Source: a virus | Reading direction: 5' to 3' (one strand) | DNA: 46,454 bases | Virus record (IMG/VR): IMGVR_UViG_3300027852_000059 | Location: 1-46,454 of that record | Shown: one piece after another, positions 1 through 46,454 of the stretch | Numbering within the stretch: the stretch's first letter is position 1 | Layout: the number at the start of each line of letters is the position of its first letter | Translations under genes and position numbers: made by a program | Notes under the pieces: generated by a model | Told to the model about the DNA's origin: nothing | What the model saw: the letters and a program-made list of their open reading frames with translations, nothing else | Database searches by the model: none

Positions 1-127
1 CAATATTTAATTTTAAACATTAAATCAATGCTTATTTGTTTTGTAGGGCGCGATGTGCAATTTGAGTGCCTATCTAAATCAATGCCGCGATGAATAAATT
101 TTACAGCCGATACCTACGCTAAGAGCG
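1..127. repeat. Terminal overlap copy 1 (identical to 46328..46454)
   Basis: Read directly: the same 127-nt string, caatatttaattttaaacat...ctacgctaagagcg, is at both ends. Confidence 0.9.
21..85 (+). repeat. Two direct copies of the 11-bp TAAATCAATGC (21-31 and 75-85), 54 bp apart, in an AT-rich non-coding stretch
   Basis: Seen in sequence. They lie in the non-coding region downstream of the repA-like gene, counting across the circle junction. Confidence 0.6.
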
Positions 128-186
128 CACCGCTCCGAGACTCGTTCCACTCGTTTCTCGCTTATATTTGTCTTCGACAAATGGAA

Positions 187-259
187 TTAATGCAATTCAT
201 AGTTAAAAGCAGACATATCGCATATTAATGTAAGACATTACTTATATTTTTAATGCAAT
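187..259 (+). repeat. Direct copies of TTAATGCAAT (187-196, 250-259) plus the variant TTAATGTAA (225-233)
   Basis: Seen in sequence, in the non-coding region just upstream of the 304..579 ORF. Confidence 0.5.
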
Positions 260-303
260 ATTGGGTGTATTTTATCATTCATAAATAAAAAGGAGTTTTT
301 AAC

Positions 304-579
304 GTGAGCCGAGTAGAACAAATAAGAGCCGAACTTGAATCTAACAATGAAATGTTGCGGGTTATTTCTGAATTAATAACCGAAAAATTACTAACACATA
401 AAAATATGTCAAATTCATTGATCGAGGCACAAGGTAATTTTATTTCTTTATATGCTAATAAAGCCGCTATTTTAGAATCACAGTTATTTATGCACTTAGA
501 TAATGAAAATACATCTAAAGTCGTAGGTATTGGTGAAGAACTAAATAAAAATAGGAAAAATAATATTATCGCCCGTTAA
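304..579 (+). CDS. Hypothetical protein, 91 aa, helical/coiled-coil-like
   Basis: GTG start preceded by AAAAGGAG at 290-297. No family recognised. Confidence 0.5.
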   Translation: MSRVEQIRAELESNNEMLRVISELITEKLLTHKNMSNSLIEAQGNFISLYANKAAILESQLFMHLDNENTSKVVGIGEELNKNRKNNIIAR

Positions 580-613
580 AGATGGTATTTAAACAAACGG
601 GCACTTTTTATAA

Positions 614-632
614 AGTGGTCAAATTGACCACT
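614..632. repeat. Perfect 19-bp palindrome AGTGGTCAA-A-TTGACCACT
   Basis: Seen in sequence between the convergent ORFs 304..579(+) and 771..965(-). There is no flanking T-run. Confidence 0.6.
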
Positions 633-770
633 ATTAAAGTATTGTAAATATCCCTTATTGTTAGGTGTTAACTTAGAATTATGCGCGCTTAAGGTGCGTA
701 TGTTTTTTAGTTGGAAATCCAATAAGCAGATAAGCCCTATTATGTTAAATAGAGCTTATTTATCTACTTT

Positions 771-965
771 TTATATTTTTTCCCAATGAGTTACAGAACT
801 TGTCGGCGATGTTGAATTTACAAACCATACATTTTTATTAGATTTGTCCCATCCTGTGTCTTTAACAAAAGTCATAACTTTTCCATCAGGGTAGTAAGCA
901 GACTTAGTTCTATATTGACCATCGTATTTTGGTAATTGTTTATCTACACTAATATAGTTACCCAT
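771..965 (-). CDS. Small phage protein, possibly DUF551-like
   Basis: 64 aa. The C-terminal ...SVTHWEKI resembles the conserved VTHW C-terminus of DUF551 phage proteins. Last gene of the minus-strand block. Confidence 0.45.
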   Translation of the reverse strand: MGNYISVDKQLPKYDGQYRTKSAYYPDGKVMTFVKDTGWDKSNKNVWFVNSTSPTSSVTHWEKI

Positions 966-983
966 ATCTATATTCCCACTTTG

Positions 984-1292
984 TCATTTTATTGCTCCTG
1001 TTGCTCTAATTCGTGTATGAATTTTCCGTTTACCTGGTGGCTGTGCAGGTGCCATTAAGCCTTTTTTTCTTAATTCCCAGGCTTTGGCCATTACAGTGTG
1101 TATTGTACGGCCTATTGCAAAACTCACTTCCTCCGGGCCAATAGATTCGTAGTTTTCAATAAGAAACTTTTGATCGCTCATTAGCCAATTTTTTTTATGG
1201 TTTGGGTGATAATCGGGGTTGTATTGCATACGGCCCCATTTATCAAAAGTAATTTCATGGTTATTTTCTGTATCTTTATTAGAGTTACTCAT
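984..1292 (-). CDS. Hypothetical protein, possible HTH DNA-binding
   Basis: 102 aa. The segment W..D..L...Y...G.EEVS.AIGRT..TV..KA.ELRKKG looks like a Myb/HTH-type motif. ATGA overlap with the upstream ORF. Confidence 0.5.
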   Translation of the reverse strand: MSNSNKDTENNHEITFDKWGRMQYNPDYHPNHKKNWLMSDQKFLIENYESIGPEEVSFAIGRTIHTVMAKAWELRKKGLMAPAQPPGKRKIHTRIRATGAIK

Positions 1293-1531
1293 GCGGATTG
1301 CCTCAATTGATATTCAACATATAAATCCTGGTATGCATCAATGTGACCGCAAGGATTAACCCAGGCGTCAACATAATAGTGTTGCTTGCCTATATTCAAT
1401 GGCGCTTTGAAAGTTCCCCCTCGTTGGCCATGACATACCGGGCAGTGATCTGAAATGGTGATTGTTTTTTCTGATAAAACCGAACTGGTATCGTTAATAA
1501 GCGGATCTTGAAGTAAAATAGTTACGTCCAT
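1289..1531 (-). CDS. Hypothetical protein with CxxC...CGH motif (possible Zn binding)
   Basis: 80 aa. Contains HCPVCHG and NPCGH. Translationally coupled (ATGA) to the next gene. Confidence 0.5.
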   Translation of the reverse strand: MDVTILLQDPLINDTSSVLSEKTITISDHCPVCHGQRGGTFKAPLNIGKQHYYVDAWVNPCGHIDAYQDLYVEYQLRQSA

Positions 1532-1562
1532 AATATACCGGCCCCTATTGGGGCCGCTCCCA

Positions 1563-1745
1563 TTAGATTAATTGAAAGTCTCGATTTTCAACTAACAAAC
1601 GGGTTACACCGTTCTTTAGTTCTTTGATCACTAACTTACCTCGATATTTATCTAGGCAAGCAGCATTTGTAGCTGCAGTAAATAGTTTTACGCCCTGTTC
1701 GGCGGCTTGTTGTATTGGAATAGTCAGCATATTTGCTTTCTCCAT
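1563..1745 (-). CDS. Hypothetical protein, 60 aa
   Basis: ORF in the operon orientation. No motif recognised. Confidence 0.4.
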   Translation of the reverse strand: MEKANMLTIPIQQAAEQGVKLFTAATNAACLDKYRGKLVIKELKNGVTRLLVENRDFQLI

Positions 1746-1859
1746 AGTTACGTTTTACTATTCCGGTCGACCTCATGGGTAAGACCGGGGCCATTCCTTT
1801 AGTGTGTTATTAGCTTGGTAGGCGGCACACTAAGGGAAACTTTTAAACCTGATACCAGG
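1746..1859 (-). other. Structured, GC-richer 114-nt spacer inside the minus-strand operon, with three consecutive hairpins
   Basis: Plus-strand reading gives CCGGTC..GACCGG with a nested ACC/GGT pair, TTAGTGTG(N21)CACACTAA, and ACCTG-ATAC-CAGGT adjacent to the stop of 1860..2123. Confidence 0.4.
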
Positions 1860-2123
1860 TTAAAATTCTTCTTTAATTACTTTCATTACCTTTTTTGCAA
1901 TAGTCGCATCACTACTCGATAAGTAAATCAGCGCCTTAAGGACGTTGGTTGAGTTAACTTTTTTACCCATTGTCTCGTTATGTTCTTCTACCTTTTCAAC
2001 CGCCAGAGTTAATCTAGCGCGGTCTGACTTGCGTAATCGACGTGTTAGCATCCAATCAGAGTCTTTTTCTACTGCAGATGTAGGTAACTCGGTTGTCGTT
2101 GTTGTGAATTTTTTCTTAGCCAT
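1860..2123 (-). CDS. Hypothetical basic protein, possible small DNA-binding (ParG/RHH-like) protein
   Basis: 87 aa. Basic N-terminus MAKKKF, then ..RLRKSDRARLTLAVEKV... Lies downstream of parA in the same operon. Confidence 0.45.
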   Translation of the reverse strand: MAKKKFTTTTTELPTSAVEKDSDWMLTRRLRKSDRARLTLAVEKVEEHNETMGKKVNSTNVLKALIYLSSSDATIAKKVMKVIKEEF

Positions 2124-2138
2124 ATTGATACCTTATTG

Positions 2139-2291
2139 TTAATCTTGTTCATCGTTAAAAATTGGGATGGTAATTATTGTCTCGCCGTCTGTCAGTTGTT
2201 TAGATATAAACTCAATGAATGCTAAAGCCTCGCTTTTATCTAATTCAATTTCACCTATATGTTCATCGTCATTAACGGCGTTAAATTTCAT
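2139..2291 (-). CDS. Small acidic hypothetical protein, 50 aa (not in the ORF track)
   Basis: My translation is MKFNAVNDDEHIGEIELDKSEALAFIEFISKQLTDGETIITIPIFNDEQD. It starts 3 nt after the stop of 2294..2488 and fills an otherwise empty gap. Confidence 0.4.
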   Translation of the reverse strand: MKFNAVNDDEHIGEIELDKSEALAFIEFISKQLTDGETIITIPIFNDEQD

Positions 2292-2293
2292 AC

Positions 2294-2488
2294 CTATTCC
2301 AACTCTGAAAATAATTTTTCAACTATAAAGCGTCCCGTGTCTACACCGTCCACGCGACCATTATGATAATCCAATACAGCCTCATTATTCGGTGCAATAG
2401 CCCGGTCTTCTTTTTCTTGCTCCATACGTTCATCAAACGCATTCATTAAACTAGCCAGTAGTTTTACTTTATCCACGTTAATCTCCAC
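2294..2488 (-). CDS. Hypothetical protein immediately downstream of parA (candidate partition partner)
   Basis: 64 aa. The start overlaps the parA 3' end by 11 nt. The protein is acidic and no DNA-binding motif was recognised. Confidence 0.45.
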   Translation of the reverse strand: MEINVDKVKLLASLMNAFDERMEQEKEDRAIAPNNEAVLDYHNGRVDGVDTGRFIVEKLFSELE

Positions 2489-3290
2489 TTTCTATTTTTT
2501 CTAACAGTTCTTTTGCAAGGTCGCTAAGATCATTCATAACAGGATGGCCAGAATCAAACGCATGGATTAACCCTCTGCCCTTTTCCGTTACTTTCCTAAA
2601 GGACTCTCGTTCCCGGATGCAAGTGTTTAATACCAGGTCGTCGTATGCATCCCGGCCTATTGGTTTTTGGTCAAATAAAAACTCATTTAGTTTTGAATTC
2701 CCCTGGGCTTTCGGCTTTATCATGTTCCGTAAAATGAACAGTTCAAAACCATCTTCTTTAACTGGATTGATAGCATCAATTGTTGTTTGTATTCCATGCC
2801 AGGTCTTTTTATCCGTTGTGACCGGACATATAAAAACGTCGGCATATTCCGCGACATTATGTAACAAAGTGCCAGTTTGAGGCGGGCAGTCAATGACCAC
2901 CACATCAAACAAGTGTTCCACTTTCTTTAATGCTTTGGCTAATTTCCTTTCGCGTTTGGCATGACCTTGTATGGCCTGTTCAACGGTGGACAGTCGACGT
3001 GATGACGGGAAAAACTTTAAGTTATCTATTATGTTTCCGTTCTCGATATACGTTAAGAAGTTATCGCTAATATCAATAGATTTGTTTATTTCTAATTCAA
3101 GAACGTTGGCAATCGTTACCGGATAGTCTCTATCGTTATCAGATTGAGCTAAATCATTTGTTGCGTTGCATTGCGGGTCCATATCGACAAGTAATACGCG
3201 CAGTCGTTTAGCAAATTCCCGCGCTACATGTGTAGCTACAGTGGTTTTGCCTACCCCGCCTTTGTTATTTGTTACGCCAATTCTGAGCAT
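2478..3290 (-). CDS. parA: ParA/Soj-family partition ATPase (type Ib-like, no N-terminal HTH)
   Basis: Deviant Walker A NNKGGVGKTT near the N-terminus, plus LVDMDPQ and VVVIDCPP motifs. 270 aa. Confidence 0.9.
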   Translation of the reverse strand: MLRIGVTNNKGGVGKTTVATHVAREFAKRLRVLLVDMDPQCNATNDLAQSDNDRDYPVTIANVLELEINKSIDISDNFLTYIENGNIIDNLKFFPSSRRLSTVEQAIQGHAKRERKLAKALKKVEHLFDVVVIDCPPQTGTLLHNVAEYADVFICPVTTDKKTWHGIQTTIDAINPVKEDGFELFILRNMIKPKAQGNSKLNEFLFDQKPIGRDAYDDLVLNTCIRERESFRKVTEKGRGLIHAFDSGHPVMNDLSDLAKELLEKIESGD

Positions 3291-3339
3291 AAATCCCCCA
3301 AGATTATTAAGAACTCGAATGTAAAGTAGTTCAAAATCA

Positions 3340-3556
3340 CAATAAAAGCAAATACAAATGCACTTGCAAAAGAAATTATTTTTATATTTACGTTAGTATT
3401 ATCATTTGTAAGTTCTTTTGTATTTACGTTGGTATTATCATTAGTAAGTTCTTTTGTATTTACGTATGTATTTACATTTGAATGTTTGTTTGAATTTGCA
3501 TTTGAAATAACATTTGTATTTATTTTTGTAATTGTATTTGTAAGTACATTGTATGA
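3340..3556. promoter_or_regulatory. Centromere-like (parC/parS-type) repeat array and probable parA promoter region
   Basis: Dense TGTATTTAC / CATTTGTA / TTTGTATTTG motifs in direct orientation, with an inverted copy GCAAATACAAATGC near 3350. It lies directly upstream of parA. Confidence 0.5.
3385..3456. repeat. Two tandem 36-bp units (2 mismatches), followed by a partial third unit
   Basis: Unit 1 is tatttacgttagtattatcatttgtaagttcttttg and unit 2 is tatttacgttggtattatcattagtaagttcttttg. Confidence 0.85.
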
Positions 3557-3592
3557 GTGTTAGTGAAATTTTAGAATTGAAAAAGCTAAAAA

Positions 3593-3614
3593 TCTAACAT
3601 GCTTGCGCTAGTGT
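3593..3614 (+). repeat. 22-bp motif TCTAACATGCTTGCGCTAGTGT, copy 1 (exact repeat of 30083..30104)
   Basis: Exact match read directly. It ends 51 nt upstream of the recombinase ATG. Confidence 0.9.
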
Positions 3615-3664
3615 TTTGACTGTGTAATTTTTCTGTTGCTTTTGCATTCTGACTTGGGGGGACG

Positions 3665-4912
3665 ATGAAAGGCACAACTACCACAATGAGTATTAGCGTT
3701 CGTTCTATATCTGAGGCGGCGCAAGAACCCACAATTGCACGTTTACGTGATACCAAAGAGCCTCGCTTGTATTTCGGCTTTGCGAGGGGGGACCGTTCGG
3801 CCGGCTCCTGGATGCTTGTTTACTATGATAAAAAAATCAAACAACGTGTATGGTCCTCATTCGCTAAATACCCTGATTTATCCCCGGCGCAAGCAAAGGC
3901 GACGGTTAAAAGACTATGGCTAGATATAGCAGCTAAAGAGTCTAGGGAGGTGATCGCCGCTAAAGCTAAATCAGGGGAGCTTGTTTTAGTGTCAGACTTA
4001 TTGACCTGGTTTGAAACCAATCAATCTACGTTAACTGACTTGTCATCAAGTCGAAAACGGGCCATTAAAAGCGCCATTCATAATCACCTAATACCTGGTT
4101 TTACTAATTATGAAATAACTGAACTCGATACGATGGCCCTTGAGCGAGTGTTTGCAGGGTTGAAAGCAAAAGGGTTAAAACTATCTACGTTACGCGCTTA
4201 CTTTGGAGTGTTGCAAAAGGCATTAGCCAAAGCCTCAATATTAAAATTAATCAAATCAAATCCTGTTTATGAGATCACCGCCGCAAAGTTGTTAGAGGGT
4301 GTCAGCCAAGAAAAAAAATGTAATTTAGACCCGGTACAAATCGAACCGTTATTTAGGCGTTTGCACTTAACGAAGTTGGAAACATGGGGGCTAATTTCCT
4401 TGCAATTTTTATTACTGAGTCGTGTTGATGAAATTGCGAGCGCTAAATGGCGTCACATAGACATGGAATCAATGATATGGACCTTGTACGACACAAAGAA
4501 TGGCAGTAACCATAAGGTGTTTATTAATTGGGTTGTGGTCGAGGTCTTATCAAAGTTAAAAGCGGAACAACGAGCCAAAGGCATAAGAACAGACTTTATA
4601 TTCCCCAATAACAAAAATCGTAGTCGATGCCTGGGCGGTGATGCTGCAGGTAAACGAGTTATACGTTTTTCTAAATCAAAATGGTCGAGCCACGATTTGA
4701 GAAAATATGGCCGTAACTGGTTAACAAATAACAAAATAGACCACGCTATCGGCGAGTACCTGGTCAATCATAAATTAAGTAAAACTGAACGGGCCTACAT
4801 AAGTAGTGTTGGCCGTGATTCAGCGTATTCAGCTTGGTTAAAGTGGGCTGAACATTTACATGAAAAAGGATTGCTTTCGAGACTTAAAAAGTACGAGACA
4901 GGTAAGAGATAG
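3665..4912 (+). CDS. int: Tyrosine recombinase / phage integrase family protein
   Basis: C-terminal catalytic pattern: R in LLSRVDE, HxxR in SSHDLRKYGRN, H in LVNH, Y in ERAYIS. GGGGGG RBS upstream. Confidence 0.8.
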   Translation: MKGTTTTMSISVRSISEAAQEPTIARLRDTKEPRLYFGFARGDRSAGSWMLVYYDKKIKQRVWSSFAKYPDLSPAQAKATVKRLWLDIAAKESREVIAAKAKSGELVLVSDLLTWFETNQSTLTDLSSSRKRAIKSAIHNHLIPGFTNYEITELDTMALERVFAGLKAKGLKLSTLRAYFGVLQKALAKASILKLIKSNPVYEITAAKLLEGVSQEKKCNLDPVQIEPLFRRLHLTKLETWGLISLQFLLLSRVDEIASAKWRHIDMESMIWTLYDTKNGSNHKVFINWVVVEVLSKLKAEQRAKGIRTDFIFPNNKNRSRCLGGDAAGKRVIRFSKSKWSSHDLRKYGRNWLTNNKIDHAIGEYLVNHKLSKTERAYISSVGRDSAYSAWLKWAEHLHEKGLLSRLKKYETGKR

Positions 4913-5290
4913 ATACGACATGCAAACCAGTTGAAAAGGTAGCCTTGTAGCACTCTAGGGAGTTACTAGGTCTGTTTTATAAGAAGAAACACCCGAAAGG
5001 ACAACTAACCAATGAAAAAAGCAGTGCAAAGCCCTTTGGGCGAAAGATTAACGAGAAAGAGAAATCTGACAGCCAAACATATAAAAAACGGCTTGATCGC
5101 AATCTCGCAAAAAAAACAGCCGTTTTCTGTTTGGAATTAACCACCAAAATAAAAATAAGCGACCGCCGCGAAAGTGGCTATTTGTAAGGTGTTCAGAGTG
5201 CATTAGCAAACTAACCATTGTGATTAATGCGAGAAACGGCAATTAGGGAACTCAAAACGGAACGCAACGCAACCGGGCGGTTTTTGGGTT

Positions 5291-5329
5291 GGTCCTGGTG
5301 TTTTGTTACCGGAGTACTTCACCAGGACC
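5291..5329 (+). other. Perfect 10-bp stem hairpin GGTCCTGGTG-N19-CACCAGGACC in a 463-bp non-coding region
   Basis: Seen in sequence 47 nt upstream of the first early gene. It is not followed by a T-run. Confidence 0.5.
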
Positions 5330-5375
5330 TCAAATTTGAGCGACAAATGAGTTTAGGAAAAAAATAGGAATTGTT

Positions 5376-5777
5376 ATGGCAACAATAATAGCAAGTAAAG
5401 ACGGTAAGCGAATAAGAGTTAACCGGGCAGTTATCGAGATTGGTAAACGTTATAAAGATTTAACCGTCCTTAATATCGTTGAAGTGGAAAAAGGTCGCCA
5501 TAACGGCTTTGTATTCTTCAATTGTGAATGCGTATGCGGCGTTATTAAAGAAATAAGAAGTGATCTTATTGGTCGTACTGTTAGTTGCGGTTGTGCCAGG
5601 GCCAAGCATAGAAAATCATACTCAAAAGAGTCGTATCAACTCATGGAAGATAAAAAACTGACTGCAGATAAAACGATAGAAAAACCTAAACCTGGATATT
5701 CCCCGTCCAGATATTTAGAAATAGAGTCTAAGCGTGAACAGTTACGCCTAGAACGTGAGAATGATTTAGATTATTAG
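5376..5777 (+). CDS. Cys-rich (C.C.CG...SCGC) zinc-finger-like protein, paralog of 13229..13561
   Basis: Shares IG.RY..LTVL, C.C.CG....E.R..L......CGC and the C-terminal KPKP.Y.PS...IE....L..ERE with the 13229 ORF. Confidence 0.6.
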   Translation: MATIIASKDGKRIRVNRAVIEIGKRYKDLTVLNIVEVEKGRHNGFVFFNCECVCGVIKEIRSDLIGRTVSCGCARAKHRKSYSKESYQLMEDKKLTADKTIEKPKPGYSPSRYLEIESKREQLRLERENDLDY

Positions 5778-5785
5778 AGGTCAAC

Positions 5786-6634
5786 ATGAGTAAACATATT
5801 GTTATATATCATAAGGCTTGTGCCGATGGTTTTGGAGCTGCTCTTGCAGTTAAGGTTTACCTGGATGAATTACAACGTTCACAACCTAATGAGAAAGGGT
5901 TAGAGGTTGAATTTATACCGGCACAATACGGTGATGCACCGCCGGCAGTTGGTGACGCTCATGTACACATTGTTGACTTTAGTTATCCTCGCGATGTTCT
6001 TATTAAATTAAAGAGCGCTGCGAGTAGTTTAGTTGTGTTGGACCACCACAAAACAGCCAGGGTTAATCTAGTTGGTTTACCTTATTGTTATTTTGATATG
6101 GAAAAGTCAGGCGCGATGATGGCTTGGCTTTATTACAACAAGAATAAGCCGGTACCTAAACTAATCCAATACATACAAGACCGTGATTTATGGCAATGGA
6201 AATTACCTTATAGTCGTGAAATATCAACGGGCCTTAAAACATTGCCCTTTAATTTTGATACATGGACCACGTATTTAGATGATGAACTCATTAATGATTT
6301 GTATTGGCGAGGTGAGCCAATTTACAAGCAACAACAAACAGAAGTGTATCGAATAGCGCAAAAGGCTAACTTTACAATCGTGTCCGGTCACACCGTACCA
6401 AGTGTTAACACCGCAACATTGATAAGTGAAGTGGGCGAAAAGTTATGTGTGGGCCATCCATTCTCGTTAACGTATTTCCTCGATGGTAATAGCTGTATTT
6501 GTTCTTTGCGTTCTAATCAATCGACGGGAATAGACGTGTCTGAAATTGCCAAAAAGTTCGGCGGAGGTGGTCATCGTAATGCCGCCGGTTTTACGCTTAA
6601 CGTTGGCAATATGTTTCATTCAATAGCTAGGTAA
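5786..6634 (+). CDS. DHH/DHHA1-family phosphoesterase (NrnA/RecJ-like fold)
   Basis: HKACADGFGAA (motif I), VVLDHHKT (DHH motif) and the C-terminal FGGGGHRNAAGF (DHHA1 GGGH motif). Confidence 0.75.
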   Translation: MSKHIVIYHKACADGFGAALAVKVYLDELQRSQPNEKGLEVEFIPAQYGDAPPAVGDAHVHIVDFSYPRDVLIKLKSAASSLVVLDHHKTARVNLVGLPYCYFDMEKSGAMMAWLYYNKNKPVPKLIQYIQDRDLWQWKLPYSREISTGLKTLPFNFDTWTTYLDDELINDLYWRGEPIYKQQQTEVYRIAQKANFTIVSGHTVPSVNTATLISEVGEKLCVGHPFSLTYFLDGNSCICSLRSNQSTGIDVSEIAKKFGGGGHRNAAGFTLNVGNMFHSIAR

Positions 6635-6652
6635 TAGAGAGTTAAGAGTTCT

Positions 6653-6874
6653 ATGAAATCGCCGGCTATCCTGACAAACAAGATTAGTGTGCCATTAAAT
6701 GACGTTGTGAAAGGTCACTCTTTTATTTATCGCAACACTGAGTATCGAATTAAAAAGCGGTATGTCATTTGGTCATTAATAGTGACGGTTGAGTATGGCC
6801 GTATTGAGTGCGTCAAGTCAGATGTTGAAGTAATGGTCGAGCCAAAAGGTTTTAAAAGGTACTGCAATGAGTGA
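6653..6874 (+). CDS. Hypothetical protein, 73 aa
   Basis: ORF in a tightly packed operon. It overlaps the next ORF by 8 nt. Confidence 0.45.
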   Translation: MKSPAILTNKISVPLNDVVKGHSFIYRNTEYRIKKRYVIWSLIVTVEYGRIECVKSDVEVMVEPKGFKRYCNE

Positions 6875-7130
6875 GCGTGAATACACATACGGAACAATTG
6901 ACCCTAATTCTTATCCTGTTTTGCGTAGACCAGGTGAGTATCGTAGAAACAATAAAACCGGTGAGGTTGAGTTCTTATTGTGGCGTCCAGGTGAACAAGG
7001 TCATGTTAATGGTTATTGGCACCGCATGGGTGCCGGATGGAAAGACTACTTTGTACCGGATAAGCGTTTTGGGAATAACCATAGGTGCCAGGTAAGTGAG
7101 TTGGAATATGCAACAAGATTGGAGTTTTAG
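6867..7130 (+). CDS. Hypothetical protein, 87 aa
   Basis: ORF in a tightly packed operon. No motif recognised. Confidence 0.5.
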   Translation: MSEREYTYGTIDPNSYPVLRRPGEYRRNNKTGEVEFLLWRPGEQGHVNGYWHRMGAGWKDYFVPDKRFGNNHRCQVSELEYATRLEF

Positions 7131-7133
7131 GTT

Positions 7134-7310
7134 ATGTCTGAGCGTTGTAGAAAGTGTCGTATAAAAGTTAAAGAAGTTAAGTTCTGTGATGATTGTCATT
7201 ATCCAGGCATTGAAGACGATTATGCGGAATATTTGGAATTAATAAAAGATGGTGTCACTCGCGCTCAAGCTGCTGTGATGTCAGGTTGGAAAGGGGTAGA
7301 GGAAATATGA
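7134..7310 (+). CDS. Small CxxC...CxxC zinc-ribbon-like protein, 58 aa (not in the ORF track)
   Basis: My translation is MSERCRKCRIKVKEVKFCDDCHYPGIEDDYAEYLELIKDGVTRAQAAVMSGWKGVEEI. It starts 4 nt after the previous stop. Its TGA overlaps ATG 7307 (ATGA). Confidence 0.45.
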   Translation: MSERCRKCRIKVKEVKFCDDCHYPGIEDDYAEYLELIKDGVTRAQAAVMSGWKGVEEI

Positions 7311-7873
7311 ACATTAGAGAAGTCTTTTGCATTACATATCCTACGAAAGTAATAGAGTACATAGAACGTATAGTCACACCTATAGTATCGGGCGTTAGCA
7401 ACCTTTCCGATATTGATGGTGTTGGTCAAAAGCAAACATTAAAGAACCTGCTGATTGGTTTGGGCTTTTCTGACCTTGAATTGGTTGGGCATGGGTATCG
7501 AGCTAATTTAGGGGCAGTACTACCAATTGATAAAGCCTTTAATGACGGTGTTGGCTTTGAATATCAACGAACAGTTATGCAAGAAATATTAGAACGCACC
7601 TACCCAATTGAATTAATCGAATACGTGTGTAAGTTGAATGATAACCCATACAAGAAAATTCCAGTTCCATATTGCCCTAGTCGATTAAGGGACATAATTA
7701 CACAGCGCGAATACATCATCCTATTAGTTGAATTGTTACACCTTATTGGTTTTCCTGATGATGATATTGAATTTTGTAGTTATACGCCTTTAGGCCGTTT
7801 GGTGTGTTCAGTTAAGCCATTAATGCCGCCCAAAATTACTAACAACGGAGATAATAATAATGCAAGAGTATAA
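7307..7873 (+). CDS. Hypothetical protein with an internal duplication
   Basis: The track ORF starts at TTG 7286. ATG 7307 is coupled (ATGA) to the preceding small ORF. TYPTKVIEYIERI and TYPIELIEYVCKL mark the two repeat halves. Confidence 0.55.
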   Translation: MNIREVFCITYPTKVIEYIERIVTPIVSGVSNLSDIDGVGQKQTLKNLLIGLGFSDLELVGHGYRANLGAVLPIDKAFNDGVGFEYQRTVMQEILERTYPIELIEYVCKLNDNPYKKIPVPYCPSRLRDIITQREYIILLVELLHLIGFPDDDIEFCSYTPLGRLVCSVKPLMPPKITNNGDNNNARV

Positions 7874-7948
7874 ATCTAATAAAGTCACCGGCGTTTGGGT
7901 AAATGAGGTGAAAGAGCATTCGCTAGATAATAGTCAGGAATAAATAAT

Positions 7949-8176
7949 ATGGTAAATGAAAACAGTAAAACAAATACGGGTACGGGGTGTGGTAGAGCAA
8001 GAGCAGACGATGTTTTGAAATCGTTTATTGAACATAAAAAGGAAGAAATTGAGAAGTTACAAACTTTCCTTGATTCTTTTGATTGGGATGCATTAACCCC
8101 AAAGCAAGAGTTACATATGTTTCAATTGGTGTCCGATTTAATACACGCGAATAGCCAAAGAAATCAACATTATTAA
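7949..8176 (+). CDS. Hypothetical protein, 75 aa
   Basis: ORF with AGGAA upstream. No motif recognised. Confidence 0.5.
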   Translation: MVNENSKTNTGTGCGRARADDVLKSFIEHKKEEIEKLQTFLDSFDWDALTPKQELHMFQLVSDLIHANSQRNQHY

Positions 8177-8191
8177 TTAGGTGGATGAAAT

Positions 8192-8539
8192 ATGGAACTA
8201 GTAAGTAAATCAACGGTAGGTTATGGATTCAAGCAGTTAAATTACGACGATATTGGTAAATCTGTTGAATCAATAATTTTCGGTAATGGCTCTATCAGAG
8301 TGACCACTATGTTTAACGATGATATGAACCTGGCCGGTGTGTCATTTTGTGAGGCTCCACCAAATAGACCTATTGGTGAAATCTACATTAGAGATAATGT
8401 ACCTAAAGATAAGAATGAAGATCCCCTTTATTGTCAAAAGAACGCAAAACATCAAATGTTGTTCGACAATGTGGCATCTATAGACGTTGTGATTGCTCGT
8501 CTGCAAGAGGCGAAAAAGCATCTACTAGATAAAAGTTAG
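8192..8539 (+). CDS. Hypothetical protein, 115 aa
   Basis: ORF in the operon. No motif recognised. Confidence 0.5.
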   Translation: MELVSKSTVGYGFKQLNYDDIGKSVESIIFGNGSIRVTTMFNDDMNLAGVSFCEAPPNRPIGEIYIRDNVPKDKNEDPLYCQKNAKHQMLFDNVASIDVVIARLQEAKKHLLDKS

Positions 8540-8550
8540 GAGTAAATAAT

Positions 8551-8928
8551 ATGTTTACGTTAGAAAAGAATGAAAATGGGGCCGCCAGTTGGCGTCCTTT
8601 GTACATAGCCTCAATAAAAAACAATGTAATGCGCCGGGTAATGATGATCTTATTCTTGCCGTTTACGTTGGTCTTTGTGATCACACTTAACTTAGTGGGT
8701 ACCATTCTTGTTTGGTGTTTAGAAACGTTGTTTTATGTCGGCTTATTGGTATTTAAGTTAGTTGTTAACGTAATACTTGCGGTCGCTATCCCAATCAAAG
8801 GTGTATTGTTTTTTAAATGGCGTTTTTGGAATACTCCCCGGACGTCGCCAGGCGAAAAAATCAGTCTATTAGATGCTTATTTTCCGAACAGAAAACGGCT
8901 GTATTGGAAGAAAGTCGTAAAAACCTAA
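8551..8928 (+). CDS. Hypothetical membrane protein
   Basis: Long hydrophobic stretches (MMILFLPFTLVFVITLNLVGTILVW, LFYVGLLVFKLVVNVILAVAI). RBS AGGAG upstream. Confidence 0.55.
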   Translation: MFTLEKNENGAASWRPLYIASIKNNVMRRVMMILFLPFTLVFVITLNLVGTILVWCLETLFYVGLLVFKLVVNVILAVAIPIKGVLFFKWRFWNTPRTSPGEKISLLDAYFPNRKRLYWKKVVKT

Positions 8929-8962
8929 ATGTATTAATTTGTAACCATTGATATAACAATGC

Positions 8963-8990
8963 GACCTTGCTTGATAAGGTCCTTTGTTTA
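8963..8990 (+). terminator. Weak intrinsic terminator candidate
   Basis: GACCTT-N7-AAGGTC followed by CTTTGTTTAT, just downstream of 8551..8928. Confidence 0.3.
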
Positions 8991-9021
8991 TATGGGTTTT
9001 GACATGTCGCACCCCTAAAAT

Positions 9022-9042
9022 TCAACTTGCTTGCGTTAGCGT
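9022..9042 (+). repeat. Degenerate third copy of the 22-bp motif (TCAACTTGCTTGCGTTAGCGT)
   Basis: 16 of 21 positions match CTAACATGCTTGCGCTAGTGT by my alignment. It ends 43 nt upstream of ATG 9086. Confidence 0.45.
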
Positions 9043-9085
9043 TTTTACTTGTTAGTTTATAGGGCATTGAAATTGATAATGCAAA

Positions 9086-9736
9086 ATGGAGCAATCAACA
9101 ATGTTTAAATGTAAGTTAGTTGGCGTCGTCACCGCCTTTTTAGTCGAGTCTGTTGTATTTCAAGACGATGGAAGTTATTTGTTATGCCCTCAAGCAGGTA
9201 AAGGGGAGCCTACACTTATAACAAAGGAATTATTTTCGCGACATAATCAATTATTCCGTGAAGAATGTAACGCGGTGTATCTTGTTGATGCAAGCGGTGG
9301 TGAACACATTATTAGTGCGCATTTATTCCGTTCTCTATTTGAATTAACACCTATGAGTGCCGGCGCACAATTAGACCGTGAAATCGAAATAAAATGTAAT
9401 GAACTTGAATTAACGGCCCCTAAAGTAGATGCGGCAGAGATAGACAAATTAGTCGACTCATTGGTTATTGATTACTACGTAGTACCAAACACCACAACAA
9501 CTATGGCCGTCGCGATTAATGAAAACGGGTTTACGATTGCAACCGGCATGGCGGCGTGTGTGAGTCCGGAAAACTTTAACCGTGAAGTGGGGCAAGATAT
9601 AGCAAAACGAGCCGCTATTGATAAAGCTCGCGATGAACTATGGCGTTTAGAGGGTTACGCCCTTAGTAAGTTAATAACAATCCAAGATGGTATAAAAATA
9701 TTAGGTGTCGACTTATATGACGACTCAAATAGCTAA
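9086..9736 (+). CDS. Protein with a C-terminal N4 gp49 / Sf6 gp66-like domain
   Basis: The C-terminal TTMAVAINENGFTIATGMAACVSPENFNREVGQDIAKRAAIDKARDELWRLEGYAL fits the gp49/gp66 family pattern as I recall it. Confidence 0.6.
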   Translation: MEQSTMFKCKLVGVVTAFLVESVVFQDDGSYLLCPQAGKGEPTLITKELFSRHNQLFREECNAVYLVDASGGEHIISAHLFRSLFELTPMSAGAQLDREIEIKCNELELTAPKVDAAEIDKLVDSLVIDYYVVPNTTTTMAVAINENGFTIATGMAACVSPENFNREVGQDIAKRAAIDKARDELWRLEGYALSKLITIQDGIKILGVDLYDDSNS

Positions 9737-9968
9737 AACCAAAACGGTTATTATCCTGGCAAGTTGTCACCACAAGGCTAAGTACGTTGCTGATAAGTTA
9801 CTACTTAGCCCTTGTGAGTGGCGGTATGCAGCAAGCATAGAGAGTCTTCGCGGTTTAAATAGTGATAATGCGTGTTGGTTTTGGCATGGTTCAGCCGACA
9901 TAAACCCGGACGCTGAGAGTATTTTAGAAGACGTGGAGTGTAGAGGGTTAGCAGAATATGAACGATAA
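9717..9968 (+). CDS. Hypothetical protein
   Basis: The track ORF starts at GTG 9705. ATG 9717 has AGGTG about 10 nt upstream. Confidence 0.45.
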   Translation: MTTQIAKTKTVIILASCHHKAKYVADKLLLSPCEWRYAASIESLRGLNSDNACWFWHGSADINPDAESILEDVECRGLAEYER

Positions 9969-10518
9969 TATATTAAACCCATTTAGTTATACCGGGCCAA
10001 TTACGCTAACTTCAGAGTTAGATAAAATAACGGGCATGATGGAGCCAGGGACACAAAAACAGTTTAATGCACTTATGAGGCAAGAGTCCGTTGAACATAT
10101 ATCGTGTGAGTGCGTCAGCCCGGACCGAGTAGGAATGAAAGGCGATGTAAACTTACTGATTAAGTCCGGTGAAATCATAGCAACATTGCATTTTCCTCGC
10201 TTGTTCGACTCCCCGAGTTATTACATTAATCCCAGTTATGGACACTACTCAGAATTGTTAACCGGGTTTTATATGCCAATGATGTTATTGCTGCAGGTTC
10301 GAATGGAGAATAACTTAAGGATGCCCCGTTATCGTCATAAAAATAAGGTCCCGTTCGGTAAAGCAGTGTTATTAACCGACTGTCTAAATCTACCATTGAC
10401 CAAGTTATTTTATGCGGTGAGATATGAGATTTACGCACGATTGGGTGATCGGAAATCAATAACGAATTTGTTATCAAGAGCCGCTTATCAATATCAATTA
10501 TCCCCTGCAGATAAATAA
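9958..10518 (+). CDS. Hypothetical protein, 186 aa
   Basis: Last ORF of the first plus-strand early block. No motif recognised. Confidence 0.55.
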   Translation: MNDNILNPFSYTGPITLTSELDKITGMMEPGTQKQFNALMRQESVEHISCECVSPDRVGMKGDVNLLIKSGEIIATLHFPRLFDSPSYYINPSYGHYSELLTGFYMPMMLLLQVRMENNLRMPRYRHKNKVPFGKAVLLTDCLNLPLTKLFYAVRYEIYARLGDRKSITNLLSRAAYQYQLSPADK

Positions 10519-10523
10519 CAGAC

Positions 10524-10551
10524 AAAAAAATAGCCTGGATTGCCAGGCTAT
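10524..10551 (-). terminator. Intrinsic terminator for the minus-strand regulator gene, between convergent genes
   Basis: ATAGCCTGG-ATTG-CCAGGCTAT, a 9-bp stem. On the minus strand it is followed by a TTTTTTT run. Confidence 0.6.
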
Positions 10552-10576
10552 AAAATCAACATTATTTTATTTTAGT

Positions 10577-10846
10577 TTATGAATGCGTAAAAAAGTCATC
10601 CAATGGACACTCGAAAATGTCCCGCGCTAGGAATAGCATGTAAGTCACCGAGAAGAAACAACTGTCTTCGGGGTCAACTAATTTTAAAAAGTAACGATAC
10701 GTATATTGCATTTCTTCGGGCAATTTCGGATTAACCGTATCGTAAAAGTGTTTAATTTTAGAGTAGCCTTTTGAGGCCATCTTTCGTTTAAGGTTATAGC
10801 AAAAATCCCGTTCTGCAGCCCCTATATCAACGATATACTTTTCCAT
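10577..10846 (-). CDS. XRE-like HTH regulator (candidate CI-type maintenance repressor)
   Basis: The only minus-strand gene between 3.6 and 46 kb. The pattern F..NLKRKM.SKGYS....(about 45 aa)..LARDIFECPLDDFF resembles XRE HTH domains. Confidence 0.45.
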   Translation of the reverse strand: MEKYIVDIGAAERDFCYNLKRKMASKGYSKIKHFYDTVNPKLPEEMQYTYRYFLKLVDPEDSCFFSVTYMLFLARDIFECPLDDFFTHS

Positions 10847-10883
10847 AAGTCCCTCGATATTTTCTATATATATTAATGAACTA

Positions 10884-10900
10884 GCACGTCAAAGACGTGC
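10884..10900. promoter_or_regulatory. 17-bp palindrome GCACGTC-AAA-GACGTGC, candidate operator overlapping a -35 element
   Basis: Perfect 7-bp arms. On the minus strand, TTGACG-N16-TATATA, then GAGGGA, then ATG 10846. Confidence 0.45.
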
Positions 10901-11075
10901 CTGTTGATATTAGTTTTTGTAGAGCAGAAATGCAATAAAATAACCTCCTATAGAGATAAAAAGGGGAGATAAAAAAAGGGTATAAATTCTTTTACAGATT
11001 GATTGATTAAATAACGAGTGGTAATGTGTCAAAATACTTCGTTTTCGTATCAATTAGGGCGTTTTTGGGGGCGGC

Positions 11076-11522
11076 ATGATAAGAATAATTATTATTGGCG
11101 GGACTGAGCAAGAAAGACAAGCCAGTGTCGATTTATTAAAAAGACATTTTACAGATTGCCCGGTTAATGTAACGGTTTGGACGTCAAGACCAACAGTAAC
11201 AGCGCGTAAGCTATATTTAAAATCATTGGAGTATACATCGCCGGCATATGAGATAGACGTGCTTGTCGGTTGTGAGTGTCCTTTGATCATTACACAAGCC
11301 GAAAAAACAAAACCTATTATTATCCATTTACGCCGTCGTTATTCTTCACATATCGCAATGAACTTAAAGAAACACCAATTCTTAGATATGGACCTAAAGG
11401 AAAATGTAAACAATTGGCAATGTTTTGAATCCCTGGCAGACAACATAGAAAAACGAATGTTGGCTCAATCTCTACGTACTATGCGACACGACATAGATAC
11501 AGAGATTGTAGCGCATGGATAA
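11076..11522 (+). CDS. Hypothetical protein, 148 aa
   Basis: First gene of the second plus-strand block, divergent from the XRE-like gene. N-terminal MIRIIIIGG beta-strand-like start. Confidence 0.55.
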   Translation: MIRIIIIGGTEQERQASVDLLKRHFTDCPVNVTVWTSRPTVTARKLYLKSLEYTSPAYEIDVLVGCECPLIITQAEKTKPIIIHLRRRYSSHIAMNLKKHQFLDMDLKENVNNWQCFESLADNIEKRMLAQSLRTMRHDIDTEIVAHG

Positions 11523-11868
11523 CTCCGACTATTCAAGTCTATTTAATGGTTGGGCCGAATGGTCCGAACGCGATGGCGCGTACTTTCCTAGTGCGTCAAA
11601 TTTCCAATATGTCATCAAAATGGCCGGCGGCAATAGTGACGCATCGACCATATTTAGAGATATGGACTCAGGCATAACCGACTTATGCAGCCAAGACAAA
11701 TCATTATATGACGTATTAGTCGCTCACTATCTAAAGCATATCAATTCATCGGTTAAATCCCGGTGCAGAATTTTAACCTGCAGTACCAAAACGTATTACG
11801 CCAGGCTAAAGAAAGCCGAGCGTTTTGTGTTAATTCACATTGGCATTTTTAAAGGACCATTAAAGTGA
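11515..11868 (+). CDS. Possible Q-type late-gene antiterminator-like protein
   Basis: The C-terminal DVLVAHYLKHINSSVKSRCRILTCSTKTYYARLKKAERFV resembles the L..HY...S.R.....CS......L..AE.F pattern of Q-family proteins. This rests on recollection only. Confidence 0.3.
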   Translation: MDNSDYSSLFNGWAEWSERDGAYFPSASNFQYVIKMAGGNSDASTIFRDMDSGITDLCSQDKSLYDVLVAHYLKHINSSVKSRCRILTCSTKTYYARLKKAERFVLIHIGIFKGPLK

Positions 11869-12764
11869 CACAACAAACTGAACAAACTAACCAAGATATT
11901 GACATAAACCAGGTACGCGATTATTTAAAAGGTCGCCCCGACATTGCCTTAACCTTAGCCGTTGAAACGTACAATGGGGATGCGCAAGAAACCGAAGATC
12001 ATATTCAGCAATTAGAGCATGAATTAAGCGAGGCTCGAATACGCGCAATCGGGGCCACCAATAGACATGACACGCTCAAAGATAAGTTCGACGAGATAGA
12101 GCGTAAGTTAGTTACTGCAGAGGAACAAGTACTCGAAACGTTAGACGTTCACCAGGCTAATTTACACCTAACTAATAAAGTGAATAGATTAGAGGCTGAC
12201 TTAGGCCGAATAAATCATAACCTATCGGAATCTACCCGCGAGATAAAACGTCTTAACGCCCTGCAGCCAGATAAGTTAACGGCCCTGGTTAAACGGTACA
12301 AGTCAGAAACCGCCACCGCTAAAAAGAACGTGGAAACGCATCGTAAGAGTGCCGTGAAAGCCGCACAAGATATGTTTGCCATGAGCAAAGAAAATAAGCG
12401 CTGTATGACGTTGTTAAAAGACAAAGATTTAGAGTTGCGTAAATACATGGCGAGTCGACTTTATAAGAACGGGGATGATCACTTGTTGATATGGCCCGCT
12501 GAAATGAATTTAAAAGAAAATGGAAAACAGACAAACCCGACCATGTTGGTTTACATACATGCAAATTTAAGTACGTCCCTGGTTGTATTGAATAAAAAAC
12601 GGGATGGCGTCGACATTCATCCGACGATTAAGACGTTAGTTGATGACGATACGATGGATTTTGCCTTTTCCTGGTTGAACAAAATACAAAAACAAAATGG
12701 GGTAATTCTTGATGAAGATTATAACGTTTTCGAGGACGGCGAATTGGTTGAAACAATCAGCTAG
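11865..12764 (+). CDS. Hypothetical coiled-coil protein, 299 aa
   Basis: GTG start overlapping the previous stop. Long heptad-like charged N-terminal two thirds. Confidence 0.55.
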   Translation: MTQQTEQTNQDIDINQVRDYLKGRPDIALTLAVETYNGDAQETEDHIQQLEHELSEARIRAIGATNRHDTLKDKFDEIERKLVTAEEQVLETLDVHQANLHLTNKVNRLEADLGRINHNLSESTREIKRLNALQPDKLTALVKRYKSETATAKKNVETHRKSAVKAAQDMFAMSKENKRCMTLLKDKDLELRKYMASRLYKNGDDHLLIWPAEMNLKENGKQTNPTMLVYIHANLSTSLVVLNKKRDGVDIHPTIKTLVDDDTMDFAFSWLNKIQKQNGVILDEDYNVFEDGELVETIS

Positions 12765-12852
12765 TCATGTAGTACCAAAGTGGAACCGACAGAAGTGGAT
12801 AAATGTTGTCGGTACCTTAATTATGTTTATCGCTATTGGGGTAGTGTTTTAA

Positions 12853-13221
12853 ATGGAAACGATACAACAACAAACTAACCAAACAGACAGTAAAGCCAAT
12901 CTTAGACAAGCCAGGCTTAGAGAACGACTTACCGCGCAAGGTGGTAAGCGGGTAGAAGTAAAATTGTCGGCAAATACACTGCAGCGATTGGACCAGGCTA
13001 TCGACGCCCGAAGTGGTCCCGGTGGTAAATACGAAGTGTCCGAATATCTAACTTTATTGATCATAGAAGACGCTCGACGTGTTGAGGCTATCCTTAGTTC
13101 AATATCACCCTGTACTAAGTGCAAAAGTACCTATCCGCAATCCTGCCAGGGTTTACACCTTGGTGACTCTCAATGTTTCCTTACTTGTCAGCGTAGAGAA
13201 ACATTTAAGCTAGATGTGTGA
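12853..13221 (+). CDS. Hypothetical protein, possible ribbon-helix-helix N-terminus and Cys-rich C-terminus
   Basis: GGKRVEVKLSANTLQRLDQAI reads as a strand followed by a helix. The C-terminal part carries C..C....C......C...C. Confidence 0.45.
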   Translation: METIQQQTNQTDSKANLRQARLRERLTAQGGKRVEVKLSANTLQRLDQAIDARSGPGGKYEVSEYLTLLIIEDARRVEAILSSISPCTKCKSTYPQSCQGLHLGDSQCFLTCQRRETFKLDV

Positions 13222-13228
13222 GGCTGTT

Positions 13229-13561
13229 ATGCAAATTATCATCGGTGAAAAATACAATAACTTTACAGTCATTGAAGAACTGAACTCAAAAGGGGCCAAT
13301 ACCGCCCCGTATTATTTATGTCAGTGTATTTGTGGCGTTAAAAAGGAAGTACGCAAGGATAACTTAGGCAAAGTAAAAGGGTGTGGTTGTACTCGATTAG
13401 AGACACGTCGACGCCTGGATAAAATGACCTTTGCCAGTGTTGAGAATAAGAAACGTAAAACCCCGGATAAACCCAAACCTAAATATATACCGTCCGTTCT
13501 TATCAATATAGAAACCCGGTTAGAGCTATTGGCCATCGAGCGAGAATACAATTATGAATAA
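13229..13561 (+). CDS. Cys-rich zinc-finger-like protein, paralog of 5376..5777
   Basis: An alternative ATG lies at 13214 (track). ATG 13229 has GAGG 5 nt upstream and aligns with the paralog at IGEKYNNFTVI / IGKRYKDLTVL. Confidence 0.6.
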   Translation: MQIIIGEKYNNFTVIEELNSKGANTAPYYLCQCICGVKKEVRKDNLGKVKGCGCTRLETRRRLDKMTFASVENKKRKTPDKPKPKYIPSVLINIETRLELLAIEREYNYE

Positions 13562-13754
13562 ATTTATAATCGCGTTGTTTGCTTTAATTGTTTACGTCGG
13601 AATTTTACAGTTCGTAAATGTAAATACGACGGATGCAGTGATCAAAGTGTTTACGTTATTTGGGGCCTTTGTGGCCGGTTGGGCCGCTTGTTACGTCATA
13701 GGTTGTTTGCTTGGCGATATAACGCCGGGTAACAGTGAGCAGGAAGATGACTGA
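13554..13754 (+). CDS. Small two-TM membrane protein with an acidic C-terminus
   Basis: 66 aa. Two hydrophobic helices, ending in ..GNSEQEDD. Confidence 0.5.
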   Translation: MNKFIIALFALIVYVGILQFVNVNTTDAVIKVFTLFGAFVAGWAACYVIGCLLGDITPGNSEQEDD

Positions 13755-14058
13755 ATTATTAGACGAAACCAACGCTCAGTTGCACCGGGACTTAATTAAA
13801 TTGGGCGACATGATTGGCGATGGTTTACACCGTGAACCCGGCGGCCAATGGATAAATAAGGAATATAGAAAGGTCCTTAAAGCATTAGGAATGTTACCCC
13901 CACGTCAGAATAATACCGCAAGAATCGACGAACACATGATTAAACGTATATCAGATGTATCGTGTGGGAATTGTAATGGCCAATTAAAGCAAACGCGCTC
14001 AGGCTCCAAACGGGCGTATTGCCTTGGCTGTAATACTAAATGGCAATTATTAAAATAA
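13735..14058 (+). CDS. Hypothetical protein with a C-terminal CxxC...CxxC zinc ribbon
   Basis: GTG 13735 (track) or ATG 13747. Contains SCGNCNG...YCLGCN. Confidence 0.5.
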   Translation: MSRKMTELLDETNAQLHRDLIKLGDMIGDGLHREPGGQWINKEYRKVLKALGMLPPRQNNTARIDEHMIKRISDVSCGNCNGQLKQTRSGSKRAYCLGCNTKWQLLK

Positions 14059-14077
14059 ATAGATAAGAGGAATATTT

Positions 14078-14440
14078 ATGTCTAACAACGAAAGTCATAC
14101 CCTTACACCAAATGCCGAATATCCGTATTTTTACCATGATCCAGAGGGTGAGGGTTTTGTTTATTACAAGACCGAAGAAGAACGCGATATAGGCGCAAAT
14201 GATGCCATTCAACAATACCTAGAAGATGGTTGGTCCGAAGATGTAACGAACGTTGTTACCGGCACATTAACGGGACAGGCGGCAATGGTTGACAAGGTAA
14301 GTAAACCAGATGATTTAGACGATGAGGGTTGTGATGGTGAGGGGGGATATTGGGACCAGGATTTTGATTATGTTTGTAATTATGTAGTAAAACCCGTTGG
14401 TTTCGTTTGTCCATCTACCCTATCTGCAGAGACAGAATAG
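14078..14440 (+). CDS. Highly acidic hypothetical protein, 120 aa
   Basis: By my count 27 D/E against 5 K/R. RBS AAGAGGAA upstream. Confidence 0.55.
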   Translation: MSNNESHTLTPNAEYPYFYHDPEGEGFVYYKTEEERDIGANDAIQQYLEDGWSEDVTNVVTGTLTGQAAMVDKVSKPDDLDDEGCDGEGGYWDQDFDYVCNYVVKPVGFVCPSTLSAETE

Positions 14441-14504
14441 GGGTAATAATGTGACCGGACACAACAATAAATAACAATAAATTAATATCAAATGAGGTAA
14501 TGAC

Positions 14505-14711
14505 ATGGCAATACAAACTAACCAACAGCCCGTTAAAAATATAATGGATTGGCTTATATCTAGGCCACTTTCAAAAAATACGGCAGAGAACACCAAAGAC
14601 ATGATTAAAAAAACGTCCGAGTTTTCTAATAACAACAAACGCACACCAGGCATAGGGCCAGAGCGAAAGAATGACCGAGATACACGTAGCCCACGATTAA
14701 AGTATGTCTGA
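14505..14711 (+). CDS. Hypothetical basic protein, 68 aa
   Basis: ORF with GAGG upstream. Last ORF before the late-region control sequence. Confidence 0.4.
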   Translation: MAIQTNQQPVKNIMDWLISRPLSKNTAENTKDMIKKTSEFSNNNKRTPGIGPERKNDRDTRSPRLKYV

Positions 14712-14758
14712 TCCCAAAATCAACAAGGTTGTTTCAAGGAAAATAGTCGTTAATCTCT

Positions 14759-14787
14759 TTACCACGCTAGTAATAGTTCCCTATAAC
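14759..14787 (+). promoter_or_regulatory. Candidate sigma70-type late promoter, TTACCA-N17-TATAAC
   Basis: Seen in sequence about 40 nt upstream of a strong terminator and about 95 nt upstream of the holin ATG. The spacer contains CGCTAGT, which is also the core of the 22-bp motif. Confidence 0.3.
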
Positions 14788-14824
14788 AATTACTAAGCTG
14801 ACTACCTCAGTTGTTGTGCATAAA

Positions 14825-14857
14825 CCCGGTGAACCCCAATTCACCGGGTTTTTTTTT
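14825..14857 (+). terminator. Strong intrinsic terminator immediately upstream of the lysis and structural genes
   Basis: CCCGGTGAA-N6-TTCACCGGG (9-bp stem) followed by 9 T. Confidence 0.75.
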
Positions 14858-14879
14858 GAAACTTTACGGAATATTAATC

Positions 14880-15173
14880 ATGTTTAACCCCGACCAAAGC
14901 CAGTTGCTAGAACTTATATGGATGACAGTTATATCGGCTTTTGGTGGATTAGTGAGTTACCTAAACAAAATACGCAATGGCCATACGTTTTCGTGGTTAG
15001 CCGGCTTAATCGACATGCTGACTAGCATATTCGCCGGTATGTTGATGTTCTTTATCTGTAAAGCGTTTGAAACAAATGAGTGGACAATGGCCGTTTCTAT
15101 ATCCGTCGCCGGTCATGCCGGGCCTCAATTCATCGAAATTGTAAAACGTCGTTACTTAAACGTACAACCATAG
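14880..15173 (+). CDS. Holin-like membrane protein (LydA-like)
   Basis: 97 aa from ATG 14880. The track start at 14811 would run through the terminator. Three hydrophobic segments and a basic C-terminus KRRYLNVQP. It precedes the muralytic gene. Confidence 0.6.
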   Translation: MFNPDQSQLLELIWMTVISAFGGLVSYLNKIRNGHTFSWLAGLIDMLTSIFAGMLMFFICKAFETNEWTMAVSISVAGHAGPQFIEIVKRRYLNVQP

Positions 15174-15181
15174 GTATCACC

Positions 15182-16234
15182 ATGTTTTATTACGGGGTTA
15201 AAAGTAAAGACCATATTATTGATATGGCCACACGTATTTGTGCGGCGCTAGGTAATGGTAAGAACAACGCCGCTGATAAATTAATGATTGAAACAACGTG
15301 TGCGGAAAGTCAACTTGCCCAATACCAGGACCCAACACCAAACGGGGCCGGTCGAGGATTAACGCAGGTCGATTATATTGCATGGGTTGATGTAGTAGGA
15401 CGTACCCGGAAAAAAGATAAAGACATCATTGAACAGGTTTTTGGGATCGTCATTGATGCAAATTCTAGTCACCAATCCTTAGACCATGATCCCTTATTAG
15501 CCCTGATAATTTGCCGTTTGCATTACAAATTAGTTGAGCAGGAAATCCCGGCCGACTTACCTGGTCGCGCCCAATATTGGAAAGACCACTACAACAAAAC
15601 AGGCAAAGGCACACCGGAACATTATATCGAGTCGGTCATTACGTGTGATCCCTTTGATGACCAATCCGTACAGACACCAACACAACCAGAAAAAAAGGAA
15701 AAACCCATGTTTGGAGCAATCACTACCGCCTACAGTCTCGCAAAATCGCTTGGTTTAACTAATTGGTTGGACAGTAAATTTGAGGGCAGCGGCGAATCTA
15801 TCCAAGTTGCTGAAAAAGTCATTGATGTGGTTAAAGCTGTCACCGGTGATAAAACAGAATCTGCATTATTGCATATCAGTAAAGACCCAATCATGGCCGA
15901 AAAAATTAAAACGTCGTTGATTGAAAATGAACATGAAATTGACAAGCTTGCGTTTGCTGATAGACAAAGCGCCCGTGACATGTACGACGGTAAGCACCAA
16001 CAAGCGGATAAAATCGCCGATAATATTATGACGTGGAACTTACCTATGATCATCTTTATGGTTGTCGTGCAAGTCGCTTCAATTCATTACCTTGGCGACC
16101 AGGGGGCTGTATTAGGCGTTATCTCCAATGTCATAGGTATGGTGCTAAATGCCCTGATAAATGAGCGTCAACAAGTGTCTAATTTCTTCTTTGGCTCAAG
16201 CCTTGGTAGCAAATTAAAAAACAAACCTCAATAA
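15182..16234 (+). CDS. Muralytic (SLT/lysozyme-like) protein with a C-terminal membrane domain
   Basis: 350 aa from ATG 15182. TCAESQLAQYQ...GAGRGLTQVD resembles the E-S...GxGLxQ transglycosylase motif. The C-terminus has hydrophobic helices (WNLPMIIFMVVVQVASIHYL, AVLGVISNVIGMVLNALI). Confidence 0.6.
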   Translation: MFYYGVKSKDHIIDMATRICAALGNGKNNAADKLMIETTCAESQLAQYQDPTPNGAGRGLTQVDYIAWVDVVGRTRKKDKDIIEQVFGIVIDANSSHQSLDHDPLLALIICRLHYKLVEQEIPADLPGRAQYWKDHYNKTGKGTPEHYIESVITCDPFDDQSVQTPTQPEKKEKPMFGAITTAYSLAKSLGLTNWLDSKFEGSGESIQVAEKVIDVVKAVTGDKTESALLHISKDPIMAEKIKTSLIENEHEIDKLAFADRQSARDMYDGKHQQADKIADNIMTWNLPMIIFMVVVQVASIHYLGDQGAVLGVISNVIGMVLNALINERQQVSNFFFGSSLGSKLKNKPQ

Positions 16235-16249
16235 ACGCCGCAGTGAAAC

Positions 16250-16753
16250 ATGGCCCGTTACGATTGGTTAGCAATTCGCCTCGACTATGAAACGGGACGG
16301 TTTAGTTTTAAAGCGCTACAAGAAAAATACGGCCCCGCTAAAAGCACCATTAGTCGACGTGCAAAATCTGAATGTTGGGTGAAAGGCGCGTTAGCAGATA
16401 AAGCCGCTCAAGCGGTCACTGATATGGCCACCAATACGATGATTGGTAGCTTATCTTTAACCAGTGTTGAGATCACCGAACGTCACAAACAAGAGATTGA
16501 ATCGACCCGAAATTTATTAGGCGGGTTACGTGAGGCGTTTGAAAATGCATTAAAAAAGGGAGCCACGAAAGAAATCGTTACTAAAAATGGCCGGGCGAAC
16601 ATTCCTTACACTATTAACGATTTGACCCTGGCCAGTGTGCAGTTTGTCAAAGTATTGGATGCCATACAGTTAATAGAACGTAGAGCGTATGGGTTAGACA
16701 TAGCCGACAAGGGCGATGACGATAAAACGCTGATATTTGATTTTGAAGAATAA
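16250..16753 (+). CDS. terS: Terminase small subunit candidate
   Basis: 167 aa directly upstream of terL. N-terminal HTH-like FKALQEKYGPAKSTISRRAK. Confidence 0.6.
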   Translation: MARYDWLAIRLDYETGRFSFKALQEKYGPAKSTISRRAKSECWVKGALADKAAQAVTDMATNTMIGSLSLTSVEITERHKQEIESTRNLLGGLREAFENALKKGATKEIVTKNGRANIPYTINDLTLASVQFVKVLDAIQLIERRAYGLDIADKGDDDKTLIFDFEE

Positions 16754-16755
16754 CA

Positions 16756-18348
16756 ATGGCTAAGACGGTTAAATATCGCGGAACGCCCACTGCTAAAAAA
16801 GTCTTTGCGGATAATAACGATTATATATGTATTCGCGGTCCGGTTGGTTCGGGTAAGTCCGTTCAATGCATTATGAAGTTATTACGTTTGGCCAGAAACC
16901 AGGAGCCAGATAATAACGGCATACGCCGCACCAAATGGGGCGTAGTGAGATCCACCTATCCTGAGCTAATTTCCACGACGATTGCCACGTTTAAAGATTG
17001 GGTTGATGACTCTGTATGCCATATAACATACGGCTCTCCGATACGTGGAACGTTAAAGGGGAAGTTAAAAGACGGAACCCGGTTAGAGGCTGAATTTATC
17101 TTCTTGGCATTAAATCGCCCGGACGATATGAAAAAACTTAAGTCGTTTGAATTTACCGGATTGTGGATAAACGAGGCCGTATTTATTCCTTGGGAAATAG
17201 TGAACGAGGCTTATTCTCGCGCCGGTCGTTTCCCGCCAATGAAAGACGGCGTAGGCGCAACCTGGTCAGGCGTCATTATGGACACGAACAGCCCGGATGA
17301 TAGTAACTGGTGGTACAACGTTGAGCAGAACTTAACCCTCCCTAATTGGAGTTTCTTTATTCAGCCAGGAGCGTTGCTTGAAATAAGCAAACGTAAGTTA
17401 GACCCGATACTCAAAGATTGGGTACGAATATGTAAAGAAAACGGATGGTACAAGGAAGTCACTAAAGTTAAGGATGATGTATCGGTTACGCGGATATACA
17501 TAGCGAACCCGGATGCTGAAAACGTAGAAAACCACGTTAAAGGTTATCGGTATTGGTTAGATCAAATTGATGCGTCCAAGGACGAGAATTGGATAAATGC
17601 ACAAATTCTTAATGAATACGCTTTAGTCCGGTCCGGCAAGCCCGTTTATGAAGAACAGTTTAACCAAGCATTACATATTGTTAGTGAGCCATACGGTTAC
17701 GCTAAACGGTTCAATATTGTTGTTGGGATGGATTTTGGACGTACACCGAGCGCCATCATTGGTCAGTTAATGCCGTCCGGTCAATTGCGTATATTACATG
17801 AGATTGTTTCTCAAGGTATGGGTGTTAAACAGTTTGCTAAAGCGCTACTTATACCGTTCCTAGAAAAGCATTTTCCAGATATAGAAATAAAAAATATTCC
17901 GATATTTGGCGACCCGTCCGGTGAAGACCAACGAAGTGAAGTTGAAGAAACCACCGCAATCGGGGCATTAATAAGTCTTGGGTTTAAGCGCGCTCAACCA
18001 AGCCCGGATAAGTCTAACAACATCAAAAACAGACAAGAGGGTGTACACCATTACTTATTAGGCAGTAACGGCAATATCCCATTGTTCGCGTTGAATCCGA
18101 ATTGTTTGATATTAAAAAAAGGGTTTGTGTCCGGGTATGCCTTTAAACGCTTAAACGTTGCCGGCAGTGCGCAATATTCAGAAAAACCAGACAAGAACGA
18201 GTATTCACACCCACATGATGCACTGCAGTATTTATGCCTTGGTGCTATGAGCATTGGCCATGAGTTAATGCAGAGCTTTTACGCACCACAACACACAATG
18301 AATATAAACACAGACAGCCAAGTCGCTAACTCTAATACAGGTTATTAA
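16756..18348 (+). CDS. terL: Terminase large subunit
   Basis: Walker A IRGPVGSGKS. VIMDTNSPDD acidic motif. C-terminal nuclease-like GDPSG...HPHDALQYLCLG. Confidence 0.9.
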   Translation: MAKTVKYRGTPTAKKVFADNNDYICIRGPVGSGKSVQCIMKLLRLARNQEPDNNGIRRTKWGVVRSTYPELISTTIATFKDWVDDSVCHITYGSPIRGTLKGKLKDGTRLEAEFIFLALNRPDDMKKLKSFEFTGLWINEAVFIPWEIVNEAYSRAGRFPPMKDGVGATWSGVIMDTNSPDDSNWWYNVEQNLTLPNWSFFIQPGALLEISKRKLDPILKDWVRICKENGWYKEVTKVKDDVSVTRIYIANPDAENVENHVKGYRYWLDQIDASKDENWINAQILNEYALVRSGKPVYEEQFNQALHIVSEPYGYAKRFNIVVGMDFGRTPSAIIGQLMPSGQLRILHEIVSQGMGVKQFAKALLIPFLEKHFPDIEIKNIPIFGDPSGEDQRSEVEETTAIGALISLGFKRAQPSPDKSNNIKNRQEGVHHYLLGSNGNIPLFALNPNCLILKKGFVSGYAFKRLNVAGSAQYSEKPDKNEYSHPHDALQYLCLGAMSIGHELMQSFYAPQHTMNINTDSQVANSNTGY

Positions 18349-18351
18349 TCC

Positions 18352-20574
18352 ATGAACTCAAGACCGCGTATCAATACCAAACAAAGCAGCCGATATTCTG
18401 AAAAGTTTGGTAATGAATATAACAGCATGGAAACCGCTATTGAGGTGTTTTCGGTTGAAATGGAATCTCGACTATGTGAAGTCATCCAGGAGAAAGCCGC
18501 CGTTGAGGCGCGTTTTGTTAAGGATTATCGCCAGTACAAAGGGCTGTATACAAGTGCGCAATATGCAGCAATGGAGGGCCGCTCAAGAGCCTTTATCAAC
18601 CTTACTGCCCCTAAATCGGATATAGGTCGCTCCCAACTTGGCGACATGTTGTTTCCTAATGACGACTCTAATTATGGATTGTCGGCGACCCCGGTACCGC
18701 ATTTAGCAAAAGCGATGGAGGATAACACGCCGGTATTGATTGATGGCCAACAACAAAAGTTACAAACGCCCCAGGGCGAAGACATTAACGACGAGCAGGG
18801 CAATCCTAAAATATACACAGAGGCCGTAAAAGCCAAACGTATACAAGAAATAGCCGACGAACGCGCCGCCGCCATGAAGTTGTTAATTGATGATCAGTTA
18901 ACCGAGGCGGATTATGAATTACATGGCCGTCAATGTTTGTTTGATGGGACCGCCGTTGGTACGGGAATAATCAAAGGCCCTTACCCTGAGTATGAATCTA
19001 TCCCGTCTTATGACGATCAAGGTAAGCGCGTTTATGAACAAAAGTTAGTGCCACGAGTAGGCATTGTTCGCCCGTGGAATTTCTTTCCTCAAATGAACGC
19101 GTCGACCGTGAAACGTACCGGGTTTTTCTTTGAGCGTTTTTACTCAAGTGACTCTGATTTAAAAAGCTTGGTGCATGAAGAAATACCGGGCGTTATTAGT
19201 GAAAATATAAGCCGTATTGTCAAGCTATGTGGCTCTAAAAAATCCCACCATGCCACGTCGTCATTAGATGAACTTAGAGCGCTTGAAGACCTCGTATCGG
19301 TAAATAATGACAGTAACTACGAGTGTTGGGAATACAACGGCCCTATGCCGTTAAATGTATATATGACCCTAGCCGAAGAACATGGGCTTGAACCTATCGA
19401 AGACGATAGCGATTTGGTGATCATGCCGAATGTCATGGTTCGTATGTGTGGTGGTTTGGTTTATCAAATATTGCCTCAACTTCTCGATAGAAAGCAGGGT
19501 GAGTTATACCACGTATGGAACTGGCAAAAGAGCGAGTTTAGTTTATTTGGTTATGGCCTACCGCATAAAATGGCCGACGCCCAGGACGCTATCAACACCG
19601 CATGGCGACAAATGCAAGATAACGCCACGCTAACGGTCGGTCCTCAAATTGGTTATCGCGATGGCAAAGTTGAACCGGTCGACGGTAAGTTTGAAATACG
19701 CCCTAATAAGTTATGGAAAATTTTAACCGGTTCCAAAATATCCGACGCTTTTGAGTCGTTCGAGTTCAAATCACACCAAACCGAATTATCAAACATATAC
19801 AGTTTAGCCCGCACGTTCTTTGATGAAGAATCCGGGGTGCCGATGATCAGTCATGGCGAGAATGGCCCGCATCAACAAACATTAGGCGGTATGTCTATGT
19901 TAATGAATGCGGCGAATACGGTCAGGCGTGAGCAGGTTCGTAATTTTGATGATTATATAACGAAACCCCTTATTACTTCATTTTATCATTTTAATATGGA
20001 GTACCACGACTCGGACGACGTGAAAGGCGATGTTGAAGTAGACGCTAGAGGTGTATCGGCGCTGATCAATAAAGAGCAGCAACAACAGCAGTTATTAGCC
20101 TTGCTGCAGCTAACACAAAGCAATCCAATCTTTGCCCCAATCGTTCAACTACGTGCGCTTAAGTGGTTACGTTCGTATGTCAAAACCTTGGGCCTTGGTA
20201 AAGACATGTTACCAAGCGAAACCGAATTACAAGAGTTCTTGAAAAAACAACAAGAAAGCAACCAGGGCAAAGAAAAAGAAATGTCTCGGGAGGCATTACT
20301 CAGATTAGAACACCAGTTGCGCCTTGAATTAAAACAGCTTGAGATCACAGCAAAAGAACGTTTAGCAGTAAGCCAAGAACGCCTCGCTATTTACAAAATG
20401 CGTCAAGATGAAATGTTGACCGAAAAGAAAGCGCAAGCCGAGTTGGCCAAATTGGACCTTAGAGAAAAACACATTACTGAGCGTGAAGTAACAAAAGAGA
20501 TCGGCCACCAAACCCGGTTTAACATCGAGTCGTCCAGGATAGACAACAATATCGGATTGGAGACAAAAAGCTAA
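18352..20574 (+). CDS. Portal protein
   Basis: 740 aa immediately after terL. Long C-terminal coiled-coil/charged tail as in large podovirus portals. Confidence 0.8.
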   Translation: MNSRPRINTKQSSRYSEKFGNEYNSMETAIEVFSVEMESRLCEVIQEKAAVEARFVKDYRQYKGLYTSAQYAAMEGRSRAFINLTAPKSDIGRSQLGDMLFPNDDSNYGLSATPVPHLAKAMEDNTPVLIDGQQQKLQTPQGEDINDEQGNPKIYTEAVKAKRIQEIADERAAAMKLLIDDQLTEADYELHGRQCLFDGTAVGTGIIKGPYPEYESIPSYDDQGKRVYEQKLVPRVGIVRPWNFFPQMNASTVKRTGFFFERFYSSDSDLKSLVHEEIPGVISENISRIVKLCGSKKSHHATSSLDELRALEDLVSVNNDSNYECWEYNGPMPLNVYMTLAEEHGLEPIEDDSDLVIMPNVMVRMCGGLVYQILPQLLDRKQGELYHVWNWQKSEFSLFGYGLPHKMADAQDAINTAWRQMQDNATLTVGPQIGYRDGKVEPVDGKFEIRPNKLWKILTGSKISDAFESFEFKSHQTELSNIYSLARTFFDEESGVPMISHGENGPHQQTLGGMSMLMNAANTVRREQVRNFDDYITKPLITSFYHFNMEYHDSDDVKGDVEVDARGVSALINKEQQQQQLLALLQLTQSNPIFAPIVQLRALKWLRSYVKTLGLGKDMLPSETELQEFLKKQQESNQGKEKEMSREALLRLEHQLRLELKQLEITAKERLAVSQERLAIYKMRQDEMLTEKKAQAELAKLDLREKHITEREVTKEIGHQTRFNIESSRIDNNIGLETKS

Positions 20575-20747
20575 TGTCATTGAGCTATGAGCAAACCGCC
20601 GCTATCAAAGAGCAGCTACGTAACGAAATAAACAGTTTGTATGAAGAACTTGCGGAGCCAGAGCTTAACGAGCGCGATAGTGATTTTATTCGTGGGGCGA
20701 TAGATGCAAAAAAAGACGCCCTAAAACAATTGGAAGAAACAATATGA
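20574..20747 (+). CDS. Small acidic helical protein, 57 aa (not in the ORF track)
   Basis: TAATG overlap with the portal stop and ATGA overlap with the next gene. My translation begins MSLSYEQTAAIKEQLRNEINSLYEEL... Confidence 0.45.
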   Translation: MSLSYEQTAAIKEQLRNEINSLYEELAEPELNERDSDFIRGAIDAKKDALKQLEETI

Positions 20748-21178
20748 ATAACAAACCGTCAAACCCGGCAGAGCAAACTGAACAAGACGACGCCCCGCGC
20801 ATATCTTGGTTTGGTCATAATGAATTTGAAATCAACGGCATTGCAAATATCGCCCATGATATGAATAAAGCCCTTTGTATGGCTTATGGTGATCACTCTC
20901 AACCCGAATGGGAAGACGCCCCGCAGTGGCAACGTAATAGTGCTATCAATGGCGTTAAACATCATTTAATCACATTGGAAAACGGGGAAGAATTGACCCC
21001 CGGTGATTCGCATAAAAGTTGGTTGGCTGAAAAAGAAAACGACGGTTGGGTGTATGGCCCGGTGAAAAATCCGGACATAAAAGAACACCCTTGTATGGTC
21101 GACTTCAATCAACTTCCACCAGAGCAACAAGCCAAAGATTATCTGTTTATCCAGGTAGTAAAGAGCTTTGTAGCCTAA
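20744..21178 (+). CDS. RyR-domain-like protein
   Basis: SHKSWLAEKENDGWVYGPVKNPDIKEHPCMVDFNQLPPEQQAKDYLF fits the RyR repeat pattern H..W....GW.YG....K.HP..V.F..LP....K. Confidence 0.65.
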   Translation: MNNKPSNPAEQTEQDDAPRISWFGHNEFEINGIANIAHDMNKALCMAYGDHSQPEWEDAPQWQRNSAINGVKHHLITLENGEELTPGDSHKSWLAEKENDGWVYGPVKNPDIKEHPCMVDFNQLPPEQQAKDYLFIQVVKSFVA

Positions 21179-21221
21179 CCCTTTTTAATTAACCCAATTA
21201 GCCGCCATTAGGCCGCTAAAC

Positions 21222-21254
21222 AACCCGGCAAGTCTTGTACTTCCCGGGTTTTTT
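21222..21254 (+). terminator. Intrinsic terminator candidate
   Basis: AACCCGG-N15-CCGGGTT followed by TTTT. Confidence 0.55.
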
Positions 21255-21287
21255 CATGGCCGCAATTTAGCCGCCAGGAGCAAAACC

Positions 21288-22190
21288 ATGACACTAAAAA
21301 AAGAAGAACAACAGCCGGCAAATAATGACATCACTGAAAACGATGAAGACTTAGCCGCGTTGTATGACGAAATCATGTCCGACGCCGACGACCTTGATAA
21401 TGACGATTTAGAGGACGCCGAAGAAGACAGCGACGAGTCAGAGCCTAATGATTTACCAAACCCGGATGACGATGAAGACGCCGCCGACGACATTAACGCG
21501 AACCAGGACAATGACGACCAGGGCGATGATGTGGCCAACGACGACGACGAAAGCGACGACAACGGGGTATCTGATAGCGAATTGAATAAGCGCTTGGAAC
21601 TAGCCGAGCAGCGAGCGAAATCCGCACAGGGCCGAGTGGGCGCACTTACCCGAAGTATTGAAGATATTAAGAAAACAAGTGTCAGTTTAAATGATCTTAA
21701 AGGTAAAAACTTAGAAGAACTAAAAGAGGATTATCCCGATTTAGCTGCAGCTTTAGGCGATGTGGTAACTGGCTTAAATTCTAGCTTTGCCTCAAAAAGT
21801 ACCCGTTCATTAGAATTGTTACTCAGCGATGCACAGCAAGAGCAAGTTACCTCAACGGATGAATTACACCAGGTTAAACGCGCCGCCGTATCCGAATCTT
21901 ACCCTAATTGGGAAACGGTTTGGGATAGCGACGATTTTGCCAAATGGTATGAATCATTGCCAGAAGAAGTACAGGCCCTTGCCGACTCAAACAGTCCGCA
22001 AGCCATTGTCCATTTATTGGACAACTACAATCGCGATAAACCGGATCAGTTGAAACCAACGCAATCACAGTTAAACCGCAATCGTTTATTAGGTCATTCT
22101 CGCGGCAATACCCGCGCACCGACAACGCCTCAAAAGCATATATCGGATGACAATTTGGCTGAAATTTACGAAGACGTGTTTGACGATTAA
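21288..22190 (+). CDS. Scaffolding protein candidate with an extremely acidic N-terminal third
   Basis: Located between the portal and the major capsid gene. The first ~95 aa are dominated by D/E/N, followed by helical ..LELAEQRAKSAQGRV.. Confidence 0.6.
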   Translation: MTLKKEEQQPANNDITENDEDLAALYDEIMSDADDLDNDDLEDAEEDSDESEPNDLPNPDDDEDAADDINANQDNDDQGDDVANDDDESDDNGVSDSELNKRLELAEQRAKSAQGRVGALTRSIEDIKKTSVSLNDLKGKNLEELKEDYPDLAAALGDVVTGLNSSFASKSTRSLELLLSDAQQEQVTSTDELHQVKRAAVSESYPNWETVWDSDDFAKWYESLPEEVQALADSNSPQAIVHLLDNYNRDKPDQLKPTQSQLNRNRLLGHSRGNTRAPTTPQKHISDDNLAEIYEDVFDD

Positions 22191-22216
22191 CTTGTTTCAA
22201 TCGTAAGGAAAAACCC

Positions 22217-23224
22217 ATGTCTAAATATGGAGACATTACAAACCGCAATGGTGCGCTTGCTGAAAAGAAAGCGCTAGATATTGCAAAAACGACGGAAAAT
22301 ATCGCTAAGTTTGGTATTCAAGCGTCTATGCCGGCTAATGCAACCGATACGGTTACATGGCGTCGACCAGTTGCGTTAGGTCCTGCATTAACCCCATTGA
22401 CCGAGGGTGTTAGCCCAACGGCCGGTAGTTTCGATTACGACGTTGTATCACTAACTCTTGAACAGTTTGGTGGCGTACTTGAATTAACCGACGTTATTGC
22501 AGATTTACACGCCGACCCGGTTGGCTCAGATATGCTAGATGTATCGGCAGAGCAAGCGGTAACAACGTGTGAGCGTTTGAACTGGAATGAAATTTCAGCC
22601 GGTACCAACGTGGATTACTCGGGTACCGCCGGCGCTGTAAATGCCGTTGCCGTAGCAGTAAGTAAAAAGGATTTACGCCGAGCTATCAAAGGGTTAAAAC
22701 GCCAAAAAGCATTACCGCACAAAGGTATGTTGGCCCCGACGGATAAGGTGGGTACTAAGCCTATTCGTAAATCGTACATTGCATTTTGTCATACGGATTT
22801 GGAGGCTGATTTACAAGACTTGGATAAGTTTGTACCAGTTGAAGAATATGGCTCTATGCAACCGTTAAGCGACGACGAGTTCGGCGCATTTGAAGGTATT
22901 CGTTTTATTACGAATGCTGAATATGTACCACTTGAAGACGCCGGTGGTGCGGTCGATGATGCAGTATTTGAGTCTACCTCGGGTACGGTTGCCGATGTTT
23001 ACCCTATCGTTATCACAGCGTCTAAGTCGTACATAAACTTAGCGTTCAGACGTGGTAAAGGTGGCGCGGGTACGCCATTCAAGCCAATGGTTATGAACCC
23101 TGGAACGCCTCGCGGCGGGGATGCATTAGGCCAAAAAGGGACAGTTGGTTGGAAAATGTATCATGCGACAGGAATCGCAAATGAGTCTTGGATTTATACG
23201 CTTAAAGTTGCGTGTTCTAAGTAA
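22217..23224 (+). CDS. Major capsid protein (HK97-fold type, N4 gp56-like by recollection)
   Basis: 335 aa directly after the scaffold candidate and followed by a terminator. Strong RBS AAGGAAAAA. Confidence 0.8.
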   Translation: MSKYGDITNRNGALAEKKALDIAKTTENIAKFGIQASMPANATDTVTWRRPVALGPALTPLTEGVSPTAGSFDYDVVSLTLEQFGGVLELTDVIADLHADPVGSDMLDVSAEQAVTTCERLNWNEISAGTNVDYSGTAGAVNAVAVAVSKKDLRRAIKGLKRQKALPHKGMLAPTDKVGTKPIRKSYIAFCHTDLEADLQDLDKFVPVEEYGSMQPLSDDEFGAFEGIRFITNAEYVPLEDAGGAVDDAVFESTSGTVADVYPIVITASKSYINLAFRRGKGGAGTPFKPMVMNPGTPRGGDALGQKGTVGWKMYHATGIANESWIYTLKVACSK

Positions 23225-23249
23225 TCATGTAGTTGTCATTACACGTAAA

Positions 23250-23275
23250 AGCCCTGGTTAAACCGGGGCTTTTTT
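23250..23275 (+). terminator. Intrinsic terminator after the capsid gene
   Basis: AGCCCTGG-TTAAA-CCGGGGCT followed by TTTTT. Confidence 0.65.
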
Positions 23276-23322
23276 GTATGTGTAACTTTATTAACGTTAT
23301 TGCTCAAAAGGAGCAAATCACT

Positions 23323-23862
23323 ATGTCACAAATTCAAGATATTATTAAATACAGCAAAGAGAAAATCGCCGCTGAATTAGAAGAACTTGGCGTTCCTAAA
23401 AAACCGGCTAATACCGGGCATGAGAAATTATTAGCTGCGTTGGCCGGTGCGTTAGGGTTAAACGAAGAAGAAACGTTAGCCGCTTATGTTGCTCACAATA
23501 AAGATAAAGAGATCAAAGGTAGTATTGATACTGAAAAATCAATTGCCGGCGGTTTCATTGTCAATATCCAAAAGACAGAAAAAAACAAAGCCGATGTGTT
23601 CTTAGGCCACCGTGGGCGTTCTGCTCAAATACAACGTGGTAAAAACATATTAATTACGCCTTGGATGATGACGTCTTTGTCTGAATCGTCTAAACGTATA
23701 CATGACCGTGATCCGGCCACCGGAGCGGTGTTAGATAAATTTGATATTGTCCATCGTTATAGTCACTCGGTATTAATGACATTAACCCCGGCGCAAGTTG
23801 AATCATTGAACGGCAAAGTTGAATTTAGCAATGCCGAAGTAGACGCGCTTAGAGCGGGTTAA
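23323..23862 (+). CDS. Hypothetical virion-module protein, 179 aa
   Basis: ATG 23323 has AAAGGAG upstream. The track TTG start at 23233 would span the terminator. Confidence 0.6.
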   Translation: MSQIQDIIKYSKEKIAAELEELGVPKKPANTGHEKLLAALAGALGLNEEETLAAYVAHNKDKEIKGSIDTEKSIAGGFIVNIQKTEKNKADVFLGHRGRSAQIQRGKNILITPWMMTSLSESSKRIHDRDPATGAVLDKFDIVHRYSHSVLMTLTPAQVESLNGKVEFSNAEVDALRAG

Positions 23863-23867
23863 TACCA

Positions 23868-24527
23868 ATGACGTATTTACAATTATGTAAAGCGGTCCGA
23901 GCCAAGTTAGGTCTTGGCTCAGGCCCGTCGACGACCATAAACCAAACTGGTCGCCTTGCGGATATTGTCGCGGCGGTATCTCAAGCCTGGATTGATATTC
24001 AACTTAGTTCGGATCACTGGCGATTTTTACGTGTACCCGCGCAAGCGGTTAATACAACGCCGGCGTTAGCCTTGTATGACTATGTTAAGTGGCCAAGCCT
24101 GTTAACCTTAAAAACCCTCAATGCCATTCGTTATGCTGCAGATAATAAACCGTTAATAGAAATGGATTATGACCTGTATTTGCAACAATACTCGAAAACG
24201 GGCGGTACTGGCGCGCCTACGCATTACATACTTGATTTAGAAGATAGGGTGATTTTATACCCGACCCCGGACATTGACTACGCGTTAGAATTGGATTACT
24301 ACAAACGCCCTCAAGTCTTGAGTGCAAATACCGACGTACCAATGATCCCGGACGAATACCACCAATCTATTAAGTGGCGGGCCTTATTTACCCTAGCGAG
24401 CGATTTTGCCGACGACGTGGTTTATTCAGAATCGGTAGGCGAATACAACAGCGCGATAAGTCTATTGCAAGGCCGTTACTTACCCAAAATGAAAATTGGT
24501 TCATCATTGTTCTCTAAAAATGGGTGA
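23868..24527 (+). CDS. Head-tail adaptor / tail tubular A-like protein candidate
   Basis: 219 aa. The N-terminal ...ADIVAAVSQAWIDIQLSSDHWRFL resembles the T7 gp11-type N-terminus (..INRQIQSRGWTF). Position after the head genes also fits. Confidence 0.45.
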   Translation: MTYLQLCKAVRAKLGLGSGPSTTINQTGRLADIVAAVSQAWIDIQLSSDHWRFLRVPAQAVNTTPALALYDYVKWPSLLTLKTLNAIRYAADNKPLIEMDYDLYLQQYSKTGGTGAPTHYILDLEDRVILYPTPDIDYALELDYYKRPQVLSANTDVPMIPDEYHQSIKWRALFTLASDFADDVVYSESVGEYNSAISLLQGRYLPKMKIGSSLFSKNG

Positions 24528-24533
24528 TCGTAC

Positions 24534-26144
24534 ATGGTATTTCAAAAGCAAGTCAGGCCCTTAAAAAGTCACCCTGTTTTATTACGCGGTGGCATTAAAC
24601 TAGCCAAGTCGTCCCTTGAAACTCGCGACGGATTTTGTCGCCAGTTAGAAAATTATGAAATAAATCTCGATGGCGATTATCAATCCGTAACCGGTTATGA
24701 ACGATTTGATGGACACCCCGCGCCAAGTGCGGCGACTGCAGCCGGCACACATAATAATGATGAAGACGAAATTGCCGACGTATTAACACAGCGCGAGATA
24801 GCAAGAGCGCTTATTCAGCCGGTACCGGGCAATGGACCAGTCTTAGGTGTCTTTAACATTGGGGCTATGGTCTATGCGTTTAGAGATAACAACGATAATA
24901 CTGAATGCGTTATGTTCCAATCTAGTGCTACTGGTTGGGAAGAATTTACCACCGGCGTTACGTTGGCCCCTGGCGGCAAATTCGAATTCGACACAATGAA
25001 TTATGAAAACCGCCCTACGATGGAAATTATCGGGGTAGATGGCGTAAATCCCGCGTTTATTTTTGATGGGACCACGTTCACCCAAATACCAAATGTGGGT
25101 ATGACGGTTAATGCACCTACCCATGTCGCGGTTAACCCTGCAGAAATAATCATGTTGTCTTATCCTGGTGGTTCTTTGCAATATCTTGGTGTGGGTGAAG
25201 TTGATTTTGCAGAGGCGGGTAGCGGTGAGTTGGCCGTCGCCGGTGAAATAAGAGGGTTAGTTAACGAGCCTGGCGATGTACTGGCGATAATATGCGATAA
25301 CAAAATAGAGTTGCTTTACGGTCGAACACCGTTGACCTGGCAAAAACAAATACTACCGGGTAAATCCGGGGCCACAGAAAACACCATTCAAAATGCAATG
25401 GGTTCGATATTTATTAATGAACATGCATTAACAACGTTGGCCCGTACACAAAATTTCGGTGACTTTGAAATTAAAGGACTATCGAGCAATGTAAGTAACA
25501 TTATCCGCGCGTACCGAAATAGGGCGGTGTCTTCATCGTATATACGAGATAAATCTCAATACCGAGTGTATTTTAATGATGGTACCGGGCTAACGTGTAC
25601 GTTGTTAGAGGGGGCCGCTATTGGCTTTACCACATTGAATATGGGCCAATCATTTAATTGTTGTTTTTCCGGTGAAGATGAAAAATATAATGAAGTGATT
25701 TACGCCGGTGGTGAAAATGGATTTGTTTATCAATTAGAGATTGGTACCAGTTTTGACGGTGAAGAAATTCAGACATCATTAACCCCACAATTTAGCCACT
25801 GCAAAAGTTACAACATTAATAAAACATTTAAAAAATTCACATTAGAGGGCCAAGCGTTGTCTTCAATTACGTTTTATGTGGTCCCATATTTTGAATATTT
25901 AACCCCTGATTACCCGGAATCCCCACCCGATACCTTTGAAACCATTGGCGGCGGTGGTGTATTTGATAATGCTAGGTTCGACGAGTTTTACTGGAACTCA
26001 GCAGTGTTGTACCAGGGCGATGTTTCTATTATTGGCCGTGGTTCGAATGTGGCCCTGTTTTTACGTACTAGTTCTAATTTTGCGACACCTCATTTAGTTA
26101 AATCAATAACGTATTTCTTTACAACCCAAGGAGCTAGAAAGTAA
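24534..26144 (+). CDS. Tail (nozzle / tubular B-like) structural protein candidate
   Basis: 536 aa. Assigned by position only. Confidence 0.45.
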   Translation: MVFQKQVRPLKSHPVLLRGGIKLAKSSLETRDGFCRQLENYEINLDGDYQSVTGYERFDGHPAPSAATAAGTHNNDEDEIADVLTQREIARALIQPVPGNGPVLGVFNIGAMVYAFRDNNDNTECVMFQSSATGWEEFTTGVTLAPGGKFEFDTMNYENRPTMEIIGVDGVNPAFIFDGTTFTQIPNVGMTVNAPTHVAVNPAEIIMLSYPGGSLQYLGVGEVDFAEAGSGELAVAGEIRGLVNEPGDVLAIICDNKIELLYGRTPLTWQKQILPGKSGATENTIQNAMGSIFINEHALTTLARTQNFGDFEIKGLSSNVSNIIRAYRNRAVSSSYIRDKSQYRVYFNDGTGLTCTLLEGAAIGFTTLNMGQSFNCCFSGEDEKYNEVIYAGGENGFVYQLEIGTSFDGEEIQTSLTPQFSHCKSYNINKTFKKFTLEGQALSSITFYVVPYFEYLTPDYPESPPDTFETIGGGGVFDNARFDEFYWNSAVLYQGDVSIIGRGSNVALFLRTSSNFATPHLVKSITYFFTTQGARK

Positions 26145-28945
26145 TGGCTATATCAGATTGGTCTTTTGAATTCACTTTTTCCCCTGGGACGCTTGTACGC
26201 TCAGACACCTTTAATCAAATTTTAGAGGGTATTGATAGTTGGTCTACAGAAGTAGCCAATATATTGAATGACAACGTTCTTAAGGTTCCTGGTACAGTTA
26301 CATTGACTACAACCGAATTTCCGGAGGCTAATTACACCAATAGTATTTTATATATTAACTCTGAAAATTCGTTAGATTATTTAAACCTCACCGCTTTTGA
26401 TGCAAGCGTTGCCGATGTTATACAAAAACATAACCACATTAGTCTTATGTACAGTGAACTACGTGGCGATGAATATATAAATAACCTCATAGCAAACCGA
26501 GCAGTTAACTTCGAGCAAACCAAAAAACAAAACATGCGAATTCATGGCGCAAGTGGTTTTGTATATGATGGTAAGCATTACAACCCAAGTATTGTGAAAA
26601 ATGTTAATGACGGTATTTCTTGTGAAGCAACAACGCCTTACGAATTCACGTTAGGTCGAACAACGTCACAAGCGTATGGTTCATCAAAAACAGATCATCC
26701 GGTGGTTAACATTGGTGGTGTTGTTTTTGATTTAGCCATGTTTGAAACGTATTACAGCAACAAAATAAAAACACCATTGCGTCCAGATGGTTTAGATATG
26801 TTGGATAAATCAGGCCGATTTGATGATTTACCCGCTGCAATTGTCGCGGGTGGTAATACACTTAGCGCAAGTTCAATTGATAGACAAACTATCGTTGCAG
26901 CACGTAGTAAAACAAGTGTGATAACAGATAAAGTTTATCCGCGCGGGATGATGCAATATCAAGAAACAAGTTACTTAGGTGTGCCTACAATTGTAAATCC
27001 CGACCAATCCGAATGCGCTATGTATTCAGATAACTGGTCAGTAGATACAGAAACCGTTGGCCGTATTTTTGATTGGCCTAATCTTACTGATGAACAAAAA
27101 GATATTGTTATAAACGGGCATCCTAATATTCATCCAAACGATGCAGGTGTTTTAGTTCAAGAGGTTGTTCAGTTATTCAATTATCAAACCTCTGTTAATT
27201 ATGCGCGCACAACACCAATCGCAACCGTAATGAACAGTGAGGGTTTTACAGCCGTTGCGGGTGACAGTGGTTTATACACTAAAGACGGTTGGAACGTTAT
27301 TCCCGTTATTGTTGTCGATATGATGAATCAAGGGGCGCATGATTTAGAATTTAATGAAAATGGTTGCCGTGAATGGTTAAATCCTAATGTAGCTTTGGGT
27401 ATGTGGTATGAAGACCCGTTATTTTCTCAAAACATGGCTGATAGCTTTACGCCCGCCGGAACAGTTTCGGGAGAAGTTGGATATAGACCAACAGGTAATA
27501 TATCAAGTGGTTCGTCCGGCCACTTCACTGGCCGTTATTTTGATGCTGTATATCAAGACCAAGTTTGGGATATTCGCGCTAAATTATCACCGTCTACACC
27601 TATCGTATCATTAGAAAAAGCGGTACGTGCGGCCATTGGTGGTAAAGCGAGTAGTCGTGCGGTTGAGTTTGTGCCGTTTACGAGTGTTGAAACGCTTAAC
27701 GCCGACACCACAACATCATATCTAATATTTGATACAGCAACACCATTCATGCTAAACATTCAAGTTGGCTCGCAGATATATGATATAAATGGTGTATCAG
27801 TTGGTTATGTTGTTGATGTGAGCTTGGTTGGCTCTATAAGTGGAAAGCCGCAAATACGTGTAGGTAACCAAGATGGAACTGTAACAGGTAATCATGGCTT
27901 AGCGTCAGGTGATAAAGTATTGATAGGGACTCACTCGAACATACCAAGCGCCTACACCATAGATATTTTACTAAGTGACCCACAAGAATTTTTGGATATG
28001 TTCCCTAATGGCTGCTTTGGACGAGTCATTCCTGATTTTTCTGGCACTACCAAAACTTACCCCCTAAACAGTAAAGCTCTAAGCAATGGCAATTATATAT
28101 ATTCTGTAGATGGTACTACGTGGGCAGCAGGAGTAGAGCCTATAAATACTACGACTAATATGTCATCTAACTGGAATACAGGTGGCATTAAAGTAGTGTT
28201 ACTTCAATACAAATTAGCACCTGATTTTACCGTTTCTAGCGGCCTTGCACGAATAGATTATATTAATGGTCTTTTTTACTCGTTAAATCATAATTCTGTT
28301 AGTTATGGTTGTGGTTTAGTTAGTTCGTTAATCGGTAAGGTGGCAACAGGTACACAAGACCAAGAACCAACAGTAACGCAACCACTATTAAGTTACGGGA
28401 TAGATTATCCAAACGGCGAGTTATATCCAAACGCACTTAGTAGACCCACACACGCCCCACTTAAACTAGACAACGTAGATAGTCCGGCGGTTAAGTGCAT
28501 CATCTACCCACATATACCCGATACTGGATTAGTTGAATATTACGTTATTTATGAGCAATTGATTAATGATAGTAGTGCAGATAGTGGCGCAGACTTTACG
28601 GATATTACAGAAGTATCTGCTGTCAGTTTAACAGCGGGGGTTCTTTATCATATTACAGATGGACAATTCGAGGGTTACTGGCGGTGTATAGCAACGTCCG
28701 GCGTAGGTTTAACTAATGCGAACTGGTATGAGGATACAAGCGGGAATATCAAATACTCTGAAAGTGGTAGCAACATTTACCTAACAAGATGGAACGGTAG
28801 CGGCTTTGGTGATAATCAGAAATTCATCATATCAGGCGGTACAGCTTACACAGAAGACGCGAACGGCAATATAAAACAATATGGTTGTGCGCAATTATTC
28901 ACTGGCGAAAACCAGTATTTATCACCGTCTTATCAAGTTAATTAA
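26144..28945 (+). CDS. Tail fibre / tailspike-like structural protein candidate
   Basis: 933 aa. ATG overlaps the previous stop. Assigned by position and size only. Confidence 0.45.
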   Translation: MAISDWSFEFTFSPGTLVRSDTFNQILEGIDSWSTEVANILNDNVLKVPGTVTLTTTEFPEANYTNSILYINSENSLDYLNLTAFDASVADVIQKHNHISLMYSELRGDEYINNLIANRAVNFEQTKKQNMRIHGASGFVYDGKHYNPSIVKNVNDGISCEATTPYEFTLGRTTSQAYGSSKTDHPVVNIGGVVFDLAMFETYYSNKIKTPLRPDGLDMLDKSGRFDDLPAAIVAGGNTLSASSIDRQTIVAARSKTSVITDKVYPRGMMQYQETSYLGVPTIVNPDQSECAMYSDNWSVDTETVGRIFDWPNLTDEQKDIVINGHPNIHPNDAGVLVQEVVQLFNYQTSVNYARTTPIATVMNSEGFTAVAGDSGLYTKDGWNVIPVIVVDMMNQGAHDLEFNENGCREWLNPNVALGMWYEDPLFSQNMADSFTPAGTVSGEVGYRPTGNISSGSSGHFTGRYFDAVYQDQVWDIRAKLSPSTPIVSLEKAVRAAIGGKASSRAVEFVPFTSVETLNADTTTSYLIFDTATPFMLNIQVGSQIYDINGVSVGYVVDVSLVGSISGKPQIRVGNQDGTVTGNHGLASGDKVLIGTHSNIPSAYTIDILLSDPQEFLDMFPNGCFGRVIPDFSGTTKTYPLNSKALSNGNYIYSVDGTTWAAGVEPINTTTNMSSNWNTGGIKVVLLQYKLAPDFTVSSGLARIDYINGLFYSLNHNSVSYGCGLVSSLIGKVATGTQDQEPTVTQPLLSYGIDYPNGELYPNALSRPTHAPLKLDNVDSPAVKCIIYPHIPDTGLVEYYVIYEQLINDSSADSGADFTDITEVSAVSLTAGVLYHITDGQFEGYWRCIATSGVGLTNANWYEDTSGNIKYSESGSNIYLTRWNGSGFGDNQKFIISGGTAYTEDANGNIKQYGCAQLFTGENQYLSPSYQVN

Positions 28946-28954
28946 GGAACTCAC

Positions 28955-29611
28955 ATGGAACAAACAATAGATTATTTTTATAAGAAAAATTCATTAGATG
29001 GAAGTGTGATTTTAGATGTTGCGGGTAAGCCTGTTTTTGACACTCGCCCACGCGATACATTAACACTTGCTGATTTACAAAAAGATATTACAGACGGCAG
29101 ACCAGAAAAGGGATTATTAGCCACAGCGCGTAAAGTGGCTATCGGTCTTAATTGGGATATATACGATAGTTATATAAAACAGTACAGCGACTATTTAACT
29201 GAATGTAATCGTATCAATGACATTAATAACGCACTGGTGGCCGATGAAGACGGTAATACACCAGACGATACCCCGTTGCCAACTGAGCCAACAATAGCCC
29301 CGTTTGAGCCGTCCACGGTCGATAGCGTAATGGCTATTGTCGCTGATACGTTAAACGATATTCAGCGTGAAAAAGATAAACGTGCAGCATTCACATATAA
29401 AGATGTTGTTTGTTCGGTTTGTGAGTCTGACCAAAACGGGTGGTTTGCATTGAGTGATTGGATACGTGACGATTTAGCCGATGGCCATGAATTTCAGCCA
29501 TTCCCGTTCAATATGGAGAATGGTAATTCTGTTTTGATAATGTCATTAGAAGAATGGAATGAATTTAAAGCGCTAAGTAAGGCAAACAGAAAAGCGTTTT
29601 TTGTAGATTAG
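28955..29611 (+). CDS. Hypothetical tail-associated protein
   Basis: 218 aa following the fibre candidate. Followed by a terminator. Confidence 0.45.
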   Translation: MEQTIDYFYKKNSLDGSVILDVAGKPVFDTRPRDTLTLADLQKDITDGRPEKGLLATARKVAIGLNWDIYDSYIKQYSDYLTECNRINDINNALVADEDGNTPDDTPLPTEPTIAPFEPSTVDSVMAIVADTLNDIQREKDKRAAFTYKDVVCSVCESDQNGWFALSDWIRDDLADGHEFQPFPFNMENGNSVLIMSLEEWNEFKALSKANRKAFFVD

Positions 29612-29629
29612 TTAAATAAACCTCAATAG

Positions 29630-29654
29630 AACCGCCTTTATTGGCGGTTTTTTT
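29630..29654 (+). terminator. Intrinsic terminator
   Basis: AACCGCC-TTTATT-GGCGGTT followed by TTTTT. Confidence 0.7.
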
Positions 29655-29676
29655 ATGTCTAAATTTGGAGAAGAAC

Positions 29677-30087
29677 ATGGATAACATTAAAAAAGCCTTA
29701 TCAGGATTGATTTTGGTCTTGTTGATTTTATTGGCAATCGTCGTTGAAATTTTTGTCATTAAACCAGTGATGATTGTCAGGGCATTCAACCCGAGCAAAT
29801 ACATAAAAACACTTTGGTTAAGCCTAGACCAACACCTAAATGCAATTTTATTTGGTGATAGGGATGAAACGTTATCTTCCAGAATTGGTAAACACATTCA
29901 TTACAGCGCGCCCGAACCTAAGTGGTTTAGTCGTTTGGCTATCCCTCTGTTTTGGTTACTACATTGGTTTGACTTTAACCATTGTTGGAAATCAATGGAT
30001 TTTAATGTCGGTTGGGGTAAATACAAGAAAGGCAAATTGCCCGTTATTTTCCCATCATTAAGTAAGTCAAATCTGCAAGCGTTCTAA
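29677..30087 (+). CDS. Membrane protein, 136 aa
   Basis: ATG 29677 with GGAG upstream. The track TTG start at 29641 lies inside the terminator. N-terminal TM LSGLILVLLILLAIVVEIFVI. Confidence 0.55.
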   Translation: MDNIKKALSGLILVLLILLAIVVEIFVIKPVMIVRAFNPSKYIKTLWLSLDQHLNAILFGDRDETLSSRIGKHIHYSAPEPKWFSRLAIPLFWLLHWFDFNHCWKSMDFNVGWGKYKKGKLPVIFPSLSKSNLQAF

Positions 30088-30104
30088 CATGCTTGCGCTA
30101 GTGT
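30083..30104 (+). repeat. 22-bp motif TCTAACATGCTTGCGCTAGTGT, copy 2 (exact repeat of 3593..3614)
   Basis: Exact match. It overlaps the stop codon of 29677..30087 and ends 49 nt upstream of ATG 30153. Confidence 0.9.
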
Positions 30105-30152
30105 AAACACTATTTATATTCCCGTTAACAGCACGATAAAGAGTTTATTATT

Positions 30153-31553
30153 ATGGCCTTGCCTACTCCATTTTCAACAACAACAACAACCGCCGATACG
30201 GATACTGCAGCTAATCAATCTGCAGAAATACAAGTGCAGCCAACTGAAAAAATTGGGAGTGTGAATTTAGCCCCGGTAAATAGTAATGAATTGTTAAGTA
30301 ACAATGTAAATAATGTTATTTCTCAAGACAGTGCGTTAATGCAACGGGCTAAAAGCCAATCCAATCAACAAATGAGTGAACGTGGTTTAAAGAACTCTAC
30401 ACTAGCACTCACAGCCGCAGAAAACGCGGTCTATGATAATGCAATTCAGATCGCCGCCGGTGATACTCAGGCATATCAAAATCAAGCAAATCAACAAAGA
30501 GAGTATGCAGCAAGTGACCTTTTGCAATCGTCAAATCAATTATTCCAATCAGGTGAAAATGAATTAGATAGAACGCAACAAACGACACTGCAGGACGACC
30601 AACAAACGTTTGTAACCGGTGAAAATGCATTAGATAGAACGCAACAAACGACACTGCAGGACGACCAACAAACGTTTGTAACCGGTGAAAATGCATTAGA
30701 TAGGGCGTTCAGTGCAACACAACAAGACGACCAACAGGCGTTTATTAAAGCTGAGTCGGAATTAGATAGAAGTTTACAAACGGTCTTACAAGATGATCAG
30801 CAAACGTTTATGACTGACATTGAAAAATTACGCCATGAAAACAGTTTAGGGGCGTTATCTAAAGAGCAAGAATACTTATTAACTCGTATGGAAAAAGAGT
30901 TGGCTAATAATCAAGCTCTACAAGATGACTCTCAAATGTTTAATGCCACTCAATCTCAATTAGCTAGATTACATGATGCAGGGATGCTGAACGATCAGCA
31001 ATTGCACGACATGGAAATGTTCGCCGCCGATTTAACAAAACAAAAAGCGCTAATAGCTACCGAGTTGGGCGCAAAGCAAGCGATGGCATATCAGCAAAAT
31101 CTTGCCGAAGCGTCAGACCAATATATGAAACAATCAGCCGCAATTATGGCAAATCCCGATTTGACTGCAGATCAAGTTGAAAATGCATTAACTCAATTAC
31201 AAACCATGTTTAAAGATAACGTTGCGATATTAGATGATATTTACGCGCCAGGTGACGATGCAATAAATTGGAACGATTTAGAGCAGGTAGGTATCCATGA
31301 CTTTGACTTTGAATTTGATGATATAGAAATAGACTACGCCGGCAGTACAGGAGTAGGAGAAATTGATATTGATGATACGGGTGGCATGTCTGATTTGGAG
31401 GTGTTTGAAGATTGGAACTCCGATTGGTCCGAAGATTTGGAAGACACTATGGCCGGGCTTGAGATTGACCCGGACGATCTTATTGATGTAGATGTTTCAG
31501 AGATCGACCCTATCATTGACCCGAAAGGGTACAACTCGATTACTATTCCATGA
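30153..31553 (+). CDS. Q/D-rich repeat protein, internal virion / ejection protein candidate
   Basis: 466 aa. Four 22-aa repeats (GENxLDRTQQTTLQDDQQTFVT). Very acidic C-terminus. First gene of the operon ending in the giant protein. Confidence 0.55.
   Translation: MALPTPFSTTTTTADTDTAANQSAEIQVQPTEKIGSVNLAPVNSNELLSNNVNNVISQDSALMQRAKSQSNQQMSERGLKNSTLALTAAENAVYDNAIQIAAGDTQAYQNQANQQREYAASDLLQSSNQLFQSGENELDRTQQTTLQDDQQTFVTGENALDRTQQTTLQDDQQTFVTGENALDRAFSATQQDDQQAFIKAESELDRSLQTVLQDDQQTFMTDIEKLRHENSLGALSKEQEYLLTRMEKELANNQALQDDSQMFNATQSQLARLHDAGMLNDQQLHDMEMFAADLTKQKALIATELGAKQAMAYQQNLAEASDQYMKQSAAIMANPDLTADQVENALTQLQTMFKDNVAILDDIYAPGDDAINWNDLEQVGIHDFDFEFDDIEIDYAGSTGVGEIDIDDTGGMSDLEVFEDWNSDWSEDLEDTMAGLEIDPDDLIDVDVSEIDPIIDPKGYNSITIP
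30552..30815 (+). repeat. Four in-frame tandem 66-bp units (units 1 and 2 nearly identical, 3 and 4 diverged)
   Basis: Units at 30552-30617 and 30618-30683 differ at about 2 positions (gaa tta versus gca tta). Confidence 0.85.
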
Positions 31554-32014
31554 TTAAAATTATTAGCCATTTTCATAAGGCTAGTGATATAGCCGTACAA
31601 GGTGTGGTAAATCGTTGTCATACTGATTTATTGGCTATGTCTTCTCAAGCGCTGAAAACCCAATTTTCTGATACGCACAAAATTGTCTTTATTGTGAATA
31701 CCCAAAATAATAAAACCAAGGGCGTAGTTTTGCTGCATTTAGTCGATCAGCATTCAGCGAATATTTTGTTTTTTGGACATAAAGGGTTTGTGACTAAATC
31801 TCTTATAAAAAAGGTATATCAGACCGCTTTTGATGACTTTGATTTATGCAGAGTGACAGCCAAAATATACACCGACAATGTCACCTCTTTATCAATCGCC
31901 AAACGATTAGGGTTTGTTTTTGAGGGGACCTTAAGGCAAGTTAAACCGGGTTGTGATTTGCACATGTTAAGTATGTTACCTGGTGAGTGTCCGTTTGTTG
32001 GGGGTGTTCAATGA
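31550..32014 (+). CDS. GNAT-family N-acetyltransferase (RimJ/RimL-like)
   Basis: ATGA overlap with the upstream gene. The C-terminal ...NVTSLSIAKRLGFVFEGTLRQ is typical of RimJ/L-type GNATs. Confidence 0.65.
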   Translation: MIKIISHFHKASDIAVQGVVNRCHTDLLAMSSQALKTQFSDTHKIVFIVNTQNNKTKGVVLLHLVDQHSANILFFGHKGFVTKSLIKKVYQTAFDDFDLCRVTAKIYTDNVTSLSIAKRLGFVFEGTLRQVKPGCDLHMLSMLPGECPFVGGVQ

Positions 32015-32460
32015 TACGCCCTGGCATACTCGCAGATATACCCGACATTATCGAACTTGGCTTACATGTTTTAACCAATAGTGCCTATCAGTTAGCCCCA
32101 AACGTCGATAAAGCAGCCGCTAAATTTAAACAAGCCATAAAAAATCCTAATATGTTTTGTGTTGTTGCCGAAAACCAAACCGGTGATGTAGTGGGTGTAT
32201 TGGTCATTAATATGTCTGAATCTTGGTTGTCGGATGACCACACCGCCCATGACGCCGTTTTTTATATCCATCCATCTTATGTAAATAAAGCCCCGTTTAT
32301 GATCAAGCGCGCATTGTCTTGGGTGTCAGCTAGACCATCAATAAAACAATTTCATTTAGGGATCACTTCCGGTTATGCCAATACCACAAGAACCGGCCAA
32401 CTATATCAACGCTTGGGATTTTCTCAGGTTGGTGAAAATTACTTAAAAATAATGAGGTAA
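32011..32460 (+). CDS. GNAT-family N-acetyltransferase (second, divergent copy)
   Basis: ATG 32011 overlaps the previous TGA. Contains IRPGILADIPDI...VVGVLV...GQLYQRLGFSQVGENY. Confidence 0.6.
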   Translation: MIRPGILADIPDIIELGLHVLTNSAYQLAPNVDKAAAKFKQAIKNPNMFCVVAENQTGDVVGVLVINMSESWLSDDHTAHDAVFYIHPSYVNKAPFMIKRALSWVSARPSIKQFHLGITSGYANTTRTGQLYQRLGFSQVGENYLKIMR

Positions 32461-32463
32461 ACC

Positions 32464-33078
32464 ATGAGCAATGTAATTGAAAAAATATTCGACCCAATTG
32501 AGGACCTAGTAAATGACATAGGCGATGGCCTAGAAGATGTTATTGAAAGTGATGTATTTAAAACCGTTGCTATCGGTGCCGCTGTTTATTTTGGCGGGGC
32601 CGGGTTGATTGGATTAAGTAATGGAACCGGGTTTATGGCGGGCATGTCGAGTGCCGGCTCCACTTGGAGTAGTGCGCTAGGTTTTAGTGAGGCCGTAGCA
32701 GGAACAACCGAAGTCGCCGCCGTCGCCGGTGATACTGCCGCCGCTGCCGAAGTTGCTGCAGGGGGCGGCAATGCGGTTAATACAATAAGTGCGGTGGGAA
32801 ATACAACCCAAGGAATGACAGCCGGTGATGCCATGATGGGTGCCGCAAAATTACAAGCCGCGACGCAGGGTGTCGGTATAGCTGTTAACGCCTATGGTGA
32901 ACACATGGCCGAAGAAGAACGCGAAGAAGAACGCGACAAGCAACAGTTTTTTGGGATGAATCGTAATGGTGAGGGCGGTCAAGTATACAAACCACTTGCG
33001 TATCGTCCTGGTACTCGCAAGCCTGGCCAAGTTCAATCTGCAGTAAACCAAACCCGTCGCTTAGACGATAACTTATAA
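32464..33078 (+). CDS. Gly/Ala-rich membrane-associated internal virion protein candidate
   Basis: 204 aa. TM-like FKTVAIGAAVYFGGAGLIGL, then a long G/A/T-rich segment. Confidence 0.5.
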   Translation: MSNVIEKIFDPIEDLVNDIGDGLEDVIESDVFKTVAIGAAVYFGGAGLIGLSNGTGFMAGMSSAGSTWSSALGFSEAVAGTTEVAAVAGDTAAAAEVAAGGGNAVNTISAVGNTTQGMTAGDAMMGAAKLQAATQGVGIAVNAYGEHMAEEEREEERDKQQFFGMNRNGEGGQVYKPLAYRPGTRKPGQVQSAVNQTRRLDDNL

Positions 33079-33089
33079 AAGGGGCTCCC

Positions 33090-33635
33090 ATGATAACTAA
33101 TAGACCTAATCCACCTCAACAAGCCCCTGATGCCGCGCAATCACCAGAACAGCAGCAAGCCTCTGGTGGTAAAGCGAGTGAGGGCCAAAATAAACAACTT
33201 AAACAATTGGTTGAGGCTGCATTAATGATCATTCATTCCGAAAAGTCCGGTGCGTCAATTCATAAAGCGGTAGTGTCGGCTCAAGACCCGATTGAGGGGA
33301 TAGCAAAAGCCACTATGACGATTTTGCGACGTATTGAAGTTAAAGCGAAAAAAGTAGATGACGCGGTACGTATGGAATTGGCCCGTCAAATATTGAATGA
33401 ATTAACAAAACTTTCTATCACTGCCGGCATATTAACCAAAGAGCAGTTAACGCCAGAATTCATTAAAGCGTTGATCGGTAAGGTTATGCAATTGTACTTA
33501 TCTAATCGAGCAAGTTCCGGTCAATTGGGTAAAAAACAATTATCTTCAATGGTCGAAAGTGGGCGTAAGTATGCGGGCCAAAACCCGGATAAATTCGCCG
33601 ACATGACTGATTTAATGGGCCAACAAGAGGGCTAA
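33090..33635 (+). CDS. Hypothetical internal virion protein candidate
   Basis: 181 aa. Assigned by operon position only. Confidence 0.5.
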   Translation: MITNRPNPPQQAPDAAQSPEQQQASGGKASEGQNKQLKQLVEAALMIIHSEKSGASIHKAVVSAQDPIEGIAKATMTILRRIEVKAKKVDDAVRMELARQILNELTKLSITAGILTKEQLTPEFIKALIGKVMQLYLSNRASSGQLGKKQLSSMVESGRKYAGQNPDKFADMTDLMGQQEG

Positions 33636-33638
33636 ATC

Positions 33639-34727
33639 ATGGCGTTATCTTCAATTGTAAAAGGGTTAGGCCAAGCTATATCGGCCTCGGGTTCAATATT
33701 GGCAGAGGGGAATCTAAATCAAATTCGTCAAAACAGCATAGATGCTCGATGGAAAACAGAACAGGAAACATCTAAAAACCGCTTTGATGATGAAATGGAT
33801 TTTAGAAAAAAACAACTGCAAAGCCAGGAAGAACAATCGTCTAAGGCGGTATTGTCGGCTGAAAATCGCCATAAAGATAACGTTGAATTAAATGAAAGAC
33901 AGCAAACCCATAAAGAAAAACACGATAGTGAAGTTTTAATATCGAGCAAGGCTGAAAACTTACAATCGTTTATCGGTAAACAGGTCAGTGCATTAAGCGA
34001 CAAACGCGAAGAATTACAAACTTCTTTGCAATCCGGGTTGATTTCACAAGATGAGGCTAAAGTACGTTATGCCTCATTACAGCGCCAAGAACAATCTATT
34101 GTTGAACAGGCGGTCAAAGGTAATCCTGAGTTGCTAAAACAAACTATTTTTGCAAACTGGTTGCCAGAATTGGATGACGTGAGCACCCCCGACACCCCGG
34201 CTAACCCGTTAGCATCCAATCAAAATATTCCAGGCAGCAATTCGCCATTACCAGGTAACAATCAAATACCGTCTAAAGATGAAATGCTAAATAATACCGG
34301 TACAGAAATGGTGAAAGAAAAAACGTACCCGGTTAACCCATTCCAACGCCCTAAAACTGAAAGTAAGCCGGTTAACCCAAATCGTGTTGCGTTAGCTGTT
34401 GATACAGCAGAGTTACCGGAACATTTACAACCAATGGGCCGCAAAGCTAAGTCAACGTTAAAAGGTCGCCCGTCAGAGTTAAAAGAACGCAATGTATTTA
34501 ATGAGCTAAAGCTACTTGATAACGACAAATACGCAAAATTAATGACGTTATTACAAGATCCGCCAGAGCATGTAACCCGCGAAAAGATAAGTAAATACCA
34601 TCCTAGCTTAACGAAAGAACAACGCCAGGATAGATCGCTTTATCTTGAGTTTGCCAAAAAGAAAGAGTCGGTATTTAAGTTAGCCCGTTTCTTTGCGCCA
34701 ACTGTTCAACAATACGCCCACAACTAA
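33639..34727 (+). CDS. Hypothetical internal virion protein candidate (charged, coiled-coil-like)
   Basis: 362 aa. Assigned by operon position only. Confidence 0.5.
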   Translation: MALSSIVKGLGQAISASGSILAEGNLNQIRQNSIDARWKTEQETSKNRFDDEMDFRKKQLQSQEEQSSKAVLSAENRHKDNVELNERQQTHKEKHDSEVLISSKAENLQSFIGKQVSALSDKREELQTSLQSGLISQDEAKVRYASLQRQEQSIVEQAVKGNPELLKQTIFANWLPELDDVSTPDTPANPLASNQNIPGSNSPLPGNNQIPSKDEMLNNTGTEMVKEKTYPVNPFQRPKTESKPVNPNRVALAVDTAELPEHLQPMGRKAKSTLKGRPSELKERNVFNELKLLDNDKYAKLMTLLQDPPEHVTREKISKYHPSLTKEQRQDRSLYLEFAKKKESVFKLARFFAPTVQQYAHN

Positions 34728-34742
34728 TAAGAGTTTAATTAT

Positions 34743-37700
34743 ATGAATTACCTTTTTAACGAGACTTTTGAAGAATTTAGCGGAAAGTCAAATGTCGTCG
34801 CTGATCCAGATCGCAACACGAGTGTTTTTGGTGATACGGTTGATATGGCTCAACGTGGTTTAGCCCAAGGCGTCGCGGGGATATTTGATTTTGTGGGGGC
34901 TGATGGCGTCGCGGATAGTTTGAATAATTGGGCTGATAGTCAAATGTCGCAATTATCAGACGAGGGCCAAACGTCCATGTCTAAAGAATTCTTTACCGAA
35001 GACGAACAAGGTAATTTAAAAGCGGGTGAGGCATTAACAGACGTTCGTGCCTGGTGGTTGAATTTGGTATCAACGGCGGGCCAATTTGCGAGTACTGGCG
35101 GTGCTGCCGGTTTAGGTCTAAAAGGGGCCTCGATGGCCACAAAGTTTGCAAACGCTGCAGACAAAACCAAAAAAATTATAGGTGTTGGTGCGTTTGGTGC
35201 CACCGGGGGTATGTCAGCAACGGGACAAATGGAGTCTCAAGCTAGGGCGTTAGTTGATGATTTCGACATGGAAACATTAAAATCTTCCACACGATTTAGA
35301 GAAATTTACCAATCGGTGAATGATGAAAACCCGGATTTTGATAACGTAAAATTGTGGGAGGCGTCTAAGGATAAATTAAAGCTGCAGTTAGCGCGTGATG
35401 TAAAAACAGACCCTAAAGTATTACTAAGTAATTTTGCGTTGTCGGCTATCTCGGACCCTATCATTGGTAAGGCATTTACTAAACGTATCGCGAACTCGAT
35501 AATAAAATCAGCCGGTAAAGGGGCGTTAGCCGAGGGTGCCACAGAAACAATACAGGGTGGTATTGAAAGCCTAGCGGTAAATCAAGTGGCGCAATCCGTA
35601 GATCCTAGCATTGACCCTATGGCCGGTGTTAAAGCTGCAGCATTAACCGAGGGCTTAATAGGTGGCTCAATGGGGGCAACGATAGCCGGCGGCGGTGCTA
35701 TGTTAGATCGTCCTAAAAAATTAGAGGCCCCAAAAACCGGCCATGAAAACTTAGACCAAGTACTAGCCCAGGGCGTTGAACAAGAAAACCAACGCCAGGA
35801 ACAAGCGTTTAATAATAAAGCCGCTCAGTCTGCTACTGAGTCACAACCACAAGACCCTATTGTATCAACCCAAAATGACAGCGTTACAACAGTTAGTACC
35901 CCACGGTCTATTTTACCAAGACCGTTCACTAAAATAGACAGTCAGCCGTTATCACCGGTCAGTGCTGCCGTTCAAACAGGAATAGCCGTAAACGATGACC
36001 AACAAAAGGTTAATACACCGGTTAAACCTACCCCTGTTGAGATCCCAACACTAAACGAATTTAGTGAGGCCGAAACGGCCGCGTTTTTAAATGTTATTGA
36101 GCTAGCCCAAAAGCAGCATCCTAAATATTACAAACGTAGCAAGTTGGAATTTGACCGCACTAATAATCAGGCAGCATTTATTGATGGGGTGACAAAGTTA
36201 GCCAACAATGATCCGACTTATTTATCATTAAATAAAAAAATTGAAGAACAGGGAATTGAACAGACCAAAGCGAATGTTGAGCTACAAGCCCAAACGAAAT
36301 TTTTAAAAAAACAGCAAGAAGACGAGGCCGAAAAAGTCCGTTTGCGAGCTGAATTTATCGACCGACTAGTAAATCAACCTAAAAGAGATAGGGATTATCC
36401 GGCCGCACTGGCACAACATAACGCTAAGGTCGATTTAGACAGCTCTATACGTAACAATGTCGAACAATCAAAGCAGAGTCGACCAGGGAAAGCATTTAAG
36501 AAGTCTTTATCAGAGTTGCGAGCGGAATTAAAACCAAAAAGAAAACATTTAAAGCAGTTGTTAGCCGCAAATAAAGCGACTAAACAAATGCAGATGCGAA
36601 TAGACCAATCTATTGCTGCAGAAAAATTGCACTCCGGAAAACCGGTAGATATAAATGTATATGTGCCAAACCCGGCAATGAAAGAGGCATTTAGCAAAGC
36701 GTTATCACCAGAATTAAAAGAACGTGTCGCAAAGATAGACATGGCCACAAATAAAGAGCTATTAAAAATACAAGATAAACGCCGTCGCAAAGAGCAAGAG
36801 TTAGCTATATCGAACGCTATCAAAACTTGGGTAGCAGATGAAAATGGTTTGTATTCTGAGCAATATAGCTCAATGCCACAAAATTATAACGTTGAACTAA
36901 AAGGCCCGGATTATGAAACAGAACAAGATACCAGAGAAGATACCAATGCGAACATTAGCACCAATATTGAAAGCGAAACGGTTGAGAATGCAAGCATTGC
37001 TGAACCAACGGAAGATGCCGTAAAAAAGCCCTTAAAGGCAGATAATGTTGATCTGTCCACTCATGTCGCTAACGAGGCCGAGTATCACAGAGAGTTAGCA
37101 GAGCAAGCCTATTCTCATTCTAATAGATATGGAGGTCGAGTTAGTCAAAGTAATTACGTTAAATACATTAATGATACGTATGAACAATTGGACCAGGATT
37201 TAAACCCCGAACAAAAAACGCTATTAGATGACGAGATCAAAAAATTAAAATCATCTTACCTTGAAGAAGATAAAAATTATTTATCATCGCGCAGTGGTGT
37301 AGTCGGCGCGCATATTGCCGGGAAAAGTAATTTCAATGCGAAACAAGCGAACAGTCGAAGTAAATCAGATGATCGGGCCTCGGATAGTTTTGATTCTTGG
37401 AAACGTCAACAAGTGGCCCGCATTAACGTTGCGTTATCCAAAGCAAGAACGCCAGAGCAAAACCAAGAGATAAAAGATAAAAACGCTAACAAGGTATTTG
37501 TTAATGATTGGCGTGAATTCTTATCTTCTCTAGGTGCTATGACGGAAAAGGGATTTAACAAGCGTTTGTTAATGCCTGGTTTAACTCGCGCATGGGAAAC
37601 ATTAAAACAACATGATAGTGAGAAAGTACTCGGTATCTTGAATAAAGCCGAGGCAGTATTTCAGCAAGACGGTACAAGTATAGCGAAAGCAATAGGCGCT

Positions 37701-40700
37701 AAGAGTTTGTTAGCTAAAGAAATAAATGCATACATGTTAGATAGTACACCTAACAAGTTGGTTGACTCTGTTGATAAGTTAAATGCAAGTGAAAGTACAG
37801 AAGTTAATTCAAATGAAAGTACAGAAGTTAATTCAAATGAAAGTACAGAAGTTAATTCAAATGAAAGTACAGAAGTTAATTCAAATGAAAGTACAGAAGT
37901 TAATACAAGTGAAAGTACAGAAGTCAATGCAGGTGAAAGTACAGAAGTTAATGCAAATGAATTAAATGTAAGTGAACGGACAGATAACGAATCCACCCCG
38001 GAGTTATCAACAAAAACCGTTGATAACAATGTGGATGAAACCGTTGAGGACGAGCTAGAGCTTTCCTCAGAGGATATAGTGGAAATTGAATCTAAACATG
38101 TCAAGCGTAGATTATCCGAGCGATTACTTATGGATCGCCCGGCGATTGAATTGGATGGCAGTTTTGAGGGGGACTTTCAAGACTTGGCTGATTATGCAAG
38201 TCGTTTACGTATCGAGGCTACGGGGCATGGACGTACAAAGTCTGATTTAATTAGAGCGATAGATGAACAAAACGAACCGTTTTTAATTGCGTCAATTTTA
38301 AAAGCTGAGTACGAGGATTTATCATCTAAAGGTTTGGTCCCAACGCATTTAGGGACCGCCAACAATGATCGGTACTTTACCCGCAATCAATTGTTTAAAT
38401 TAGGGTTGGATGATGGCTCAACTAAATTTAACCGTTTGAAAGCGTTAACTGGCGCATACACTGATCCAATTAAGCCGCTTGTAGGATTGGATAAATCACA
38501 AATAGAATTAGATTATTTAGAGCAGTTGTTAAACCAAGATGAATCTTTATCTAACCAGGTAAGGGATCGCCCTTGGTTGTCCACTGTAACCGTCAGATTA
38601 ACGCAATTACGTCGTGACCTGGCTCAACATAAGGATAAGTACTTAAATGCCCGTAAAGCGATTTACAAGGCGAGTTTGTCCAGGGATGCAAATTTTTCAG
38701 ATAAAGAATTTCAAAGTTGGCTGCAATCAAATCTTGCTAGTTTTAAAGCACAACATAACGTTGATTATCTCATGCCATCTAAAGAGCAAGCCTTTACTGA
38801 GTTTACAGAGCGAGCGACGACTCGATTAACTAAGAATAAAGAAAAGATTGAAGATTGGACCAAAGCAACGTTGTTTGACTTCCTGGACGGTGAGGACCAA
38901 CTACATCGCGGGGAATTACCATTTGATGAATACAAAGAAATGGGGCAAGCCTTAAGCGATAAGCGAGAGGCGGTACGCGCTGAAATATCCGGGTTAACAA
39001 AGACTAAGATTGGTGAAACTCGCGGTATGTTTTGGGCGGCAAGGCATGGAAGTGATAAAAAGTCCACGATGGTTGAAAGTGCATTTGAAAATCTATTTCG
39101 TTCGTTGAACGTTAACCGTGAGGGTATGACGGTGCTAATCGGCATGGGCTTTGGCGAAAAAAGAGGCCCGGATCATTACATAGACCAAATAAAAGAAAAA
39201 TTTGATGCAATAGACCGCACACAATATGAAACCTGGCAGCAATCCATTAAGGACGATAGGGCCGCTGCAGAGGCAGAACGTGAGCGAAAAGCGCAAGCAT
39301 TAGAAGACCCGCAATCTATTGAAGACTTCCACCGTTTGTATAATTTAAAAGGTGCTAAAGGCATGACTGCCGAACAGTGGGCCATATTTGATAGATTGGT
39401 TGCTGATGAAAACTTAGCCATGCAAGAAAAATCAAAAACAAGAACGGTTGAGGCTATTAACGAAGATGTTAATTATACGTTGCATGAAACCAAGCATAGT
39501 AAAAAAGACATTGATTTATTCGTCGTATCGTTAGGCGATAGGGTTGATAAAGATGTTTACAGAGAATTAAATACAAAAGCCAAGCAGTTAGGCGGTTATT
39601 ATTCTAGTTATAATAAGGCCGGCGCAATCCCAGGCTTTCAATTTAAAAGTGAAGAAACCCGTCAAGATTTTTTAAGTTTATTAGCCGGCGATACCGTTGA
39701 GCGTACAAAAGTAGAGAAAGACACTGCAGAGACATTAATGGATAAGGCGATACGTCTGGAAGAAAAAGCCAGAGAAGAACTAGAGCGCCCTAGAAATACC
39801 AACACATCAAGACGTGCAAGCATGGCCGCAAGTTCAATTGATTCTGCAGAGCGTAATATGGCCATTGCTCAAGAGTTAAAATCGCTATCCGTGGCGATTT
39901 CATCCGGGCGGGCTAAGTACTTAAAAGGTGTCAGTCAAAACACCCAACGCGACCTATTGGCTCAACTCTTTAATCGTTTACAGCGTGAGGCTGCAAAAGA
40001 TATAGACACTCGCGATAAACACATGGAACCAAGTAAACACCCTGTTTATGGTTATGATACTGGACATAAGTGGCGCGCCGGTGTGCCAACAGAAGAAAAA
40101 GTAAGACATGCTAAATACCCGTTTGTTACGTGGGAAAAGGCCGCGTTGCATAAGTACCTGGATAAAATGGAAACTGCAGACGGTTACAAATTGGCAGCGC
40201 AAGCATTAAGAAAGTCATTAAATCAAACTAAATCTGAAAACGCATTCATAGGTAATCATCGTAGTTTTGATAAATTTTTATCGTATTCATTACAGCACGA
40301 ATCAGCGCACCCATTTATTAAAAGTGAGGCTCAAGACTACAACCGGTTACAAAAGTTGGGCATAAACGGGACGCAACATTTACGTGCGGCCCTAGTTGAA
40401 TATGATTTATTAACCAGTGACGCTGAAACCGTTGTTGTTAAAAGTCCTGCAGCAGAGGCCCTTAAATACTCGCATTTAAAGGGTATGTACAAAGATAACG
40501 ATTTTCATAATTCGCCTAATGCGGTTGTTGAGGAAGTGATCGGCTATGCTGACATTGAGCCAGGCATGAGAGTGTTAGAGCCGTCGGCCGGTGTTGGCCA
40601 TATTGCCGACGCCGTTGCTGATATAGTTGGCAAAGATGGCGTCGATACGGTGGAAATGGGCTTTGAGCTACGAAAAATGCTTGAGGGTAAAGGTTATAAA

Positions 40701-43700
40701 CCTGAGTCCGGGGATTTCTTAGAGTATGATCCAGGAGGTGAAATATACGACCGGGTTGTAATGAATCCACCATTTAGTAAAGACCAGGATATTGATCATA
40801 TTTTACATGCATATTCAATGTTAAAACCTGGCGGTAAATTGGTGGCCGTGACTAGCTCAATGGCCGGTGATAGATCCAATAAAAAAAATCAAGCATTTAG
40901 AACGTTTATGGATGAACACGCCGCTGATGAAATATCGTTACCCGAGGGGAGTTTTAAGGATGCTATTAATCCTACTGGCGTAAATACTAAAATAATTGTT
41001 ATAGATAAGCCAAGTAGTAACCAGGAACAACAGCCATCAAGTAATGAAGATGTTGTATTTAACTTGGAAGAACAAACCCATAATAGCGGCCTTTCTGATA
41101 AAGACATGTCGAAAGTTGTCACCGAATTTTTAAATGTGTATAAAGGAGCTAAGATATTTAAAGGCGGCATACACATTGGAGGCGTTGATGAACTCTACAG
41201 CAAAGAATTACTCGAATCCCGACCAGAAGTTAGAGACTTGGCAAGAGGTTCGTACACGCCAAGAACTGACACCTTGCATATCGTCCGAGGACGGTTTAAG
41301 GATCGCGCCGACTTACTGCAGACCTTACGGCATGAGATATTGGTTCACAAAGGTTTGGGCGTTTTTCACAAAGAATACGTCGAAAACTTCCTAAGCCAAG
41401 TAAAATTAACTCGCGGCAGTAAAAACAGCTATATAAAAAATATATGGGATGAAGTATCACAAACATATAAAGATGAATCTGATTACGTACAAGCCGAAGA
41501 ATTTTTGGCTCGTGTTGCCGAAGATTTAGACGACACTGGTTTTGGTCAGTTCGTTAATAACAAAATCATTCATCCAATTATTAAAGCTATTCGTCGAATG
41601 CTTGAGTCAATTGGATTGTCATTAAGTACTCAGCCGTCAGAGATTAAACAAGAGCTTTATCGCATAACCGGGGCTTTACGTAAAGGCATTGAACCTCGTA
41701 ATCGTCAGAAACAGGACGCGGGTTTAATAGGTAAGCGAACGTATTTTAATATTGCGCCGCCGGCTGATAGTCAGTTATTGCCAAAACACCTCAATAAAGA
41801 AAGCGTTAATAAACATTACAATTCTATTAAAGCCAAATTACGGCCATTTATGTTGTCGTTATTACCACGTCGATATTTAAAAGATTTAGCCGGGGATACT
41901 TTACCTGCAATCTCGATATATGAACGTGCCGTAGAGCAGATGGACGCCGATAGAAACGAGCTGTTAAACGTTGCCGCTGACACAATGGTAAAATGGCGCA
42001 AATTGGCTGACAGTAATCCAGAAAGCGCGAAAGTGATGGCTGATCTTATGCACGATGCTACATTGGCAAACGTGGACCCGTCAGAACGTTATGAGCAGCT
42101 TGTAAACAAACAAGAATTAGACTTAGCAAAAAAACAATATCAGGCCGCGAAAAAGGACCAAAGCGATCTGTTAGCGATAGATAGAGAGTTAAATAACTTT
42201 AATGCATTGAAAGAGCGCGCTTTTGCAGAGGGAGAACGGGGCGCTATGTATACCATTCTTGCCCCTAAATTCAGGACGTTACCAACGGAGTTCCAGGACC
42301 TATTTAAAGAAGTGGTTAAATCATACCGAGATCAGAATAAAGCTAGATTAAAGGCATTGCTAGAACGTATAGAGTTCACCCCGACAGATGTTAACCATAA
42401 AAGTAAAATGCGTGACTTAATACGCATGAAGTTTGAGCAATCAGAGCGTGATTTTTATGTACCACTGCAGCGTTTTGGTGACTACTTTGGTTCGGTAAAG
42501 GACAACAACGGTGACATTGTTGAATTTAGTCTTTTTGAAAGCCAGGCCGAGCAAGAAACCTGGATTAATGAGCGTAAAACAAATTTCAAAGGCCAGGGTT
42601 ATACGATACGCGGCGGTAAGAAAAAAGAACACATGAATGAATTTGAGCGTGTGAATCCGGGTTTCATAACTGAAATAATGCCATTGTTAAATGAAGAACA
42701 GCAAGACGAAATATATCAATTGTACTTACACGCCATGCCTGATTTAAGTATGCGTAAACACTTTATTCACCGTAAAGGTGTTAAGGGTTTTCATACGGAC
42801 GCGTTACGTGCCTATGCAAAAAATATGTTTCATGGCAGCTATCAAATCGCCAGGCTAAAACATTCTCATGTTATGGAGGGTGCGTTATCAGCAATGCGCT
42901 TACAGGTAGACAGTAAAGCTAATATCCGAGAGGCGAATAAGGCGAGTGATATAGCGTCGGAAATAGAACAGCGTCATGCATGGATAGTATCACCAACGGG
43001 ATCTAGCATTGCTCATAAAGCGACTCAGTTTGGTTTTGCCTGGTACTTAGGGGCAACGCCGGCAGCGGCATTACTCAACGTCACCCAAACACCTATCATT
43101 GCATTACCGGTGATCGGTTCTCGTTATGGATTTACAGCCACCACAAAAGAGTTAACCAGGGCGGGTGTCGATTTTATCGGAGGGAAAGGCCACATTGAAA
43201 AAGCGTTGTCGGGCGACGAGTTAGAAATGGTAAATGAATTATTACGCCGAGGTGTATTAGATAAAACTATGAGCCATGATTTAGCCGGTGTGTCAGAGGG
43301 CGGCATTCAACACAATCCAACAACTCATAAATGGATGGGGTATATAAGTGCGATGTTCCACCACGCGGAGCGTTTTAATCGGGAAGTAACCAGTTTAGCC
43401 GCGTATCGCCTAGCTCGTAAAAAAGGAATGGACCATATAAGCGCTATAGACGAGGCCGCAAATTTAACATGGGAAAGCCACTTTGATTACGCCAGTGCAA
43501 ATAAAGCCAGATTTATGCAGAATGATACGGCCAAGGTCCTATTTTTGTTCCGGCAGCATAGCCTTAACATGTCAGCCCGTTTGTACCTGGACTTTATGAA
43601 GATATTGAAACCAAAAAATAAAGCAGAACGTGTTCAAGGGACTAAACAATTTTTAGGGGTGCTTGGTATGACAGGTATGTTTGCCGGTGTGGCCGGTTTG

Positions 43701-44498
43701 CCGTTGTACTCGGTAGTAACAGGGTTAGCTGAAATGTTTGGCGACGATGAAGACGAGCCGTGGGACGCAAATATTGCAATTCACCAAGGGCTAAACGACA
43801 TGTTTGGGAAAGAAGTCGGCGGCGCGTTAATGCATGGTGCGTTTAATGCGCTCACCCCTGCAGACATGGCAAGTCGAACGTCACTTAATAACCTATGGTT
43901 TAGAGAGCCGTACAGAGAATTGGAGGGCCGCGACTCGGTACAGTATTATGCTGAACAACTACTAGGACCTATTTTCGGGGTGGCCTTGTCGTTTGGTACT
44001 GGTAAATCATTAATAAATGAGGGGCAAACATATAGGGGGGTTGAATCTATGTTGCCTAAATTTGCCAGGGATATATTAAAAGCGGGGCGTTATAGTACGG
44101 ACGGCGTACAAAACTTAAGTGGTGCCGATGTTGTCGCATTAGAAGATGTTGGGATAGCAGATTGGGCGACGCAAGCCTTTGGTTTTTCACCGTCTAAAGT
44201 GGCCGAACGCTACGAACAAAATAGCGCGGTGAAAGGCTCAGAACAAAGGATTTTACAACGCCGTTCGTTGTTATTGAATAGATATGCATTAGGTAAGCGT
44301 ATAGATGACAGAGCGTTCTTAATTAAAGTAAAGACCGAAATCCAACAATTTAACAAGGCGAACCCCAATCACCCTATTACCGAAAAAACGGTAATACAGT
44401 CATTAAAACGCCGTCAGAGTTATGCAAATAAAGCCAAAAACGGCGTTAACCTAAATGATCGTTATAGATATTTAATCGAAGAAAACAGCATTCACTAA
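34743..44498 (+). CDS. Giant (3251 aa) polyvalent-type virion / DNA-ejection protein with an embedded N6-adenine methyltransferase-like domain
   Basis: A single uninterrupted ORF. G/A-rich N-terminus, ESTEVNxx repeats, VLEPSAGVGHI plus NPPF methyltransferase motifs, a PLQRFG motif, and C-terminal hydrophobic helices. A strong terminator follows it. Confidence 0.8.
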   Translation: MNYLFNETFEEFSGKSNVVADPDRNTSVFGDTVDMAQRGLAQGVAGIFDFVGADGVADSLNNWADSQMSQLSDEGQTSMSKEFFTEDEQGNLKAGEALTDVRAWWLNLVSTAGQFASTGGAAGLGLKGASMATKFANAADKTKKIIGVGAFGATGGMSATGQMESQARALVDDFDMETLKSSTRFREIYQSVNDENPDFDNVKLWEASKDKLKLQLARDVKTDPKVLLSNFALSAISDPIIGKAFTKRIANSIIKSAGKGALAEGATETIQGGIESLAVNQVAQSVDPSIDPMAGVKAAALTEGLIGGSMGATIAGGGAMLDRPKKLEAPKTGHENLDQVLAQGVEQENQRQEQAFNNKAAQSATESQPQDPIVSTQNDSVTTVSTPRSILPRPFTKIDSQPLSPVSAAVQTGIAVNDDQQKVNTPVKPTPVEIPTLNEFSEAETAAFLNVIELAQKQHPKYYKRSKLEFDRTNNQAAFIDGVTKLANNDPTYLSLNKKIEEQGIEQTKANVELQAQTKFLKKQQEDEAEKVRLRAEFIDRLVNQPKRDRDYPAALAQHNAKVDLDSSIRNNVEQSKQSRPGKAFKKSLSELRAELKPKRKHLKQLLAANKATKQMQMRIDQSIAAEKLHSGKPVDINVYVPNPAMKEAFSKALSPELKERVAKIDMATNKELLKIQDKRRRKEQELAISNAIKTWVADENGLYSEQYSSMPQNYNVELKGPDYETEQDTREDTNANISTNIESETVENASIAEPTEDAVKKPLKADNVDLSTHVANEAEYHRELAEQAYSHSNRYGGRVSQSNYVKYINDTYEQLDQDLNPEQKTLLDDEIKKLKSSYLEEDKNYLSSRSGVVGAHIAGKSNFNAKQANSRSKSDDRASDSFDSWKRQQVARINVALSKARTPEQNQEIKDKNANKVFVNDWREFLSSLGAMTEKGFNKRLLMPGLTRAWETLKQHDSEKVLGILNKAEAVFQQDGTSIAKAIGAKSLLAKEINAYMLDSTPNKLVDSVDKLNASESTEVNSNESTEVNSNESTEVNSNESTEVNSNESTEVNTSESTEVNAGESTEVNANELNVSERTDNESTPELSTKTVDNNVDETVEDELELSSEDIVEIESKHVKRRLSERLLMDRPAIELDGSFEGDFQDLADYASRLRIEATGHGRTKSDLIRAIDEQNEPFLIASILKAEYEDLSSKGLVPTHLGTANNDRYFTRNQLFKLGLDDGSTKFNRLKALTGAYTDPIKPLVGLDKSQIELDYLEQLLNQDESLSNQVRDRPWLSTVTVRLTQLRRDLAQHKDKYLNARKAIYKASLSRDANFSDKEFQSWLQSNLASFKAQHNVDYLMPSKEQAFTEFTERATTRLTKNKEKIEDWTKATLFDFLDGEDQLHRGELPFDEYKEMGQALSDKREAVRAEISGLTKTKIGETRGMFWAARHGSDKKSTMVESAFENLFRSLNVNREGMTVLIGMGFGEKRGPDHYIDQIKEKFDAIDRTQYETWQQSIKDDRAAAEAERERKAQALEDPQSIEDFHRLYNLKGAKGMTAEQWAIFDRLVADENLAMQEKSKTRTVEAINEDVNYTLHETKHSKKDIDLFVVSLGDRVDKDVYRELNTKAKQLGGYYSSYNKAGAIPGFQFKSEETRQDFLSLLAGDTVERTKVEKDTAETLMDKAIRLEEKAREELERPRNTNTSRRASMAASSIDSAERNMAIAQELKSLSVAISSGRAKYLKGVSQNTQRDLLAQLFNRLQREAAKDIDTRDKHMEPSKHPVYGYDTGHKWRAGVPTEEKVRHAKYPFVTWEKAALHKYLDKMETADGYKLAAQALRKSLNQTKSENAFIGNHRSFDKFLSYSLQHESAHPFIKSEAQDYNRLQKLGINGTQHLRAALVEYDLLTSDAETVVVKSPAAEALKYSHLKGMYKDNDFHNSPNAVVEEVIGYADIEPGMRVLEPSAGVGHIADAVADIVGKDGVDTVEMGFELRKMLEGKGYKPESGDFLEYDPGGEIYDRVVMNPPFSKDQDIDHILHAYSMLKPGGKLVAVTSSMAGDRSNKKNQAFRTFMDEHAADEISLPEGSFKDAINPTGVNTKIIVIDKPSSNQEQQPSSNEDVVFNLEEQTHNSGLSDKDMSKVVTEFLNVYKGAKIFKGGIHIGGVDELYSKELLESRPEVRDLARGSYTPRTDTLHIVRGRFKDRADLLQTLRHEILVHKGLGVFHKEYVENFLSQVKLTRGSKNSYIKNIWDEVSQTYKDESDYVQAEEFLARVAEDLDDTGFGQFVNNKIIHPIIKAIRRMLESIGLSLSTQPSEIKQELYRITGALRKGIEPRNRQKQDAGLIGKRTYFNIAPPADSQLLPKHLNKESVNKHYNSIKAKLRPFMLSLLPRRYLKDLAGDTLPAISIYERAVEQMDADRNELLNVAADTMVKWRKLADSNPESAKVMADLMHDATLANVDPSERYEQLVNKQELDLAKKQYQAAKKDQSDLLAIDRELNNFNALKERAFAEGERGAMYTILAPKFRTLPTEFQDLFKEVVKSYRDQNKARLKALLERIEFTPTDVNHKSKMRDLIRMKFEQSERDFYVPLQRFGDYFGSVKDNNGDIVEFSLFESQAEQETWINERKTNFKGQGYTIRGGKKKEHMNEFERVNPGFITEIMPLLNEEQQDEIYQLYLHAMPDLSMRKHFIHRKGVKGFHTDALRAYAKNMFHGSYQIARLKHSHVMEGALSAMRLQVDSKANIREANKASDIASEIEQRHAWIVSPTGSSIAHKATQFGFAWYLGATPAAALLNVTQTPIIALPVIGSRYGFTATTKELTRAGVDFIGGKGHIEKALSGDELEMVNELLRRGVLDKTMSHDLAGVSEGGIQHNPTTHKWMGYISAMFHHAERFNREVTSLAAYRLARKKGMDHISAIDEAANLTWESHFDYASANKARFMQNDTAKVLFLFRQHSLNMSARLYLDFMKILKPKNKAERVQGTKQFLGVLGMTGMFAGVAGLPLYSVVTGLAEMFGDDEDEPWDANIAIHQGLNDMFGKEVGGALMHGAFNALTPADMASRTSLNNLWFREPYRELEGRDSVQYYAEQLLGPIFGVALSFGTGKSLINEGQTYRGVESMLPKFARDILKAGRYSTDGVQNLSGADVVALEDVGIADWATQAFGFSPSKVAERYEQNSAVKGSEQRILQRRSLLLNRYALGKRIDDRAFLIKVKTEIQQFNKANPNHPITEKTVIQSLKRRQSYANKAKNGVNLNDRYRYLIEENSIH
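37791..37958 (+). repeat. Seven in-frame tandem 24-bp units (gaaagtacagaagttaattcaaat) encoding ESTEVN(SN/TS/AG/AN)
   Basis: Read directly. The first four units are identical. The repeat lies inside the giant CDS. Confidence 0.9.
40572..40775 (+). other. Methyltransferase motifs I (VLEPSAGVGHI) and IV (NPPF) within the giant CDS
   Basis: Motif I codons start at 40572 (aa 1944). NPPF is at 40764-40775 (aa 2008-2011). The order I then IV fits gamma-class amino-methyltransferases. Confidence 0.7.
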
Positions 44499-44507
44499 GG
44501 TTTGTAG

Positions 44508-44550
44508 CGCCATATTAGTTCTTTAGTGTATCTAATGTGGCGTTTTTTTT
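44508..44550 (+). terminator. Strong intrinsic terminator ending the late operon
   Basis: CGCCATATTAG-N13-CTAATGTGGCG (11-bp stem with one G-T pair) followed by 8 T. Confidence 0.8.
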
Positions 44551-44703
44551 GATCGTTCACTTTACCTTTGGCGTAAGATCCTTTAAATTGATCTCGCTTT
44601 TAAGAGGGGGATAATATATTGTTGCCTTTCTTAGTAAGAGACAAGATTGTTAAATTAGAGGCGAAAAAAAACCGCCTATAAGACGGTTTCTCAACAATTT
44701 GAT

Positions 44704-44839
44704 ACTTGCAAAGAAGAACAAAAAATAATTTAAGTTATAAGACGTAGAAGTCTAATTAAATTAAATTAAATTATGAAACATAAACAAAAACCAAACTAAC
44801 CATGATCGAGTTTATGTTTCCTTGTTCTTCTTTGCAAGT
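44704..44839. promoter_or_regulatory. Nested perfect inverted repeats in the repA leader (18-bp outer arms, 11-bp inner arms)
   Basis: ACTTGCAAAGAAGAACAA (44704-44721) pairs with TTGTTCTTCTTTGCAAGT (44822-44839). GAAACATAAAC (44775-44785) pairs with GTTTATGTTTC (44810-44820). Confidence 0.6.
44754..44773. repeat. (AATTA)x4 pentanucleotide tandem repeat
   Basis: Read directly, between the outer and inner inverted-repeat arms. Confidence 0.8.
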
Positions 44840-44883
44840 GCAAATTGTATTTATTAGTAAATATAATTATAAGAATATTAAAC

Positions 44884-45951
44884 ATGAGATTGAACTCAGG
44901 CCGTCGCGCCTATGTAAAAAACCCTATGCCCGTCCTAATGCTCGCGGAAAATCCGTATTGTGAAGTTATCAGATACGAGTTTGAAACCATCCCCGGTGAG
45001 AGTGCGCAAGCTGAATTAAAGCGTCGAAAACACCATGAAAGTCTACTAGATGCTCACAACGAACAGTTGGCGGAACGCACGAAACACCCGTTAATAAAAC
45101 ATATATATAACAAAGCAAAAGCCACAGATATTTTTGATAAAGATGAATTATTTCTGAAAATTAATGAAATGATTTATAACGGTATGAGAAAAGAAAAAGT
45201 TAACATTCATCGCCGGCGCGCTATTAAAGTGTTTGTTGAATTGTTAGCTATCAGTGTTGATTTAGAAACAAATTTGGTTGAGTTTGATAGTTTAACGTCT
45301 GCAGCTAAAAAGACATCGTTAGCTACTATGTCCAGTGAGAAAGTATCTCACATGATAGAAAAGGGTGAAGAAGTCACACCTAACATATCAAGGCTAACAA
45401 GAGCGTATGCAATGCTTTGTTTAATGGGGTTTATTAAATTTAATGCTCGGGTGTTAACTACTGATGTATTACACGATATAGCATCCGGGAAAGACGGGAA
45501 AGGCACCAGATATATGCCTCGCATTATTGAAGTAGACGACAAGTTATTTGAGTTGCTAGGCGTTAATATGGATAGACTAGAAAAAGAAAGAGAATGGCGA
45601 CGAGAAAACCGTCAAGATCGATTAAACCTGAGATCGCCCGATGAAATAAAAAACAATGTCATCTTATCAAGAACTGAGATTAAAAAACGTCACAAACAAA
45701 AAATACGTTTATCCTCGTTTGATTACCGACGTAAGCAAATAACAAAAGCCTCACAAGCGCGTAGAGCTAAGTCATTACAAGAGAAGACTAAAGAGCAATT
45801 AAGAGATATGGCTCGCGGTGATGTATTTAAAACATTAAATGCGACGAGTGTTGAAAGTCTAAGTCAATTTGAATTTACCCAGGCAGTTAACGCGAAGTTC
45901 AATGAGCTTTTAAAGTTAAAGAATAGTTACACAGAATCCCCACCAGACTAA
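44884..45951 (+). CDS. repA: IncFII-type RepA-like plasmid replication initiator
   Basis: RRAYVKNPMPV matches R1/R100 RepA YYRQVKNPNPV. HRRRAIKVF matches LRRRAIDAL. NISRLTRAYAMLCLMGFI matches SITRATRALTFLSELGLI. Comparison is from memory. The track TTG start at 44845 is less likely than ATG 44884. Confidence 0.6.
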   Translation: MRLNSGRRAYVKNPMPVLMLAENPYCEVIRYEFETIPGESAQAELKRRKHHESLLDAHNEQLAERTKHPLIKHIYNKAKATDIFDKDELFLKINEMIYNGMRKEKVNIHRRRAIKVFVELLAISVDLETNLVEFDSLTSAAKKTSLATMSSEKVSHMIEKGEEVTPNISRLTRAYAMLCLMGFIKFNARVLTTDVLHDIASGKDGKGTRYMPRIIEVDDKLFELLGVNMDRLEKEREWRRENRQDRLNLRSPDEIKNNVILSRTEIKKRHKQKIRLSSFDYRRKQITKASQARRAKSLQEKTKEQLRDMARGDVFKTLNATSVESLSQFEFTQAVNAKFNELLKLKNSYTESPPD

Positions 45952-45977
45952 TAAAGAAGTATAAGCCAACGTTATAG

Positions 45978-45999
45978 CCCTGATTTTGTCGGGGTTTTT
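45978..45999 (+). terminator. Weak intrinsic terminator candidate after repA
   Basis: CCCTGA-TTTTG-TCGGGG followed by TTTTT. Confidence 0.35.
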
Positions 46000-46102
46000 G
46001 TCGTGCCTGTCTGTTAGTTTTAAGTGTGGTATTTATTCACTTCATCTTCAATCGGCCAAAAAGCGCTAACTTTCAAGTTACAGCTAAAAGGTTATTAACC
46101 GG

Positions 46103-46125
46103 TTATCCACTAAGATATATATATA
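46103..46125. promoter_or_regulatory. DnaA-box-like TTATCCACT (8/9 to TTATCCACA) followed by an (AT) run; origin candidate
   Basis: Read directly about 150 nt downstream of repA. ATATATATATA occupies 46115-46125. Confidence 0.45.
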
Positions 46126-46295
46126 ATGCAAACTACTTAGATTAATGGATGCTATAAAGGATTTTATAATGCAAGTATCACCCGCCCGGGGCGCTTTTAA
46201 GAGACCTAAAAAGAAAAGATTGCTACGTCCCAAAATCACGGCCACAAGTGGCCTATTTTGATAGTTGTTCGCCAATTCGCTACGCGGGCGCGCTG

Positions 46296-46315
46296 AATCG
46301 CTGTTAATCGCTGTG
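46296..46315 (+). repeat. Tandem AATCGCTGT(T/G) x2, with a related AATTCGCT at 46274-46281
   Basis: Read directly in the non-coding region downstream of repA. Confidence 0.6.
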
Positions 46316-46327
46316 TAAGAGCCAACA

Positions 46328-46454
46328 CAATATTTAATTTTAAACATTAAATCAATGCTTATTTGTTTTGTAGGGCGCGATGTGCAATTTGAGTGCCTAT
46401 CTAAATCAATGCCGCGATGAATAAATTTTACAGCCGATACCTACGCTAAGAGCG
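46328..46454. repeat. Terminal overlap copy 2 (identical to 1..127)
   Basis: Read directly. A length of 127 is typical of an assembler k-mer overlap on a circular contig. Confidence 0.9.

What the first reader, a model, noticed from the sequence alone, without database searches (positions are those of the whole stretch)
1..46454. Closed-circle phage-plasmid: podovirus-type virion genes plus IncFII-type RepA, ParA and a tyrosine recombinase, with no phage replicase
Seen in sequence: bases 1-127 equal 46328-46454, so the molecule closes into a 46,327-bp circle. Read from the ORFs, it carries a full packaging, head, tail and lysis set (14880..44498). It also carries a RepA-like initiator (44884..45951), a deviant-Walker-A ParA (2478..3290) with an upstream repeat array, and a tyrosine recombinase (3665..4912). 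I could not find any DNA polymerase, primase, helicase or RNA polymerase ORF. Inference: this is a temperate element that probably replicates as a low-copy plasmid prophage using host machinery recruited by RepA, rather than by a phage replisome. A short-tailed virion module combined with an IncFII-like replicon is not one of the phage-plasmid types I know (P1, N15, SSU5 and similar).
Basis: partly seen in the sequence, partly recalled or inferred. Interest (0 to 1): 0.7.

Follow-up and report, generated by a model that had tools for sequence, protein, structure and literature searches.

The report
Short-tailed phage-plasmid with IncFII-type replicon
This 46.3-kb circle from a metagenome is a short-tailed temperate phage that has a plasmid-style replication, partition and recombinase cassette where its relatives have lambda-type replication genes, so it is probably a new lineage of "phage-plasmid", a kind of element that is already known.

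Summary
Bases 1-127 equal 46328-46454, giving a 46,327-bp unit, and a second assembler spans the junction. The RepA passes NCBI's curated cut-off for IncFII/LM initiators. ParA has the deviant Walker A motif, with about fifteen 12-bp repeats upstream. The recombinase is a full-length P4-type tyrosine integrase. No profile found a polymerase, primase, helicase or RNA polymerase.

The virion module is syntenic with Pseudoalteromonas phage vB_PunP_Y3, which is short-tailed by electron microscopy. More distant backbone relatives replicate with lambda O/P-type genes. Six metagenomic relatives share parts of the window's plan. Two show the whole order: giant virion protein, then RepA, then ParA and Int facing apart. 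Of 103 testable loci with the giant protein, only the three closest have RepA downstream. A DnaA-box-like site lies 102-271 bp after repA in 7 of 7 loci (P about 2e-9), as in an IncFII origin.

The same gene trio sits on circular myovirus plasmid records from Vibrio and Aliivibrio isolates.

Verdict: most likely a phage-plasmid of a new podovirus-type lineage. The episomal state is inferred. The 127-bp overlap is an assembler signature, the host is unknown, and the integrase allows an integrated or dual lifestyle. Interest is moderate.

The parts
1..127 (.). Terminal overlap identical to 46328-46454 (assembly closure; unit circle 46,327 bp)
   Evidence: One search shows the exact identity. The Logan contig spans the junction exactly.
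44509..44551 (+). Intrinsic-terminator-like hairpin plus T-run that ends the late (virion) operon just after the giant gene
   Evidence: Read from the sequence (inference from the sequence).
44620..44883 (+). Highly structured repA leader. It holds an 18-nt perfect inverted repeat (44704-44721 / 44822-44839). There is no Shine-Dalgarno sequence before the repA ATG.
   Evidence: Fold z-score -8.1; inverted repeats; sequence.
44660..44801 (-). Candidate countertranscript (CopA/RNAI-like antisense RNA) that would end at a minus-strand terminator hairpin at 44664-44692. Its promoter is weak (8/12) and inferred.
   Evidence: fold z-score -4.8. Relative L048 has a clear minus-strand promoter and terminator at the same place. 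Rfam gives no match.
44884..45951 (+). repA, an IncFII/LM-type plasmid replication initiator that is very divergent
   Evidence: Only 5 non-self hits, best 30% identity, among 1.84 billion representative proteins.
45976..45996 (+). Terminator-like hairpin after repA
46095..46200 (.). Candidate oriR. It has a DnaA-box-like TTATCCACT at 46103-46111 (152 bp after the repA stop), then an AT-rich stretch with TATAATGCAA twice (46122 and 46165).
   Evidence: A DnaA-box-like site lies 102-271 bp after repA in 7 of 7 related loci, against a background of 0.30 per kb (P about 2e-9).
771..1745 (-). Four small ORFs of the plasmid-side block. The 1563-1745 ORF is 71% identical to its counterpart in relative L011.
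1860..2123 (-). Candidate centromere-binding protein (ParG-like, 87 aa) with a basic disordered N-terminus followed by an 'RLTLAVEK' strand
   Evidence: Its homologues lie directly after ParA in L011 (51% identity), L049 and L048. No profile or PDB hit. The AlphaFold model was uninformative.
2294..2488 (-). 64-aa ORF overlapping the parA stop; function unknown
2478..3290 (-). parA, a deviant-Walker-A partition ATPase (270 aa, no N-terminal HTH hit)
3371..3550 (.). About fifteen 12-bp direct repeats (consensus TGTATTTACATT), with inverted copies at 3344-3378. This is a candidate centromere/operator between the divergent parA and int genes.
3665..4912 (+). Tyrosine recombinase of the P4/PRK09692 integrase type, with catalytic motifs intact
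   Evidence: Homologues at 25-32% identity occur in relatives L048, L049 and L147 and in Vibrio/Aliivibrio myovirus phage-plasmid records.
4913..5375 (.). 463-bp non-coding stretch after int with hairpins; possibly the recombination site (unproven)
   Evidence: No tRNA or tRNA fragment was found.
5376..14711 (+). Early/accessory region. It holds two HNH-like paralogues, a DHH phosphoesterase, an N4-gp49-family protein, a 299-aa coiled-coil protein, a phrog_536 regulator and one lone minus-strand ORF (10577-10846). No replisome gene and no recognisable CI repressor.
14880..16234 (+). Holin (14880-15173) and a 350-384-aa protein of unknown function. No endolysin was recognised.
16250..20574 (+). 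Small terminase, large terminase and portal (SU10_portal family)
20744..34727 (+). RyR-domain protein, scaffold-like protein, major capsid protein (22217-23224), SU10-type adaptor (23868-24527), tail proteins and two GNAT acetyltransferases (31550-32460). No tape measure, sheath or tube protein.
   Evidence: Synteny with vB_PunP_Y3.
34743..44498 (+). 3251-aa polyvalent virion protein with a DNA methyltransferase region (about aa 1335-2105), an LPD39 domain and a DarB-like/PLxRFG C-terminal region

Best explanation
The window is the complete genome of a temperate short-tailed phage that most likely persists as a low-copy circular plasmid prophage, that is, a phage-plasmid. Shown: it has a full podovirus-type packaging, head and tail module, an IncFII/LM-family RepA, a deviant-Walker-A ParA preceded by a 12-bp repeat array, and a P4-type tyrosine recombinase. 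Parts of this layout are conserved in six metagenomic relatives, and two of them show the whole cassette order. Inferred mechanism, replication: RepA, made from a structured leader that a short antisense RNA probably throttles, opens an origin about 150-250 bp downstream of its own gene. That origin begins with a DnaA box and an AT-rich stretch. RepA then recruits the host DnaA, DnaB/DnaC, primase and Pol III for theta replication, which would explain why the phage carries no replisome genes. Inferred mechanism, partition: ParA, together with a small ParG-like adaptor (1860-2123) bound to the 12-bp array, segregates the copies at cell division. Inferred mechanism, recombinase: it resolves plasmid multimers, as Cre does for P1, and/or allows occasional integration. 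The late operon (holin to giant protein) ends at a terminator just before repA. The giant DarB-like methyltransferase protein is probably packaged and ejected with the DNA to protect it from restriction.
For: RepA passes the curated thresholds (Pfam 27.3 bits vs 22.9; NF040977 90.1 bits vs 70). ParA, Int and the repeat array are confirmed. The cassette sits in a conserved order. L011 has giant -> RepA -> ORF1563 homologue (71%) -> ORF1860 homologue (48-51%) -> ParA C-terminus (55%). L019 has giant -> RepA, the RepA scoring 143 bits. L048 and L049 have giant -> RepA -> about 5 kb -> ParA (minus strand) facing away from Int (plus strand). L147 has Int followed by the same backbone. Only the 3 closest of 103 testable loci with the giant protein have RepA downstream, and 0 of 20 genome loci do. 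A DnaA-box-like site lies 102-271 bp after repA in 7 of 7 loci, P about 2e-9. A minus-strand terminator lies in the window's leader, and a promoter plus terminator in L048's. The same trio (weak IncFII RepA, ParA, homologous recombinase) is found on a complete circular 41-kb plasmid of Vibrio sp. HDW18. By position and annotation it is also on the circular Aliivibrio phage vB_Alvi_H905 record. 45 plasmid records, mostly non-mobilizable and many of 37-56 kb, carry a homologue of the recombinase. More distant backbone relatives have lambda-type O/P or O/DnaB modules instead, so here a plasmid replicon has replaced the phage one. Two assemblers close or span the circle without host flanks.
Against: There is no direct evidence of an episomal state. 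The circular assembly is equally expected for packaged, circularly permuted virion DNA or for replicating lytic DNA. The host and the sample type are unknown. The recombinase is a full-length integrase type, not a short Xer-like resolvase. No CI-like repressor, toxin-antitoxin system or other addiction module was recognised. The antisense RNA and the ParG-like adaptor are inferred from position and shape only: Rfam found nothing and the AlphaFold model was poor. ParA scores below NCBI's equivalog cut-off (92 bits vs 180). L049's rep-like protein matches only my own family profile, with no NCBIfam hit.
Confidence: 0.62

Rival explanations
1. It is an ordinary integrating temperate phage. The P4-type integrase inserts it into the chromosome. 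RepA is simply its initiator for lytic replication, a functional substitute for lambda O/P, and ParA has a role other than plasmid partition. A dual lifestyle like that of P4 (integrated or plasmid) is a milder form of this rival.
For: Int is 415 aa and matches PRK09692/P4-type integrases along most of its length, with catalytic residues intact. A 463-bp non-coding stretch follows int and could be attP. More distant backbone relatives are integrated prophages with integrases, in Pasteurella, the Aeromonas media chromosome and Acinetobacter chromosomes. Record pANC7919.1 shows that circular 'plasmid' records can be plain lambdoid phages of this backbone type.
Against: A dedicated ParA, adaptor and centromere-like array is hard to explain for an integrated prophage, yet the ParA gene is kept across the clade; the repeat array itself was seen only in the window. 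The homologous recombinase co-occurs with ParA and RepA on circular plasmid records from isolates. No tRNA-like attP core was found. No contig shows host flanks.
Confidence: 0.25
2. It is a virulent or carrier-state podovirus that happens to carry plasmid-derived genes. The circle reflects only terminal redundancy or headful permutation of virion DNA.
For: No repressor was recognised. The 127-bp overlap is an assembler signature (my own knowledge of SPAdes k=127). vB_PunP_Y3 was isolated as a plaque-forming phage (PMC11654794).
Against: An integrase plus a partition system plus a copy-controlled plasmid initiator are hallmarks of temperate or episomal elements, and they are conserved in the clade.
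Confidence: 0.09
3. It is an assembly chimera joining a plasmid fragment to a phage genome.
For: It comes from a metagenome, and the plasmid block (about 44.5 kb to 5 kb) is compact and lies on one side of the assembly junction.
Against: Two assemblers give identical joins on both sides of the block. Four other contigs from other samples show the same giant -> RepA join, and two of these plus a fifth contig show ParA, Int or both joined to the same backbone.
Confidence: 0.02

Closest known systems
Phage-plasmids as defined by Pfeifer et al. 2021 (P1, N15, SSU5, pMT1, pKpn, AB groups; PMC7969092, PMC11652158)
   Same: One replicon carries both a complete virion, packaging and lysis module and plasmid replication and partition genes. 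The phage part is conserved while the plasmid part is variable and exchangeable. IncFII-type replicons occur in some P1- and pMT1-group members.
   Different: All well-defined groups are siphophages or myophages of about 55-111 kb. This element is a 46-kb short-tailed type with a very divergent RepA (at most 30% identity to anything in 1.84 billion representative proteins). Only a few podovirus-type phage-plasmids had been flagged before (F116 community, crAssphage). There is no nucleotide match to any phage or plasmid record.
Pseudoalteromonas phage vB_PunP_Y3 (proposed family 'Poorviridae', PMC11654794) and related lambdoid podoviruses (Pasteurella phage Pmp11, Burkholderia BcepC6B/KL4, Cronobacter vB_CsaP_Ss1)
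   Same: The virion module is syntenic: TerL 37%, portal 38%, capsid 42%, adaptor 31%, 536-aa protein 37%, acetyltransferase 30%, and a giant protein with a methyltransferase region. Y3 has a short tail by electron microscopy.
   Different: Those phages carry lambda-type O/P or O/DnaB replication genes, Cro/CI and NinB, and no ParA or RepA. The window has none of these and carries the plasmid cassette instead.
IncFII / IncL/M basic replicon (R1, R100: copB-copA-tap-repA-oriR)
   Same: RepA is a family member above the curated cut-off. The candidate origin lies about 150 bp downstream of repA and begins with a DnaA box followed by AT-rich DNA. The leader is structured, with a candidate countertranscript.
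   Different: There is no CopA/Rfam match, no CopB homologue and no tap-like coupled leader peptide. RepA is 355 aa with an N-terminal extension. The incompatibility group cannot be determined.
Circular myovirus phage-plasmids of Vibrionaceae (Vibrio sp. HDW18 p_unnamed2, NZ_CP049915; Aliivibrio phage vB_Alvi_H905, PP986400) and metagenomic P2-like contigs L009 and L012
   Same: HDW18 p_unnamed2 has the same plasmid trio: a divergent IncFII-like RepA placed just after the last late gene, a small ParA with a small downstream protein, and a homologous tyrosine recombinase (27-30% identity). H905 has the homologous recombinase, a ParA-like partition gene and a 361-aa ORF in the RepA position, which was not scanned. 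The fetched parts of L009 and L012 show RepA and ParA but no tyrosine recombinase.
   Different: Their virions are completely different (contractile P2-like tail, lambda-like head). ParA is the 213-aa type rather than 270 aa, and Int is not adjacent to ParA.
Type Ib partition systems (TP228 ParF/ParG/parH; pB171 par2)
   Same: A small ParA without an HTH, a small downstream adaptor candidate, and an array of short direct repeats upstream of parA that could serve as both centromere and operator.
   Different: The adaptor has no detectable homology to ParG, and an extra 64-aa ORF separates it from parA in the window. Binding was not tested.

Membership tests
Phage-plasmid (Pfeifer et al. 2021 operational definition) | Complete phage functions: packaging, capsid, tail, lysis | tested here: met
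   TerS, TerL, portal, capsid, adaptor, tail proteins and holin are present. No endolysin was recognised.
Phage-plasmid (Pfeifer et al. 2021 operational definition) | Plasmid replication and/or partition genes on the same replicon | tested here: met
   RepA matches NF040977 at 90.1 bits vs a cut-off of 70, and ParA matches AAA_31 at 5.7e-35. Synteny is conserved in relatives.
Phage-plasmid (Pfeifer et al. 2021 operational definition) | Extrachromosomal maintenance in lysogens | not testable with these tools
   There is only a circular assembly without host flanks, and virion DNA would give the same result.
Phage-plasmid (Pfeifer et al. 2021 operational definition) | Production of infectious virions | not testable with these tools
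   The element is known only from metagenomes.
IncFII / IncL/M-type replicon | RepA of family PF02387 / NF040977 | tested here: met
   The stricter incFII equivalog TIGR03474 did not appear in the window's hit list, although it gives weak hits for relatives.
IncFII / IncL/M-type replicon | Origin downstream of repA with a DnaA box and an AT-rich region (RepA acting in cis) | tested here: met
   TTATCCACT lies 152 bp after the stop, followed by an AT-rich repeat. The same is seen in 7 of 7 related loci, P about 2e-9. Origin function itself was not tested.
IncFII / IncL/M-type replicon | Antisense RNA copy control (CopA/RNAI) with leader-peptide coupling and a CopB repressor | tested here: inconclusive
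   There is a minus-strand terminator and a structured leader, and a clear promoter plus terminator in L048. However, Rfam gives no hit, there is no tap-like ORF ending at the repA start, and no CopB homologue was found.
Type Ib ParA partition system | Small deviant-Walker-A ATPase lacking an N-terminal DNA-binding domain | tested here: met
   KGGVGKT lies at residues 10-16 and the protein is 270 aa. It scores below the NF041546 equivalog cut-off (92 bits vs 180).
Type Ib ParA partition system | Small ribbon-helix-helix centromere-binding protein encoded downstream | tested here: inconclusive
   Homologues of the 87-aa candidate lie directly after ParA in L011, L048 and L049. There is no profile or PDB hit. 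The AlphaFold model had pLDDT 60 and was all-helical.
Type Ib ParA partition system | Array of short repeats next to the operon acting as centromere | tested here: met
   About fifteen 12-bp units at 3371-3550. Binding was not tested, and no comparable array was found in L048 or L049.
P4-type tyrosine integrase | Catalytic R...H-x-x-R...Y residues and full-length architecture | tested here: met
   The motifs SRVDE, HDLRK and ERAYI are present. PRK09692 matches residues 48-318 and phrog_1 matches at 2e-34.
P4-type tyrosine integrase | attP with identity to a host tRNA 3' end next to int | tested here: not met
   There is no tRNA and no T-arm-like motif near int. The host genome is unknown, so other attB types cannot be excluded.
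N4-like phages (Schitoviridae) | Virion-packaged giant RNA polymerase and own DNA polymerase | tested here: not met
   The giant protein matches DarB-like, methyltransferase, LPD39 and PLxRFG profiles only. It has no sequence match to solved N4 vRNAP chains. No DNA polymerase ORF was found. Only the capsid family and an N4-gp49-family domain are shared.

The most novel reading that the evidence does not exclude
The slot immediately after the giant virion gene is a hot spot for replicon exchange. Podovirus-type and P2-like myovirus-type phage-plasmids and ordinary marine plasmids trade highly divergent IncFII-like repA-ori cassettes there. RepA identity within the podovirus clade is 21-27%, no closer than to RepAs of myovirus phage-plasmids or plasmids, while flanking genes are 50-70% identical. 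The exchange would be driven by incompatibility between co-resident elements. The clade would then be an old, stable lineage of short-tailed phage-plasmids that can also integrate through its P4-type integrase, giving a three-state lifestyle of plasmid, integrated prophage and virion.
Probability: 0.3. Interest if true: 0.6.

Novelty: new variant of a known kind. Interest (0 to 1): 0.45.

Why it matters
Phage-plasmids are increasingly seen as bridges for gene flow between phages and plasmids. The characterised groups, however, are almost all long-tailed and come from enterobacteria. This window and its relatives would add a short-tailed lineage, apparently from uncultured and probably marine Gammaproteobacteria, in which a plasmid replicon has replaced the lambda-type replication module of an otherwise recognisable phage backbone. 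The same RepA, ParA and recombinase trio recurs on unrelated myovirus backbones. RepA is also far more divergent than its neighbours. Together these give a concrete, testable case of modular replicon swapping between phage morphotypes. The practical value is modest until a host is found.

Tried and rejected
Nucleotide searches. Megablast of the whole window against the phage and plasmid collections found nothing.

RepA searches. The word-indexed protein search found only the window's own RepA. A scan of IMG/VR with RepA alone found nothing. tblastn gave only weak hits to Erwinia haradaeae RepA and to part of a Yersinia phage ORF.

RNA and tRNA. Rfam at E <= 1 gave no hit. ARAGORN found no tRNA, and a T-arm motif search found nothing near int.

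GC skew simply follows gene orientation and says nothing about the origin.

Small proteins. PDB sequence searches for the 89-aa lone minus-strand ORF, the 87-aa ParG-like ORF and the phrog_536 regulator found nothing. A single-sequence AlphaFold model of the 87-aa protein had pLDDT 60, so I ran no fold search.

N4-like giant RNA polymerase. The Poorviridae paper suggests this for Y3's giant ORF. I rejected it for the window at the sequence level.

Missing parts of relatives' contigs. I tried to fetch the rest of SRR3569370_168 and Ga0209396_1000434. As a result I do not know their replication modules or whether their ends close.

Genome scan. The scan of species-representative genomes found only distant relatives (at most 39% identity), integrated or on large contigs, none with the cassette. 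It gave no host for this clade.

Two circular 'plasmid' records turned out to be phages of other types and not relatives of the cassette. E. coli pSTEC648_2 is a 60.5-kb phage-like record, and Acinetobacter pANC7919.1 carries a giant PLxRFG protein but no ParA or RepA in the part examined.

Misassembly was rejected because both the assemblers and the relatives agree on the joins.

Full report

Yes. The first 127 bases are identical to the last 127, and no other terminal overlap exists. The unit is therefore 46,327 bp at 41% GC. From my own knowledge of assemblers, 127 is the largest k-mer of SPAdes/metaSPAdes. The overlap is thus the usual mark of an assembly graph that closes on itself.

An independent assembler gives the same join. 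The Logan contig SRR5248754_43473 (39,045 bp) matches the circularised window exactly from 37875 through 46327/1 to 30592. It comes from the same sample, so it is a second assembler and not a second data set.

**2. The plasmid-type genes**

- **RepA (44884-45951).** It scores 27.3 bits on Pfam IncFII_repA against a gathering score of 22.9. It scores 90.1 bits on NCBIfam NF040977 'RepA_IncFII_LM' against a cut-off of 70, E 1.8e-25, nearly end to end. It is extremely divergent. A full HMMER scan of 1.84 billion representative proteins found five other hits, the best at 30% identity.
- **ParA (2478-3290, minus strand).** It has the deviant Walker A motif KGGVGKT and strong AAA_31/CbiA hits.
- **Repeat array.** Between parA and the divergently transcribed recombinase gene lie about fifteen 12-bp direct repeats (3371-3550, consensus TGTATTTACATT). 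Autocorrelation peaks clearly at lags 12, 24 and 36.
- **Recombinase (3665-4912).** It is a full-length tyrosine integrase of the P4/PRK09692 type with catalytic motifs intact.

**3. The phage genes**

A single plus-strand block runs from the holin (14880) through TerS, TerL, portal (SU10_portal), capsid (Phage_capsid_4, the N4-gp56-like family), SU10-type adaptor, tail proteins and two acetyltransferases. It ends with a 3251-aa polyvalent protein that has a methyltransferase region, an LPD39 domain and a DarB-like/PLxRFG C-terminal region. No tape measure, sheath or tube protein was found.

The module is syntenic with Pseudoalteromonas phage vB_PunP_Y3: TerL 37%, portal 38%, capsid 42%, adaptor 31%. 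That phage is short-tailed by electron microscopy (PMC11654794). 'Podovirus-type' is therefore well founded.

No ORF matched a DNA polymerase, primase, helicase or RNA polymerase in Pfam, PHROGs or NCBIfam. The giant protein has no sequence match to solved N4 virion RNA polymerase structures. No endolysin and no CI-type repressor were recognised.

**4. What the relatives show**

There is no nucleotide match in the phage or plasmid collections. The nearest TerL in 5.8 billion proteins is 52% identical, on a 48.6-kb contig from a coral black-band-disease metagenome (PMC5240343). More distant TerL relatives are prophages of Pasteurella, Gallibacterium, Aeromonas and Vibrio.

Characterised backbone relatives replicate with lambda-type genes. 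Pmp11 has an integrase, CI, an O-like initiator and DnaB. vB_PunP_Y3 has Cro, O, P and NinB. Lacking a replisome is therefore normal for this backbone. What differs here is the initiator.

The key result is that the plasmid cassette is conserved in a small clade.

- **L011** (12.5 kb) has the giant protein (C-terminal 915 aa, 54% identical) followed directly by an IncFII-type RepA (27-28% identical to the window's). Homologues of window ORFs 1563-1745 (71%) and 1860-2123 (48-51%) follow, then the end of ParA (55%).
- **L019** has giant followed by RepA; this RepA scores 143 bits on NF040977.
- **L048 and L049** (IMG/VR contigs of about 57 kb) have giant, then RepA, then about 5 kb of genes, then ParA on the minus strand facing away from Int on the plus strand. 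This is the window's arrangement. ParA is 28-32% and Int 25-27% identical.
- **L147** (Ga0209396_1000434, 49,986 bp) has Int followed by the same early and virion backbone.
- **L026**, the other end of that same contig, carries the closest giant-protein match of all (57% over the part present). The gene runs off the contig end, so what lies downstream could not be checked.

Among 103 loci that carry a related giant protein and have at least 2 kb downstream, only the three closest (at least 44% identity) have RepA there. None of 20 loci from bacterial genomes has it. Those loci are at most 39% identical, mostly from Acinetobacter and Betaproteobacteria, and many lie on large contigs. This rules out a chimeric assembly. 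It shows a lineage-specific and evolutionarily stable association of this phage backbone with the plasmid cassette.

**5. Origin and copy control**

A terminator follows repA at 45976-45996. After it, a DnaA-box-like TTATCCACT lies 152 bp past the stop codon. An AT-rich stretch with TATAATGCAA twice follows.

The same kind of site (at most one mismatch to TTATCCACA) lies 102-271 bp after repA in all seven related loci examined. These include the P2-like contigs. The background is 0.30 sites per kb, which gives roughly P = 2e-9 for 7 of 7. I chose the distance window after seeing the data. This layout matches what is established for IncFII oriR of R1/R100, where the origin lies downstream of repA and starts with a DnaA box (my own knowledge).

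Upstream of repA, the late operon ends in a terminator (44509-44551). The 260-nt repA leader is unusually structured, with z = -8.1. A minus-strand terminator hairpin at 44664-44692 would end a countertranscript of about 140 nt, with z = -4.8. In L048 the equivalent interval has a 10/12 minus-strand promoter and a strong minus-strand terminator.

This fits antisense copy control but is not proof. Rfam has no match, and there is no tap-like coupled leader peptide and no CopB.

**6. Partition**

The 87-aa ORF at 1860-2123 has homologues placed directly after ParA in L011, L048 and L049. It has a basic, low-complexity N-terminus followed by an 'RLT...' strand-like motif, as ParG-type adaptors do. 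No profile or PDB sequence hit supports this. The AlphaFold model was too poor to use. With the 12-bp array upstream of parA, the arrangement resembles a type Ib system.

**7. The recombinase and lifestyle**

Its homologues (25-32% identity) occur in 173 phage records, 147 of them Vibrio phages. They also occur in 45 plasmid records, 41 of them non-mobilizable and many of 37-56 kb, from Vibrio, Aeromonas, Pseudomonas, Halomonas and Delftia.

Two of these were inspected. Vibrio sp. HDW18 p_unnamed2 is a circular 41-kb record. Aliivibrio phage vB_Alvi_H905 is a circular 40.6-kb record. Both are myoviruses with a P2-like tail that also carry a small ParA. In both, a mid-sized ORF sits just after the last tail gene. 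In HDW18 that ORF is a weak IncFII-type RepA (34 bits, E 1.9e-8); the H905 ORF was not scanned.

Distant RepA relatives from metagenomes likewise sit next to P2-like tail genes with a ParA (L009, L012). One sits in an ordinary 75-kb plasmid.

So this gene trio is a recurring set on elements that assemble as circular replicons in sequenced isolates. That favours an episomal lifestyle here, with the recombinase resolving multimers. It does not exclude integration, because the enzyme is of the integrase type. No tRNA-like attachment core was found.

**8. Replicon exchange**

RepA proteins within the podovirus clade are only 21-27% identical to each other. They are no closer to one another than to those of myovirus phage-plasmids or plasmids. 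For example, L019 is 32% identical to L009, and L049 is 34% identical to the HDW18 protein. Flanking genes, by contrast, are 50-70% identical. This suggests repeated replacement of the repA-ori cassette at a fixed position. It agrees with the published rule that phage-plasmids keep their phage genes and vary their plasmid genes (PMC7969092).

**9. Comparison with the literature**

The well-defined phage-plasmid groups are all siphophages or myophages (table in PMC11652158). Pfeifer et al. remarked that few are podoviruses, naming some F116-community Klebsiella elements and crAssphage (PMC7969092). Fusion of plasmid backbones with different phages is documented in marine Roseobacter (PMC10090143). 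Circular and linear phage-plasmids have been verified experimentally in Vibrio crassostreae (PMC13230959). I found no description of this particular combination.

**10. Verdict**

The most likely reading (about 0.6) is a phage-plasmid of a new short-tailed lineage. An IncFII/LM-type RepA with a downstream DnaA-box origin has replaced the lambda-type replication module, next to a type Ib-like partition system and a tyrosine recombinase. The main rival (about 0.25) is an integrating or dual-lifestyle temperate phage that uses RepA for lytic replication. A virulent or carrier-state phage is unlikely (about 0.09) and misassembly very unlikely (about 0.02).

It is a new variant of a known kind and of moderate interest. 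What is missing is a host and direct evidence for the episomal state.

Noticed in passing
window 34743-44498: A 3251-aa single ORF takes up 21% of the genome. It has a DNA methyltransferase region (about aa 1335-2105), an LPD39 domain and a DarB-like/PLxRFG C-terminal region, and is probably an ejected anti-restriction 'polyvalent' protein. The first 1300 aa match no profile. The Poorviridae paper calls the Y3 counterpart an N4-like virion RNA polymerase; I found no sequence support for that in the window.
   Followed up: partly
window, whole: GATC is under-represented: 88 sites against about 167 expected from base composition. This may reflect avoidance of a GATC-targeting restriction system or Dam-related selection.
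   Followed up: no
window 5376-5777 and 13214-13561: Two paralogous small HNH-like proteins (phrog_27240 / phrog_374) sit at the two ends of the early region.
   Followed up: no
window 5786-6634: A DHH/DHHA1 phosphoesterase (phrog_4771, E 5e-80) lies right after the integrase block. It could be a nuclease or a nucleotide-signal-degrading anti-defence enzyme.
   Followed up: no
window 11865-12764; L048 13196-14011; L049 12942-13766; L009 about 17364-17819; L016 about 13410-13685: A 299-aa coiled-coil protein (weak SMC-like and P1 PmgS-like hits) is conserved in the podovirus clade. It also has relatives in the P2-like myovirus phage-plasmid loci. In L048 and L049 it sits inside the plasmid block between RepA and ParA, whereas in the window it is in the early region.
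   Followed up: partly
window 20744-21178 and 31550-32460: A RyR-domain protein follows the portal, and two adjacent GNAT acetyltransferases lie inside the tail module. The acetyltransferase is also present at the same place in vB_PunP_Y3.
   Followed up: no
window 10577-10846 (minus strand) with intergenic 10847-11075: A lone 89-aa minus-strand ORF sits in the middle of the plus-strand early region, with a divergent intergenic region. This is the position expected for a repressor/Cro-type switch, but no profile or PDB hit supports it.
   Followed up: partly
L016 (NZ_CP049915.1), L126 (PP986400.1), L009/L010, L012: A coherent group of circular elements of about 40 kb with a P2-like tail occurs in Vibrio and Aliivibrio isolates and in metagenomes. 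Where scanned (L016, L009/L010, L012), they carry a divergent IncFII-like RepA placed right after tail gene D. Each also has a 213-aa ParA with a conserved small protein next to it (49-66% identical between L016, L126 and L009). The two isolate records also have a tyrosine recombinase homologous to the window's; L012 instead shows a serine resolvase. RefSeq annotates the HDW18 RepA-like gene as hypothetical.
   Followed up: partly
L008 (CP061838.1, E. coli pSTEC648_2) and L018 (NZ_CP156790.1, Acinetobacter pANC7919.1): Two records deposited as circular plasmids look like complete podovirus-type phage genomes. pSTEC648_2 has a 2318-aa virion protein, ParB, a DUF927 protein (a family I know as primase-helicase-like) and a toxin-antitoxin pair. 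pANC7919.1 has a 3216-aa PLxRFG protein, an integrase, an S24 repressor and a YdaU protein, with no ParA or RepA in the part examined.
   Followed up: no
L048 15381-16085: Relative L048 carries a serine recombinase (Mpi/invertase-like) between RepA and ParA, in addition to the tyrosine recombinase. The window has no counterpart.
   Followed up: no

What the first reader, a model, noticed from the sequence alone, without database searches (positions are those of the whole stretch)
34743..44498. 3251-aa polyvalent-type virion protein closing the internal-protein operon
Seen in sequence: one uninterrupted 9.76-kb ORF, about 21 percent of the genome. It is the last gene of an operon of candidate internal/ejection proteins and is followed by the strongest terminator in the window. 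It has a G/A-rich N-terminus, an in-frame tandem repeat block, and methyltransferase motifs near aa 1944-2011. It has a PLQRFG motif at 42462-42479 (aa 2574-2579). It also has paired hydrophobic helices around 43.0-43.75 kb (FGFAWYLGATPAAALLNVTQTPIIALPVIG, FLGVLGMTGMFAGVAGLPLYSVVTGL). Established knowledge: phages and conjugative elements encode very large multi-domain polyvalent proteins that enter the recipient cell with the DNA (P1 DarB is one example), and RefSeq uses a PLxRFG-domain name for a class of such giants. Inference: this protein is packaged, ejected and membrane-inserting, and carries one or more enzymatic payloads. Most of its length has no domain I can name.
Basis: partly seen in the sequence, partly recalled or inferred. 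Interest (0 to 1): 0.75.

Follow-up and report, generated by a model that had tools for sequence, protein, structure and literature searches.

The report
Giant cysteine-free ejected phage cargo protein
This 3251-residue gene most likely encodes a giant protein that a short-tailed phage packs in its head and injects with its DNA; it has the same front end as the phage N4 injected RNA polymerase but carries a DNA/RNA adenine methylase instead, so it is a new member of a known class, not a new kind of system.

Summary
It is not a misassembly: the same protein occurs in two other public assemblies, one differing only by three 8-aa repeat units.

Its parts, in order:
- a ~300-aa N-terminal helical domain, absent from Pfam
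- ~1050 aa with no relatives, ending in the ESTEVNSN repeat
- a ~720-aa N6-adenine methyltransferase module
- an HExxxH (putative zincin) domain
- LPD39 plus the PLxRFG domain (717 bits)

Main results:
- The N-domain heads at least 183 clusters of 2000-5155-aa proteins.
[quoted passage not shown] That N4 domain enters lipid nanodiscs and anchors the ejected polymerase.
- It also occurs in phi24B gp47 and Bcep22 gp75; phi24B gp47 and JC1 gp69 (79% identical to Bcep22 gp75) were found by mass spectrometry in purified virions.
- The family almost excludes cysteine: 20 Cys in 336,784 residues. N4 gp50/51/52 and T7 gp15/16 have none.

Packaging and ejection are therefore well supported, though indirectly. 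The C-terminal hydrophobic helices are not shown to enter membranes. P1 DarB is only a loose analogue. Verdict: new member of a known kind (polyvalent or giant ejection proteins).

The parts
34743..44498 (+). Giant ORF, 3251 aa, no cysteine
   Evidence: The identical protein is on JGI contig 3300002180. P0082 is identical except for 24 fewer residues in the repeat.
34800..35732 (+). N-terminal helical domain (aa ~20-330), homologous to the Schitoviridae vRNAP (N4 gp50) N-terminal domain. Inferred role: ejectosome and inner-membrane anchor
   Evidence: Exhaustive HMMER finds 183 clusters, nearly always at the N-terminus of 2000-5155-aa proteins. No Pfam match. hhalign against 8 vRNAP N-terminal domains gives Prob 98.1%, E 1.3e-13. 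Shuffle control: 32.5 bits against 4.3 or less. The profile hits phi24B gp47 (E 3e-46) and Bcep22 gp75 (E 1.5e-30). The AF2 model is a helical bundle, pLDDT 75, with no PDB fold match.
35040..35252 (+). G/A-rich segment (aa 100-170) inside the N-domain. It aligns with the N4 gp50 region that holds the putative membrane-spanning helices (aa 224-278)
   Evidence: Composition; low pLDDT at aa 121-150; alignments; N4 nanodisc data in PMC13434306.
35733..37775 (+). Lineage-specific K/E/A/S-rich region (aa 331-1011), no detectable relatives. Probably an extended or disordered spacer
   Evidence: BLAST coverage by about 240 family members is ~0. No Pfam or PDB hit.
37776..37961 (+). In-frame tandem repeat, 24 nt x 7.7 (ESTEVNSN units). 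Copy number varies between assemblies. Likely a flexible linker
   Evidence: P0082 has three fewer units. N4 vRNAP has a comparable 100-aa low-complexity linker after its N-terminal domain.
37962..38864 (+). Orphan region (aa 1074-1374): an acidic stretch, then a possibly globular segment. No relatives found
38865..41027 (+). Methyltransferase module (aa ~1375-2095): a conserved ~520-aa unknown region plus a ~190-aa Rossmann N6-adenine methyltransferase core with no separate target-recognition domain
   Evidence: PHROG 15406 E 3e-178. 34% identity to the vB_Pun_Y3 giant. Stand-alone ~700-aa homologues exist. The profile matches KsgA, M.TaqI, ErmC' and HsdM in the PDB.
40578..40775 (+). Methyltransferase motif I (EPSAGVGH, 40578-40601) to motif IV (NPPF, 40764-40775). 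The upstream motif X reads FHNSP where relatives have FFPTP
41055..41702 (+). HExxxH domain (aa ~2105-2320), a putative zincin-like metallopeptidase. H2197, E2198 and H2202 (nt 41331-41348) and E2253 are invariant or nearly so
   Evidence: Found in 124 of 241 local relatives, usually ending ~870-1000 aa before the C-terminus. Not in Pfam or PDB by sequence. Iyer et al. 2017 describe an HEXXXH metallopeptidase clade in polyvalent proteins.
41832..42437 (+). LPD39 domain (aa 2364-2565)
   Evidence: Pfam PF18858, E 8.2e-35, 120.7 bits against a cut-off of 27.
42453..44465 (+). PLxRFG domain (aa 2571-3241), all-alpha, no solved structural relative
   Evidence: NF032893, 717.6 bits. AF2 model of aa 2360-3251 has pLDDT 89.8 and pTM 0.87. 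Foldseek against the PDB gives a best E of 0.26. BFVD matches the C-terminal segments of other phage giants.
43029..43118 (+). First hydrophobic segment (aa 2763-2792). It is conserved, with near-invariant Pro/Asn/Gln, and is modelled as three short helices
43650..43727 (+). Second hydrophobic, Gly-rich segment (aa 2970-2995)
44506..44550 (+). Intrinsic-terminator-like hairpin (13 bp, loop 13) plus U8
30153..34727 (+). Upstream cluster. Four cysteine-free candidate ejection-protein ORFs (30153-31553, 32464-33078, 33090-33635, 33639-34727) are interrupted by two Cys-containing GNAT acetyltransferase genes (31550-32014, 31987-32460)
   Evidence: The layout is syntenic with vB_Pun_Y3 and Bcep22. 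The 466-aa ORF is weakly similar to the Y3 519-aa ORF.

Best explanation
The gene encodes a giant ejection (internal virion) protein of a short-tailed phage, possibly a phage-plasmid. It belongs to the same modular class as the N4 virion RNA polymerase, phi24B gp47 and Bcep22 gp75.

Proposed mechanism, with the status of each step:
1. The protein is made late, as the last product of the ejection-protein operon, and a few copies are packed inside the capsid. Inferred from homologues shown to be in virions.
2. At infection it follows the smaller, cysteine-free ejection proteins through the tail channel as a loosely folded, beads-on-a-string chain. The near-total absence of cysteine would prevent disulfide cross-links in the virion and periplasm. 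Inferred from composition and from the N4 model.
3. The N-terminal domain docks on the trans-envelope conduit and inner membrane. The homology to the N4 N-terminal domain is shown here; the function is transferred from N4.
4. The long low-complexity spacer and the ESTEVNSN repeat let the downstream modules reach the cytoplasm. Inferred.
5. The cargo is an N6-adenine methyltransferase module. It most likely modifies the incoming phage DNA, or possibly host RNA or DNA, to blunt restriction. The enzyme class is shown by sequence; the substrate is inferred.
6. The HExxxH domain probably cuts the chain to release or mature modules. This rests on the motif and the literature only.
7. The conserved LPD39-PLxRFG end module is the family's C-terminal chassis. 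By analogy with the N4 C-terminal region, which is required for encapsidation, its most likely role is capsid incorporation or ejectosome assembly. Channel formation by its hydrophobic helices is a less supported alternative.
For: Gene position and synteny:
- The gene order is terminase, portal, capsid, tail, small cysteine-free ORFs, giant, terminator.
- vB_Pun_Y3, Bcep22, phi24B and N4 share this order.

N-terminal domain:
- It heads 183 clusters of giant proteins.
- Its profile hits phi24B gp47 (E 3e-46) and Bcep22 gp75 (E 1.5e-30).
- phi24B gp47 and JC1 gp69 were detected in purified virions; JC1 gp69 is 79% identical to Bcep22 gp75.
- It is homologous to the vRNAP N-terminal domain: hhalign Prob 98.1%, E 1.3e-13; 32.5 bits against 4.3 or less in 2000 shuffles; reciprocal phmmer E 2e-6.
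- The N4 N-terminal domain enters nanodiscs and anchors the ejected vRNAP (PMC13434306).

Cysteine exclusion:
- The giant has 0 Cys in 3251 aa, against 0.99% in the window's other ORFs (P about 1e-14).
- 108 family giants hold 20 Cys in 336,784 aa, and 97 of them have none.
- N4 gp50, gp51 and gp52 have 0; T7 gp15 and gp16 have 0.
- Stand-alone homologues of the methyltransferase module do contain Cys.

Cargo and C-terminal modules:
- Methyltransferase motifs I and IV, PHROG DNA-methyltransferase families, and PDB profile hits to adenine-N6 methyltransferases.
- The HExxxH domain sits at a fixed position upstream of the C-terminal module in most relatives.
- The PLxRFG domain is nearly confined to phages and phage-plasmid-sized replicons: 73 phage records and 12 'plasmid' records, 11 of them non-mobilizable.
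- Where the giant is split into several ORFs, LPD39-PLxRFG is the last one.
Against: - There are no proteomic or functional data for this phage or for any PLxRFG-type member that I could find.
- The virion-verified relatives carry the LPD38-type C-terminal module, not PLxRFG. A link between the two module types is only suggestive: the motifs are collinear, but hhalign gives Prob 2%.
- The C-terminal modules show no detectable similarity to the N4 C-terminal domain, so the encapsidation role is pure analogy.
- The zincin assignment has no significant sequence or structure match.
- Methyltransferase motif X is atypical (FHNSP), so activity is not guaranteed.
- One third of the protein has no relatives, and its role is unknown.
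Confidence: 0.72

Rival explanations
1. The protein is mainly a structural conduit. It is packaged and ejected, but its essential job is to build the inner-membrane and cytoplasmic part of the DNA ejectosome, like T7 gp16. The PLxRFG hydrophobic helices would form the channel, and the enzyme domains would be accessory or decayed.
For: - The C-terminal ~900 aa are the most conserved part.
- There are two or three hydrophobic segments.
- The BFVD fold search gives a remote match to a protein annotated as internal virion protein D in Roseobacter phage CRP-4 (E 9e-7, TMq 0.32).
- phi24B gp47 was proposed to form a transperiplasmic conduit.
- Methyltransferase motif X is divergent.
Against: - AF2 models the hydrophobic segments as short helices within a confidently modelled (pTM 0.87) all-alpha domain.
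- No PDB match was found in a library stated to hold entries released up to April 2026; no ejectosome component appeared among the matches.
- Motifs I and IV of the methyltransferase are intact and conserved.
- In N4, the N-terminal domain is the part that associates with the membrane, not the C-terminus.
Confidence: 0.15
2. The protein is not packaged. It is a late-expressed cytoplasmic multi-enzyme that methylates progeny DNA or manipulates the host, and it only happens to sit at the end of the structural operon.
For: - Stand-alone homologues of the methyltransferase module exist.
- There is no direct virion evidence for this protein.
Against: - The N-domain is shared with ejected or virion-detected giants.
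- Family-wide cysteine exclusion is not expected for a cytoplasmic enzyme, and the stand-alone methyltransferase homologues lack it.
- The position is syntenic with N4 gp50, Bcep22 gp75 and phi24B gp47.
Confidence: 0.07
3. It is a plasmid-type polyvalent protein delivered by conjugation rather than by a virion. The element carries plasmid-like replication and partition genes.
For: - The window has an IncFII RepA-like gene, a ParA gene and a tyrosine recombinase gene.
- About 40% of polyvalent proteins are on conjugative elements (Iyer et al. 2017).
Against: - The window encodes terminase, portal, capsid and tail proteins, and none of the ORFs I scanned matched a type IV secretion component.
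- PLxRFG hits in the plasmid collection are 11 of 12 non-mobilizable and mostly 55-60 kb, which is phage-plasmid size.
- The N-domain is a phage vRNAP-type domain.
Confidence: 0.03
4. The ORF is an assembly artefact: a chimera, or a read-through of several genes.
For: - In one relative the equivalent region is split into three ORFs.
- The repeat block could cause assembly errors.
Against: - The exact 3251-aa protein is on another public contig.
- A second assembly gives the same sequence apart from three repeat units.
- Relatives of 2000-5155 aa share the same N-to-C architecture.
Confidence: 0.01

Closest known systems
Phage N4 virion RNA polymerase gp50 (Schitoviridae giant ejection protein)
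   Same: - Homologous N-terminal domain (hhalign 98%).
- Similar size, about 3300-3500 aa.
- Last gene after the small ejection-protein genes.
- No cysteine.
- A low-complexity linker follows the N-terminal domain.
- A His-Glu metal-type motif domain begins the C-terminal third (N4 HELVH at aa 2228).
   Different: - No RNA polymerase domain; the cargo is a methyltransferase module instead.
- The C-terminal LPD39-PLxRFG module shows no detectable similarity to the N4 C-terminal domain.
- The host phage is a ~46-kb element with plasmid-like genes, not a 70-kb lytic schitovirus.
phi24B/933W gp47 and Bcep22 gp75 / JC1 gp69 (podovirus giants, several of them found in virions by proteomics)
   Same: - N-domain, HExxxH domain, terminal position in the late operon, and almost no cysteine.
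- phi24B gp47 and JC1 gp69 were detected in virions; JC1 gp69 is 79% identical to Bcep22 gp75.
   Different: - Their C-terminal module is the LPD38 ('YVPFFR') type, not LPD39-PLxRFG.
- Their N-domains start at aa ~184 and ~328, after an extension.
- Their cargos differ: methyltransferase plus SNF2 helicase in Bcep22; LPD5, LPD1 and MuF-C in phi24B.
Polyvalent proteins of phages and conjugative elements (Iyer, Burroughs, Anand, de Souza, Aravind 2017)
   Same: - Several unrelated enzymatic and LPD domains in one giant polypeptide, in a phage with a terminase-portal system.
- Contains LPD39, an adenine methyltransferase and an HExxxH peptidase-like domain.
   Different: - The N-terminal vRNAP-like domain and the PLxRFG region have no Pfam model.
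- I found no mention of the family-wide cysteine exclusion in that paper.
PLxRFG domain-containing proteins (NCBIfam NF032893, 'tail-700')
   Same: Full-length match at 717.6 bits, with the motif present, at the extreme C-terminus.
   Different: Many members are ~900-1500-aa proteins made of LPD39-PLxRFG with one extra domain such as an ADP-ribosyltransferase. Here the module ends a 3251-aa chain.
Phage P1 DarB (capsid-packaged antirestriction protein)
   Same: A large protein with an adenine methyltransferase-type domain. P1 DarB is packaged in the head and protects incoming DNA (established knowledge).
   Different: - No SF2 helicase and no LPD36.
- tblastn with the N- and C-terminal modules listed no Escherichia or P1-type phage.
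- The 'DarB-like' label comes from PHROG 10089, which matches only aa 2363-3239, the region of LPD39 and PLxRFG.

Membership tests
Polyvalent proteins (Iyer et al. 2017) | Two or more unrelated effector or LPD domains in one polypeptide | tested here: met
   LPD39 (Pfam, E 8e-35), N6-adenine methyltransferase module, HExxxH domain and PLxRFG domain.
Polyvalent proteins (Iyer et al. 2017) | Encoded by a phage with a terminase-portal system (or by a conjugative element), in the late or structural region | tested here: met
   Terminase, portal and capsid genes lie upstream on the same strand.
Polyvalent proteins (Iyer et al. 2017) | Delivered into the recipient cell with the DNA | not testable with these tools
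   Only indirect evidence: homologues are found in virions, and the protein is cysteine-free.
PLxRFG domain-containing protein (NF032893) | HMM score above the curated cut-off over the full model | tested here: met
   717.6 bits against 100; model positions 2-679 of 681; aa 2571-3241.
PLxRFG domain-containing protein (NF032893) | P-L-x-R-F-G motif | tested here: met
   PLQRFG at aa 2574-2579. P, L, R and G are at least 90% conserved in 81 sequences.
N4-type giant ejection protein (Schitoviridae gp50) | vRNAP-type N-terminal domain | tested here: met
   hhalign Prob 98.1%, E 1.3e-13 over 261 columns, with a shuffle control and a reciprocal phmmer hit.
N4-type giant ejection protein (Schitoviridae gp50) | Single-subunit RNA polymerase domain | tested here: not met
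   No RNA polymerase family in Pfam, NCBIfam or PHROG scans of the giant. Among its local relatives (including P0082, identical apart from the repeat), phmmer with the N4 RNA polymerase domain finds nothing.
N4-type giant ejection protein (Schitoviridae gp50) | N4-like C-terminal domain (needed for encapsidation) | tested here: not met
   hhalign of the C-module profiles against the N4 C-terminal domain gives Prob 1.5-2.9%. The template was a single sequence, so sensitivity was limited.
N4-type giant ejection protein (Schitoviridae gp50) | Present in virions and ejected | not testable with these tools
   No data exist for this phage.
phi24B gp47 / Bcep22 gp75 type podovirus giants | N-domain plus HExxxH domain plus a ~660-aa C-terminal module containing LPD38 | tested here: inconclusive
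   The N-domain and HExxxH domain are shared. The C-module here is PLxRFG type. Its motifs are collinear with the LPD38 type (Y-x-P-hydrophobic-x-R, then about 270-300 aa, then E-x-x-N-R), but hhalign gives only Prob 2%.
P1 DarB-like antirestriction protein | LPD36, methyltransferase and SF2 helicase triad | tested here: not met
   No helicase or LPD36 hit at E of 1 or less. The methyltransferase is preceded by a different ~520-aa region.
P1 DarB-like antirestriction protein | Protects incoming DNA from type I restriction | not testable with these tools
   Needs genetics.
T7 gp16-type internal virion protein D | N-terminal lytic transglycosylase and the gp16 fold | tested here: not met
   No transglycosylase family was found. 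Foldseek against the PDB finds no match for either modelled region. There is only a remote BFVD match to a protein carrying that name.
Zincin-like metallopeptidase (polyvalent-protein clade with HEXXXH) | HExxxH on a helix plus a downstream Glu ligand in a zincin fold | tested here: inconclusive
   H2197, E2198, H2202 and E2253 are invariant or nearly so. There is no significant Pfam or PDB match, and the fold was not modelled.

The most novel reading that the evidence does not exclude
The vRNAP-type N-terminal domain, a near-absolute ban on cysteine, and a C-terminal HExxxH plus PLxRFG/LPD38 module may together define one widespread 'cargo-ejection chassis' of short-tailed phages. On this reading the middle section is freely exchangeable: RNA polymerase in N4; methyltransferase here; helicases, ADP-ribosyltransferases, nucleases and ParB elsewhere. 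N4 vRNAP would then be one specialised member of a much larger family. The PLxRFG module has a confidently predicted all-alpha fold with no solved relative. It would be a new kind of encapsidation or inner-membrane device. Absence of cysteine would serve as a simple sequence-only predictor of ejected phage proteins.
Probability: 0.45. Interest if true: 0.65.

Novelty: new member of a known kind. Interest (0 to 1): 0.45.

Why it matters
The gene itself is another giant polyvalent phage protein, a class described in 2017, so it is not a new kind of system. Three family-level points came out of the check and may be useful:

1. **A shared front end.** The N-terminal domain links metagenomic giants, the Stx-phage protein gp47, Bcep22 gp75 and the N4 virion RNA polymerase. 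This suggests one delivery mechanism with exchangeable cargo. It gives N4 and DEV structural work a much wider reach, and it suggests a route to engineering phage-delivered proteins.

2. **Cysteine exclusion as a predictor.** Experimentally established ejection proteins (N4 gp50/51/52, T7 gp15/16) have no cysteine. The same signature correctly picks out the gene cluster upstream of each giant examined here. It could be used to annotate ejection proteins, which usually have no recognisable sequence similarity.

3. **An uncharacterised fold.** The LPD39-PLxRFG module is predicted with high confidence and has no structural relative in the PDB, so it is a good target for structure and function work.

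Tried and rejected
- **Full-length homologue search:** timed out.
- **Word-indexed search with the N-domain:** found nothing, probably because G/A-rich words swamped the candidate list. The exhaustive HMMER search solved this.
- **Near-identity DNA search in phages:** no match.
- **Foldseek against the PDB:** no meaningful match for either AF2 model.
- **Bcep22 gp75 C-terminus against the PLxRFG profile:** no support. It belongs to the LPD38-type module instead.
- **PLxRFG against LPD38-type module, profile-profile:** the motifs are collinear but Prob is only 2%. I treat this as suggestive and do not claim homology.
- **N4 C-terminal domain against our C-terminal modules:** not significant.
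- **HExxxH domain against Pfam and the PDB:** only sub-threshold zincin traces.
- **Virion proteomics for a PLxRFG-type phage:** the LASTA/SJM3 paper has none, the YuA paper is not held, and the five papers that mention PLxRFG have titles and abstracts on other topics.
- **Pasteurella phage Pmp11:** at first sight its N-domain sits right after the portal gene, like a MuF/gp7-type protein. However, the feature is annotated as a non-coding remnant that runs to the end of the 32.8-kb record, so I drew no conclusion from it.
- **Literature on cysteine-free ejection proteins:** the search found nothing relevant. This is not proof that the point is unpublished.


Full report
**1. Observation**

The ORF listing and translation confirm one uninterrupted ORF at 34743..44498 (+), with an ATG start and 3251 aa. 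It makes up 21.0% of the 46,454-bp window.

- PLQRFG at aa 2574-2579 (nt 42462-42479).
- Methyltransferase motif I, EPSAGVGH, at aa 1946-1953, and motif IV, NPPF, at aa 2008-2011.
- Two hydrophobic stretches at aa 2763-2792 and aa 2970-2995.

Tandem Repeats Finder reports a 24-nt unit repeated 7.7 times at 37776-37961, which encodes ESTEVNSN-type units.

The sequence after the stop codon folds into a 13-bp hairpin with a 13-nt loop, followed by eight U (dG -16.9 kcal/mol, z = -5.2). A window-wide scan ranks it among the five best terminator candidates, not first.

The ORF is not a chimera. The identical protein is on a separate JGI metagenome contig. Another database entry, P0082 (3227 aa), is identical except that it lacks three repeat units. 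The repeat copy number therefore varies between assemblies.

**2. Genomic setting**

The window encodes a large terminase, a portal, a major capsid protein and tail proteins upstream on the same strand. A tightly packed run of ORFs from 30153 to the giant follows.

The closest phage by portal sequence is Pseudoalteromonas phage vB_Pun_Y3 (40% identity). It was described as derived from N4-like viruses (PMC11654794). Y3 has the same gene order and a 3421-aa giant in the same place.

Downstream of the terminator lies an IncFII RepA-like gene. The left end of the window has ParA and a tyrosine recombinase. The element therefore looks like a phage-plasmid or a temperate podovirus.

**3. Anatomy of the protein**

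Database scans assign the C-terminal third:
- Pfam LPD39 at aa 2364-2565, E 8e-35.
- NCBIfam PLxRFG ('tail-700') at aa 2571-3241, 717.6 bits.

PHROG families place a DNA-methyltransferase module at aa ~1335-2105.

Comparison with the Y3 giant shows three shared blocks:
- aa 29-303, 42% identity.
- aa 1385-2104, 34% identity.
- aa 2116-2286, 27% identity.

Y3 lacks LPD39 and PLxRFG. It carries ddrB-ParB, an ADP-ribosyltransferase, LPD5 and LPD1 instead. The proteins are modular, with shared ends and different contents.

*Methyltransferase module.* Stand-alone ~700-aa proteins elsewhere are homologous to aa ~1375-2095. A profile of this module matches adenine-N6 methyltransferases in the PDB: KsgA, M.TaqI, ErmC' and HsdM. 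The order of motif X, I and IV is that of the gamma class. In relatives motif X reads FFPTP, but here it reads FHNSP. No helicase is present.

*HExxxH domain.* The block at aa ~2105-2320 has invariant H2197, E2198 and H2202 (HEILVH, that is HExxxH) and a conserved E2252-E2253 pair.
- It typically ends 870-1000 residues before the C-terminus.
- It matches nothing significant in Pfam or the PDB.
- Iyer et al. 2017 describe exactly such an HEXXXH clade of zincin-like peptidases in polyvalent proteins and propose autoprocessing.

*Orphan third.* Residues ~330-1380 have no relatives among about 240 family members.

**4. The N-terminal domain is the key**

An exhaustive HMMER search of 1.84 billion representative proteins with aa 1-340 found 183 clusters. 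Almost all start at residue ~20-50 of proteins 2000-5155 aa long. Pfam has no model for this domain.

The AF2 model is a helical bundle (pLDDT 75) with a disordered G/A-rich segment and no PDB fold match.

A profile of the domain detects it in two other giants:
- phi24B gp47, aa 184-449, E 3e-46.
- Bcep22 gp75, aa 328-601, E 1.5e-30.

Members of this group are found in virions. phi24B gp47 was detected by proteomics and proposed to be an encapsidated ejection protein (bioRxiv 10.64898/2026.04.10.717836). JC1 gp69, which is 79% identical to Bcep22 gp75, was detected in CsCl-purified virions (PMC9144972).

- 32.5 bits on aa 200-480, against at most 4.3 bits in 2000 composition-preserving shuffles.
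- A reciprocal phmmer search with the N4 N-terminal domain finds family member P0167 (E 2e-6).
- A profile-profile comparison with eight Schitoviridae N-terminal domains gives Prob 98.1%, E 1.3e-13. It aligns our aa 28-308 with N4 aa ~114-433.

For N4, the 2026 structural study reports the following (PMC13434306):
- The N-terminal domain contains putative membrane-spanning helices (aa 224-278) and inserts into nanodiscs.
- The authors propose that it associates with gp51, based on the interaction shown for the related DEV proteins, and keeps the ejected polymerase tethered to the inner membrane.
- A ~100-aa low-complexity linker follows it.
- The rest of the protein is proposed to travel through the tail as beads on a string.

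Our G/A-rich segment (aa 100-170) aligns with that membrane-associated N4 region. Our ESTEVNSN repeat and acidic stretch occupy the place of the N4 linker.

**5. Cysteine exclusion**

The giant has no cysteine, while the window's other ORFs average 0.99% (P about 1e-14). Four of the six upstream ORFs also have none. The two exceptions are GNAT acetyltransferases.

The pattern holds across the family and in known ejection proteins:

| Set | Cysteine content |
|---|---|
| 108 giants with the N-domain | 20 Cys in 336,784 residues; 97 have none |
| Stand-alone homologues of the methyltransferase module | up to 5 Cys each |
| N4 gp50, gp51, gp52 | 0 |
| T7 gp15, gp16 | 0 |
| T7 gp14 | 1 |
| Portal proteins, tail proteins and most capsid proteins of the same phages | contain Cys |

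The same signature marks the ORFs in front of the giants of Y3, phi24B and Bcep22.

I read this as selection against disulfide formation in proteins that are stored in the virion and threaded through the periplasm. This is an inference. The analogy is the cysteine exclusion known for exported proteins of Gram-positive bacteria (PMC2823432, seen).

**6. The C-terminal module**

With an 81-sequence alignment, AF2 gives a confident all-alpha model of aa 2360-3251 (pLDDT 89.8, pTM 0.87).

Foldseek finds no PDB relative (best E 0.26). In BFVD it matches the C-terminal segments of other phage giants. More remotely it matches proteins named 'internal virion protein D' and 'LPD38'.

The two hydrophobic stretches are modelled as short helices and contain near-invariant Pro, Asn and Gln. 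They are not clean transmembrane hairpins. A switch to a membrane-inserted state cannot be excluded.

Distribution of C-terminal modules among the long N-domain giants:
- 38 of 108 end in LPD39-PLxRFG.
- Most of the others end in a ~660-aa module with a YVPF[FY]R motif, an ExNR motif ~240-340 residues later, and Pfam LPD38 in the three members scanned.
- The motifs are collinear with those of PLxRFG, but the profile-profile score is weak.

PLxRFG occurs in 73 phage records; those listed include PEp14-like, Lastavirus and F116-like phages. It also occurs in 12 'plasmid' records, 11 of them non-mobilizable and mostly 55-60 kb. Where the giant is split into three genes, LPD39-PLxRFG is the last one.

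No similarity to the N4 C-terminal domain was detected.

**7. Interpretation**

The best-supported reading is a packaged, ejected giant of the N4 vRNAP, phi24B gp47 and Bcep22 gp75 class. It would have an N-terminal ejectosome and membrane anchor, a long flexible spacer, an adenine-methyltransferase cargo, a probable self-processing peptidase, and a conserved C-terminal module of unknown mechanism.

What is shown here:
- the anatomy
- the homologies
- the compositional signature
- the synteny

What is inferred:
- packaging and ejection of this particular protein
- the methyltransferase substrate
- peptidase activity
- the role of PLxRFG

P1 DarB is a functional analogue at most. The 'DarB-like' label comes from a PHROG that matches only aa 2363-3239, the region of LPD39 and PLxRFG.

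**8. Verdict**

The gene is a new member of a known kind. The family-level findings deserve follow-up: the shared vRNAP-type N-domain, the cysteine exclusion, and the PLxRFG fold with no solved structural relative.

Noticed in passing
window 2478-3290 (-), 3665-4912 (+), 44845-45951 (+): The window has a ParA-type ATPase, a tyrosine recombinase and an IncFII RepA-like replication protein. The element looks like a phage-plasmid or temperate podovirus. A related contig (L005) also has RepA, ParA, a resolvase and an integrase next to its PLxRFG gene.
   Followed up: partly
window 31550-32014 and 31987-32460 (+): Two adjacent, overlapping GNAT acetyltransferase genes, both containing cysteine, sit in the middle of the cysteine-free ejection-protein cluster. 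A GNAT gene is in the same relative position in vB_Pun_Y3 (21064-21516) and Bcep22 (gp69). This may mean that ejection proteins are acetylated, or that the GNAT is an injected or assembly enzyme.
   Followed up: partly
window 30153-34727 and loci L001, L006, L008, L009, L010: Absence of cysteine separates known or candidate ejection proteins from portal, tail and most capsid proteins. Examples: N4 gp50/51/52, T7 gp15/16, the Y3 519/317/216/318-aa ORFs, phi24B vb44-47, and Bcep22 gp68/70/74. It may work as a general sequence-only predictor.
   Followed up: partly
window 37776-37961: The 24-nt repeat has 7.7 copies here and three fewer units in an otherwise identical database protein (P0082). 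This is either real length polymorphism of the linker or an assembly collapse.
   Followed up: yes
window 44655-44700 (-): A second hairpin plus U-run lies on the minus strand (dG -13.6) about 120 nt after the plus-strand terminator. No sizeable minus-strand ORF ends there. It could act as a bidirectional insulator between the late operon and the RepA gene.
   Followed up: partly
window 40470-40530 (aa ~1915-1930): Methyltransferase motif X reads FHNSP where nine relatives have the near-invariant FFPTP. Motifs I and IV are intact, but this copy may have altered cofactor or substrate handling.
   Followed up: no
window 35733-38864 (aa ~330-1374): About 1050 residues, one third of the protein, have no detectable relative even among 240 family members. 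The only exception is one weak hit to P0083 at aa 589-749.
   Followed up: partly
window 23225-23275, 14800-14860, 21200-21255: Strong terminator-like hairpins follow the major capsid gene (ending near 23270), precede the ORF at 15080 (near 14849), and follow the ORF 20744-21178 (near 21249). They are as strong as or stronger than the one after the giant ORF.
   Followed up: no
L003 (Pasteurella phage Pmp11) 25867-32838: This 32.8-kb 'complete genome' has a non-coding remnant that includes the giant's N-domain directly after the portal gene and runs to the end of the record. It looks like a truncated or degraded prophage.
   Followed up: no
L001 (vB_Pun_Y3) 34438-37521: The Y3 giant is followed by a second cysteine-free 1027-aa ADP-ribosyltransferase protein. 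It may be a second ejected cargo protein, or a piece split off the giant.
   Followed up: no
L008 (phi24B) 29149-29190: The only two cysteines of phi24B gp47 lie in its first 13 annotated residues, just before a second Met. The annotated start may be about 13 codons too early.
   Followed up: no
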